Source of the DNA: Lentisphaeria bacterium
GTDB lineage: Bacteria; Verrucomicrobiota; Lentisphaeria; Victivallales; UBA1829
Length of the DNA stretch: 39,098 bases
Assembly (NCBI GenBank): GCA_019408975.1
Contig: DXVA01000005.1
Location: 1 to 39,098 of the forward strand
Direction: 5' to 3'
The position numbers and the translations under genes are program-made. Shown here piece by piece: positions 1-39,098 of the stretch. The number at the start of each line of letters is the position of its first letter. Within the stretch, counting starts at the first letter, position 1. The notes beneath the pieces were generated by a model, which was not told the DNA's origin, searched no databases, and was given only the letters and a program-made list of their open reading frames with translations.

Positions 1-966
1 CCGCCGGACTGGATGACGAAACGCGATGCGGCGGAGGCGGAGCGTCTGCGCTGTGTGTTTGCCCCCGCCTCCCTGATTCTTGCCGTGGAGGAACTTCTGC
101 TGGAAAACGGAGTGGATGTCTGGTATGATACGCTCGCCGTCAGTGTCTGCAAAGATGGAAGGTATTTGCAGACTCTGAGCGTGGAAAATACGGACGGGCG
201 TTCCGAAATCCACGCGAAAGCTTTTGTGGACGCCACCGGCGGCGCGTATCTGTCGCGCATGGCGGGCGAGGAGGTTTTCTTTGCCGGAAACGTGCTGTCG
301 TTCTGGACACTTGAATATGAAGGAAAGCGTCTTCCCGGACGTGACCGCATGGCGCCGGAAATCAATATGCTTGCGCGCGGCAATGCCGATCGGACTTTTA
401 CTGCGCCGACCGCAAAGGATGTGAGCCGCTACATGCTGGAAACACGTGCGATGATGCGGAATTTCTATGCCGGGGAATATTCAAAGAACGGTTATGACCG
501 TTTCTCACGCTGGCCGCTGGTCGTGCCGTCCATGCCGCAGTTCCGCAAAATTGCCGCACTGAAAGGGCATTTTGTTCTGGAATCTGGAATGGAACATCGC
601 CGTTTCGAAGATTCCATCGGTCTGGCTGCCGATTGGCGGAAAAGCGGTCCGGTCTGGGAGATTCCGTTCCGGACTCTTTGCCCGCGGGGGACGGATAATC
701 TGTTTGCCGCCGGGCGCTGCATTTCTTCGATCGGCGACGCATGGGAGATTACCCGTGTGATTCCGTGCGCCGCATTGACCGGGGAAGCCGCAGGTTATGC
801 CGCGGCGCTGCGGGCGGAAAATATGACCGCGGAACTTTCTGATTCCGTCAGGCGGCGGATGCTGGGCAATGGAAATCTGCTTCATTCAGTGAATAACCCA
901 GCCGCAGACTGCGGAGTATCGGGAAGCCGGAGCAATGACGAATGCCGGATGTTGCAATCACCGTGA
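1..966 (+). CDS. FAD-dependent oxidoreductase, 5'-partial (continues upstream of window)
   Basis: The frame is open to the window edge (PPDW precedes Met13). Motifs [13 protein letters not shown] and FAAGRCIS resemble the C-terminal half of FAD_oxidored-type flavoproteins. The N-terminal dinucleotide-binding part is absent from the window. Confidence 0.6.
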
Positions 967-2514
967 TTTTTCTTCGTGATATTCCGCTTCGGTATTGATG
1001 TTCCAGAGCTGTGATTTGTCTTGGGAACCGGAGACGATCAACTTGACCGCGCTCATTGCGGAAAGCATGGAGTGGTCCATATTGTTATAACGGTGCTGCC
1101 CGTTGCGTCCGATGCAGTAGAGATTCCCGACTGTGTCGAGCCAGTTTCGGATCAGCCCGAAGTTTTCATAACTCCCGAAATAGGCGGGATAGGCTTTCCT
1201 GACTTTGATGCGGACTGAAGATGTGACGGAGGATGCGTCGAGGACTCCGATTTTTTCAAGTTCGCCCGTTGCGAAAACGATGAACTGTTGGTCGTCCATC
1301 TGCCAGAGCTCGTCTCCCTCGTTGCAGAAGTATTCGAGTCCGAGCCAGATCTTGTGAAGCGGGTCTTTCAACATATAAGGCGACCAGTTGTTGAATATCT
1401 GGAGACGCCCGATCCTGACGTCCGGTTCCTGAATGTAGATCCAGCAGTCCGGAACGATGTTGTTGATCGTCTGCAAGCCGGTTCGGTTTTTCAGTTTCAG
1501 CCGGTTCGTTTCCAGTCCGACCGTGATGAAATCCCTGTAAGGAAGTTCCGCCGCGTTCCGGTAGACATCCGGCGGGACGACATTCTGCCCGAGGCTTTCG
1601 ATCAGGTCTTTGACCGGCATGGAGGATAAAACGTAATCCGCCTGAAACGTAATCTCTTTTCCTTCCGAAACGGCTGTAACAGAAACGAGTTTTCCGTCCT
1701 TGAGCTTCATCGCGCCGACTTTCATGTTCCTGTGGATTTCCCCGCCGAGGGATTCGATCTCCTCCGCCAGTGATTCCCAGAATTGCCCGGGACCCTTTTT
1801 CGGATAGAGAAACTCATCAATCAGGGACGTTTCGACCTTTCCGTTTCCGGTGAACTTTTTCCGCAATACATTGCAGAGCAGTTCCATGATCGAGACACCC
1901 CGGATGCGCTGTGCTCCCCAGGACGCTGAAATTGCATCCGGGTTGCGCCCCCAGACTTTTTCCGTATATTTTTCGAAGAACATATGATAGAGGGGGGCGC
2001 CGAAACGGTTGATCATGAAGTCTTTCAGAGAGATTTCCTTTCTTTTGAAGCACATGGAGCAGAGGCAGCCGAATGCGGCACATGCCGTGCGGCGGATTCC
2101 CATGTTCAGAAAGGTGCGCGGCTTGAGGGATATGGGATAGTCGAAAAATTTTCTAAGATAAAGAATGCGTGAAAATCTGTTCCGAAGCAGCAATACGCGG
2201 TCTTCTGTTTCCGGGTCAGGACCGCCGGGCGCATATTTTTTGGCGGAATGCAGAAGTTTATCGTCCAGAGCGGGAAAACCCTGAACCGGCATGTGCTCTT
2301 TCCAGAAGTCCATAACTTCCCTGTTTTTGGAGAAAAAGCGGTGCCCGCCGAGATCGATCCGGTTTCCGTCATGAGATACCGTTCTGGAGATTCCGCCGAT
2401 CTCGTTTGTTTCTTCCAGAATGACGGGCTGAATGCCGGGAGCCTGTTTCAATAAACAATACGCCGCAGTCAAACCTGCCGGACCGGCTCCAATGATAATG
2501 GCTTTTTTCTTCAT
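958..2514 (-). CDS. NAD(P)/FAD-binding oxidoreductase (amine-oxidase / protoporphyrinogen-oxidase-like fold)
   Basis: 518-aa ORF with the Rossmann motif [19 protein letters not shown], then [10 protein letters not shown] and [12 protein letters not shown]. Its 3' end overlaps the convergent upstream gene by 9 nt. Confidence 0.7.
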
Positions 2515-2783
2515 TTCCGGATTTCCCGTTTCACCCTGTTTTCAAAAATAAAAATCAATATATTCCTTTTTCCTGTGATTTCAAACTGTATTTCCTGAAA
2601 TGCCTCCCATGCGCTTCCCCGCTCATGTGCCGTTCGGCATTTCAGAGACGGAGAGGAGCGGAAGATGATCTGTTTTTTGAGAAAAAACTTGCAAAACTTC
2701 AGAAGCAGGGATATGCTGTGAAGGAGCGTGAGTTTGAATACGCTGTATATGGCATTTCCGTTATAATGAAAGGCTTTGGGAAT

Positions 2784-3974
2784 ATGAAAAGATTTGCTTG
2801 CTGGATATTGCTGTTGTTTTGCATTCTTTCCGTCTGTGCGGATAAGACGGAGAGCTGGAAGATCGCCGACGGCGCCGTCTATACGAGTATCAGCCGTCCG
2901 GATGAACCGTATGAAATCCGCGTGATCCGCATCTTGCGGGAAAAGAAGGACATCGTCGTGGATATGGTAATGGCGAATGATTCTTTGCGCGGACTGGAAT
3001 GGGTCCGGACTGCGGCGGAGCGTATGGAGAAAAAAGGGCGTAAGGTGATTGCCGGAGTCAACGGAGATTTTTATTTCATGTCGAACCATGAAAAGACGGG
3101 GCTTCCGCTCGGCCCCTCTGTTTCCGGCGGGAAACTTTATACGTCCGGCACGATGAAAGGCGCTTTCTACATTGCCGGCGACGGTATTCCGCGGATCGGA
3201 ACCCTGACATTTGAAGGTTTCGTGGAATCGCAGGGGAAAAAGATTCCGTTGGACTTTTTCAATTGGGAAAACTCCAGCCGGAACGCCCGGAAAATTATTC
3301 CGCCGGACCAGGCAAAGGGGGATCAGGTCATTCTGTTTACACATGACTGGAAGTGGGCAATTCCTTATTCCGGAGTGCGCGTGAGGCTGGAGCGCCCCAT
3401 TTCGGGTACCGGCGGTTCATGGACGGGATGTGTCAGCGGCGTTTTCAAGGCGGATGAATCCGTCAGCGGAGACCCGTATGAAATTGTGCTTGCCGGAACG
3501 GGCGGAAAGCAGAATCCGGTCAATGCTTTGGATGGGCGGGTGACGATATCTTTCGGTTTCAGGGAATGCAAGCAGCCTGTCAGAACTTCGCTCGGTTCCT
3601 GGGAGGTTCTTCTCCGGAACGGCAGAATCCTGCCGCCGGATGCTCCGAAGGCGGCGCGTCATCCGCGCACGATGATCGGTTTCAACGACAGGGAACTCTT
3701 TTTCGTGACGGTGGACGGTCGTCAGAAAGGCTGGTCGAAAGGGATGCGCTCCGTGGATCAGGCGCGTCTGCTGAAAGAACTCGGATGCACCGAGGGATGC
3801 AACATCGACGGCGGCGGAAGCACGACGGCATGGGTGCGCGGAAAGTGTGTCAACCGTCCCTCCGACGGTCATATGAGGCGCAATGCCAACGCGGTGCTGA
3901 TTTCGACTGACCGTGAATTACCACCTCTGGATCGTCCGCTTGTCCTGCCTCCTCCCCGTGAAAAGAAAAAATAG
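2784..3974 (+). CDS. Secreted phosphodiester glycosidase family protein (DUF2233/NAGPA-like)
   Basis: Signal-peptide-like start MKRFACWILLLFCILSVCA at ATG 2784. Motifs GVNGDFYF and CNIDGGGSTT are typical of this family. The ORF-track start at 2625 is an upstream extension lacking these features. Confidence 0.75.
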   Translation: MKRFACWILLLFCILSVCADKTESWKIADGAVYTSISRPDEPYEIRVIRILREKKDIVVDMVMANDSLRGLEWVRTAAERMEKKGRKVIAGVNGDFYFMSNHEKTGLPLGPSVSGGKLYTSGTMKGAFYIAGDGIPRIGTLTFEGFVESQGKKIPLDFFNWENSSRNARKIIPPDQAKGDQVILFTHDWKWAIPYSGVRVRLERPISGTGGSWTGCVSGVFKADESVSGDPYEIVLAGTGGKQNPVNALDGRVTISFGFRECKQPVRTSLGSWEVLLRNGRILPPDAPKAARHPRTMIGFNDRELFFVTVDGRQKGWSKGMRSVDQARLLKELGCTEGCNIDGGGSTTAWVRGKCVNRPSDGHMRRNANAVLISTDRELPPLDRPLVLPPPREKKK

Positions 3975-4425
3975 AACACGGTTCGATCGGCTGATCTCTC
4001 CTGATCCGGCGCCATTCTTCTTATCAGAAACGGAAAACGGAACGTCGAATGTCATTGCTGCCGCATCTCAAACGCTTCAGGACAATTTGAAAACCATTCA
4101 AGAATCGGAAGACAAGATCAAAGATATGTTTTTATCTGGCCTGGTTACACAGGAAAATAAGGATTATTGGAACAAGGATTTGTCATCTGTCCGTAATTCC
4201 GGAAAAGAATTGAACAAAGAGAAGCGGATATCGAATCAGCCTTGAAACCAGCAGATGAAGAGCTTTTCAATACAATTCTGAAAACAATATCCCACTGGAA
4301 TGATGTGCTGTCAAAACTACCCGATGATTATTCTGTCAAAAGAAATCTTGTTATGACGATTCAGAAAGATATTCAATGTATATCAAAAGGTAAGTTTGAT
4401 ATCAATGTGGTTATGTCTAAGAGTA

Positions 4426-4447
4426 TAAAATGGTGCGCCCACAAGGA
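4426..4447. repeat. Distal att-type direct repeat (copy of the tRNA-Lys 3' end)
   Basis: TAAAATGGTGCGCCCACAAGGA is identical over 22 nt, and in the same orientation, to 30138-30159, which overlaps the 3' end of tRNA-Lys. Confidence 0.9.
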
Positions 4448-4470
4448 ATATTCCAACTTTTTTTCTTGAA

Positions 4471-4500
4471 CTAAAAAGAAACATAAAGTTTTCTTTTTAG
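4471..4500. repeat. 11-bp perfect inverted repeat just inside the distal island end
   Basis: CTAAAAAGAAA, an 8-nt loop, then TTTCTTTTTAG. It lies 24 bp from the att repeat. A similar TTTTCTTTAGA string sits at 30118-30130 near the other end. Confidence 0.5.
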
Positions 4501-4843
4501 ACTCAAAAGTATCATATTTGGCTCTTTGCTGTGTTCGGAAAGCAACATTGCCAAACGGCACTTTTTACCACTTTCAATCCTCAAAATGGCACCGATTGAC
4601 ACCTCCTCTTAAGAGCCTCATATCCGGGCACCATATCCTCAAAGCTGCACAAAGTGCCACTTATTACCATTTCAATCAGCTTTCATCCCCTTACAACACT
4701 CTCAATATACTCCCCTGTCGTATAGATTGCAAATCCCATTAATAATTTTTCAGGGGATGCGAGCTTTGTATCACTTTCAAAATTTTAAAACATATTTAAA
4801 TTCAAATAATGTAAAATGAAAAAACTAACGAATAAATTACCAC

Positions 4844-4879
4844 AAAAACAGGCAAGTCATAAAACACTTGCCTGTTTTT
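4844..4879. terminator. Bidirectional rho-independent terminator
   Basis: AAAAACAGGCAAGT, loop cataaaac, then ACTTGCCTGTTTTT. The stem is at least 10 bp and is flanked by an A-run and a T-run. It lies 28 bp downstream of the stop of the 497-aa gene. Confidence 0.8.
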
Positions 4880-4906
4880 GAAATGTAGTATACTGCAAAT
4901 TCAAGT

Positions 4907-6400
4907 TCAAGATTGCGGAAAATACTGATTATAAAAATGGGGTATAGCAATATTATTTTCTTCTGCCAACTTTCTCAATTCATCGGGAGTAATTTCCCTG
5001 ACTTTCATATCTGACAGAAGAGTTCCCGGGTACATCATTCCATCCCAATTATAATCACATTTTACTCTTTGGGCTGACGTTATCAACAGGAAACGGGCAG
5101 CTGTCTTTTCACGTTCAGAAATTGTTGCAGGAAAAAATTTCATTGCAAAGGCAATATCCTGTTTCGAGGCGGAGTCTATGAGAATATATCTGTCCTGCAC
5201 CAGCAAATGGCTATCATTCAAACTGCTGCGATTGAAAGTATCGAGATATTCAGAATCGTCAATCACACAGACTGCAACAATAGATGTATCAGAAAAACTC
5301 ATCCTCATTATTCCTGGATTATGCGATATAATTACATGCAAGGTGGACAAGTTTTCAATGCGATCCTCACCCCATAACGGCATCTCAGAACAACTTGGCG
5401 GCGGGGTATATAGCTTCGTTGCAACAGTATTATTTTTACTGCGGCAGATATAACTGCACGGCAGGAGAAGAGTTTTTTCTCCAACCGGAACCATTTCAAT
5501 CCGGTAAGTTTCGGGGTTCAACCCTCGAATTTTGCAAATATCAAACTGCTTCCCATATTTGATTGTTTCCGGAGGCAAAATCATTTTTTGGGGCGTGTGG
5601 TCTTTATGTGGATTCGATAAATACATCAACTTCCACTTCTGTGCAATATCGTATTTTTCATCCAATATTTTAGCTATTTCATATTCCTCTTCATAAAAAC
5701 CGTATCCATCCATTCCGTAAGCAGCTAAAGTCTCATCAGGAAGCAGATAACGCAAAAATAAAAAAGGGGTTTTCCATGGAACGCTTCCCACAAAACCTGT
5801 CGGTGTATCTTCTTTCTTTACTTGCGGATCTCCTGTGAAAAAATAATTGAATGGAAAGTTACTTTGCACTATTGGACAATCAACCTGAATGCCAAAATCG
5901 AAATAATAACCTTTATTTTTGTGTCTATATTGAAATAAACTATCAATTTCTCCACTGGTCTGGTTATTTATCATACAATCATAAATGAACTCATTAACAC
6001 GGGACATCTGGATAATTCTACCGGATTGTTCCCAGTCACAATTCATCACAAACAGTTTCTGGGAGGAGAGTTCCTTGCAAACGGTTTCAAGTAATTCTTG
6101 AGGACTACTCCTTTTTAAGCTTCTTTCCTGTATCAGTCTCTCATATTTAGCTTCTTCCTGTTTTCTGAACTGGCGGTCGATAGCGGAAAGATCCAGTACT
6201 ATTGGTCTGGGAGGAATATAATGTCCACTTGGAGGTTGAACATATTCCCACTTGCCTGTTTCATGATTATAACTTTTCTGTGCCATTGTATTTTCCTGTG
6301 CTCCTGGAGTTTTTTGTGCCATTGTCACGCCTCTGTTCATTTCTTTGAAGTAAATTGTATTATCGTAAAGTTGGATCTCAATACCGCCATGTTTGTTCAC
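4907..6400 (-). CDS. Hypothetical protein, AT-rich orphan (497 aa)
   Basis: Long uninterrupted ORF in a visibly AT-rich segment. I recognise no motif. It starts 43 bp downstream of the SSF transporter stop on the same strand and is followed by a strong terminator. The start codon is uncertain because several in-frame Met lie near the N-terminus. Confidence 0.6.
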   Translation of the reverse strand: MNKHGGIEIQLYDNTIYFKEMNRGVTMAQKTPGAQENTMAQKSYNHETGKWEYVQPPSGHYIPPRPIVLDLSAIDRQFRKQEEAKYERLIQERSLKRSSPQELLETVCKELSSQKLFVMNCDWEQSGRIIQMSRVNEFIYDCMINNQTSGEIDSLFQYRHKNKGYYFDFGIQVDCPIVQSNFPFNYFFTGDPQVKKEDTPTGFVGSVPWKTPFLFLRYLLPDETLAAYGMDGYGFYEEEYEIAKILDEKYDIAQKWKLMYLSNPHKDHTPQKMILPPETIKYGKQFDICKIRGLNPETYRIEMVPVGEKTLLLPCSYICRSKNNTVATKLYTPPPSCSEMPLWGEDRIENLSTLHVIISHNPGIMRMSFSDTSIVAVCVIDDSEYLDTFNRSSLNDSHLLVQDRYILIDSASKQDIAFAMKFFPATISEREKTAARFLLITSAQRVKCDYNWDGMMYPGTLLSDMKVREITPDELRKLAEENNIAIPHFYNQYFPQS

Positions 6401-6443
6401 GATACTCCGGAATGATCAGCTTTGAAATCCGGTACTTTGCCTA

Positions 6444-8717
6444 TTAACTTTCAGGTGTCGATTGATTCAGGATCTGTCCGTTGTCGTCGGGGTCCTCGAC
6501 GCGTTTTTCGAGGTCGATGAAGAGCTGACGGGCGTCACGGATGCCGCCGATCAGGAACCAGACCGTCGAGATGACTCCCACGATACCCGGAATGACCAGC
6601 GCCGTAATGAAAAACTTGATCGTCCACCACTCGTGCGGCCACGGGTAGATTGCGTTCCAGACCACAATCGAAAGGAAGACGACCCCGATCTGGTAGACAA
6701 TCGAATAGCCGAAGACCGAATAAGCGATGATCTTGTCCCCGAGCGTATATTCTTTCGTGATGCCGATGATTCTGCTGAAGACATTCCGGAGCGTCCAGCG
6801 TTCTTTCGGCGGCTCGGGAGCGTCCGCATAGATACCGCGGTGCAGAAGTTTGTCAAGATCGTAAGGCTTGTAGGTGAGGTATGAGCCGACGATGTAGCCG
6901 CCGACGGAGAGGACCATGGATATGAAGTAAATCTCGAACGAATTGATCGGGAACTTGACGGGGTCCATGCTCCATGCGATCCACGGGTTGAACGGCGAGG
7001 AGACCGTTTCGAGGAAGGAGTTCAGCGTCTCGACCATGCCGACCTGTTCCAGCATGGGGTAGATGCTTTGCGCCCAGTTGCGCTGGAGAATCAGTCCGAG
7101 CAGGGAAGTGCCCGACCCGAAAATGATCGCGCACCATGCGCCGGTCAGATTTCCGAAACGGCTGTAAAGTCCGAAGACCATGATCGGGCCCGCGCCGCCG
7201 AGCCATACCGCGCACATGATCGTCGTGAACATGTTGATGTAGTCCAGCTGGGCGAAGAAAACCGACACGATCAGGAAAAAGACCGCCACACCGACGCTCG
7301 TCAGGCGCAGGAGAAGCAGATGTTTTTTCTGGTCCAGATGCCCTTTGAACATCGGCAGGATCACGTCCTGCATCAGCGTCGAGGAGGCGTTGAAAATGCG
7401 GCTGTCGTCCGTGGAGATCAGCAGCATGACCATCAGGAGGCAGAACAGCCCGAGCATTCCCACCGGGAAGATTTTGCTGACCACGGACGGCATCATCATC
7501 TGCTGGTAAAGCGAACGGTATTTCTGGAACTGATAGCGCGCCTCGGGCGTGTCTCCGAGCGTGTTCCGCACCGCGTTGAAATAAGGCGTATCGGGATTTT
7601 TCTGCTGGGAAAGCGGCTGTTCCCACTCCTTTGCCGTGAAGGTTTCCGGAATCCGGTGAATCTCATCCATGACCTTCGTTCTGACCGTCTGGTCGGGAAT
7701 GACACTGTCCAGAATCTTCGCGGAGAGTTCCTGCCGGATCTCCGTGCTGGTGACCTTGAATTTATTGCCGGAATGCGTGAAATGCGGACTCGTCATGAAC
7801 ACGATCACCACAATCGCCAGCAGCAGGATCATCATATAGGAAAAACCGTTCTTCCAGGCGCCGAGCACGCCCGCCATCTTCTGCTCGTGAGGCGTCCTGC
7901 CGGTCCCGCTGGTATCGTTCCCGATCCAGCCCGCACGGTTCAGGACGGAACCGAGCAGAGTCACGATCAACGCGAAAATATTGAAATCGCGAAGCTGCGA
8001 GATGTCATACGGATTCATGAAACTCTGCCCCGGAACACGGTTCCACATGACCGGCGCAATGTCGTTCGTCCACGAGAAATTCAGGATGATGTATCCCACG
8101 ATGACCACGAAAATCGGGTAGCTGAGAAGTCCCTGGAAACAGTCCGTAATCAGAAGGGAAATGCGCCCGCTCGGCCAGATGAACACCATCGCAAGGCACA
8201 GGCAGAGCGTCACGATGATCACGTAACACGGCAGATTGATCCCCATGATCGTAACCCGGTGCGGAAGACCGAGGTAGTAGATGAAAAAATTCGTCGCGAT
8301 GGCGGGCCCGATGGCGTTCGTGACCATCTCCGCAACCGTGCGCAGAACCGCACAGAAAACACGGAAAAACTTGCTCCCGTAACGCAGTTCGAGGAACTGC
8401 CCCATGGAGAGACAACGTGTTTCGCGCCAGCGGTACAGACAATATCCGGTCAATGCCATGAATACGCCGACGGGAGCCGTAATCGCCCCCCAGAAACTCA
8501 CCGCGAACCCGGTCTGGTAATACTGCTCCGCCCCTGCGACGAGCGTAATCACGGACAATCCCGCGGTCATATCCCCGACAGACATCACATACCGTCCCGC
8601 GATCCGCCCCGCCGCAAGGAAATCCACCACGCCCCGCGCATACTTCCGCGAATAGACCGACACCCAGATCAGCAACACGATCGGGACGATTACAATCAAC
8701 CAATCAAACCATTTCAT
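6444..8717 (-). CDS. Sodium:solute symporter (SSF) family transporter with a large hydrophilic insertion
   Basis: 757 aa with many hydrophobic helices. The N-terminus MKWFDWLIVIVPIVLLIWVSVYSRKYARGVVDFLAAGR is typical of SSF. A polar loop of about 100 aa spans residues ~311-411. Confidence 0.85.
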   Translation of the reverse strand: MKWFDWLIVIVPIVLLIWVSVYSRKYARGVVDFLAAGRIAGRYVMSVGDMTAGLSVITLVAGAEQYYQTGFAVSFWGAITAPVGVFMALTGYCLYRWRETRCLSMGQFLELRYGSKFFRVFCAVLRTVAEMVTNAIGPAIATNFFIYYLGLPHRVTIMGINLPCYVIIVTLCLCLAMVFIWPSGRISLLITDCFQGLLSYPIFVVIVGYIILNFSWTNDIAPVMWNRVPGQSFMNPYDISQLRDFNIFALIVTLLGSVLNRAGWIGNDTSGTGRTPHEQKMAGVLGAWKNGFSYMMILLLAIVVIVFMTSPHFTHSGNKFKVTSTEIRQELSAKILDSVIPDQTVRTKVMDEIHRIPETFTAKEWEQPLSQQKNPDTPYFNAVRNTLGDTPEARYQFQKYRSLYQQMMMPSVVSKIFPVGMLGLFCLLMVMLLISTDDSRIFNASSTLMQDVILPMFKGHLDQKKHLLLLRLTSVGVAVFFLIVSVFFAQLDYINMFTTIMCAVWLGGAGPIMVFGLYSRFGNLTGAWCAIIFGSGTSLLGLILQRNWAQSIYPMLEQVGMVETLNSFLETVSSPFNPWIAWSMDPVKFPINSFEIYFISMVLSVGGYIVGSYLTYKPYDLDKLLHRGIYADAPEPPKERWTLRNVFSRIIGITKEYTLGDKIIAYSVFGYSIVYQIGVVFLSIVVWNAIYPWPHEWWTIKFFITALVIPGIVGVISTVWFLIGGIRDARQLFIDLEKRVEDPDDNGQILNQSTPES

Positions 8718-8755
8718 ACAACTTTTTCTTTTGATTTTCTATTGTTCGCTAGCAT

Positions 8756-10684
8756 TTACTTCGGAATGGGCTCCAATATGGAACCACTGCCAAACAGCCA
8801 ATAGATACTGTGGGCACTCCATGAGTGACAGTTGGAACGCAACCACCATTGGTTCGGGAATACCTCCGGCATGGTCATGAGTCTTGGATCGGAAGCGGTT
8901 TCCAGATATTTTTTGAAACGTTCTTGAAACAAACTCTCCAGACCGTATGCACGGCAAGCTGCAAGGTAATAAAAGGAAAAGGCGATGCCACACTCATCCA
9001 AAACACCCTGTTCCAATATGGGAATAACAGAAGTCTCTCCAAGTGCCAGCAGAGCCCATACTTGTGCATGTTCGGAAATATAGCTGCGGCTTCTATTTTC
9101 AGTAAAGCAGTTCCGTTCCGGGAGATAATACGCCTTGCGCACTGCAAGCTCCAGTAGGCTGGCATTCTGCTCTGCGGCGTCCGCTGCTTCGGAATCTCCG
9201 AACACCCGTTCCAGATCAGCCAGATCTTTCAGAGAACGGATGAATATCAGGTTCAAAGTACATCCTTCTCCATTCCGGCATTCCGGCGGATACCCAGCTT
9301 CCCAGTTTTCCAGCCAATCAATGAAATTCCATCCGGGAACATGCAGAAGTCCATCCGAATCAAGATGGCCCAACAAGTATGCTGCTGCTTTGCGTATCGA
9401 AGGCAAGAGGAAACGGATCAGTCCATCATTTTTCCGTAAACGTGCATAGTCGTGAACCAGCTGAATCCAGAATGCGGTGAATGACGGGATATGCGTCCGG
9501 TAGAGTTCTCCATATTTCGGGACATACTCCACAGCCTCACGTGTAGGATAGCGGCAACTCATCGCACCCGATTCATACTGACCTTCGGCAAACTGCCGCA
9601 ACGCTTTCTCAATCAGGCGTACATCATCTGTCACGGACACCAGACTGAGCATGGTCAATCTGGTGTCTGAAATATATTGGAGCTGCTCGTAATAAGGGCA
9701 ATCCATCATTGTTTCCGCGGTACAGGCTTCTATGGTGCGCCAAGAATGCTTCAACAGACGCGACAATGCCGGATCACCGGGAATGTCCAACGTCCGGAGC
9801 AAATTCCACGGGTAACCATTGCGGAAGAAGCGCGCTGATTCCAGCCTGGCGTCTTCGAAAAGCGTAATCTCCAGCGTGCGTCCCGCATGCCAGAAATAAT
9901 CATTCCACCGCACTCGTTTTCCTGTAATCCGGAAACGGTCGCCCGGTCCGGAAGAGCATCCGAATGCATCACCCGGCTTCCGTTTCCGGAGAAACTCCGG
10001 AGAAAAATCCTGAACGTCACAACCGGGTTCCACCCACCGCAGACGCACTTCTCCTGTTCCGGAAAATTCGTATTCACCCCAGACGGTGACATAATCCTGA
10101 AACAGGAAGACGGTTCCCGCCCGCCCATAATCTGTGATCTCCTCCCTGCTGATGATGGACGGCAGTATGCCAGGTTCCAAGAGACGGGTATCTTTGAATT
10201 GGACGGGTTTGTGCCATTCGCCTCCTTTGCCGGAAAAGATTTCCCAGTTGAAATCTTCATCAGTAAGAATGTGCGGGTAACTCGCCCAGTCGGTTTTTGT
10301 ATTAACGAACGTACATCCCGCCGCAAGCTGGCATTTCCATGGACCGAAAACCGGATTACCGCATTCCTGAATCCAAAAACCATGACGGATCGACATCTGG
10401 CCATACGCAGTCATGCCATGGCCAAAGCAATAGACCGCCGCCGTCAGGCAATGAATCCCTGATTCAAGCCTCAGTGTGACGTGATTGGAAAACCACCGTT
10501 GCACCGTTCCCCGTTCCGGACCGGACGTGATGAAGCCCCCATCGCAAAACAGCTGGCAACGTTCATCCGCGCTGTAATCAAACTCCAAAGTTATTTTCTG
10601 CTTCAGTGTGAAGCAGGTGCGGTAGACACACAAATACGGAGGATCAATCGGCACAACCGGTTTCATCCATATTTTTGAAGACAT
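8756..10684 (-). CDS. Glycoside hydrolase, GH78-like alpha-L-rhamnosidase family ((alpha/alpha)6 catalytic domain)
   Basis: 642 aa. An N-terminal beta-sandwich-like region is followed by DCPYYEQLQYISDTR, which resembles the DCPxRE..GD signature of the rhamnosidase six-hairpin domain. No signal peptide is evident. Confidence 0.6.
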   Translation of the reverse strand: MSSKIWMKPVVPIDPPYLCVYRTCFTLKQKITLEFDYSADERCQLFCDGGFITSGPERGTVQRWFSNHVTLRLESGIHCLTAAVYCFGHGMTAYGQMSIRHGFWIQECGNPVFGPWKCQLAAGCTFVNTKTDWASYPHILTDEDFNWEIFSGKGGEWHKPVQFKDTRLLEPGILPSIISREEITDYGRAGTVFLFQDYVTVWGEYEFSGTGEVRLRWVEPGCDVQDFSPEFLRKRKPGDAFGCSSGPGDRFRITGKRVRWNDYFWHAGRTLEITLFEDARLESARFFRNGYPWNLLRTLDIPGDPALSRLLKHSWRTIEACTAETMMDCPYYEQLQYISDTRLTMLSLVSVTDDVRLIEKALRQFAEGQYESGAMSCRYPTREAVEYVPKYGELYRTHIPSFTAFWIQLVHDYARLRKNDGLIRFLLPSIRKAAAYLLGHLDSDGLLHVPGWNFIDWLENWEAGYPPECRNGEGCTLNLIFIRSLKDLADLERVFGDSEAADAAEQNASLLELAVRKAYYLPERNCFTENRSRSYISEHAQVWALLALGETSVIPILEQGVLDECGIAFSFYYLAACRAYGLESLFQERFKKYLETASDPRLMTMPEVFPNQWWLRSNCHSWSAHSIYWLFGSGSILEPIPK

Positions 10685-10730
10685 TACAAATTCCCTATTC
10701 CGTTATTTCCATTCATTTGCCGATCATCAA

Positions 10731-13700
10731 TCATTTGCGTTCCTTTCCGTCGTCATAGTTCAGCATGGGATAAAACGAAGTATTGACGATGTGCCCCACC
10801 CCGGGCGCAATCTGTATCCAGGAATCCCGCACATCGCTGTCGCATTCATTCAGCATCAGATTGAACCGGAATCCCTGTTTGAGTTTTTCCAGATCGGCTC
10901 CGAAAGCGCTCCACGGAATCTGAAGTTCGTAGATAGTCCGGTTTCCGTTGCGTGAAATCCGGCAGTCAAAAACGGAGATATCCGGGCGGAACCCCGCTGC
11001 GGGAGTCCAGACGTAGCGCTCAATTTCACCGTCATTGCGCAGGGCGCAACCAAACTGCCAGACATCTTTCTGTCCGGGGAACTGGCAGAACACCTGCAGA
11101 GAGTCTCCATGCCAGATATTTCCTCCGCGGTGCGTCTGGCGGTGTTCATCGTCCGTGGCATCCACCCGGATCCGGAAGAATTTTTTATCAGCGGCCACCC
11201 GGACTTCTGCGGAAAGATCCTGCGGGCCTTTCCAAAGCCGGAACACGTTGCCGGGATCTGCGTCAAAGAGTTCCACCACCTGTTCCCGCCTGTTCATAAC
11301 GGCGAAAGGTTCCTTTGCGTATTCTTTCCGCAGAAGATAGCCCAGATTGACGGGAATGGTGAGTTCCCCTTTCAGACCATTGTCCCCTTGTGCGCGAATC
11401 TGGATTGTCGAATCTGCCACCAGACCTGCGCGGCTGTATTCCAAATGCAGAATGACATCCTTGCGCCCTTTGGCGGGGAGAAGCGTTCCCGGTAGTTCTG
11501 TGGCGGTGATTCCGGGAGGACATTCCAGATGGAAACGGATGTTCGCCGGCCTGCCGGATGGATTGAACACGGTAAGCGGGAGCTCTACCCGTGTGCCTTC
11601 GCTCAGAAAAAGACGTTTCCGGGAGTAAGAAAGTATGCTGTCCCCTTTTTCGCAGCGCGTTGCGTTTTTCAAACGCAGGGCGCACGGCTCATTCGACACG
11701 GACAGGGAAACCAGATTCCCCAGACGCGGCGCCGGATGGACATTGCCCCACAAGTCCACAATCTCCGCCTGTTCCGCATCCGTCAGGAACGTATGTTGCG
11801 CCACGGTGCCCCGCCGGTCATGCCATACTGCGAATACCAGATCCTTCCCGTGCCGGAACCGGAATACATTGACCCCGGTTCCGTCGGAGAGGTCTTCCTC
11901 AAAACTGGTGTCACCACTCAGGAGACCGGTCAGTGTGTTATAAACGACATAGACGGGTTTGGGATAATAGTCGTTGGTCAACATTCCGTAATTGTGTTCC
12001 GGATTGCCGGGATCGAAGCCATCGTTGCGCAGATCATACCAGGTATAGCCGATGGAGCCGCGCGACCATGCGAAGACCAGTTTTTTGAACAGGGCCCTGG
12101 CCTGACGGAGTTCTCCGTAACCTGTTGAGGTCAGTGCTGTCTCATGTGCATACCAAGGCATTTTTTCCAGTCCGGTGCGCTTCCGCATTGGAAGCATTTC
12201 GTTGTCGATCATGCTGCGGAAATATTCCAGTGTGCCATGTCCATGGAAGCAATGGACGTCGAACAGATTTTTGCACAACGTCATTGCCTTTTCATGGAAT
12301 CCGTTTTTGCTCACGAAGTTGCAGAATCCGCCGCTCAGCAGTTCCGCTTTCGGGGCAAAACGGTTGCGGGCATCGTGCGCAATCTCCGCCAGAGTATGAT
12401 ACTCTTCCGGAGAGAAAGAGGAAAACGTTTCCAAATCCGGTTCATTCCAAATTTCAAACGCCTTGATCCGTCCGCCATAATGTCGAAAAATCTCATCGCA
12501 GTATGCCTTCCAGACTTCCGGGCGCGGCATTCCCGCATGTGGTTTTTTTTCATCTTTCCGAGGTTTTTTGTTAGCCCATGCCGCCGAGCCGTGGAGTACA
12601 AGTTGCACCTGAAGTCCATGTTCCTGCATGAAATCGATCACGGAATCGAAAAAACGATAATTCCAATATCCGGGGACAGGCTGAATCCAGCCGATCCCGA
12701 ACCCGTCGCGGATGAACCGGATTCCGACGGTGCGGCAGGCTTCCGCCTCAATCTTCCACGTTGCGGGATCCCTTTCCGACCAGTGCGTGTTCACTCCAAA
12801 CCGGAATTGTCCGGGACGGTAAGGCTGCTGAGTCCCCGTCGGATTCATAAACACGAATGAGCGTGTGATTTTTTCCGGCTTTTCCCCCTGCACTTCGATA
12901 ACCGCGTCCACATAATAGATTCCGTATTTTTCCGGATTTGGTATCCGGTAGAAGCGGCGGGCGCCCGGTCCAATCATCTCCTTGCCTGTAATAGCGCCTC
13001 CAACCTGTTTCCCGTTCACATCACGCACCGTGATCGTATTGGTACAGGCAATCCGGCTTCTGTTTGGATTGAAAACGACTCCCAGACAGACCCGGTTCTC
13101 CCGTGGTGAAACAACCCGGACCGAATGTCCGGTAAAAAGGTCAAACTGAAACGGAAGCATTTCCGCCGCCTTTTTCACGGGTGGCGGGTTTTCCTGTTTA
13201 CCGGAGGGCGTGATGTCAATATCAATTGAGTGCAGGAACATTTCCCCTTTGCCGGACTTGGGGGGAAAGCTGACTGCCATGCCGGAAAGTCGGATCGGAA
13301 AATCAAACTGTCCGTTTCTTTTCGATGAGTCTTTTCCGCTCATCCATGAGACTTTGCTCTTGTATGTTCCTGGAATCCGGAAATCTGCCGTGCCCCTGCC
13401 ATTCGCGTCATAGCTAATCTTGGAACCGACCGGAAACACTTCCCCGTCACGGTCAAGGAAGCGCAACTGCAATTCCTGCGGAGGGGTACCCTTCCCTGTC
13501 TGGAGTGTTACACGAACCTTCAATTCAGCAAACCGGGGAATTGCCGGAGTTTCCCGGAGCCAACCGAATTCAGCCCAGTTTTTTTGATTTGCATCCCACA
13601 GAAAATGCAGGAATGGAGCCTCGTCCCCGCCTTTGAGAATTCGGACTTGCTGTCCGGCTTTTCCAAACGGCGATGCCGCCGGAATATCCAGTTTCATTTT

Positions 13701-13769
13701 CTCGGCGAAAACAGAGCTCCCGCATATAATCACGGCTGAAATGACAGCAGCATGGATGTTTCTTTTCAT
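10731..13769 (-). CDS. Secreted clan GH-A glycoside hydrolase with C-terminal CBM9-like carbohydrate-binding domain
   Basis: 1012 aa. Signal peptide MKRNIHAAVISAVIICGSSVFA. AFEIWNEPD is the NEP acid/base motif of (beta/alpha)8 clan GH-A enzymes. The C-terminal ~200 aa (DDEHRQ...GDSLQVF...) resemble CBM9. Confidence 0.65.
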   Translation of the reverse strand: MKRNIHAAVISAVIICGSSVFAEKMKLDIPAASPFGKAGQQVRILKGGDEAPFLHFLWDANQKNWAEFGWLRETPAIPRFAELKVRVTLQTGKGTPPQELQLRFLDRDGEVFPVGSKISYDANGRGTADFRIPGTYKSKVSWMSGKDSSKRNGQFDFPIRLSGMAVSFPPKSGKGEMFLHSIDIDITPSGKQENPPPVKKAAEMLPFQFDLFTGHSVRVVSPRENRVCLGVVFNPNRSRIACTNTITVRDVNGKQVGGAITGKEMIGPGARRFYRIPNPEKYGIYYVDAVIEVQGEKPEKITRSFVFMNPTGTQQPYRPGQFRFGVNTHWSERDPATWKIEAEACRTVGIRFIRDGFGIGWIQPVPGYWNYRFFDSVIDFMQEHGLQVQLVLHGSAAWANKKPRKDEKKPHAGMPRPEVWKAYCDEIFRHYGGRIKAFEIWNEPDLETFSSFSPEEYHTLAEIAHDARNRFAPKAELLSGGFCNFVSKNGFHEKAMTLCKNLFDVHCFHGHGTLEYFRSMIDNEMLPMRKRTGLEKMPWYAHETALTSTGYGELRQARALFKKLVFAWSRGSIGYTWYDLRNDGFDPGNPEHNYGMLTNDYYPKPVYVVYNTLTGLLSGDTSFEEDLSDGTGVNVFRFRHGKDLVFAVWHDRRGTVAQHTFLTDAEQAEIVDLWGNVHPAPRLGNLVSLSVSNEPCALRLKNATRCEKGDSILSYSRKRLFLSEGTRVELPLTVFNPSGRPANIRFHLECPPGITATELPGTLLPAKGRKDVILHLEYSRAGLVADSTIQIRAQGDNGLKGELTIPVNLGYLLRKEYAKEPFAVMNRREQVVELFDADPGNVFRLWKGPQDLSAEVRVAADKKFFRIRVDATDDEHRQTHRGGNIWHGDSLQVFCQFPGQKDVWQFGCALRNDGEIERYVWTPAAGFRPDISVFDCRISRNGNRTIYELQIPWSAFGADLEKLKQGFRFNLMLNECDSDVRDSWIQIAPGVGHIVNTSFYPMLNYDDGKERK

Positions 13770-13856
13770 CCCGTCTCCTTATCAGTTTTTTTTGTAACCT
13801 TTAAAAATTGAATTTGTTTTGGCAGTCCCGCCTCAGCAGTGGCATCTTTTATCACT

Positions 13857-14630
13857 TCAATACACAACCATAGCGCCCCTGCTGAATTTGATATATTTGA
13901 CTTGCAAATCGTTATCCTGATGAATTTTTTTCAGATTGGAGGACCATACTCCCGGCGAAGTAGCCTCGATATGACCATCGTAATACAGAACGTTACCCTG
14001 ATTGGCATGCACATCGGAAAAGCCATGGGAAAAAGTACCAATGCCTGCGAGCGAATAAGTCGCTTTCATTTTTCCCTCTTCCAGAAGTGCCGCATCCCCG
14101 TATACCGGAGTGGAAGAGGGATAAGCGGCAGCTTTGAAATTAACGGCGAAAGCCTCGTTGTTGTTTATATTGATACTCCATTTTTCAGGCAGAGTATAGG
14201 CCCCCTGCCCACTCCACCATTTAGGGAATGCAAAACCATAAGTCGAAGCTAGCGCCCCGGCATTTCTCATGGGGAGATCTGGGCAGAACAGGATTTTTTC
14301 CCTTCCGACCGGAGTTCCATTATCCGGAGTTTTCAGATTATCATCACGATTCAGACCTATCAGGAGTTTCGGGGCGACATAAGTACCAGTTCCATACTGA
14401 AACAGGAATAGATCATTATAATCGCTCAAATATGCAAAGTTAAGCTGTCCGACCTGTTTCAGATTGCCGATACAGGAAATGGCGCGGGCTCTTTTTCTTG
14501 CGGAATTCAGCACGGGCATCAACATCCCTGCCAGAATCGCTATAATAGCAATAACAATAAGGAGCTCTATAAGGGTGAAATTCCTACGGTTCCTCCCTGT
14601 TGCCGGACGATACGTAATTCGACAATTCAT
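13857..14630 (-). CDS. Prepilin-type N-terminal cleavage/methylation domain protein with C-terminal H-X9-DG motif (DUF1559-like pseudopilin)
   Basis: [22 protein letters not shown] follows a short basic leader. The C-terminal [12 protein letters not shown] is an exact H-X9-DG. True start is ATG 14630 (MNCRITY...). The ORF-track extension to 15149 overlaps the AraC gene and is rejected. Confidence 0.85.
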
Positions 14631-14718
14631 ATCCAGTTCTCCTCTTTTTTGTTGTTTTTTCCTTGAAAATATTCTTGTCGATGCTTTATTATATATCAAT
14701 TTCATGGAAAATAAAATG

Positions 14719-14730
14719 GACAGAAGAAAA
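14719..14730 (-). promoter_or_regulatory. Candidate operator/promoter element GACAGAAGAAAA (copy 1)
   Basis: This 12-mer is identical to 20581-20592. It lies about 90 bp upstream of the pseudopilin-GH operon, in the region divergent with the AraC gene. An adjacent 11-mer, ATGCTGGAATA (14769-14779), is also repeated at 20558-20568. Confidence 0.35.
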
Positions 14731-14768
14731 AAAAATGTGTCTGTTTGAAACCCGAAGGCTGTTTTTTC

Positions 14769-15563
14769 ATGCTGGAATACACCGAAAAACAGGATACTAG
14801 CAATTTCCTGAAAATCTATTGCTGCTGTTACGAGGAGAACATCTTCCCGTGGATTCAGGACAACTTGCAGACTCCTTCCTGGCGTTTTTACTGGAACATG
14901 GGTCCCGGAGCCTATCTTCGCTTCGACGAAAAGGAAGTGCCTCTTCTGCCGGAATATTTCTACATCATACCGGGGTATCTGCGTTTTTCCACGCTGGCAA
15001 AGGTGCCGTTCTCCCAGTTTTATATTCATTTTGACCTGAGTGAACGTCAATTGCCACAGAATGAACTGTTCCGATTGCCGGCAGAGGAAAAATCGCAGGA
15101 ACTGATCCGGCGTTTTATTCAGCGGAATGTCATCCCGGAGAACCGGCAACTGACTTGGCTAACCGCCGTTTCCATAGTCTCATCCGCACTGTTGTGTTTG
15201 GAAGAAAGTATCCTGCGTTTGCCTCCGGAATATGATCCGCGCATCGAAAGAGTTCTAACTTGGATTCATAAACATTTGAACAAAATTCACAACAACGAAT
15301 CGTTAGCGGAAATGGCAGGCATGAGTCGCAACGGCTTCCTGCGTCTTTTTGAAAATTCACTGGGCGAGGCGCCACAAAAATACTGTCGGAGAAAAAGAAT
15401 CGAACACGCCTGCGAACTGTTGCACTTCAGTGATCTGTCTCTGGAGGAAATCGCAGCGGAAACCGGATTTTCCGACCGCTATCATTTTACGAGGGTATTC
15501 TGGAAAGTGATGCACTTCACACCGGCGGCATTTCGCCGACAACTGCGCTCAGGACGAAAATGA
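14769..15563 (+). CDS. AraC/XylS-family transcriptional regulator
   Basis: The C-terminal double HTH ([41 protein letters not shown]...[31 protein letters not shown]) is canonical HTH_18. It is divergent from the pseudopilin-GH operon. Confidence 0.9.
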
Positions 15564-15607
15564 ACTGCCGATATAGAACTTAGCACGATCGAAAAAATTT
15601 TAGAAAA

Positions 15608-15639
15608 ATACCGGAATGAACAGAAATCCAATCCGGTAT
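15608..15639 (-). terminator. Weak hairpin terminator after the GH78 gene
   Basis: ATACCGGA, a 16-nt loop, then TCCGGTAT, followed on the minus strand by a T-run. It lies between convergent gene ends. The loop is long, so confidence is low. Confidence 0.3.
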
Positions 15640-15648
15640 CAGGTTCCG

Positions 15649-18186
15649 TCATAAGGCAAACACCAAGAAATGTTTGCCGCCACGATATTCCTGTGGTTTA
15701 CAGTGAGGAATACGTACCATGGCACGGCATCCGGCAGGTATCTCGAATCGGTACTCCACCAGACTTCCGTTCCGTTTCCAATGCGAGCGCACCATACCTG
15801 CGCGTGATTTATAATCCGCTTCCACATGTCCCAGTTCATTCAGGAATAATGGAGCCAACTCAAAATGGTCAAATCCGGCTGTGTCCGGCAAAACCCGGAT
15901 TCCGGCGGGATAGCGGAACAGCCAAGCACAGGGACATCCCAACATTGGGTGGTTGTGTGAATTCATACCGGTTCCGGTGGCCAGCTCCCAACGTTCCCAA
16001 AGGGTTGTGGCACCATTTGCCAGCATATATCCCCAGCCCGGATAATCCGAGGACGAAACCAACCGCCAGACTAAATTGCCATATCCATATCGTGACAACG
16101 TCTCCAACAGATACCGGGTGCCGATGTTTCCGGTCGTGTGTTTACAGGCGTTTTCCTGGAAAAGTTCCGCAAGGCGCGCAGCGGCAAGCGGCTTTTCCTC
16201 TTCAGAAAACAGATCACAGTAAACAGCATAGGCATAGGCGGACTGGCTCTCGCGCTTCAGCCGCCCGGGACCAGAACGGAATATCCGCAGAAAATCTTCC
16301 CGTATCTGTTCTCGGTTTATCAGGATGTCCGAAGTATCCTTGCCGATGATTCCGGCAATTCGTTCCAGTAGAAGCAACGCGTAATGTGCCAAAGCGGTTG
16401 CAACCAGTTCATGCGGAACTGTAAAATTACGCGGGCTGTCATGCCCGAGATTGAATTTTAGCGGAGGCACCCAATCTCCAACCCAGCCGCCTTTCCGCAG
16501 AATTCCATCGGAATCACGGCTGTTCAGAAGGCAGTCCACCCAATGACAAAAATTCGGATACCATCGTTCCAGCTGAGAACGTTTGCCGTAGAAGGCATAA
16601 TTCAGCCACGCCGATTCCAGAAAACTGGAACAGACCGGATCTATTTCAAATCCCCAGTGAAGTGGAGCTGTCATTGGAATATCGCCTGTTTCCTGATTTT
16701 GTGCTTCCGCAATATCACATAGCCATTTACTCTGAAGGTTTGATTCATCAAACAGGTAAAGGGAACTCTCACAACGCGCCATCATGTCATTAAGCCATCC
16801 CATGCGCTCCGTCCGCTGCGGACAATCAGTTGGGACAGCATGAAGATTGCTTTCTTCTGTTCGGCGGATCATCTCGAAAATCCGATTCACCAGTTCATTG
16901 TCGCAGGAGAAACTACCCGTCGGACGACAGCCGCTCCGCAACACAATTCCGGTCAAAGTATCGGATTCTGGCACTGTAGGCAGGCCGCGCACTTCGACAT
17001 AGCGGAAACCATGGTAGGTGAAATGCGGTTCGTAAACCTCATAACCAGGACTCCCTTTTGCAATGTAGACATCTACTGCATGATCACCCAACAGATTTTC
17101 CTGATTCGCAGTCCCGTCTGAATAACGAGTTTCCGAGAAGATTAGTTCCACGCGGGTACCCGCCGGGGCGTGAATTTTCAGACGACACCAACCTGCAAAG
17201 TTACGTCCGAAATCCACGCTGTAACGTCCGTTGGAAAGTGGAACAATATGAACCGGTGAAATTTCTTCCTGCGGAGCGATTGGTTCTTCTTCCAGTCCGC
17301 GTGGTTCACCGGCAAGCCCTGAAACTCGGAATGCCGCCCGTTGACACGGCAATTTGACTCCGCTGGGCAGTGTCCATGAGGAAGCAACTTCCTGCCGGGC
17401 GTCGTATTCCTCGCCGCCATAGATACTGTTGCGAAAAACAGGCGACCGCCAAGCATACGGTAGAGAGAGATAATGCGAGCGAACAAGTAACTGTCGGTCA
17501 GCCTCAATTCGGTAACAGACGACTGGAGTTCCATACCATCCCGCTCCAGCATGAACGGCAAAAACATTTTCCCCCGGCCTCAACAGTTCCGTGACATCAT
17601 AAGTCAAATAGTGCCAACTTTTGGAGTAATCGCTCTGTGCCGGTTGAAGGACAGCATTGCCCCCCAACCGGACTCCGTTGAGCCACGACTCCGACCATGC
17701 CGGACCTCCCAGATAGACGCGCGCCATCCGATATTCAGACGGAACTTCGAAATAGTGCTGAAAATAGACTGCATGTCCTGACCAGCCACCGGGAAAACCG
17801 ATCCATTGTATATCCCAATCCTTAAGAGTAAGCAGCCCGGTCTCGAAAAATGCAGAGGGACTCCAAGGGCTTTCCCTGCCGATTTCATCCCAAAGCTTTA
17901 CCTGCCAGTAAATCCGGTCACGGCTTTGAAGCGCCGGGCCACCGTAACGATGTCCGGCACAAACATGTCCCTGAATTTTGCCGGAATCCCAAAGTAGAGG
18001 AACATCAGCGGAAAATGAAGCGTCTTTCGATGCTCGAATTCTCCATGCGGACTGTTCATGTGGGACGGAATCGGGAGAGATGCACCATGAAAATTCAGGA
18101 CTTACACCATTGATTCCCAGTGGATTTGTTAAATTTTCTGTTTTCAGATCAATTGGTAGAATAGTAGATTGTTTGGTCATTTTCAA
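15649..18186 (-). CDS. Alpha-L-rhamnosidase (GH78)
   Basis: 845 aa. The N-terminus ...LKTENLTNPLGINGVSPEFSWCI and the motifs DCPQRTERMGWLND and GATTLWERWE are hallmark GH78 signatures. Confidence 0.9.
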   Translation of the reverse strand: MKMTKQSTILPIDLKTENLTNPLGINGVSPEFSWCISPDSVPHEQSAWRIRASKDASFSADVPLLWDSGKIQGHVCAGHRYGGPALQSRDRIYWQVKLWDEIGRESPWSPSAFFETGLLTLKDWDIQWIGFPGGWSGHAVYFQHYFEVPSEYRMARVYLGGPAWSESWLNGVRLGGNAVLQPAQSDYSKSWHYLTYDVTELLRPGENVFAVHAGAGWYGTPVVCYRIEADRQLLVRSHYLSLPYAWRSPVFRNSIYGGEEYDARQEVASSWTLPSGVKLPCQRAAFRVSGLAGEPRGLEEEPIAPQEEISPVHIVPLSNGRYSVDFGRNFAGWCRLKIHAPAGTRVELIFSETRYSDGTANQENLLGDHAVDVYIAKGSPGYEVYEPHFTYHGFRYVEVRGLPTVPESDTLTGIVLRSGCRPTGSFSCDNELVNRIFEMIRRTEESNLHAVPTDCPQRTERMGWLNDMMARCESSLYLFDESNLQSKWLCDIAEAQNQETGDIPMTAPLHWGFEIDPVCSSFLESAWLNYAFYGKRSQLERWYPNFCHWVDCLLNSRDSDGILRKGGWVGDWVPPLKFNLGHDSPRNFTVPHELVATALAHYALLLLERIAGIIGKDTSDILINREQIREDFLRIFRSGPGRLKRESQSAYAYAVYCDLFSEEEKPLAAARLAELFQENACKHTTGNIGTRYLLETLSRYGYGNLVWRLVSSSDYPGWGYMLANGATTLWERWELATGTGMNSHNHPMLGCPCAWLFRYPAGIRVLPDTAGFDHFELAPLFLNELGHVEADYKSRAGMVRSHWKRNGSLVEYRFEIPAGCRAMVRIPHCKPQEYRGGKHFLVFAL

Positions 18187-18189
18187 TCC

Positions 18190-19257
18190 TCATAAAGGAA
18201 ATTTTTCCTGATCCAGCATGTTCAGAATACCACGAGCGAGAATCCGGTGTCCGTAGTCATTCGGATGATTTACACCGTTTCCGGTGAGGTCAAAAAAACT
18301 CTTTCGCTCCAAAAACGCACACCAAAGTCCCGTGAGATCAACTAACGCGGTATCGTGCGGACACTTTCTGACAAACTGCCGTAAAGCTGCGGCAAAACAC
18401 TGCGTCTGCTCCGGTGGAGTGAAACTCCATTGCGGATTTCCACTCATGGGAGCAACCAGCAGATATTCCGTCATCGGCGAAACCTTTCGATTAAGCCGAA
18501 TGATCTCCGCAATATTGTTCAAATACAGTTTAACTCCCCCTGGTTCTGCCAGATCGTTCATGCCGAAAGCAATAACCAATAGATCAGGTTTGTCTTCCAG
18601 AAACATTGCAGGATGTTTCAGCGGATAACTGCTGGTAGCTCCATTGAGGCTGTAATTGTGGAAGTCAACAAGGAGCTGCTGTTGTTTCCTCAGTGTATCG
18701 ACGACCAATTCGGCAAAAGGAGGTTGAAAAGGAGGCTTTTTCAAATACCCGGAAGCGTTGTATCCTTCGGATATACTGTCTCCCAGCCAACTGATTCGGC
18801 AATGCGAACCGGGAGTATGCATCAACGCTTTGAATCGTAGCAACCGTTCATCCTGCGGGCACAGACGAAATTGAAAATTGAGCTCCGATGCCTGATAGTC
18901 AATCTCCATCTGCATCCGAGCAAAGAAATTTCCGGCATCAAAACGGATATTGCACCCATTGATGCCACCCCGAACGGCGTTGGCATCAGAGTGCGGATAA
19001 TAGCGGCAGTTTTCATCCGCTGGGTACAAAACGGTTTCATCCAGCATCGGAATGTTTGATCCTTTTGGACGGATTAATACATCACTGCCGGCAGGATGAA
19101 TCCAATCTCTGCCTTCAAGGTATTCCGTATCCAATGCGGAACAATATACGCGCCAGACGTTTTCCGCAGGAAACATCAGCCGGGCAGTATTTGTTTCGGC
19201 AAACATGCAACTTTCCCCAAAAACCTCACGGGACATCAAATTCCATAAAACTGCCAT
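18190..19257 (-). CDS. SGNH/GDSL-family hydrolase (carbohydrate esterase-like)
   Basis: Block I is WLGDSISEGY, block III is FGMNDL, and block V is NHPNDYGH. It is packed between rhaA (1-nt gap) and GH78 (3-nt gap). Confidence 0.8.
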   Translation of the reverse strand: MAVLWNLMSREVFGESCMFAETNTARLMFPAENVWRVYCSALDTEYLEGRDWIHPAGSDVLIRPKGSNIPMLDETVLYPADENCRYYPHSDANAVRGGINGCNIRFDAGNFFARMQMEIDYQASELNFQFRLCPQDERLLRFKALMHTPGSHCRISWLGDSISEGYNASGYLKKPPFQPPFAELVVDTLRKQQQLLVDFHNYSLNGATSSYPLKHPAMFLEDKPDLLVIAFGMNDLAEPGGVKLYLNNIAEIIRLNRKVSPMTEYLLVAPMSGNPQWSFTPPEQTQCFAAALRQFVRKCPHDTALVDLTGLWCAFLERKSFFDLTGNGVNHPNDYGHRILARGILNMLDQEKFPL

Positions 19258-19258
19258 C

Positions 19259-20521
19259 TTACCCCCTGCAACTCAAAACGCGGTTTTCATAACAGCGGAT
19301 CGGTTCCAAAATATGGTTATCGGACAGTACGCCGCGTGATTCGCAGTAATAATTCCAAACCGCACCCCACGGCAGAGTCTTCAGCATTTCCTGACCGGCA
19401 AGCCTTGCCGTAAAATCTCCGTTCCGCTCAGCATCGCAAATATCAGCGGAAGGTTCCAGCATGGCAATAAGCATGGCCTTCATCCAGTTTCTGGCACCGA
19501 TCACCCATGCGGCAAGCCGATTGACACTGGCGTCAAAATAATCAAGCATAAAGAAAAGATTGCTGCCGTCCCCACAACGGACTGATTCCCGCGCCAGTTC
19601 TTTCAGAGAATCATCCAGTATGATGATATGATCGCTGTCCCAGCGCACACCGCGGCTGATATGCAGCAGAATGCGTCCCTGCTGGCAGGTAATTGCAGAA
19701 AGCTTGTCTGCAATAGACTCCGTCGGATGAAAATGCCCGGTGTCTAGGCAGATTAATTTATTGTGCTTGAAAGCATATGGCAAATAGAAATCATGGGAGC
19801 CGACGGTATAGGATTCGACACCGATTCCGAAAAGCTTGGATTCAACAGCATCCAACAGTTCTGTTTGCGGGAAGATCTCCCGGAAAGTCTCATCCAATGA
19901 TTCCAAAAGAAGCCGGCGCGGTTCCAGTCTATCTGCGGGACTGTCTTTAAATCCATCAGGAACCCAAATATTACAGATGGCTGGAGTTCCAAGCCTCCTG
20001 CCAAATGCGGCACCAATCCGACGGATTGCCTTGCCGTGTTCAATCCAGAATTGGCGAATCTGTTTTTTCGGATGCGACAGAGAAAGCCCATGTTTCAAAT
20101 TTGGATGGGAATAATAGGCAGGAGCAATATCCAGTCCAAGCCGCTTTGCCTCCGCCCAATCCAGCCATTCCGCAAAGTTTTCCTCGTTGAAACTGTCACG
20201 ATCCTGACCAGGAGAAATCTTGTCGACCTCATGTCCCTGAAGTCCAACCCGAAGTTTTCGACTAGGAAGCAGTGTCAGTACCTGTTCCAGATCATCACGT
20301 AATTCCTGAGAATTCCTGGCACATCCGGGGTAATTCCCTGTAACTTGGCAGCCGCCAGTCAAGGCATGTCCAAACCTCTCAAAGCCTTTGACATCATCTC
20401 CCTGCCAAGCGTGAATGCTCAAAGGAATTTTCTCCAGACGACTCATGACAGATTCAGGATCAACCCCATATTTTAGATAAATTTCCTTTGCTGCCACATA
20501 AGCTTTTTCAATTTGATTCAT
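19259..20521 (-). CDS. rhaA: L-rhamnose isomerase
   Basis: 420 aa, collinear with E. coli RhaA as I recall it. Shared strings include HAWQGDDVKGFE, TGNYPGCARN, DAVESKLFGIGVESYTVGS, LDTGHFHPTE, VRWDSDHII, DYFDASVNRLAAWVIGARN and the C-terminal ...LSCRG. Confidence 0.95.
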   Translation of the reverse strand: MNQIEKAYVAAKEIYLKYGVDPESVMSRLEKIPLSIHAWQGDDVKGFERFGHALTGGCQVTGNYPGCARNSQELRDDLEQVLTLLPSRKLRVGLQGHEVDKISPGQDRDSFNEENFAEWLDWAEAKRLGLDIAPAYYSHPNLKHGLSLSHPKKQIRQFWIEHGKAIRRIGAAFGRRLGTPAICNIWVPDGFKDSPADRLEPRRLLLESLDETFREIFPQTELLDAVESKLFGIGVESYTVGSHDFYLPYAFKHNKLICLDTGHFHPTESIADKLSAITCQQGRILLHISRGVRWDSDHIIILDDSLKELARESVRCGDGSNLFFMLDYFDASVNRLAAWVIGARNWMKAMLIAMLEPSADICDAERNGDFTARLAGQEMLKTLPWGAVWNYYCESRGVLSDNHILEPIRCYENRVLSCRG

Positions 20522-20580
20522 TCTCTTTCATGCCTTTCTTACGATAAAAATTTTACTATGCTGGAATATAATGGATGAAA

Positions 20581-20592
20581 GACAGAAGAAAA
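20581..20592 (-). promoter_or_regulatory. Candidate operator/promoter element GACAGAAGAAAA (copy 2)
   Basis: This 12-mer is identical to 14719-14730 and lies about 60 bp upstream of the rhaA start. It is preceded by ATGCTGGAATA (20558-20568), identical to 14769-14779. Confidence 0.35.
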
Positions 20593-20796
20593 TGCTTGAA
20601 AATTGATATTTGATGAACGTTTGTAATATCTATGATTGGTTTCGTTTGAAAAATTGACCATTGGATAACTCATGTGTGTATCAGAATAAAACATCATAAA
20701 ATCCTCTTCTCCAATGTAATCCATTCCAATTTCACGTATATATAACCCCGTGACAGCAGGCTGAAGAGATCGGTCTGAATTTTATCAAACGGCTTT

Positions 20797-20816
20797 TCCG
20801 ATCCTTCGGGATCGGA
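20797..20816. promoter_or_regulatory. Perfect 8-4-8 palindrome TCCGATCC-TTCG-GGATCGGA in the leader of the mobile-element operon
   Basis: Read directly from the sequence. It lies 37 bp upstream of the clamp-like gene start. No adjacent T-run follows, so it is not a canonical terminator. It could be an operator or an RNA hairpin with a UUCG loop. Confidence 0.35.
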
Positions 20817-20852
20817 GGGGCTTGTTATTTTTCAACATCACGGAGGTTGTGT

Positions 20853-22211
20853 ATGAAACTTGAAGTGAACAGAAATGAGTTGGCTGGCGCTTTGATCGCG
20901 CTGGGGAAACTGGTTTGCCGGACAGCGGCGGAAGCGGAATTCAAAGCACTGCGGATTGAGGCGGGAGAGAATCGAGTCCGCTTCTCGACCTGCTCGCAGT
21001 CGGAGCAGATCACGTTCAAAACGGAGTGCCGGTCGGAGGGCGCATTTCACTGCATCGTGGGATTCGATGAGTTCCGGGACGCGGTGCGCAGCGGCAGGAA
21101 CAAGACGCTTGAGATCGAAGACGACGAAGGAACTCTGCGAGTCGGGGAAAGAACTTTGTTTCCGATGTCCGGCGTGGAATGGCGGGTTCCCGGTAAGGTT
21201 GAACATTGCTCTGTCAGCGAGCTGCCCAAAAACTTTGTCTCTCTGCTGTCGGAGGCGGCACAGCTCGTAGACAGAAACGAGCCGAGAAGGATCATGCGGG
21301 GGATCAACCTCAGCCGGGAGGGGATCACCACGACCAACGGCAGGGAACTACTGAACATCTACATTCCGCTGAATGTGGATGACTTCACGATACCACTTCC
21401 GCTGGCTCTGATGCAGACCAAGACAACGGAATCCGGCAAGCTCTATACGTGGAGTGATAACCTCGGCAAAAGCTGTCGTATCGACACGGAACACTGGACG
21501 TGGTATGCAAAAGGTTTGCTCGGCAACTATCCGAACTGGAAACAGATCATCCCGGCGCAGAATACGCTGGTTCGCTCGGTATCGTTCCTGCCGGAACGTG
21601 GTCAGCAACTTGAAATTTTCCTCAAGAACGTCCCCGATCAGCCGCCACACAATGCCGTGGAGCTGTATCAGAGCGATCCGGGATATTTGAACGTTCTCGC
21701 GGGAGAGATGCACACCAGCATAGCCGCCGAGTTTACGGGCGACTGGAACGATGTTTCGCTCATGCTCAACAAGCACATGCTTCTTCGTCTGTTGTCGGAG
21801 GGGCATACGAAAATTGAGATGGCAGACAACCATATCCCGATTCTCGCAAGTGGAGGCACGGGACGCTATATCACGATGCCGCTGTATCAGCCGAAATCCA
21901 AAATAACAACTCAAAATCAAACTCAAAATCAACCCCAAACGGAGGAATCCAAAATGGAAACAAACGAAATGAGAGTCGTGTCTGTCCCTGTGCAGACTGC
22001 CGCCCCGAAACAGGAAATCGAAGCCAACCCGATGGAAGAACTGAACAGTGCTATTGAATCGTTCCGCCTGAAACTGCGGATTGCATGGGATGAATCGAAT
22101 CTTCTGAGCCGCAAAGTCAAGGAAGTTCAGCTTGCCCAGAAGCAGAAAGAACGGGACTTCATTCAGGCGAAACGTGCCATCGAGCGTATCCGCATGGTCA
22201 GTGGATTCTGA
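20853..22211 (+). CDS. DNA polymerase III beta sliding-clamp homologue (DnaN-like) with C-terminal low-complexity linker and coiled-coil tail
   Basis: GGAGG lies 6 nt before ATG 20853. MKLEVNRNELAGAL... has the DnaN N-terminal pattern. GNYPNWKQIIPA matches the clamp (F/Y)P.Y...IP motif, and GGTGRYITMPL matches the clamp C-terminal ..Y.(I/V)MP(M/L) motif. About 90 extra C-terminal residues are Q/N-rich and then heptad-like. Confidence 0.7.
   Translation: MKLEVNRNELAGALIALGKLVCRTAAEAEFKALRIEAGENRVRFSTCSQSEQITFKTECRSEGAFHCIVGFDEFRDAVRSGRNKTLEIEDDEGTLRVGERTLFPMSGVEWRVPGKVEHCSVSELPKNFVSLLSEAAQLVDRNEPRRIMRGINLSREGITTTNGRELLNIYIPLNVDDFTIPLPLALMQTKTTESGKLYTWSDNLGKSCRIDTEHWTWYAKGLLGNYPNWKQIIPAQNTLVRSVSFLPERGQQLEIFLKNVPDQPPHNAVELYQSDPGYLNVLAGEMHTSIAAEFTGDWNDVSLMLNKHMLLRLLSEGHTKIEMADNHIPILASGGTGRYITMPLYQPKSKITTQNQTQNQPQTEESKMETNEMRVVSVPVQTAAPKQEIEANPMEELNSAIESFRLKLRIAWDESNLLSRKVKEVQLAQKQKERDFIQAKRAIERIRMVSGF
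21909..21932 (+). repeat. 2 x 12-bp tandem repeat ACTCAAAATCAA inside the clamp-like gene (encodes TQNQTQNQ)
   Basis: Read directly from the sequence. It forms the low-complexity linker. Confidence 0.9.
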
Positions 22212-22234
22212 TTCAAAAAAACAAACAGAAACAT

Positions 22235-22278
22235 GGGTCTCCGGCAGGTGTTGAACCTGTCCGGAGACTCAATTTTTT
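22235..22278 (+). terminator. Intra-operon rho-independent terminator/attenuator after the clamp-like gene
   Basis: GGGTCTCCGGCAGG, a 7-nt loop, then CCTGTCCGGAGACTC with one bulge, followed by AATTTTTT. The next gene's RBS (CAGGAG) follows immediately. Confidence 0.6.
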
Positions 22279-22291
22279 CAGGAGATTTATC

Positions 22292-22738
22292 ATGTTGAAA
22301 TTGAATGCATCTTACAGTAAGAAAGTTCCGGCGGACACGGAGTATTCCAGCCAGAGCTACCACGCCTCCATTGAGGTGGAAATCCCGGACGGTCTGACAG
22401 CGGAACAGCTTCAGAGCCGCATCCATGAGACCTTTGATCTTGTGCGGAACAGCGTCGAAACGGAACTGCATGGCGGTAATTGTACGACTGTACAGCAAAG
22501 ACCGCAATCCCCGCAGAGTTATTCCGGAGGCAAGGGCAGTTACGGCAAGGGGAAAGGCAGTCAGAGTCCCGATGGTCCCGCGTCTCCGAAACAGATCAAA
22601 TATCTGCTTGACCTCGCAAGGGACGCCCGTGTCACGCCTCAGCAGATCGCGGCAAGGTTCCGGGTGAATACCGTAGAGGAGCTGTCGCGCAATCAGTGCA
22701 GTCTGGCGATCAACGAGTTCAACGGAAAGGCGGCGTGA
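22292..22738 (+). CDS. Hypothetical protein (148 aa) with Gly/Ser/Lys-rich linker and helical C-terminal ASPKQIKYLLDLA module
   Basis: An AGGAG-like RBS lies upstream. The stop is 1 nt before the start of the next gene (TGAAATG). I cannot assign a family. The S/T-x-KQI-x-YL motif recurs in phage/plasmid DNA-metabolism accessory proteins as far as I recall. Confidence 0.6.
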   Translation: MLKLNASYSKKVPADTEYSSQSYHASIEVEIPDGLTAEQLQSRIHETFDLVRNSVETELHGGNCTTVQQRPQSPQSYSGGKGSYGKGKGSQSPDGPASPKQIKYLLDLARDARVTPQQIAARFRVNTVEELSRNQCSLAINEFNGKAA

Positions 22739-22739
22739 A

Positions 22740-23525
22740 ATGAATCTGAATGAGTTGCGCAAAGAACCGCACTGGTCGTATTCGGCGTTCCATTGCTACC
22801 TGACATGCCCGCTGAAATTCAAGTTCCAGTATGTCGAACATGTAGAGCCGGAGCACACGTGCAGTTGCTTTCCGTTCGGGCGTGCCTTCCATGCGGCGTT
22901 GAGTCAGCGTGCAAGGAGTGGTCCGCAGATGAAGATTGCAGATGTCAAGGAGCTGTTCGAGGCGTATTTCAAGGCGGAAATCAATGCCGTGGAGCATCTC
23001 GTCTACAAGCCGAAAGAGGATTACGGGTCTCTGCTGCAAACGGGATTTGACATGCTCACTGTCTGCCTCGAAAACTGGCAGGATGACTTTGCGGTCAGGA
23101 GCGTGGAGGAAGGGTTTTCCGTGGAGATTCCGGGGCTGTCGAAGCCGCTGATCGGGGAGTATGACATGCTTGTGGAGGACGGCGGTCATGAGTGCATTGT
23201 CGATTGGAAAACAGCAAGCGCGAAATGGTCTCCGGGCAAGGCGCATCAGGACTTGCAGGCAACAGTATTTTGTTACGCCCGTACAAAACAGACCGGCAGG
23301 AGTCCGCTGTTCCGGTTCGATATCGTGACGAAGACCAGAACGCCATGTGTGGAGTCGCACTATACCGAGCGCAGAGAGCAGGACTTTCAACGCTTTGAAC
23401 TGCTGGCGCAGACCATTGAATCGGCGATGCAGAGGGATGTGTTCTATCCGAACGAGACCTGCTTCTCGTGTTCCGACTGCCAGTTCAAAACCAAGTGCCG
23501 TTTGTGGCACGTAAGAAAGGGGTGA
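22740..23525 (+). CDS. PD-(D/E)XK nuclease, Cas4/RecB-exonuclease-like with Fe-S cysteine cluster
   Basis: One N-terminal Cys (YLTCPLKF) plus the C-terminal CSDCQFKTKC (CxxCx5C) gives the Cas4/AddB-type four-Cys arrangement. The core is GEYDMLVEDGGHECIVDWKT, matching D...(D/E)xK. Confidence 0.8.
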   Translation: MNLNELRKEPHWSYSAFHCYLTCPLKFKFQYVEHVEPEHTCSCFPFGRAFHAALSQRARSGPQMKIADVKELFEAYFKAEINAVEHLVYKPKEDYGSLLQTGFDMLTVCLENWQDDFAVRSVEEGFSVEIPGLSKPLIGEYDMLVEDGGHECIVDWKTASAKWSPGKAHQDLQATVFCYARTKQTGRSPLFRFDIVTKTRTPCVESHYTERREQDFQRFELLAQTIESAMQRDVFYPNETCFSCSDCQFKTKCRLWHVRKG

Positions 23526-23529
23526 GACG

Positions 23530-24267
23530 ATGAGCAATCTTTGCATGGGCGGCGGTGGTCACTACGCCACACGGGAAGAAGTGGCACTGGTTCCAACGCC
23601 GGAAGCAACTTCGAGCTGGAAGCCGGTTCCACATTATGAGGTCATTGAGGCGGTAACGGAGGTGGTGCAGGCGCATCAGTGGGTGATTCTGGAAGAACAG
23701 TTCGGCTTGGCACGTGAGGGTGCGAAGCTGTTCGGCGTGATGAAGATCAACAGGAGTTCTTCGCTGGAATGGTGCCGCTGCATCGGCATCCGCAATTCCC
23801 ACGACAAGAGTTTTTCCGTGGGGTTGACAGCCGGGATTACGGTCATCTGCTGCTCGAATATGGCATTCGGCGGAAGCATGGTTCTGAAGCGCCGCCATAC
23901 CTCGCGGATTGAGCTGTGCGATCTGGTTGACAAAGCCGTCGATGAACTCGAAAATGAGTTCCTGATACTGGAGAATGTAGCAGAGGATCTGAAAGTGGCG
24001 TATCTGGACAATGACGACGAAGCCAGAAGCCGAATCGTCAGAGCCGCAGAACTCGGTGCAATCAACAGCTCGGATATTGTACCGGTGTACAAAGAATTCA
24101 AGACTCCCTCTCACGAGGAGTTCCTGGAGCCGACAAGATGGAGCCTGCTGAATGCGTTCACGGAGACGGTCAAGAAATACACCCCGCAACGGGTGGACGT
24201 CTCCTATGCCGCATTGAACCGCTGCTTCGGGCTGGACGGAAGAATACCGTTGTTATGGGAAAAGTAA
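23530..24267 (+). CDS. DUF932 domain protein (phage/plasmid-associated)
   Basis: IGIRNSHDKSFSVGLTAGITVICCSNMAFGGSMVLKRRHT matches the conserved RNSHD...C.N....G...(R/K)H core of DUF932 as I recall it. Confidence 0.7.
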   Translation: MSNLCMGGGGHYATREEVALVPTPEATSSWKPVPHYEVIEAVTEVVQAHQWVILEEQFGLAREGAKLFGVMKINRSSSLEWCRCIGIRNSHDKSFSVGLTAGITVICCSNMAFGGSMVLKRRHTSRIELCDLVDKAVDELENEFLILENVAEDLKVAYLDNDDEARSRIVRAAELGAINSSDIVPVYKEFKTPSHEEFLEPTRWSLLNAFTETVKKYTPQRVDVSYAALNRCFGLDGRIPLLWEK

Positions 24268-24382
24268 TCGCGGGTATTCACCCCATGGTACGCCCTCTGC
24301 CGGAAGTGGTGCAAACGGCAGAGTATTCATGCACTCCGGCGGCTTCGGTCGCCGGTTTTCTATTCAAAACAGAAAGGAAAAA

Positions 24383-24697
24383 ATGATGGTGAAAATCTTT
24401 TGTCCGCACTGTTCCACCCCTGCCAATCCCGTACATTGCGCCCGCAATTTCGGAACCGCAGTCGGAATTGTTGCGGGAGGAACAAGTGTAGTTTCCGGTA
24501 TGATTCAGGGAGCCTGTGTCGGAAGCACTTTCGGTCCGGCAGGAATTGCAATCGGAGCTGCTGCAGGATCGCTTTTGCGTATTCTCTTCGGAGTTTCTTC
24601 CGGAGGTCTGCTCGGAGCGCAGGTCGGAAGACTGATCGACGAGAACCTGATCGGATTCTATCGCTGTCCGAAATGTCATGCAATTTTCAAGGCATAG
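24383..24697 (+). CDS. Small membrane protein: split zinc ribbon (CPHC...CPKC) enclosing a glycine-zipper hydrophobic segment
   Basis: 104 aa with the RBS AAGGAAAAA before ATG 24383. CxxC sits at residues 7-10 and 94-97. Between them lies GTAVGIVAGGTSVVSGMIQGACVGSTFGPAGIAIGAAAGSLL...GGLLGAQVG, which contains repeated GxxxG/A. Confidence 0.6.
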   Translation: MMVKIFCPHCSTPANPVHCARNFGTAVGIVAGGTSVVSGMIQGACVGSTFGPAGIAIGAAAGSLLRILFGVSSGGLLGAQVGRLIDENLIGFYRCPKCHAIFKA

Positions 24698-24705
24698 GAG
24701 AAACT

Positions 24706-24855
24706 ATGATGGATGAAATTCATTGTCCGGACTGCGGTTCTATTCGCTGTATTCCATGGGATGACGGATGGCTCTGCCGTTGTTGCGGCACGGAGTTTGA
24801 TGTGCCGGAACCTGAAGAAGATTTTTCGGAATCAGAAACGAATATGAAAGATTAG
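24706..24855 (+). CDS. Small zinc-ribbon protein with acidic tail (49 aa)
   Basis: AGGAG lies 6 nt before ATG 24706. The ribbon is CPDCGS...CRCCG, followed by the tail EPEEDFSESE. The gene is followed by a strong terminator. Confidence 0.55.
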   Translation: MMDEIHCPDCGSIRCIPWDDGWLCRCCGTEFDVPEPEEDFSESETNMKD

Positions 24856-24865
24856 AATTACACTC

Positions 24866-24900
24866 AAAAAGTATCCGGAGATTGCCCGGATACTTTTTTT
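24866..24900. terminator. Bidirectional rho-independent terminator
   Basis: AAAAAGTATCCGG, a 7-nt loop, then CCGGATACTTTTTTT. It sits between convergent gene ends at 24855 and 24917. Confidence 0.85.
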
Positions 24901-24916
24901 ATCTGACGCCATCCAT

Positions 24917-25585
24917 TCAAATCAAATGGTCTTCCCTGAAAATAGATTTATGGAACGGTAGTTCCGTAAGTTTGATCAGCTTCCGGAATTGTTCCCCGGT
25001 GCGTATCCGGTCTTTTAATTTCGTGAGGATATTGAGACGGCGCCAATCTTCTTCGCTGAACAGATCAAGACAGGGACATTCCGACAGCAGTTCGGCAGAG
25101 CTGTGAAGGAGGCTCCACCACATCGGTTTCGTAAACTTCTCCTTGAAAGGACATTGGAACCAATGGCGCGGATTATGCTTGATGATCCAGAACCAGTCGC
25201 CAAGAGTGAAATCATGCGTGTCGATATCCCTTTCGTGACACCAGTCGCTTGCCAGCAATCCGCTTCTTACAGCCGGGTGATTCGGGATCTCACAGTAATG
25301 AAGCAAAGTCGGCTGGTGCCGTAACAGGCGTTGCCACTGATACGGGGTGAAATCCTGCCAGCAGGGACATCGCCATGCAAGCGGAAGTTGTCCGGATAAG
25401 GCTGTCACCCAGTCGTCCGGGGTGAACTCGGAAAACGGGCAGAGCTCCTGCAGTTCCGGATGCCGTGAAATAATACGTGCCCATTGTTTCGGTGACAAAG
25501 GAGCGGATACGGATTCTGTTTCTGCTGCAAAGGCGGCACAGTTCCATTCAAGATCAAGGAATGTGTTCAGTTCTGTTTCGGTCAT
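24917..25585 (-). CDS. Hypothetical Trp/Cys-rich tandem-repeat protein (~222 aa)
   Basis: About 6-7 repeats of roughly 25 aa with the pattern F(T/S)xxxWxxLLxxxPxLxxxCP, for example FTPDDWVTALSGQLPLAWRCP, FTPYQWQRLLRHQPTLLHYCE, FTLGDWFWIIKHNPRHWFQCP and FTKPMWWSLLHSSAELLSECP. The start is either 25585 (MTETE) or 25597. Confidence 0.6.
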   Translation of the reverse strand: MTETELNTFLDLEWNCAAFAAETESVSAPLSPKQWARIISRHPELQELCPFSEFTPDDWVTALSGQLPLAWRCPCWQDFTPYQWQRLLRHQPTLLHYCEIPNHPAVRSGLLASDWCHERDIDTHDFTLGDWFWIIKHNPRHWFQCPFKEKFTKPMWWSLLHSSAELLSECPCLDLFSEEDWRRLNILTKLKDRIRTGEQFRKLIKLTELPFHKSIFREDHLI

Positions 25586-25786
25586 GGTGCACCTCATGTT
25601 TTTGTGTTGTGGATTTTGTGACAGGAGGATGCCTGTCATAATATTGTTGTGCGAAAATAAAACTGATTGCAGAGGTATCCGGCTGGTGCGGCTTCCCGCA
25701 CACAAGCCGGAATCATCAAATTATCATCATTCGGACTCCGCCGGACTCTCATATCATAGTAGACACACTGTATTTTTTTACCGGAC

Positions 25787-26398
25787 TTATTCCTTCGGGA
25801 TCTGCGTAAAACCAAACATCCGGCATCCCTCCGGAGTCTTTTCCTTTTCATTGACTTTCGCGGCATAACTCATCCAGTGAGAAGCATTATGCAGTTGCGT
25901 TTCCGCATCCGCCCCATGACGGCGAATCCGTATGCCGGTATTGTGGTCCGCCTGTTCCTGCGGAGGGCAATACCGCACATAATTGGAATCAGGGGATGTT
26001 CCGATTTCACGGGACCAGACATCATTGAAAAATCCAGCGATCTTCTGGACATGCTGAACCTTGTTGCCGTCACAAACCGGATAGCAGTGATAATGAGGAT
26101 GTTCGGAATCACGTTGTTCTCGTGCCCAGACAAGCTGGGCATCGATCCCCTCCCGCTTCAACCTCATCCGGCATTTGCGTATCGCATTGGAAATATGCCG
26201 GTTATCATTCTGTGTTTCCATTTCAGGAGGAAAACGGAATTCCAGATGCCCTACAAATACCTGGCTATGCTTATCCGTCATGTACCGTAACCGTTTCTGA
26301 ATTTCATTCACTGCCTCCCGATACACGGGATGCTCCGGATCGGCATTCACGGATAAATGGTTCAAGTGGCTTTCCATGTGGTGGTGTCTTTTCGGCAT
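25787..26398 (-). CDS. YagK/YfjJ-domain (inovirus Gp2-type) protein, putative island replication/DNA-processing protein
   Basis: HLEFRFP...QLVWAREQRDSEHPHYHCYPVCDGNK matches the W.RE......HYH....(N/D)G signature of this family. AAGGAG lies upstream of ATG 26398, although the ORF stays open to 26470. Homologues sit beside alpA and int in E. coli CP4-57/CP4-6. Confidence 0.7.
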   Translation of the reverse strand: MPKRHHHMESHLNHLSVNADPEHPVYREAVNEIQKRLRYMTDKHSQVFVGHLEFRFPPEMETQNDNRHISNAIRKCRMRLKREGIDAQLVWAREQRDSEHPHYHCYPVCDGNKVQHVQKIAGFFNDVWSREIGTSPDSNYVRYCPPQEQADHNTGIRIRRHGADAETQLHNASHWMSYAAKVNEKEKTPEGCRMFGFTQIPKE

Positions 26399-26583
26399 GA
26401 TTTTCTCTGCTCCTTTTCTGAATGATTTTATGTATGCCATGATTGATTTCTGTTCTGTAATTATTCTCATTCGGAATTCGAATAATCATTAGAAATCAAT
26501 TTCCGTATCTTATTTTCGGGCTTATTCTGTGCTTCCTGTTCCCTGTTCATCGTTTATTATGGCTGCTGTTTAGGCTTATGGCT

Positions 26584-26651
26584 TTATAGCTTCCTGATAA
26601 CTTTATAGCTTTTATAACTCTTATAGCTTACTCTAATAGCTCTTATAGCTT
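26584..26651. repeat. Iteron-like array: 4 exact TTATAGCTT copies plus degenerate copies
   Basis: Exact 9-mers start at 26584, 26603, 26621 and 26643. Degenerate copies are TTATAACT (26613), TAATAGCT (26634) and GCTTATGGCTT (26574). Spacing is about 9-11 bp or multiples of that. The array lies in the divergent region between the YagK-like and AlpA-like genes. Confidence 0.8.
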
Positions 26652-26847
26652 AGCTTTAGCTATTTCTAATAACCGAGTTGTGCCTGATCGAATTTTGCCT
26701 GCATTTCCATAACTTTTTGAAACATGAGTTGCCGTAATGCTGAATGAGGCTGTTTTTACACTTAGGTCCCGCATAAAATAACAGGAACTCAAAAGTAAAA
26801 AAGATTCATGACCCGCGATCGTATGCGCTCAAAGGAGGGGCGTATAC

Positions 26848-27174
26848 ATGAATGAAATCAGAATTTCAATGAATACCGTCCGTTTCTTCAAACGGATCAT
26901 GCGTCCGGTCGCAGAAGAAGGAATTATTTCACTGCCGGAATACAACGAGGCAATCTCTCAATTGACCAGCCTTGCGGAACATGGTGTTCCCAAAGCTGTG
27001 GTCACTCCGAAACTTCTGGATCAGCGTGAGGTCGCGGAGATGCTCAACATCAGCCACAGCAATTTCAAAAAACTCGAAGCCGAGGGTGCTTTCCCATTCA
27101 AAAGGAAAATGGTAGGCTCAGCAGTGCGATACCGCAATACCGATGTTCTGAATTACATCAGTTCCTGTGACTGA
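26848..27174 (+). CDS. AlpA/excisionase-type (MerR-superfamily HTH) DNA-binding protein
   Basis: The C-terminal half, LLDQREVAEMLNISHSNFKKLEAEGAFPFKRKMVGSAVRYRNTDVLNYI, fits the HTH_17/AlpA pattern. GGAGG lies upstream of the ATG. The position between a YagK-like gene and int matches CP4-57-type islands. Confidence 0.7.
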   Translation: MNEIRISMNTVRFFKRIMRPVAEEGIISLPEYNEAISQLTSLAEHGVPKAVVTPKLLDQREVAEMLNISHSNFKKLEAEGAFPFKRKMVGSAVRYRNTDVLNYISSCD

Positions 27175-28550
27175 TCTTTCCATTGCTGAATTCCGCGTTT
27201 TCGGTAATGCCTGTGTTTTTTATAGACACGAATATTCCATAATGCCATATATTTACGTAGCGTTGGAACAGAAATAGGCTTTGGCATGATGACACGTGTA
27301 TTAATGTCCTTTACTATCTGGGAAATATCCTGTCCCTGTTGGACTCGTGTCCAGACAAAGTCCCGGAGATGCGCAGAATGAAGCATCTTGATTCGATACG
27401 TCCAATAAATCGCTTCCTTATGGCATGTATACCGGTATGTACACATGTCTCTGGAAGCAGATTTTGAGGCAATACAATCCCGGAAACACAGGTCCAGTTC
27501 CGATGATTTTCCTTTACGCCAGTAGTCCGCTTCATAAGCCATTTCAAATAGTGAGCATGGCATTTTTTCTTTGGCAATAATACAGACAAAGTAACCAGCC
27601 TCCGCCAAATTTTTCAGCATTTGCTTTAGGAGTTGCTTTTCTGCTTTTTTATATTCAAATCCATCCAGAAAGATATTTTTCGGCAATCCGGGAATCGACA
27701 AAATACATTCCAAATTTGATTTTCCTGTTTCGTTCAGCTGCCAAGGAGCGGATTTGTTCCCCAGCAGACATGAAAAGAAATTTTTCCCATTTCTTATTAT
27801 TCCATAATCCAGTTCTTTGCGGAGATCATCAAAAGCGAGATTTAGGTGCAGAAGCTTTATTTGCTGATGAAAGTTCCAGCAATCCTGTTCATTTGTAATA
27901 TTTTTGAAGTATACAACATCCTTATTTTGATTAAAACGCCATGGAATTCCCCCTTTTATGCCGGTCGGCAAAATATTTCCCTGTTCCTCACAGGCACGTT
28001 GTATTTGATTGATTCCATACCAGTCACGATGTTGACTACTGTCAGCGATATAGGCCGCAATAGACAATCCCCAGGCGGTAAGATTTCCATTTCCCCAGAA
28101 AACTGCATTTTTAACTTTTCCAAGCGTTTGGCTGCCTATCGCTTTTTTCCCCTCCCAGTTGTCAAGAATAAAATGACTGCTGGGAACCAGTTTGTTAAAA
28201 TCCATTGAAGTATGGCACGGCTCTTGGTGTGTGGCATTTTGGGGGACTGGTGAGATGAGCGGCATAGGTATATCTTGATTGGAGGATGAGTCAGAACTGG
28301 AAGAATTATCGGGCAGCATGTTTGGAAGATTAGCATTTGCAGATGGGGAGATATCTTGAGAAAATACAGATGAGGCTTGTGAACAATTATTGCTATAACT
28401 AGATGGTAGATTTCCATTATTTACTGGTTCTGATTCCATACTTTTATCCTTCATTTTTTTTGATTTCATTATTTCTTTTGCATAAATATATAAGTATAAT
28501 AAAATCATATCTAATATAATTAATATAGCAAATAAAAATTCATAAATCAA
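27153..28550 (-). CDS. Hypothetical protein, AT-rich orphan (up to 465 aa), possible N-terminal TM helix and Ser-rich linker
   Basis: Long ORF in the most AT-rich part of the window. I recognise no motif. Alternative starts lie at 28469, 28454 and 28439. Its 3' end overlaps the convergent AlpA-like gene by 22 nt. Confidence 0.55.
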   Translation of the reverse strand: MIYEFLFAILIILDMILLYLYIYAKEIMKSKKMKDKSMESEPVNNGNLPSSYSNNCSQASSVFSQDISPSANANLPNMLPDNSSSSDSSSNQDIPMPLISPVPQNATHQEPCHTSMDFNKLVPSSHFILDNWEGKKAIGSQTLGKVKNAVFWGNGNLTAWGLSIAAYIADSSQHRDWYGINQIQRACEEQGNILPTGIKGGIPWRFNQNKDVVYFKNITNEQDCWNFHQQIKLLHLNLAFDDLRKELDYGIIRNGKNFFSCLLGNKSAPWQLNETGKSNLECILSIPGLPKNIFLDGFEYKKAEKQLLKQMLKNLAEAGYFVCIIAKEKMPCSLFEMAYEADYWRKGKSSELDLCFRDCIASKSASRDMCTYRYTCHKEAIYWTYRIKMLHSAHLRDFVWTRVQQGQDISQIVKDINTRVIMPKPISVPTLRKYMALWNIRVYKKHRHYRKRGIQQWKDQSQELM

Positions 28551-28665
28551 GTATAATTTTTATTTTTTAATAGAGATAATAATAAATTCCATTTTTGCAT
28601 AAATAATATTTTTAATAAAGCATATTCTTATTTTCTTTTTCTATAGAAAAATATTTATTCATATA

Positions 28666-28720
28666 GTGCATTTTATATTTTTATAAATGCACAGAGACAT
28701 TACTATCCTGTGCATTTGCA
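28666..28720. promoter_or_regulatory. Palindromic GTGCATTT elements between the integrase stop and the orphan gene start
   Basis: GTGCATTTTATA-TTT-TTATAAATGCAC (28666-28692) is a near-perfect 27-bp palindrome. A third GTGCATTTGCA lies at 28710-28720. These could form an operator or a weak int terminator. Confidence 0.4.
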
Positions 28721-28734
28721 AGGAAGCATATTAA

Positions 28735-30030
28735 TCAATCTTTTAATATTTTAATAAGACTTTGCACTTCTTGTGTATCTGGAAGATTTTGCAGATATTG
28801 CAAAGCTTTTTCGATCCGTGCCCTGTCGGATGGTCCTGCGGTTCCGCTGACGGCTTTTATCGCCTTGAGCTGGGCATCTTCCCCGACGTGCGTATAAAAC
28901 TGATCAATGATGTCGCTGTTCGCACCGAGGATCGAAACCACCACTGCTTTCGGAACACCCGCCTCCGCGCAGAACGAGGCAAAACTGTGGCGCAGACTGT
29001 GGAACCCATAGACAACCATCTTTCTTTTTCTGCCGGGAACTTCGACGTTGGTTTCCATTCCGGCACGTTTGATGACGCGCATCACGTCGATATTGACAAA
29101 ATTATCGCCTACGGATTTTCCCTTTGCGTCTACCGTCAAATAACGTTTTGCCACATTGGGAGAGACATAGGAGTCAATGCGCCATTCTTTTGCCTGCTCC
29201 AGTGCGCGGACAAGCGGTTCTGCGATGGGAATAGATACCTGTTTCCCGGTTTTAAACTGTTTCACCCAAATCCGGCGATGCATCAAATCCACATGATCCC
29301 ATTGCAGGAGAACGCAGTCTTTCAGCCGCTGTCCGGTATACATCCCGATCAGATAAATGACTTTCAGCTCTTTTTTATTCATGACTTTGAAACTCGGATC
29401 GTCCAGAACCTTGAGAATTGCTTCTTCCTGTTCTTTGGTGAATGCGAGACGGCGCACCGTGTTTCCTTGTTCTTCCCGTGGTTTTCTGCGCAGATTCTGG
29501 GATGCAAACGGGTTGTCTTCGGAATAATAATCCGAGAGTGTGGTAAAGATTTTTCTGAGACGGAGAATTTTCCGATTATGTGTGGATACTGAAATCGCTG
29601 TCGTCTTGAGATAAGCCGCATATTGGTCTGCGATACCTGGTGTAATTGCCGCCACCTGTGTTTCTTCCCCGACGTAACGTATGAATTCCGTAAAGGTTGT
29701 TTCGTAGGAAATTTCTTCATGACGTGTCGCGGGAAATGCCCTGTCCGGATGTTCCGCATAAATTTTCCAGGCGTCTTTCAGAGCAAGCGGGCGGCTTTTT
29801 CTTGCGAGATTGCGTGCCACTTTGACATGTGCGGAGATCACTTCTGCTGTTGTTGCCTGAACGATGGGCAGAAGTTCTTTTGCTTTTTTCAGAGCTTCTT
29901 CCTGATTCTGCGTTTTCAGACTGACACATTTTCGTTCATGATTGACCTGATAGCGGAAATAATAAGTTCCGCCTTCTTCCTTCTGATAAACAGTTCCGGT
30001 TTCCAGTTTGATCTTGTTTTTCTTTCCCAT
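28735..30030 (-). CDS. int: Tyrosine-type site-specific recombinase (integrase)
   Basis: 431 aa with catalytic-domain signatures GQRLKD (Arg), HSLRHSF (His-x-x-Arg) and the QFYTHV region (Tyr). It lies about 110 bp from the 3' end of tRNA-Lys. Confidence 0.9.
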   Translation of the reverse strand: MGKKNKIKLETGTVYQKEEGGTYYFRYQVNHERKCVSLKTQNQEEALKKAKELLPIVQATTAEVISAHVKVARNLARKSRPLALKDAWKIYAEHPDRAFPATRHEEISYETTFTEFIRYVGEETQVAAITPGIADQYAAYLKTTAISVSTHNRKILRLRKIFTTLSDYYSEDNPFASQNLRRKPREEQGNTVRRLAFTKEQEEAILKVLDDPSFKVMNKKELKVIYLIGMYTGQRLKDCVLLQWDHVDLMHRRIWVKQFKTGKQVSIPIAEPLVRALEQAKEWRIDSYVSPNVAKRYLTVDAKGKSVGDNFVNIDVMRVIKRAGMETNVEVPGRKRKMVVYGFHSLRHSFASFCAEAGVPKAVVVSILGANSDIIDQFYTHVGEDAQLKAIKAVSGTAGPSDRARIEKALQYLQNLPDTQEVQSLIKILKD

Positions 30031-30137
30031 TTCATCCTCCGGCGATGAAAAATCCTGTTTTGGCTAAAATAATACGGAAAAAAGAGAAAGAAAGCTCTGA
30101 ATGGTAATAAACGGTAACTTTTCTTTAGAAATGAGGC

Positions 30138-30159
30138 TAAAATGGTGCGCCCACAAGGA
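30138..30159. repeat. Proximal att-type direct repeat (tRNA-Lys 3' end plus 5 nt)
   Basis: Identical to 4426-4447. Positions 30143-30159 are the last 17 nt of the tRNA, including the CCA. Confidence 0.9.
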
Positions 30160-30218
30160 CTCGAACCTTGGACCCAATGATTAAGAGTCATTTGCTCTAC
30201 CGACTGAGCTATGGGCGC
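30143..30218 (-). tRNA. tRNA-Lys (anticodon CUU), CCA encoded
   Basis: The reverse complement reads GCGCCCA-TA-GCTC-AGTCGGT-AGAGC-A-AATGA-CTCTTAA-TCATT-GGGTC-CAAGG-TTCGAGT-CCTTG-TGGGCGC-ACCA. It is 76 nt and folds by hand into a cloverleaf with anticodon CTT. Confidence 0.9.
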
Positions 30219-30243
30219 ATCTCTTATTTCATAGAATGCATTT

Positions 30244-30271
30244 AATATACCCGAACGGAACAGAAAATCAA
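30244..30271 (-). promoter_or_regulatory. Possible sigma70-type promoter of the tRNA-Lys gene
   Basis: On the minus strand: TTGATT, a 16-nt spacer, then TATATT, ending about 25 nt upstream of the mature tRNA 5' end. Confidence 0.4.
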
Positions 30272-30457
30272 GGCGATTTCTAAAAATTATTTGACTTTTT
30301 TGTCCGGAAACAGCCTGAATGTGAAAAGACGATTCTGTCTGATCCGGGAAAACGGTTGCCTGTTGCGGCACCTGCTTTACAGCAAAAGATCTCCGGCTGT
30401 TTTTTCACATCCGCCATGTTTCTGCTGCACAACGCCGGCACCGAAGAACAGCACTTC

Positions 30458-32641
30458 CTATTTCCAGAACTGGATCGAAATATTCTGGAGAAAATAATAC
30501 CAGATTCCAAAACCTGCCGCAATACCGAGAATCAAGGCAAGAAGGACAATCAGGATTTTGGCGCAGCCGGACATTTCTGCCGCAGTCTTTACCCCTTTTT
30601 CCTGTTTGAGAAAACCGCCGACGACATCCACCGGATTCAGCAGGGTTGTTATCGGAATCCGTGGCTGGCTTGTAAAGATGAGCCCCATTTTCCTGGAGAG
30701 ACGCATGCGTTTGTTGAGAGCCCAGCCGCCGGCTTCCAGAAAACCGGCAACGTTACGGCGGTAGAGCTTGACCAGAGATACCACAACGACCGGGCCGCCG
30801 AAAATCAGCATGACACACAGAAGCACACCGATCACGCTCCAGAGCGAGATGTTGTGCAGTGCCTGCGCCATGAAGGCAATGGAACTGCCGATCGCCGCAA
30901 GCCCGACTCCACCTCCCATCAGGAGCATGGAGCCGCTGACTGCCGGAGTCTGCTGTTTGGCTGCCGCAGGCGGATTCTTGGGATCATAAGACTGTGCCTG
31001 TGCGACAGATTTTTCAAAGCCGGATTCAAACTCTTTGGTGCGTGCCGAGAAAAATTTGTCGATCTGTTTGCCGATAAACGTCCCGAACCGGTAGAACGGC
31101 ATCCGCAGAGCTTCCGAGAAGGAAACAGGCTGCTGGATATAATCAATGACCTGAGCATCCCATGTGACGCCGTCGGGTGTGACGAAAACGCCGCTTTTGC
31201 CGATGAAGAGGTTATACATATCGCCGGACGTGACTGCAACCGCAAGAGTCATTTTCCGGACTGCTCCGACCTGTCCGGTGGAAACTTCGATATACATGGT
31301 GCAGATATTGCAGTTGACCGCCAGCTTCTTATGCGCCGCCACATTGGATACGCGGGTCGTCAGTGTGAAATGCCTTCCGTCCATGATCAGCTTGCCCGCC
31401 AGGAGCATGGAGGTGATCTCCTGATCGAACAGAGATTTCAGTGATACGTAATTATTCATGAACTCAAGCATATGGCGCTGGTAAAGAATGAGCTTGCGCA
31501 CATCCTTGAAACAGGCGATTTCATCCTTGCGTTCCGCATCGAAGGCGATCATTGCCGTAATTCTGTCCGCGATATTTTCCGACAGAAAATATTTGAGCCT
31601 GTCCACGGGAAGCGTATCCAGGCAGTCCGTATTTTTCCGTTTGAGCCAGGCGTCATAGACCGCCAGCCCTGCCTTGACTGCATTCCATTCCTCCCGCGTG
31701 ATCTCCTCTTTTCCGGGAAGAGTTTTTGCGAAGAATGCAATCAGCCTGTTCGCCCAGAGCGGATTCAGTTCCGAATTCAGAAGCAGCAGCGATTTCTCAT
31801 TCGGTTCGCAGACCGGCGCGGCATTCAGGTACTTTTCCATTGCGGCGGAATCCATGATATCCAGCGGCGGCAGCGCTTTGGTGGTGTTGCCGGAGGACAT
31901 GCGCAGAATGCCGCAGAAAGTGAAGAACTCATCCACTTTTGCGGTGATTTCCTGATAGATGCCGAAGATCTCCTTCGTCGCATCGCCGTAAGGCAGGATT
32001 TCAGGTGCATTGAGAGGTTCCTCATGCCATTTCAGGTAGGCGCCGGCTTTGTCCGTGAATTGAGCCAGAATATCCTGGTTGATGCCGTCAAGCCCGGAGA
32101 TATCGGCGACTTTGCCGACGCAGTTCATGGCGAAGGTTGCGAATTCAGCGACATCCGGGTCGGGAATCAGGGAAGGGGGGATGACACCGTCGCCGTTCTG
32201 GAGCCCTGCCGCCATGATTTTCTTCCGGTCGCGGATATCGGCAAGAGAGATTTCCCTCGGTTCCTCCGTTCCCGTATTTTCCATCGCGAGCCTGGCGGAA
32301 CTGAGAAGCATTTTCCCTTCGGGCGTTTCGTCATTGATTGCCGAGAATTTCAGGACATCGGAAGCGGCATTGATTCCGGAGTAATCTTTCAGGATGTTCA
32401 GCAGCCATGTGATGGCGCGCCTGGCTTCGTCTACACGGATTTTGCCGTTGTTGTCGTCATCCATGAAGGCGAGAAATTCGGGGTCGCAGGAAATGGAGTC
32501 GATCGGGAGGCTGGTCATAGCCCATAGCGCGGCGTCAAGGTCTTTGACGCAAGAAAGATCGTCCGCCGTTTTCACCGCGATCTGCCAGGAGCCGCCGACA
32601 CGTTCAAAACTCATTTGTCTGTCAGTAGAATTATTTTTCAT
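30458..32641 (-). CDS. Membrane protein with canonical EF-hand Ca-binding loop and C-terminal TM helices (727 aa), function unknown
   Basis: DDDNNGKIRVDE (residues 61-72, nt 32426-32461) fits the 12-residue EF-hand loop (D1, D3, N5, G6, I8, E12). Three or four hydrophobic helices occupy the last ~150 aa. The start overlaps the upstream GT4 gene by 11 nt. Confidence 0.6.
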   Translation of the reverse strand: MKNNSTDRQMSFERVGGSWQIAVKTADDLSCVKDLDAALWAMTSLPIDSISCDPEFLAFMDDDNNGKIRVDEARRAITWLLNILKDYSGINAASDVLKFSAINDETPEGKMLLSSARLAMENTGTEEPREISLADIRDRKKIMAAGLQNGDGVIPPSLIPDPDVAEFATFAMNCVGKVADISGLDGINQDILAQFTDKAGAYLKWHEEPLNAPEILPYGDATKEIFGIYQEITAKVDEFFTFCGILRMSSGNTTKALPPLDIMDSAAMEKYLNAAPVCEPNEKSLLLLNSELNPLWANRLIAFFAKTLPGKEEITREEWNAVKAGLAVYDAWLKRKNTDCLDTLPVDRLKYFLSENIADRITAMIAFDAERKDEIACFKDVRKLILYQRHMLEFMNNYVSLKSLFDQEITSMLLAGKLIMDGRHFTLTTRVSNVAAHKKLAVNCNICTMYIEVSTGQVGAVRKMTLAVAVTSGDMYNLFIGKSGVFVTPDGVTWDAQVIDYIQQPVSFSEALRMPFYRFGTFIGKQIDKFFSARTKEFESGFEKSVAQAQSYDPKNPPAAAKQQTPAVSGSMLLMGGGVGLAAIGSSIAFMAQALHNISLWSVIGVLLCVMLIFGGPVVVVSLVKLYRRNVAGFLEAGGWALNKRMRLSRKMGLIFTSQPRIPITTLLNPVDVVGGFLKQEKGVKTAAEMSGCAKILIVLLALILGIAAGFGIWYYFLQNISIQFWK

Positions 32642-33764
32642 TGGGGGAAGTTCCCTGAAGTTGGGCTTGCTGTTTATTTTGAATGGTGCCGGAATACTGG
32701 ATCAGCGTCAGCATCAGCAGTATTGTGACACCTTGTGCAATCAGGATGAGGCATGATCTTTCGTCTCCCCAGAGCAGCGGCATGGCGCCCAGGCCCGCAA
32801 TGAGGCAGAGAAGATGCACCAGGAGAACCGCGCGTTTGCGTGACATGCCCATATGGAGAAAACGATGGGATATGTGGTTGTGATCTCCCACATAGATCGG
32901 TTTATGGTTGAGAAGGCGGATCACGATGACGGCAAGCGTGTCGAAGATCGGGACGGCGAGAATGAACAGCGGGATCAGGATCGAGAGGCGCGACTCCGAG
33001 ACCAGCGGATTGAAATAGGTGACTTTGGCGCTGATGACCGCCAGCATGTAGCCGAGAAAATGACTGCCGCCGTCTCCCATGAAAATTGACGCGGGAGAAT
33101 GATTGAAGAACCAGAACCCGATTGCCGAACCCGCACAGCAGGCACCGAGGCACGCCACGAAATACTGCTCGTTGACGATTGCCGCAGTTGTGAAGAAGAG
33201 GAATGCGATGGACGCCGTACCGACGGCAAGACCGTCCATGTTGTCGAAGAAATTGGTTGCATTGAAAATGAAAATGATCCAGAATACCGTCAGGAACCAG
33301 CTGAGAAACGGGATATCCAGAAAGAGTGTGATATGAACTCCGCCGAAAGTCGCGGTCGCAACGGCGATGGCGATCTGTCCGTACAGCTTATGGTGCGCCT
33401 TCATGGCGTGTTTATCGTCATACGTTCCCATGACGAGCGCCGCCAGCGCGCAGAGAATGATTACGGCGAATTCGCGCAGGACCAGTTTGATTCCCGCGAC
33501 TCCGGCAATGATGTCCTGCATGGCCTTTTCCGGAAGTATGAACGTGACCGCCGCCAGTGCAGCCAGGATCGTGAGAAGCCACGCCGAATACATGGCGACA
33601 CCGCCGAGGAGCGGGGTGGATTTCGCGTGAAGTTTGTGCCCTTCGCATTTGGGGATGTCAAGGAAACCGAGCAGCTGGGCGATTTTCTGGCATGCCGGAG
33701 TCAGGATCAGCGAAAGCCCCAGCGCCATGATGAATACCGCCGCATAAATTTGTGCCCAGTCCAA
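32631..33764 (-). CDS. Glycosyltransferase family 4 polyprenyl-phosphate sugar-1-phosphate transferase (WecA/MraY-like)
   Basis: Polytopic membrane protein with NATNFFDNMDGLAVG and FMGDGGSHFLGY, which are the hallmark GT4/MraY-WecA motifs. Confidence 0.85.
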   Translation of the reverse strand: MDWAQIYAAVFIMALGLSLILTPACQKIAQLLGFLDIPKCEGHKLHAKSTPLLGGVAMYSAWLLTILAALAAVTFILPEKAMQDIIAGVAGIKLVLREFAVIILCALAALVMGTYDDKHAMKAHHKLYGQIAIAVATATFGGVHITLFLDIPFLSWFLTVFWIIFIFNATNFFDNMDGLAVGTASIAFLFFTTAAIVNEQYFVACLGACCAGSAIGFWFFNHSPASIFMGDGGSHFLGYMLAVISAKVTYFNPLVSESRLSILIPLFILAVPIFDTLAVIVIRLLNHKPIYVGDHNHISHRFLHMGMSRKRAVLLVHLLCLIAGLGAMPLLWGDERSCLILIAQGVTILLMLTLIQYSGTIQNKQQAQLQGTSPNEK

Positions 33765-33884
33765 AGGGTCCTCCTTGAATCTTTGATTAACCTTGCATTT
33801 TGCGCTGGACTACTTGCCCGGGAACGCATATATTATTACTATAACCCGGAAAGTGCTTTTATTCAAAGGAGTTTTTTGCTTATT

Positions 33885-34847
33885 ATGAGTCAAATCAAAA
33901 CAAAATGTGTATTCGGGCCGATTCCTTCGCGCCGGCTCGGACTTTCCCTCGGCATTGATCTGCTGCCGTATAAGACCTGTTCGATGGACTGCGTTTACTG
34001 CGAATGCGGGGCGACCACCAACCTTACCTGCGAGCGCAGGGAATATTTTCCGACTTCGCAGGTGATTCAGGAGCTGGAAGAAGTTCTGGCAAAGCATCAG
34101 AAAATCGACTATGTGACTTTTTCCGGTGTCGGTGAACCTACCCTGCATTCCGGTATCGGAACGATCATACGCCATATCAGGGAGGCGCATCCCGAACTGA
34201 AAATCTGCCTGCTGACGAATGCATCGCTTCTGAATGATGAACAGCTTGTGAAGGAGATTGCCCCTGTCGATCTGATCGTTCCCTCCATGGACGGCTCCAA
34301 CGACGAGGAGCTTTACAGAATCAACCGTCAGGCGGCGGGGATCACTCTGGAACGTGTGGTTGAAGGGATCATCAACTTCAAACGGCATTCCCGCGCCGCC
34401 GTCTGGCTGGAGATTTTCATTCTCCCGGGGGTGAACGACAGCATGGAATCCGCGGAACGGTTTCGTGCGCTTGCCGCGAGGATCATGCCGGACAAAGTGC
34501 AGTTGAATACGCTGGACCGTCCCGGGCTTTATGATTGGGTTCAGCCGGAGGACGATGCGGTGCTGGATCAGATCGCCGGCGTGATCGGGCGTTCCGTCCC
34601 GGTCGAGAAGATTGCCAGACATGCCCGCCGTGTTGAGAATGAGAACCATGAAGAACTGGATGTCGGGCAGTATAATGAACTGATACTTAAGACCTTGCGT
34701 TCGCGTCCATGCACTGCCGAGGATATTTCGGTTACGGTCGGGATCGAAGCTGACCGTATTGCACCGCATCTGCGCCGCATGGAGCGTGCGGGGCTGATCG
34801 TTTCCGAGTCCGGCACGCGCGGGACTTTCTACCGTCCGGTGAAATGA
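33885..34847 (+). CDS. Radical SAM protein (COG0731-like) with C-terminal winged-helix-like domain
   Basis: CSMDCVYC is a CxxxCxxC motif near the N-terminus, and FSGVGEPTL is the SAM-binding GGE-like motif. The C-terminal segment is LRRMERAGLIVSESGTRGTFY. True start is ATG 33885, downstream of AGGAG. The ORF-track extension to 33099 is antisense to the GT4 gene. Confidence 0.8.
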   Translation: MSQIKTKCVFGPIPSRRLGLSLGIDLLPYKTCSMDCVYCECGATTNLTCERREYFPTSQVIQELEEVLAKHQKIDYVTFSGVGEPTLHSGIGTIIRHIREAHPELKICLLTNASLLNDEQLVKEIAPVDLIVPSMDGSNDEELYRINRQAAGITLERVVEGIINFKRHSRAAVWLEIFILPGVNDSMESAERFRALAARIMPDKVQLNTLDRPGLYDWVQPEDDAVLDQIAGVIGRSVPVEKIARHARRVENENHEELDVGQYNELILKTLRSRPCTAEDISVTVGIEADRIAPHLRRMERAGLIVSESGTRGTFYRPVK

Positions 34848-34849
34848 AG

Positions 34850-34891
34850 GAAACGGCATTCCCGGCAGAATTCCGGAATGCCGTTTCTTTT
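34850..34891. terminator. Bidirectional rho-independent terminator
   Basis: GAAACGGCATTCCCGG, a loop, then CCGGAATGCCGTTTC, followed by TTTT. It lies between convergent stops at 34847 and 34901. Confidence 0.8.
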
Positions 34892-34900
34892 CGGAGCCGC

Positions 34901-37315
34901 TTATTTCAGATTTTTGTCCAGCGTCTCCCCGATCTTCCGGCGGACTTCAGCCAGCCGGACAGGATCGAGAGACGTTTTCCCGAACGCGGGTGCGATGCTC
35001 TCGATCTCTTTCTCCAGCCCGGTGCGGATGTCAGGCGGGAGCTTTTTCACCAGCTGCATCATGTTGAAGTCTTCGACCCCGTCGCGGAAATACTCAAGAC
35101 GCACGGAATAGATCGGCTTGTCTGCGGATGGATAAAGCAGCCAGACATGGCCGTTTTTGGCAAAGGTCCCGTATTTCCAGTTGTAGTCCATGCTCCACTG
35201 GAGGAAGCCGGAGAGCCCGCGGGAGTGGCACATCCACGGAGTCAGGCGCGGCACGATTGCTTCTGTATAAGTGCTGAAAGTGACCCCGTTCATGTAAATC
35301 CAGAACTCTTTGTTGTTTTTCCGGGAGTCCCGGATGATTTTCTGGGCATCCCTGCTCCACCAGTGGGAAAGGGGCCCGACGCAAATGATATCGTTGTTTG
35401 CCAGAACCTCCGGATCGGGGGCTGCGACGGTCATGAGGCGGAGTCCGGGGGCGTATTTGCGGACCATGCCGACTGTTCTGCGCATGGTTTCATAATGTCC
35501 TCCGGTCATTTCGTCCCAGAGATAAGCGAAACTGTTTTGCAGTATGCCTTTTTCTTTTGCCTGGCGATGGAAGCTTTTGAGGTAATTGGCAAATTTTTCC
35601 TCGAACTCTCCGGAATTGACATCCAGATTGAGAAAATGAACTTTTTTCCCCGGTTTCCAATCCCATGCACCGAGGAAAAGCCAGGGTGCCTGGAACATCG
35701 GCATCCCGTATTCCTTTACGGCTTTTTCCGCCAGCCTGAAATCGTCCGGCATATGGAGTTCTTTGCCGTCAAAGTATTTGCGCAGTTCTTTCTGCCCGCC
35801 GTAATAGACCGTTCCGTTCATCCCGCATTCCGTGAGATACTTTAAAACTTCCTCACGGTCTTTCTGCGGGGAGTTCCAGAGCAGCCCGTGGGCACAGTAA
35901 GCGGAACGCTTCGGAAGTTCGAAGTTCCAGACTTTCAGCGAAACGGGGACTTTGCATTCTTTTCCATTGATCCGGAGTATTACGTTCCCCGTATAGAGTC
36001 CGGGCGGAGTTCCGGCGGGAGTGTAAACTGTCAGATGCAGGATGCTGTTTTCTTTTGCCGTCAGTTTCAGCGGCAGGCGCTCCGGCAGCGGCAGGAGCTT
36101 GTCCGCGAATTTCCGTTCTCCGTAAAGGAGGGCAAGCGGGGATTCGACAGTCTGGTATTCCAGTGCGGCTGCCCGGAGGTTCTCTGCCGGGATTTTATGT
36201 TTCCCGGAGGATGTGAGCTCCGGCAGGATTACTTTTTCCAGAACGGCAGGGCTTTCCGGATTCAGGACCAGCTGAAAGGATTCCCGTTCATTGGCTGCCG
36301 ATTCCAGTTTGACTGCGCTGACTGCGCTGTCCGGGCTTTCCGTTCCGGGGTAGACACGTTTCATCGGGGATTCATGCCAGAGTCCGACACCGGGAATTCC
36401 ATGGAGTTTTCCCGCGAGCCCTGACGGATATTGGTATTCCGGCGCCAGCAGACTGCGGGAGAATTGTGCCGGAGCCAGATGAAAACGTTCTGCCAGCCGC
36501 CGCGCCGCTGTTTTCTGCTGTTCCGTCAGGCTTCCGCCGTCAAGAAGCTGAAAATAGATGCAGGCTCCGAGCTTCATGCCTTTGTCGTAATAGGGGAGGG
36601 AGCCTTGCCAGAGTTGATTGAAATTGACGATTTTGCACCAGCCGGTCTTCCTATATGCCGGCATGAGCCCGAGTTTGTGTCCGTACTTCAGCGGCGTGTT
36701 GACGTCGATCAGCATGAGGAGAGTTTTATCATATTCCGGCATGTGCAGCAGCAGTGCGCGGGCGCCGGCAAGATCCTGCTGCCCGGGTGCGGGTTTCGTC
36801 TGGAAGTTTTTGAGTCTGCCGTCGTCGAAGGAAACGGACTGGATTTCTTTTGTGAGATAAATCATGGGAAAGTTGTCTCTGCTGAAATCCCGCGATTCCC
36901 TGGAGGTTATGATATATTCCAGGCGGACGGCGGTGGTATCGCTGAACATTTCCATTTCACGGGTGACGTCGTAATCCACATTTCCCGTAAGGACGCGGAC
37001 CGTATTGCCTTTGATTTCATATTTCTGCGGTTTCCAGTTCAGTTCGGACTGGTCCTGATAGAAATGCTGTGTATTGCCGGTGCGTCCGTGATACCAGATC
37101 ATGCTTTGTATGACAAGTCCGAGCGATTTGCCGTTCCCGTCTCTGCCTGTGAGATTGAATGCGTAGTTCCGTCCCTTGACGAGTCTTGCGGACAGAGTGC
37201 CGTTGTTCATAGACACACTGCCGTTTTGTTCTTTGATTTCAACTGCCGCCGACGCTGTCAGAACGAGAACCGACAGCAAAGTGATGATTTTTTGCATTGG
37301 AGGATTGCCTTTCAT
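34901..37315 (-). CDS. Secreted glycoside-hydrolase-like protein (DUF4091-type)
   Basis: 804 aa. The signal peptide is ...QKIITLLSVLVLTASAA. The overall size and the C-terminal ...WWSRDAQKIIRDSRKNNKEFWIYMNG... region recall DUF4091 proteins. The assignment is by recollection only. Confidence 0.5.
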   Translation of the reverse strand: MKGNPPMQKIITLLSVLVLTASAAVEIKEQNGSVSMNNGTLSARLVKGRNYAFNLTGRDGNGKSLGLVIQSMIWYHGRTGNTQHFYQDQSELNWKPQKYEIKGNTVRVLTGNVDYDVTREMEMFSDTTAVRLEYIITSRESRDFSRDNFPMIYLTKEIQSVSFDDGRLKNFQTKPAPGQQDLAGARALLLHMPEYDKTLLMLIDVNTPLKYGHKLGLMPAYRKTGWCKIVNFNQLWQGSLPYYDKGMKLGACIYFQLLDGGSLTEQQKTAARRLAERFHLAPAQFSRSLLAPEYQYPSGLAGKLHGIPGVGLWHESPMKRVYPGTESPDSAVSAVKLESAANERESFQLVLNPESPAVLEKVILPELTSSGKHKIPAENLRAAALEYQTVESPLALLYGERKFADKLLPLPERLPLKLTAKENSILHLTVYTPAGTPPGLYTGNVILRINGKECKVPVSLKVWNFELPKRSAYCAHGLLWNSPQKDREEVLKYLTECGMNGTVYYGGQKELRKYFDGKELHMPDDFRLAEKAVKEYGMPMFQAPWLFLGAWDWKPGKKVHFLNLDVNSGEFEEKFANYLKSFHRQAKEKGILQNSFAYLWDEMTGGHYETMRRTVGMVRKYAPGLRLMTVAAPDPEVLANNDIICVGPLSHWWSRDAQKIIRDSRKNNKEFWIYMNGVTFSTYTEAIVPRLTPWMCHSRGLSGFLQWSMDYNWKYGTFAKNGHVWLLYPSADKPIYSVRLEYFRDGVEDFNMMQLVKKLPPDIRTGLEKEIESIAPAFGKTSLDPVRLAEVRRKIGETLDKNLK

Positions 37316-37336
37316 TATTTAAGATAATTGGTTTAA

Positions 37337-37457
37337 TAGTGCGATGCTTTGCATCGCAAAAACAGCTTCGTGCAGGACTCTCAGTCCTGCCGCGTTCCAG
37401 CTGCGTAAGCTGGTCGCCGCAGGCGAAATCCCCGATAGTGCGTATGCTTGCATCGCG
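37337..37457 (-). other. Structured intercistronic element: five GC-rich hairpins bounded by a 21-nt imperfect direct repeat
   Basis: The hairpins are GCGATGC-TTT-GCATCGC (37341-37357), GCAGGACT-CTC-AGTCCTGC (37372-37390), CCAGCT-GCGTA-AGCTGG (37397-37413), TCGCC-GCA-GGCGA (37414-37426) and GCGTATGC-TT-GCATCGC (37441-37457). TAGTGCGATGCTTTGCATCGC and TAGTGCGTATGCTTGCATCGC repeat 100 bp apart. Confidence 0.5.
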
Positions 37458-37494
37458 GTAGTTCATTGTTTTTATGTCTTTTCCATGCTTATGT

Positions 37495-38232
37495 TCAAGG
37501 GAAGCTGAAGCTTACATTATACAGGGGGCTCCTTTCGATTTCGACTTCTCCCCGGATGGGGAGATAGGCTGAACCGGTATGTCCGTCCGCATAAAGAAAT
37601 TGCGTGAAACGGTTATGGCTGTTGCGGGCAACTTTTTCTATTCCGACAGATTTGTACAATGCCTGATTATCATTCGCCATCCAATATTGAAACATTCCCG
37701 GAAAACCGTTGCTGTCGATTGTCAGAATGACTGCGGAACTATTCTTCAATTTTGTGATCTTTCCGAGCGATAACCGCCTGTTCATTGCATAATTGCAAAA
37801 GACAATGTCCCTTGTATTTTCAATTGTCCTTGAATCGAACCCGTAAGGTTTCTTTACCGATGGGCAGATGAACGGTTTCGAGTATGCTTTCTGTGTATCC
37901 CAGTTTGGAGAATATTTCAGTCCCATGTTTGGTTTGATTGATGTCCACCAGAGAACAGATTTTGCATTATAGCTGGTTCCGCTGCATGGAAAACAGTCAT
38001 TTGATTCCGTGATATAGCCGGCAAATCCGATTCCCTGCTGTTTCAGGTTGTTTGTGCAGGAAATGGCTTTTGCTTTTTCTCTGGCTGCATTCAGCGCCGG
38101 CAGCAATATCCCTGCAAGAATCGCGATGATCGCTATAACGATCAGAAGTTCGATCAATGTGAATTTCCTCCTGCCGCCGGATTTTCCGTGCGTCTCCTGC
38201 GGTGAAGAAATTCTGCGGAACAAATTTTTCAT
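37495..38232 (-). CDS. Prepilin-type N-terminal cleavage/methylation domain protein with H-X9-DG motif (DUF1559-like pseudopilin), second copy
   Basis: [36 protein letters not shown] is followed near the C-terminus by [12 protein letters not shown], an exact H-X9-DG. Confidence 0.85.
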
Positions 38233-38259
38233 TTTCAGTCTCCTTTGGATGGTTATGCG

Positions 38260-39098
38260 TTATATTGCTCTGGTTGTGTCGCCTGAAACGAATTTCGGGC
38301 GGATCATGATCGTTTTGAATTCCGTCTGCTTCGGTTCCTCCATGACTGCAAGAAGCTGCCGCGCCGCTTCCCGGCAGATATTCTCAAGCATGGTGCAGAC
38401 TCCGGTGATTTTGCCGAAACGGTGGCTGGGGGTGTTGAAGGAGCCGGTCAGGCTGATGTCCCGCGGGACCGCCAATCCCATTTTTTCCAGAGCTGTCATT
38501 GCAAATGAAGCGCGATGATCATCTATGCAGACCAGGGCGGTTGGCGGAGGACCGCCTGTAAATGCCTTTTTCAGATAAGGCAGATAATCCGGAGTGGCGG
38601 GTTCGGAAGCCAGGATGCCGTTCACGCAGGGACGCTGCCAGGGGATGCAGTAACGCTCGTCGACGGGAAGCCCCAGCTCCTTCATGCTTTGGAGATATCC
38701 CCTGAAACGTTCATCCGAAAGCTGATTTTCGATCTCATCGGAAAGGAAGCCGATCCGGCGGTGCCCGAGGCGGTGGAGATGCTGAACGGAAAGCGCACTG
38801 TAAGCATAGTTGTCCAGTGCGACAAAATCGGATTCCAGCGCCGGCGCCTGATACTGGATTCCGACATGGGGCAGGGGACGGATGTATTTCTGCCAGAAAC
38901 TGTAATCTGTGCGCCCGTGGAAGACGACACCGCCGACATCACGGGACGCCAGGCATGGCGGAGGCATCCAGTCCATGCCGATTTGAGTAAGGAGCAAATT
39001 GCAGCCGGCTTTCTGCAGTACGCCGTTGAGTCCGGCATAGATCGGTTCAAAGGTATTGGTGCCGCGGAAACTGGACTCGCTCATTGCCGTCGAAAGTG
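38260..39098 (-). CDS. LacI-family transcriptional regulator, 5'-partial (HTH outside window)
   Basis: A periplasmic-binding-protein-like effector domain: LGHRRIGFLS, RFRGYLQSMKELGLPVDE, PTALVCIDDHRASFAMTALEKMGLAVPRDISLTGSFN. The frame stays open upstream of Met 39084 to the window edge. Confidence 0.75.
   Translation of the reverse strand, partial: LSTAMSESSFRGTNTFEPIYAGLNGVLQKAGCNLLLTQIGMDWMPPPCLASRDVGGVVFHGRTDYSFWQKYIRPLPHVGIQYQAPALESDFVALDNYAYSALSVQHLHRLGHRRIGFLSDEIENQLSDERFRGYLQSMKELGLPVDERYCIPWQRPCVNGILASEPATPDYLPYLKKAFTGGPPPTALVCIDDHRASFAMTALEKMGLAVPRDISLTGSFNTPSHRFGKITGVCTMLENICREAARQLLAVMEEPKQTEFKTIMIRPKFVSGDTTRAI

Follow-up and report, generated by a model that had tools for sequence, protein, structure and literature searches.

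A probable tRNA-Lys-integrated genomic island carrying a rhamnoside-utilisation locus in an uncultured Victivallales bacterium

Genomic islands that use tyrosine integrases to enter tRNA genes include the Yersinia high-pathogenicity island, found at asn tRNA genes, and the Mesorhizobium symbiosis island, found at a phe-tRNA gene. In gut Bacteroides, polysaccharide-utilisation loci are carried by integrative conjugative elements, as in the case of the porphyran and agarose loci of B. plebeius and B. uniformis. In the literature that was searched, no island has been described in the phylum Lentisphaerota. Here we consider a stretch of 39,098 nucleotides (the window) from a member of this phylum, an uncultured Victivallales bacterium of gut metagenomes. 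With a probability that we place at about 0.88, positions 4448–30159 (25,712 bp counting one att copy) make up a single integrative genomic island, composed of a backbone, a cargo slot and a distal module, with a rhamnoside-utilisation locus as its cargo.

The tRNA-Lys target and the ends of the island

The 22-mer TAAAATGGTGCGCCCACAAGGA is present in exactly two copies in the window, both on the plus strand, with a spacing of 25,712 bp. No further match was found in the window at up to 3 mismatches, and 100 dinucleotide shuffles yielded no match; the likeness between the copies reaches 27 nt at 93% (GAGnnTAAAATGG...). The right end has one intact tRNA-Lys(CTT) gene, called by both ARAGORN and Rfam. 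The gene lies on the minus strand, and the right 22-mer therefore takes in 17 nt of its 3' terminus together with 5 nt downstream. The integrase gene, an intact reading frame, starts 112 bp from the end of the tRNA. The first-pass annotation had described this arrangement, with an integrase about 110 bp away, and it stands in every part. It had also seen no third att copy: degenerate searches of the window came back empty as well, whether with the 22-mer (up to 6 mismatches), the 17-mer (up to 4) or a 40-nt probe of the tRNA 3' end (up to 13). The features of the two ends are as follows.

4426–4447, plus: att repeat of the distal end (attR-type junction), a displaced stretch made of the 17 terminal nt of tRNA-Lys and 5 nt more; unoccupied sites keep a single copy
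4448–4906, unstranded: distal non-coding arm (P arm), AT-rich; candidate arm-type integrase sites, inverted copies of AATGGTAATAA-N-GG-like motifs
4907–6400, minus: p497, terminal gene conserved in the island family, without assigned function
30031–30137, unstranded: integrase-proximal arm (P' arm), candidate arm-type site AATGGTAATAAACGGTAAC; nearly identical in all copies, whichever tRNA adjoins
30138–30159, plus: att repeat of the proximal end (attL-type junction), which overlaps the 3' end of the tRNA
30143–30218, minus: tRNA-Lys(CTT), intact, integration target (ARAGORN; Rfam tRNA 74.5 bits at 30146–30218)

The distal module, 2 kb in length (4448–6443), associates p497 with the distal arm and is conserved among islands. 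The arm contains a terminator-like hairpin (4843–4880), is about 97–98% identical in islands at three chromosomal sites (the window, L046/L072–74 and L084) and remains invariant up to some 50 bp from the core. Its companion p497 has no match in Pfam, PHROG, NCBIfam or PADLOC, and its AlphaFold model is unusable (pLDDT 35.6). A 98% homologue closes a sister island that carries glycosyltransferases, and homologues at 36–46% identity form a small family.

Backbone and cargo

The integrase-proximal backbone covers 9.3 kb (20853–30137) and is again conserved among islands. Its gene set is previously undescribed and mostly unannotated, in an island that is otherwise of an ordinary general kind.

20853–22211, plus: beta-sliding-clamp-like protein, 452 aa (phrog_947 DNA polymerase processivity factor, 6.8e-12; TIGR00663 dnaN, 1.4e-6, below cut-off)
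22292–22738, plus: 148-aa protein with no assigned function, 95–100% conserved in all island copies
22740–23525, plus: PD-(D/E)XK (Cas4/RecB-like) nuclease (Pfam PDDEXK_1, 2.6e-24; PHROG exonuclease, 3.5e-22)
23530–24267, plus: DUF932 protein (Pfam DUF932, 3.8e-10)
24329–25585, unstranded: variable spot with genes for 122-aa (plus), 49-aa (plus) and 222-aa (minus) proteins without assigned function
25787–26470, minus: YagK/YfjJ_C protein, weakly Rep (ORF2/G2P)-like (YagK_YfjJ_C 33.9 bits, cut-off 25.8; REP_ORF2-G2P 26.1 bits, cut-off 27.8)
26609–26652, plus: two tandem 22-nt repeats, operator- or iteron-like, between the divergent YagK and HTH genes (repeat search)
26848–27174, plus: excisionase-like HTH protein, 108 aa (HTH_17 24.8 bits and AlpA 17.5 bits, both below cut-offs; PHROG 'excisionase and transcriptional regulator', 7.5e-6)
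27153–28454, minus: 433-aa orphan protein, AT-rich, without family match
28735–30030, minus: tyrosine integrase, 431 aa, apparently intact (Pfam Phage_integrase, 2.6e-21)

The integrase retains R234, H343-x-x-R346 and the tyrosine of DQFYTH, and the YagK/YfjJ_C protein is a candidate for a replication or nicking function. In other copies of the island the variable spot contains a RelB/PIN_3 toxin–antitoxin pair. Among 5.8 billion proteins the 433-aa orphan has its own 98% cluster as its only homologue.

Pfam, PHROG and NCBIfam profile searches found no relaxase, type IV secretion, capsid or terminase gene in the island. This bears on the question of whether the element might travel in the particles of a helper phage, as a phage satellite or degraded prophage, rather than being a plain or mobilisable island. 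An integrase, an excisionase-like HTH protein and a Rep-like YagK do recall small satellite-type backbones, the clamp-like protein, the exonuclease and the DUF932 protein have PHROG matches, a related island ends with a p497-like gene beside a helicase-type AAA_25 gene, and a size of about 18.6–25.7 kb could be packaged. However, portal and packaging-redirection genes are missing along with capsid and terminase, most backbone proteins belong to no PHROG family, the element is absent from IMG/VR (no match to the integrase or to the arm) and no helper was identified, so that we consider a satellite rather unlikely.

The cargo slot of the island is here filled by a 14-kb rhamnose locus with host-like GC.

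6444–8717, minus: SSF-type (sodium:solute symporter family) membrane transporter, 757 aa (Pfam SSF, E = 6.6e-8)
8756–10684, minus: GH78-like six-hairpin glycosidase, 642 aa (Pfam Bac_rhamnosid6H, 1.7e-17; PDB 2okx rhamnosidase B, 2.4e-20)
10731–13769, minus: TIM-barrel glycoside hydrolase (GH39/PslG-like) with CBM9, 1012 aa (Pfam and PDB matches)
13857–14630, minus: pseudopilin-like protein, 257 aa, with a prepilin-type N-terminal methylation motif (Pfam N_methyl, 1.2e-7, on a longer ORF)
14745–15563, plus: AraC-family regulator (Pfam HTH_18, 2.5e-21)
15649–18180, minus: GH78 alpha-L-rhamnosidase, 843 aa (five rhamnosidase Pfam domains; PDB 6i60, 1.7e-125)
18190–19257, minus: SGNH/GDSL esterase (Pfam Lipase_GDSL_2, 1.1e-17)
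19259–20521, minus: L-rhamnose isomerase RhaA (Pfam RhaA, 1.7e-158, full length)
20522–20852, unstranded: AT-rich cargo/backbone intergenic junction, GC 0.356

Every cargo reading frame has a full-length domain match, in agreement with the gene content first proposed: an SSF transporter, three glycoside hydrolases, an SGNH esterase, rhaA, an AraC regulator and a pseudopilin-like gene. Judging from these families, the locus would serve the uptake and cleavage of rhamnosides and the start of rhamnose catabolism; RhaB and RhaD were not found in the island, and the chromosome would supply the rest of the pathway (kinase, aldolase). Pseudopilin-like proteins of this type are typical of the PVC group, the clade that contains Lentisphaerota; in the host flank, a prepilin-type methylation motif also occurs next to GH123. 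The 1012-aa gene is swapped for a GH39 gene of 945/953 aa in five contigs (L015–L017, L019, L022). The SSF gene, taken by itself, has 99% identical copies in loci outside islands, with homology that ends at the gene borders.

GC is 0.378 in the distal module (4448–6443), 0.559 in the SSF gene, 0.499 in the remainder of the rhamnose block, 0.526 at 20853–25705, 0.421 at 25706–30137 and 0.53 in the flanks. The mosaic previously noted by eye is thus roughly right, except that its left AT-rich block begins at about 3976, 450 bp outside the island; the AT-rich stretch from there to the island edge is also present in unoccupied sites.

Unoccupied sites, sister islands and spread

The first-pass annotation had taken the whole interval between the repeats, with the rhamnose block in it, for one integrated unit, formerly or currently excisable, and had pointed to an unoccupied tRNA-Lys locus as the telling comparison. 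Such loci exist, in assemblies from samples other than that of the window. One contig (L001) is 100% identical to the window over 1–4447 and 30138–39098, the two alignments overlapping by exactly the 22-mer; another (L004) is 100% identical over 1–4447 and 30138–37438, and a third (L008) matches both flanks at 99.3–100%. In each, the 22-mer occurs once and no sequence intervenes between the two window intervals, and two more (L003, L009) display the order left flank, 22-mer, tRNA. A single 22-mer thus links 4447 straight to 30160, which makes the complete 25,712 bp, with the rhamnose block in it, one precise insertion or deletion. This presence/absence polymorphism is precise. A loss allele could in principle also come from recombination between the 22-bp repeats, independently of the integrase.

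The left junction of the occupied site recurs in two independent assemblies (L005, L006) and the right junction in three (L011, L012, L082), both ends being on one contig only in the window's strain. Might the window be a chimeric metagenome contig made of unrelated genomes? Its SSF gene is a near-identical repeat of 2.25 kb, through which two contigs (L046, L089) look like reciprocal chimeras, and within SSF the window and the stored ENA record disagree at 58 sites. As SSF copies outside islands are 99% identical, parts of some comparison contigs may indeed be mis-joined. Yet every junction of the window (left flank/arm, p497/SSF, SSF/GH642, RhaA/backbone, integrase/tRNA/right flank) is seen at 99–100% in other samples' assemblies, made by other assemblers, and we regard an artefact as next to impossible.

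Sister islands keep both ends and differ in the middle, where a glycosyltransferase cluster or an ISL3/AraC block replaces the 14-kb rhamnose locus. In L025, tRNA-Lys and the backbone are 96.5% identical down to 20853; this contig overlaps L072 at 99.6% over 1560 bp, and L072 proceeds through a GT2-rich cluster to the p497 homologue, with the arm and att core that the window also has. In L082, homology extends to 20713; an ISL3 transposase and an AraC gene that is unrelated come next. Replacement of the cargo while the ends are conserved is observed, and it shows the rhamnose block to be cargo inside one element, whose two ends, retained together whatever lies between them, act like the paired arms of a single attP.

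One could still think of a composite or tandem array in which only the integrase-proximal 9 kb or so is mobile, the rhamnose block and p497 being a second element or trapped resident DNA whose internal att has decayed. The GC mosaic, with AT-rich seams at 20522–20852 and 4448–6443, would fit, as would the fact that homology with sister islands breaks exactly at such seams. Against this, no internal att-like sequence was found even at 6 of 22 mismatches, at 20.5–20.9 kb or elsewhere in the window, the whole 25.7 kb is missing from empty sites, and sister islands keep the backbone and the p497/arm end with other cargo. Furthermore, the rhamnose block moves with the backbone: L018 has AspRS, tRNA-Val(TAC), integrase, backbone, RhaA, SGNH and GH78 in a row at 93–98% identity. 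The collection has the identical RhaA protein in 67 of its indexed blocks, and this protein's gene is joined to the backbone in all 10 contexts listed, none of which has the block beside a tRNA without the integrase module. A composite array is thus largely refuted already, and we deem it very improbable.

At a third, unrelated flank, L084, from the same sample as the empty-site contig L001, joins the rhamnose block, SSF, p497 and the arm at 98.2% over 11.1 kb. The cargo is linked to the backbone at different chromosomal sites, and island copies adjoin tRNA-Lys(CTT), tRNA-Val(TAC) and, apparently, tRNA-Val(CAC). Identity between islands is much higher than that between their hosts: copies are 97–99% identical across species with flanks at only 79–92%. 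In L011 the island is 99.4% identical, as against 91.7% for the flanks, and the tRNA-Val flanks of three species representatives are 79–86% identical to each other, with island ends at 97–99%. The integrase is 98–99% identical in five GTDB species representatives; island copies at tRNA-Lys and at tRNA-Val are phylogenetically intermixed, and no substitution in the integrase sets the tRNA groups apart.

An old island, immobile by now and deleted in some strains through its 22-bp repeats, which could support rare RecA-independent deletion, is hardly compatible with these observations. Occupied and empty sites have flanks 100% identical over 13.4 kb, so that the event must be very recent; near-identical copies, phylogenetically intermixed, sit at different tRNA genes in divergent species, and the integrase is intact and highly conserved. 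We give that view very little weight. Strains that are identical in other respects precisely lack the island, and distantly related species have it in nearly the same form; it is therefore a real mobile island. Its own integrase would have carried out recombination between attP, a copy of the tRNA-Lys(CTT) 3' end borne by the island, and attB, the tRNA gene of the chromosome. The outcome would be an intact tRNA restored beside the integrase, with the 22-bp copy displaced to the distal end. Integrase and excisionase may still catalyse excision, and homologous recombination between the conserved ends would account for the exchange of cargo. Without conjugation or virion genes, transfer from cell to cell would need a helper.

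Comparison with known systems

Integrative mobilisable elements are likewise small, with integration and excision genes, possibly a Rep/relaxase-like protein, and no transfer apparatus of their own; here, however, there is no recognisable relaxase or oriT, and the YagK/Rep-like match is weak. The E. coli CP4-57 and CP4-6 islands and P4-like satellites share an integrase at a tRNA/tmRNA-type site, a small AlpA/excisionase-like HTH protein, a YagK/YfjJ_C-domain protein and DUF932. The 'CP4-57/P4-like int-alpA-yagK' label once given to the backbone is nevertheless only loosely justified: YagK_YfjJ_C passes its Pfam cut-off, but AlpA and HTH_17 do not, the integrase lacks a P4-type arm-binding domain, and primase-helicase, Psu, Delta or Sid-like genes are missing, as is a CbtA/CbeA, RadC or antirestriction set. 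With the Bacteroides elements the island shares a glycan-foraging cluster (hydrolases, transporter, regulator) as cargo that spreads between gut species. Unlike them, it is 3–5 times smaller, has no SusC/SusD pair or conjugation machinery, and uses an SSF-type symporter, with a PVC-type pseudopilin-like protein beside the hydrolases. From the tRNA-integrating islands named at the outset it differs by its backbone gene set and by the use of the same integrase at three or more tRNA species, one of them apparent. It resembles such metabolic or fitness islands in the integrase next to a tRNA gene, the direct repeat of the tRNA 3' end, the regenerated intact tRNA, the adaptive cargo, the precise presence/absence polymorphism and a distribution that is patchy across species.

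The ends of the island and its unoccupied site

Empty-site contigs from other samples, retrieved by exact-protein look-up with a left-flank gene of the window (2625-3974, phosphodiester glycosidase family), display the locus as it stands when the island is missing. In L001, one such contig, identity to the window is 100% over 1-4447 and 30138-39098, the stretch common to both alignments being exactly the 22-mer that borders the island. L004 aligns in the same manner as far as 37438, with a single 22-mer, and L008 is also empty, having flanks 99.3-100% identical and again one 22-mer; in L003 and L009 the left flank leads through the 22-mer into the tRNA. The unoccupied tRNA-Lys locus that the first-pass annotation proposed to look for in relatives is thus at hand: L001, L004 and L008 join the flanks through one 22-mer and, therefore, the whole 25,712 bp is one precise insertion or deletion, in a background without any other difference over 13.4 kb. 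This makes for a clean population-level case of a carbohydrate-foraging trait, comprising cleavage of rhamnosides, uptake and the isomerisation of rhamnose, gained or lost as a single 25.7-kb unit.

Features at the ends of the island
3976-4425: AT-rich stretch with broken ORFs between the NAGPA gene and att, 450 bp, GC 0.387
4426-4447: left copy of the 22-mer (att core)
4448-4906: distal arm
4907-6400, minus strand: p497, the conserved terminal gene
28735-30030, minus strand: tyrosine recombinase (integrase), 431 aa, PF00589, 2.6e-21
30031-30137: proximal arm
30138-30159: right copy of the 22-mer
30143-30218, minus strand: tRNA-Lys(CTT), intact

The 22-mer, TAAAATGGTGCGCCCACAAGGA, has exactly two copies in the window, identical and in direct orientation, as had been seen at first reading; the window holds no further match at up to 3 mismatches, and 100 dinucleotide-preserving shuffles gave 0. 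ARAGORN, with which Rfam agrees, finds tRNA-Lys(CTT) as the sole tRNA, and an Rfam scan of the window returned nothing besides it. Because this gene lies at 30143-30218, the right repeat is made of the last 17 nt of the tRNA and 5 downstream nt, precisely the composition first proposed. The integrase, then placed about 110 bp away, has its ORF start 112 bp from the tRNA end, and a residue check found the catalytic Arg, His-x-x-Arg and Tyr retained. Both strands were scanned, mismatches allowed, with the 22-mer, a 17-mer and a 40-nt tRNA probe; neither these scans nor a repeat search detected a third or degenerate att copy, so that the initial count of two withstands the sensitive scans that had been asked for. 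In the proximal arm there is one candidate arm-type integrase site, AATGGTAATAA-N-GG; the distal arm has two, both inverted. The AT-rich stretch at 3976-4425 does not belong to the island, being present unchanged in the unoccupied sites; examined as a remnant of an earlier island, it showed no similarity to any fetched locus, and an older insertion may have left it as a scar.

Linkage of backbone and cargo

Is the rhamnose block carried by the same element as the integrase? The collection indexes the identical RhaA protein in 67 blocks, and the backbone adjoins it in 10 of the 10 contexts shown. In L018 the order is AspRS, tRNA-Val(TAC), integrase, backbone, RhaA, SGNH and GH78 (93-98% identity), which places backbone and rhamnose block together at a second chromosomal site. 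L084, a contig whose sample also yielded the empty site L001, has the genes from AraC to p497, with the distal arm, on a third, unrelated flank (98.2% identity over 11.1 kb). Sister islands have a different middle. As a case in point L025, which belongs to another species and has tRNA-Lys as its site, matches 20853-30219 at 96.5% identity before it diverges; its tail coincides with part of L072 (99.6% over 1560 bp), where a cluster of GT2 glycosyltransferases (GC 0.41) is followed by a 98% p497 homologue and the same distal arm and att core, and the two contigs reconstruct an island of about 18.6 kb. In L082 the backbone precedes an ISL3 transposase and an unrelated AraC gene. Taken together, the RhaA linkage, the L018 site, the L084 flank and the swapped middles of the sister islands establish that the rhamnose block is cargo of the same element as the backbone. 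The first-pass view that everything between the repeats belongs to one unit is accordingly supported by empty sites, cargo linkage and sister islands alike. Since sister islands keep both ends and internal att-like sequence is absent, the architecture is that of a proximal backbone (20853-30137) and a distal module (4448-6443), both conserved, with a cargo slot between them.

The backbone itself accepts optional inserts. Among the copies compared (L014, L016, L015 and L082), some have a RelB/PIN_3 toxin-antitoxin pair at ~24680-24950 and others a 62-aa gene and a DUF6036 gene at ~22212-22288. Some 1.1 kb past the distal att of the island with the glycosyltransferase cluster, L046 has a tRNA-Met (11282-11356), in place of which L072-L074 (from about 9850 onward) have AbiEii, a type I restriction system and a XerC-like integrase, a block with the appearance of a distinct defence island that entered at that tRNA-Met.

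Features of the cargo
6465-8717: SSF-type transporter
GH78 rhamnosidase (PDB 6i60, 1.7e-125)
Second GH78-like six-hairpin protein
GH39/PslG-like protein with CBM9, 1012 aa
SGNH esterase
RhaA (1.7e-158)
AraC regulator
13857-14630: 257-aa protein with a prepilin N-methylation motif

Domain and PDB matches bear out the cargo gene list drawn up from the sequence (SSF, three glycoside hydrolases, SGNH, rhaA, AraC and a pseudopilin-like gene); the start codons of gene callers differ from those of our ORFs for the 845-aa GH78 and for a 727-aa flank ORF. To judge from these families, uptake would be by the SSF transporter and de-esterification by the SGNH esterase; alpha-L-rhamnosides would be cleaved by the two GH78-type enzymes and the GH39-like/CBM9 enzyme; AraC would regulate the locus and RhaA would carry out the first catabolic step. 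The RhaB and RhaD families have no match in the island, where RhaA stands alone, and there is no rhaBAD-type operon encoding isomerase, kinase and aldolase together. Because kinase and aldolase are missing from the island, the lower rhamnose pathway is presumably supplied by the chromosome. The GC content of the cargo is 0.50-0.56, as against 0.53 in the host flanks and 0.38-0.42 in the arms and integrase region; this match to the flanks, together with SSF copies found outside islands, suggests that the rhamnose cargo was captured from a Victivallales chromosome. Within the cargo there are allelic cassettes, the pair of 257-aa and 1012-aa genes alternating with a set made of a 260-aa, a 188-aa and a GH39 gene. 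Prepilin-type N-methylation proteins adjoin glycoside hydrolases both in the cargo (13857-14630) and in the host flank (37495-38232, with DUF1559, beside GH123), and the pairing recurs in L049, L054, L060 and L078.

The SSF gene behaves as a repeat in its own right. It alone is 99% identical to non-island copies in L047, L048 and L070, where homology ends at the gene borders and the neighbours are WbsX-like, ADP-ribosylglycohydrolase, GFO/IDH/MocA and ABC-F genes. Joins through this repeat, reciprocal to each other, are seen in L046 and L089, the SSF gene of L046 being a 5'/3' mosaic; either true recombination or chimeric assembly may account for them, and for this reason L046 was set aside as a possible chimera and not retained as a third type of cargo. 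The stored ENA record of the window contig differs at 58 sites, all of them within 6882-8160, inside the SSF gene. These differences and joins would be explained by gene conversion or by recombination of paralogues, or else by an ambiguous assembly.

Hosts, spread and choice of target

Lentisphaerota, and Victivallales among them, are common but uncultured in the gut communities of humans and animals; to our knowledge almost nothing is known of their mobile DNA, and full-text literature searches gave no account of islands in Victivallales or Lentisphaerae. The window flanks, with a GH123 gene and an N_methyl/DUF1559 protein, fit a Victivallales/Lentisphaeria host, this motif being abundant in the PVC group. 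With each GTDB species represented by one genome, five representatives have the integrase at 98-99% amino acid identity, all of them uncultured Victivallales/Lentisphaeria MAGs. Distant relatives (45-69%) occur in other Lentisphaeria, adjoining tRNA-Ser, -Arg, -Leu, -Lys or tmRNA, and the family is large, counting 1119 proteins at E <= 1e-30; a single multi-megabase contig can bear several of its paralogues. L011 matches the window at 99.4% within the island, versus 91.7% in the syntenic right flank; in three species representatives with the island at tRNA-Val(TAC) the flanks are 79-86% identical to one another and the island ends 97-99%. Because the island is 97-99% identical where flanks are 79-92% identical, the contrast is one that, at the level of sequence, bears the signature of recent horizontal transfer, with the same unit common to species whose flanks have diverged that far. 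Glycan-use capacity in Victivallales is thus strain-variable and transferable, which matters for diet-microbe links inferred from metagenome-assembled genomes. A second, more distant island family with the same kind of cargo is present in L078-L081 (about 10001-14200): a relative of p497 (36-37% identical), AT-rich and with a rhamnose cluster just upstream (RhaA 60% identical), is followed by an 811-aa AAA_25 protein, beyond which are arm-like repeats rich in GTGCCG and a pair of tRNA-3'-like copies, GG[G/A]TGTACCATTTTT.

Copies of the island lie at tRNA-Lys(CTT) in the window, L011, L025, L026 and L082, at tRNA-Val(TAC) in the four independent assemblies L018, L027, L028 and L029, and at tRNA-Val(CAC) in L042, where the site is seen at the contig end only; the MAG SI.A25 bin189 has copies at both tRNA-Val genes. 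Integrases from Lys and Val sites are 98-99% identical, with 0-7 residue differences and no substitution that separates the groups, and the proximal arms beside the three different tRNA genes are nearly identical. Over the first kilobase, Lys- and Val-sited copies are phylogenetically intermixed: L028, a Val copy, is 99.0-99.1% identical to the Lys copies L025 and L082 versus 97.2-97.6% to other Val copies. A G/A difference in the proximal arm was tried as a Val marker and rejected, as it also occurs in L082.

We would give roughly one chance in three to the following reading of these data: the island may be a modular, target-flexible platform, in which one integrase with its pair of arms would insert at tRNA-Lys(CTT), at tRNA-Val(TAC), probably at tRNA-Val(CAC) and at the L084 site, both the short, tRNA-mimicking core and the cargo slot being exchangeable cassettes. 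The sole sequence common to all junction types examined is CACCATTTT (CACCATTT in L018), and two chromosomal sites have a Lys-like distal junction. Two other accounts bear on parts of this picture. The Val-sited copies, represented by their proximal junctions only, may carry a Val-type core acquired by recombination. At the L084 site, where the integrase end lies outside the contig data, a different integrase may be in use. The distal core there (11095-11135), TCCTCCTATACTCCACCA, is tRNA-3'-like and matches none of the tRNA 3' ends examined, and the arm has clustered extra substitutions in its last roughly 50 bp. A crossover in CACCATTTTA with an attP core that is always Lys-like is unsupported in its simple version, as the distal core of L084 differs. 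Were the target-flexible platform real, glycan-foraging loci would hop rapidly among divergent gut Victivallales. With its conserved ends, a cargo that can be swapped and one integrase that apparently uses several tRNA genes, the island family might serve to study how tRNA-directed integrases choose their targets, and its integrase-plus-arm set could be developed into a genetic tool, of which the phylum has none so far.

Mobility class and known systems

Features of the backbone besides the integrase
Excisionase-like HTH protein, 108 aa (PHROG, 7.5e-6)
YagK/YfjJ_C protein (PF11726, 33.9 bits, cut-off 25.8; weak Rep ORF2/G2P match)
DUF932 protein
PD-(D/E)XK exonuclease
Beta-clamp-like protein, 452 aa (phrog_947, 6.8e-12)
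Several orphans, including p433 (27153-28454, minus strand, 433 aa)

No homologue of p433 was found outside its own cluster, and the AlphaFold model of p497, built from a 12-sequence alignment, has a pLDDT of 35.6. PADLOC returned no defence-system match except a generic Cas4-like one for the nuclease. In the divergent intergenic region between the YagK-like and the excisionase-like gene, tandem 22-nt repeats, CTTTTATAACTCTTATAGCTTA / CTCTAATAGCTCTTATAGCTTA, lie at 26609-26652; they could be an operator or iterons.

Among the 20 island ORFs of at least 108 aa, Pfam, PHROG and NCBIfam gave no match to a relaxase, a coupling protein or type IV secretion. PHROG matches fell only in the integration and DNA-metabolism categories, with no capsid, terminase or other virion structural or packaging gene, and IMG/VR had no relatives with the distal-arm pattern or the integrase protein; with neither viral relatives nor virion genes, a viral classification is unsupported. 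The cargo matches only SSF, GH78, GH39-like, SGNH, RhaA, AraC and N_methyl families, and an adjacent pair of SusC-like TonB-dependent transporter and SusD-like lipoprotein is absent from it. By every criterion that sequence can test, the element is a tRNA-integrating genomic island; judged in the same way, it would not count as an ICE, a prophage, a P4-type satellite or a Bacteroidota-type PUL. In the mechanism for which the data speak best, integration at the tRNA 3' end would be mediated by the integrase, and this is the sole step for which the sequence gives direct evidence. Excision by the same enzyme is probable; the excised circle might then be replicated or nicked by the Rep-like protein, transfer might be helped by another element, and cargo might be replaced via homologous recombination between the conserved ends.

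The first-pass annotation had spoken of a CP4-57/P4-like int-alpA-yagK backbone, a label that fits only loosely. Like P4-like and CP4-57-type elements, the island has a protein with a YagK/YfjJ C-terminal domain, and its PF11726 match is above the cut-off. The AlpA assignment is sub-threshold, since the excisionase-like HTH scores 17.5 bits with PF05930 (AlpA; cut-off 21) and 24.8 bits with PF12728 (HTH_17; cut-off 27). In contrast to those elements, the island integrase does not have the N-terminal arm-DNA-binding (DUF4102-type) domain, its only matches at E <= 0.01 being PF00589 and a sub-threshold PF13102, and neither a primase-helicase (alpha-type) nor capsid-size or helper-exploitation genes were detected in the island; an AAA_25 protein is seen solely in L078, a distant relative. 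It would be better to drop the label or to replace it by the milder 'integrase, excisionase-like HTH and YagK-domain backbone'. A functional parallel is found in the PUL-bearing ICEs of gut Bacteroides, from which the island differs by its much smaller, non-conjugative backbone and by the phylum to which its hosts belong.

Follow-up and report, generated by a model that had tools for sequence, protein, structure and literature searches.

What does a set of six neighboring genes, among them homologs of a beta sliding clamp, a Cas4-like nuclease and a DUF932 protein, do in an integrated island that has genes for neither conjugation nor virions? We asked this of the window, a 39,098-nucleotide stretch of a Lentisphaeria contig (DXVA01000005.1), in which the genes lie within a 25,712-bp (~25.7 kb) island at tRNA-Lys in a gut Victivallales bacterium. 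The borders and remaining features of the island are as follows.

4426..4447, no strand: left att core, a 22-bp direct repeat (tRNA-Lys 3' end plus 5 nt)
4907..6400, minus strand: 497-aa protein of unassigned family in the conserved left arm, without a Pfam or PADLOC match
6444..20521, minus strand: variable cargo (Pfam), replaced in genome G004
25787..26470, minus strand: YagK/YfjJ-type HUH protein (gpII/Rep-like; PF11726 E 3.8e-8, PF23343 E 1.1e-5)
26584..26652, no strand: iteron-like array of short direct repeats, located between yagK and alpA; candidate origin
26848..27174, plus strand: AlpA/excisionase-like HTH protein (Pfam below cut-off; PHROG 'excisionase')
28735..30030, minus strand: tyrosine integrase (Phage_integrase E 2.6e-21)
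30138..30218, minus strand: right att core and tRNA-Lys(CTT) (ARAGORN; repeat; empty site in G003)

The left att core is repeated exactly at 30138-30159, where it overlaps the 3' end of tRNA-Lys(CTT) (30143-30218 by ARAGORN). Because the empty site predicted from left flank, core and tRNA is present exactly in a congener (G003:C84), the ends of the island are fixed. The island recently spread between species. Across 20853-30219 it shares 96.5% identity with a copy in G004, and across the left-arm segment 4427-6322 it shares 96.8% with the same copy; at dnaN-recF, the host genome (G000) and G004 have only 79% identity. The cargo differs between the two copies: the island studied here encodes a solute symporter, two GH78-type rhamnosidases, a CBM9/GH42-like protein, a pseudopilin-like protein, an SGNH esterase and RhaA (Pfam), and the G004 element has a glycosyltransferase cluster in this slot instead. 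The operon under study forms the start of the conserved backbone, beside this swappable cargo. The predicted junction of an excised circle had no match in JGI metagenome contigs.

The mobility genes of the backbone are recognizable to different degrees. The AlpA-like protein scored below cut-off against both HTH_17 (E 2.6e-5) and Phage_AlpA (E 3.7e-3), and matched two PHROG 'excisionase' families (phrog_66 and phrog_2790). In an alignment of relatives of the YagK-type protein, the S-Y-x-A-K motif (Y-x-x-K) is invariant and the H-x-H-Y-H motif is present in most sequences and degenerate in one; judged by these motifs, the protein could be the replication initiator of the island or a relaxase-like nickase. 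The nearby iteron-like array contains a 22-nt tandem pair (26609-26652). A Pfam scan of the large island ORFs, which left three proteins (497, 465 and 262 aa) without a family, detected no relaxase, coupling protein, T4SS, terminase or capsid gene. The original prediction that the island has no conjugation or virion genes thus stands at this level, with 'no relaxase' holding only in the strict sense given the HUH-type YagK protein. We recognized neither known defence genes nor a single-strand annealing protein, SSB, primase, helicase or polymerase in the island, and searches with Pfam, PHROGs and NCBIfam found none of ArdA, ArdB, KlcA, ArdC, SSB or other known anti-defence families.

The operon itself, with its genes numbered g1 to g6, is laid out as follows.

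20713..20852, plus strand: non-coding leader, conserved across related elements
20853..22211, plus strand: g1, divergent beta sliding clamp, 452 aa (profile versus PDB; hhalign to host DnaN)
22234..22271, plus strand: hairpin and U-run between g1 and g2 (-30 kcal/mol, z -5.7)
22292..22738, plus strand: g2, two-domain protein, 148 aa (alignment; AF2 model)
22740..23525, plus strand: g3, Cas4/RecB-like PD-(D/E)XK nuclease, 261 aa (PDDEXK_1 E 2.6e-24)
23530..24267, plus strand: g4, DUF932 protein, 245 aa (PF06067, 40.4 bits)
24336..24355, plus strand: terminator-like GC hairpin and T-rich tail, separating the core from g5-g6
24383..24697, plus strand: g5, split zinc-ribbon protein, 104 aa (weak zinc-ribbon Pfam matches only)
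24706..24855, plus strand: g6, zinc-ribbon mini-protein with an acidic tail, 49 aa (ORF read from the sequence)
24866..24900, plus strand: intrinsic terminator (-17.3 kcal/mol, z -4.6)

The locus had been described as a tightly coupled operon of six genes. We found the six plus-strand ORFs at 20853-24855, gaps of 1 nt (g2/g3) and 4 nt (g3/g4) in the middle, and the terminator at the end (hairpin 24866-24898 plus U-run), all as predicted. The tight coupling of all six did not hold, as an 80-nt gap between g1 and g2 contains a hairpin and U-run, a 115-nt gap between g4 and g5 contains a terminator-like hairpin (24336-24355, then TTTTCTATTC), and only g1-g4 travel together. From its sequence, the g1/g2 hairpin is possibly an attenuator or partial terminator, and the final terminator, which is A/U-rich on both flanks, is potentially bidirectional. 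Within the leader, a promoter-like AT-rich stretch accompanies two hairpins, a small one at 20757-20777 and a strong one at 20791-20822 (-24 kcal/mol, z -5.6) with a U-run after it. The leader keeps 88-91% identity in elements where DNA identity of the clamp gene region is ~76%, and it had no match in Rfam.

We found g1 to lie within the clamp fold, in agreement with its proposed assignment. A g1 family profile matched PDB beta clamps over residues 1-344 (chain 4trt, E 1e-15), hhalign aligned it to host DnaN at 98.6% over 330 columns, and it matched phrog_947 (E 6.8e-12). In the pocket region, its motifs GNYPNWKQIIP and YITMPL line up with GNYPNYKQVIP and YVIMPM of host DnaN. The protein consists of a body (aa 1-345), a variable Q/T/P-rich linker (aa 346-392) and a conserved C-terminal helix (aa 393-452; nt 22029-22208). 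On these alignments g1 is a full-length DnaN homolog with an added variable linker and conserved C-terminal helix. With 27.5 bits against a TIGR00663 cut-off of 137.65, it is not a DnaN equivalog; the host genome retains its own dnaN, separate from the island clamp. Within the family, mean pairwise identity is 42% for the body and 60% for the tail, and the body changes more quickly than the other parts of the module (42% versus 59-83%).

The nuclease and DUF932 assignments were likewise borne out. In g3, alignment revealed invariant residues C23, C244, C247, C253, D142, D155, K157, Q173 and Y179, which include the four-Cys Fe-S cluster site and an intact catalytic set (D142, D155-x-K157, Q173). 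This protein matches phrog_1218/69 'exonuclease', and its PADLOC matches were generic, to Cas4 models and, weakly, to one PD-(D/E)XK model (DruK); PADLOC returned nothing for the other module proteins. The match of g4 to DUF932 (PF06067, E 3.8e-10) lies above the cut-off of 23 bits. Its AF2 model is confident (pLDDT 85) and had no match among solved structures in the PDB, and its BFVD matches were DUF932/DUF945/TIGR03299 phage proteins only. In g2, a very conserved N-terminal domain (aa 1-60; beta-hairpin and helix; mean identity 83%) is followed by a disordered linker and a C-terminal three-helix HTH-like domain (aa 97-148), with domain pLDDT of 72-84 in the AF2 model. Pfam gave weak HTH matches only for this protein; a PDB fold search gave no significant match, the N-terminal domain resembling no characterized fold.

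The conserved unit is four genes (g1-g4), not six. Of 47 Victivallales loci with sufficient sequence, 44 have all four side by side, and the core is complete in all 20 hand-inspected relatives with enough room. The same families co-localize with shuffled gene order in other classes of the phylum, and their re-association in different orders argues for functional linkage; the expected co-occurrence thus extends far beyond this genome. The module is retained over about 35-94% clamp identity and across classes, in relatives that are patchy and multi-copy (up to 5 per genome). Exceptions are two other-class loci in which DUF932 was not detected (L139 and L141), one in which g2 was not detected (L144), and a variant (L201) with a tail-only ORF, g2 and DUF932 that lacks the clamp body and the nuclease. 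Judging from its gene content, L201 may mean that clamp and nuclease are dispensable, or that this copy is decaying. The two zinc-ribbon genes are variable accessories behind the terminator-like hairpin, outside the four-gene unit: g5, whose middle part is Gly-rich and hydrophobic, was detected in 1 of 80 related loci and is diverged in the G004 copy (96.5% identical overall), and g6 was detected in 15 of 80.

Together, these analyses uphold the core of the original prediction, a coherent, uncharacterized DNA-transaction module unexplained by conjugation or packaging, and searches of PADLOC, Pfam, NCBIfam, PHROGs and the literature returned no known named system. Its place in the fixed backbone next to swappable cargo favors replication or recombination over defence. 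Of the functions originally offered, we therefore retain replication/recombination and disfavor defence; g1-g4 most likely work in replicating or recombining the DNA of the island itself, not in defence. At about even confidence, we propose that they are a replication/recombination module of tRNA-integrating, non-conjugative, non-viral islands of CP4-57-like layout in Victivallales and related Verrucomicrobiota. In this model, the island would be excised by the integrase and AlpA, and its repeat-bearing origin would be nicked by the YagK-type HUH protein. The island clamp would then be loaded at the 3'-OH by the host clamp loader and, since it retains the DnaN partner-pocket motifs, could engage host Pol III. 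Its linker and C-terminal helix might, more speculatively, tether g2, the nuclease and DUF932 to DNA. The Fe-S RecB/Cas4-type exonuclease would resect ends or displaced strands, permitting circle closure, strand annealing or recombination-primed replication, with DUF932 and the g2 HTH protein as its presumed DNA-handling partners; g5 and g6 would stand outside this machine.

An unlikely alternative is that g1-g4 act on island entry as an establishment or anti-defence module that protects or processes incoming DNA or subverts host functions; the clamp, for instance, might act as a decoy that draws host clamp-binding proteins away or competes for them, and the nuclease might digest DNA of the host or of rivals. 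In this it would be akin to genes in the leading regions of plasmids and ICEs, but no leading region can be defined for the island, and the searches described above detected none of the known anti-defence families in it. The CP4-57 DUF932 gene yfjQ shares a co-oriented accessory block with the antirestriction gene lfgA and a RadC-like protease, and RadC lies near DUF932 in one viral locus. The fast evolution of the clamp body could also mean an arms race or host tracking, and phage clamps are toxic to hosts when overexpressed (PMC11373665). However, a catalytic nuclease and a full clamp with pocket motifs resemble working DNA-metabolism proteins, not inhibitors.

We consider it improbable that the four are separate co-inherited backbone genes with no joint machine, the clamp serving replication, the nuclease recombination or repair, and DUF932 and g2 control of island activation. 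The shuffled orders, the single absences in L139, L141 and L144, the reduced L201 variant and the hairpins between g1 and g2-g4 fit such independence, but g2-g3-g4 are nearly abutting and contiguous in nearly all loci, and the four families re-associate after rearrangement.

Least probable, and in our view quite doubtful, is a fixed immunity core, with replicating phage or rival-island DNA as the target of a clamp-guided Fe-S nuclease and with DUF932 and g2 serving as sensor or adaptor: the module belongs to the invariant backbone, next to which genuine cargo is exchanged, its retention across identities and classes is typical of life-cycle genes and not of defence cargo, PADLOC found only the generic nuclease matches, and up to five related copies in one genome speak against strong mutual exclusion. 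Cas4-like and PD-(D/E)XK nucleases are common defence effectors, and operon-adjacent defence cargo occurs in relatives (type I RM in L004; a C5-methylase and SNF2 helicase in L140). In a Variovorax integrated plasmid, DUF932 is reported to have mutated repeatedly after phage exposure, a point for defence, but the changes include start-codon loss and better fit loss of a function the phage needs (bioRxiv 10.1101/2025.06.20.660599).

Replication/recombination thus being the preferred reading, we compared the module with known systems. Like CRISPR-associated Cas4, g3 has a PD-(D/E)XK fold and a four-Cys Fe-S cluster, but Cas4-model matches are weak (24.8 bits versus a TIGR00372 cut-off of 65) and the island has no cas genes or CRISPR array; by these matches and this setting, g3 is better described as a stand-alone RecB/Cas4-like exonuclease. 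The clamp is homologous to DnaN and phage clamps (PHROG 947; mycobacteriophage Adephagia gp35, PMC11373665) over three clamp domains with conserved pocket motifs. It differs from DnaN by the ~105-aa extension, and from both in being island-encoded beside a nuclease and DUF932, and a search of 2.9 million viral contigs, 50,697 phage records and 72,556 plasmids gave no close relatives.

As in phage exonuclease and annealing modules (lambda Exo/Beta, RecE/RecT, Cas4-like exonuclease with Erf/Sak), small DNA-handling partners are tightly coupled to an exonuclease of the RecB/Cas4 family. In Salinibacter phage M8CRM-1, just such a module (endonuclease/recombinase, SSB and ERF) lies directly downstream of a DUF932 gene, and PD-(D/E)XK-type nucleases (DUF2800, YqaJ, PDDEXK_1) made up 3 of 58 proteins neighboring viral-contig DUF932 at 14 loci. 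Unlike these modules, the island has no recognized RecT, Erf, Sak or Rad52-type annealing protein or SSB; comparison of g2 and DUF932 with annealing-protein folds gave nothing significant (best, an 80-alpha Sak structure, E 0.46-0.66). We know of no phage two-component recombination module that includes a clamp.

The closest whole element is CP4-57 of E. coli K-12 (with its relatives, the CP4-6 type and P4-like integrase islands), ordered intA, alpA, yfjJ, cargo, yfjQ. It has YfjI (DUF3987), antirestriction, RadC-like and toxin-antitoxin genes that the island does not, whereas the island has a clamp, a g2-like protein and a Cas4/RecB-like nuclease beside DUF932 that CP4-57 lacks. Similarity between their proteins is at the family level only. 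Both nevertheless have a tyrosine integrase, insertion at a small-RNA gene, an AlpA-type regulator, a YagK/YfjJ gpII-like HUH protein, DUF932 and a swappable-cargo slot, in elements alike free of virion and conjugation genes.

Reading the ORFs of the operon confirmed the six plus-strand genes of the original prediction, which we refer to as g1 to g6:

20853-22211, plus strand: g1, 452-aa ORF, clamp homologue
22292-22738, plus strand: g2, 148-aa ORF, small two-domain protein
22740-23525, plus strand: g3, 261-aa ORF, Cas4/RecB-like Fe-S nuclease
23530-24267, plus strand: g4, 245-aa ORF, DUF932 protein
24383-24697, plus strand: g5, 104-aa ORF counted from an SD-preceded ATG, zinc-ribbon protein
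24706-24855, plus strand: g6, 49-aa ORF, zinc-ribbon protein

The claim that these genes form one tight operon stood only in part. The g2/g3 and g3/g4 gaps of 1 and 4 nt agree with it, as does a terminal hairpin followed by a U-run (24866-24898; -17.3 kcal/mol, z -4.6), whereas the g1/g2 and g4/g5 spacers do not. The first of these (80 nt) holds a hairpin at 22234-22271 with a U-run (-30 kcal/mol), and the second (115 nt) holds a GC hairpin at 24336-24355, then TTTTCTATTC. The products of g5, a split zinc ribbon with a Gly-rich hydrophobic core, and g6, an acidic zinc-ribbon mini-protein, are encoded beyond a terminator-like hairpin and are poorly conserved, and g5 has already diverged in the near-identical island copy of a second congener, G004. 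These two genes look like a separate accessory pair, and we treat g1-g4 as the core of the module.

A non-coding leader of 140 nt (20713-20852) lies 5' of the clamp gene and is 88-91% identical in G049, G003, G070 and one metagenome, elements in which the clamp gene region is ~76% identical in DNA. This leader contains a strong hairpin (20791-20822) with a U-run 30 nt ahead of the clamp start codon, and it could be an attenuator/antitermination leader or a small RNA; an Rfam search of the operon and leader returned no match. The leader differs in the G004 copy (96.5% identical), where similarity begins precisely at the clamp ATG.

The original prediction had assigned the 452-aa product of g1 to the sliding clamps, and profile comparisons place it inside the clamp fold. 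A family profile built from 20 sequences matches 50-odd solved beta clamps, the best being 4trt, in which residues 1-344 align to 2-357 (E 1e-15) across all three clamp domains. Alignment to the host DnaN with hhalign gave 98.6% probability over 330 columns, and the PHROGs match is phrog_947, 'DNA polymerase processivity factor' (E 6.8e-12). The segments of the partner-binding pocket, the YPxx..xP loop and the C-terminal MP(L/M), are kept at the level of sequence (GNYPNWKQIIP and YITMPL in g1; GNYPNYKQVIP and YVIMPM in the host by hhalign). Single-sequence searches with g1 yielded no Pfam match at E <=0.1 and a best PDB E of 0.11, so that its clamp identity is clear from profile methods only (PDB family profile, hhalign). 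On the DnaN equivalog model TIGR00663, g1 scores 27.5 bits, under the cut-off of 137.65, versus 287.5 bits for the true host dnaN (contig C223). Behind the clamp body, members of the family carry a variable Q/T/P-rich linker of ~25-65 aa and then a conserved C-terminal helix of ~55 aa; mean pairwise identity is 42% in the body and 60% in this tail. By eye, we found no convincing canonical QL[SD]LF-type clamp-binding motif in g2, g3 or g4. A scan of 2.9 million viral contigs and single-protein tblastn against phage and plasmid collections recovered no relatives of the clamp, and the elements that bear it are not recognisable viruses or plasmids.

The assignment of g3 as a PD-(D/E)XK nuclease with an Fe-S cluster was likewise upheld, by a PDDEXK_1 match of 87 bits (Pfam cut-off 22, E 2.6e-24). 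The catalytic residues D142, D155-x-K157, Q173 and Y179 are invariant among 18 family sequences, as are the four cysteines of the C...CxxCx5C pattern for a 4Fe-4S cluster (C23, C244, C247 and C253). As both sets are invariant, g3 looks catalytically competent and appears to retain its Fe-S site. It also matches PHROG exonuclease families. We rejected a CRISPR-associated Cas4 as the identity of g3, which scores 24.8 bits against an equivalog cut-off of 65; the window showed no cas genes.

The product of g2 consists of an N-terminal domain with a beta-hairpin and a helix (mean identity 83%), a disordered linker and a C-terminal three-helix domain. The linker accounts for the weak AF2 model of the whole chain (pTM 0.31). 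Pfam gave weak HTH matches only, with no GemA match in any of 19 members of the g2 family, and a Foldseek search of the PDB gave only non-significant HTH matches.

The remaining core gene, g4, scores 40.4 bits on DUF932 (PF06067; gathering cut-off 23), in agreement with its predicted family. DUF932 is widespread on mobile elements, including yfjQ in E. coli K-12, ICEs and many phages, and to our knowledge has no known function. The AF2 model of g4 (pLDDT 85, pTM 0.79) found nothing in the PDB at E <=0.001 with Foldseek (best TolC, E 0.09, TM 0.11). In BFVD it matched only DUF932, DUF945 and TIGR03299 phage proteins, the phage DUF932 models at TM 0.6-0.78 and E down to 2e-16. By tblastn, DUF932 was found in only six phage and two plasmid records, and the plasmid context was uninformative. 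In Salinibacter phage M8CRM-1, a block of endonuclease/recombinase, SSB and ERF genes follows immediately downstream of the DUF932 gene. A Pfam survey of viral neighbours (58 proteins, 14 loci) returned GP88 (8/58), small terminase (5) and T7-type RNA polymerase (3), single cases of DUF2800, YqaJ, PDDEXK_1, an Enc34 ssDNA-binding protein and RadC, and helicases. This survey places DUF932 among early and DNA-metabolism genes, at times next to an exonuclease. GP88, the commonest neighbour family in viral loci L152-L187, likewise has no assigned function.

The core families co-occur well beyond this genome, in keeping with the coherent module of the original prediction. More than 1,191 metagenomic proteins matched the clamp at E <=0.001, the top 120 listed being close relatives, and the clamp family profile recovered 157 clusters at 50% identity from a representative library (E <=1e-30). 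In 60 relatives, the clamp has a patchy distribution and occurs in multiple copies, up to five per genome. All hand-inspected loci with room keep clamp, g2, nuclease and DUF932 in the order of the window, down to 35% clamp identity. A scan of species genomes seeded with DUF932 returned 80 loci, which form a within-order rather than a cross-phylum census, as they come from Victivallales or Lentisphaeria, a Victivallis vadensis MAG among them, except for two tiny contigs binned as Clostridia. The nuclease lies directly upstream of DUF932 in 62 of the 63 loci with room, and the whole core is present in 44 of the 47 loci with 3.3 kb upstream (41 within 3.8 kb, three with the clamp ~3.9 kb upstream). 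The accessory genes are far rarer among the 80 loci (g5 in 1, g6 in 15). The two exceptional contigs, from a Faecousia MAG (L085, 1.8 kb) and a Clostridia MAG (L098, 2.1 kb), carry DUF932 genes 71-73% identical to that of the window; mis-binning is the most likely explanation, with cross-phylum transfer as the other candidate.

In a sample of the phylum, 51/301 genomes contained a match to the clamp profile at E <=1e-15; a few of the weakest matches are probably host DnaN. Seven loci from other classes were inspected, and five of them contain one or more further core families in a changed gene order, for example g2, nuclease, clamp, DUF932 (L140) or nuclease, DUF932, clamp (L144). Only the clamp was seen in L142, where the contig ends right behind it, and in L143. 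That the four families come together again in rearranged orders is the best evidence here for a joint function.

ORFs that match only the clamp tail were considered as variants of the module and mostly rejected, since most are artefacts of truncation at a contig end; another, L198, is a decayed remnant. The sole one that looks like a true reduced variant is L201 (G271:C20, 4476-10888), which encodes yagK, a 101-aa ORF, an ORF like the g2 C-terminal domain, g2, DUF932 and then an integrase. Its 101-aa ORF matches the clamp tail only (profile positions 363-446), leaving a reduced island core between yagK and int that has neither the clamp body nor the nuclease.

The borders of the island are marked by two features:

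30143-30218, minus strand: tRNA-Lys(CTT), adjoining a tyrosine integrase
4426-4447, no strand assigned: 22-bp copy of the tRNA 3' end, the left att core, from a repeat search

An empty site predicted as left flank, core and tRNA is present as an exact 50-mer in a congener (G003:C84). From this repeat and the empty site, the island measures 25,712 bp (4448 to 30159, one core copy counted). The exact 42-mer of the attP junction expected of an excised circle was absent from JGI metagenome contigs. In G003, the same 130 nt, identical to the left flank at the insertion site, end one contig and start another (C84:1-130 and C93:64707-64836). The assembly graph branches exactly at att here, and the site may be polymorphic (occupied/empty) in that population.

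The G004 copy matches the window at 96.8% over 4427-6322 and 96.5% over 20853-30219, with g2, g3 and g4 proteins that are 100% identical. As dnaN-recF identity between the two hosts is only 79%, the island crossed between species recently. The slot between these arms holds a rhamnosidase/RhaA/symporter cluster for rhamnoside utilisation in the window (6444-20521), four clustered GT2 glycosyltransferase genes in G004 (L033, 2236-9173), and, in a metagenomic relative (L004, 6603-9588), the M and S genes of a type I restriction-modification system, so that these islands carry cargo for metabolism, surface glycans and defence. In the conserved backbone the operon comes first, next to this swappable slot.

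Elsewhere in the backbone, a YagK/YfjJ protein (YagK_YfjJ_C, 33.9 bits; cut-off 25.8) carries gpII/Rep-like HUH (H-x-H-Y-H) and S-Y-x-A-K motifs; its relatives keep the former (degenerate in one), and the latter is invariant. HUH rolling-circle initiators carry comparable motifs. A short tandem repeat array adjoins yagK, and the two (25787-26652) may together be the initiator and origin of the island. An AlpA/excisionase-like HTH protein scores below the AlpA cut-off (17.5 versus 21 bits) and is supported by PHROG excisionase families. Three backbone proteins, of 262 aa (24917-25705), 465 aa (27153-28550) and 497 aa (4907-6400), had no Pfam or PADLOC match, and the first two had no PHROGs or NCBIfam match. 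The 497-aa protein marks the conserved left arm.

We infer, with moderate confidence, that g1-g4 are the replication or recombination module of the island, and every physical step of the preferred mechanism is likewise inferred. A function in the life cycle is favoured over defence by the fixed position of the core in the backbone, its conservation across deep divergence and the fact that one genome can harbour several copies. The reduced locus L201 urges caution, as it keeps just the tail-only ORF, g2 and DUF932. That the four genes instead form an establishment or anti-defence module is unlikely. We consider it quite unlikely that they are independent genes merely co-inherited, a reading set against their return to each other's company in shuffled order. 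The sole functional hint on DUF932 in the literature searched is that a DUF932 gene of a Variovorax integrated plasmid gained high-frequency mutations, including start-codon loss, upon phage exposure, for which its authors propose a defence role (bioRxiv 10.1101/2025.06.20.660599); these mutations would equally fit loss of a phage-exploited function, and with position, conservation and copy number favouring the life cycle, a clamp-guided defence or exclusion system is also quite unlikely.

A more specific form of the replication or recombination reading is that the four proteins would act as one clamp-anchored machine, in which the tethered helix of the clamp carries the Fe-S exonuclease, DUF932 and the small DNA-binding protein along DNA. 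We regard this proposal as speculative and doubtful. If true, it would be an undescribed route for islands devoid of conjugation, virion and polymerase genes to copy or re-insert themselves, and it would provide the first biochemical role for DUF932, including E. coli yfjQ. As DUF932 is locked here to an exonuclease with intact catalytic residues, to a DNA-binding-like protein and to the private clamp of the island, a concrete and testable hypothesis for this family can be proposed. The islands are abundant and mobile, have spread among gut and rumen Victivallales species, and move glycan-utilisation, glycosyltransferase and restriction-modification cargo without recognisable transfer machinery. 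Knowledge of their replication and spread would account for gene flow in a gut lineage that has received little study.

The module had been described as uncharacterised, and profile libraries, PADLOC and the literature matched it to no known named system; searches of the literature on DUF932/YfjQ, on islands with a clamp and Cas4-like nuclease, and on Victivallales mobile elements turned up no description of it. Against the defence systems of PADLOC 2.0, g3 hit generic nuclease models only (Cas4, best E 3.4e-8; weakly DruK, E 6.8e-4), and nine other proteins had no match. Phage exonuclease modules pair with a RecT, Erf, Sak or Rad52-like SSAP, whereas none was detected in the island (Pfam, PHROG; non-significant fold searches for g4 and g2). 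An ICE or integrative mobilisable element has a relaxase, coupling protein and T4SS; by Pfam the island has none of these and, consistent with the original prediction, no terminase or capsid genes, although nicking of an oriT by its HUH protein YagK is conceivable. Satellite phage P4 proper encodes the alpha primase-helicase and the capsid-hijack genes psu, delta and sid, none of which Pfam or PHROG matched in the island, where three ORFs have no family assignment. With CP4-57-type/P4-like islands, by contrast, it shares a tyrosine integrase at a tRNA/tmRNA gene, att repeats, an AlpA-like regulator (below cut-off), YagK/YfjJ and DUF932. The cryptic E. coli K-12 element CP4-57, with the order intA, yfjH, alpA, yfjI, yfjJ, defence cargo (abpAB, rnlAB), yfjP and yfjQ (DUF932), is the closest described architecture to that of the island.
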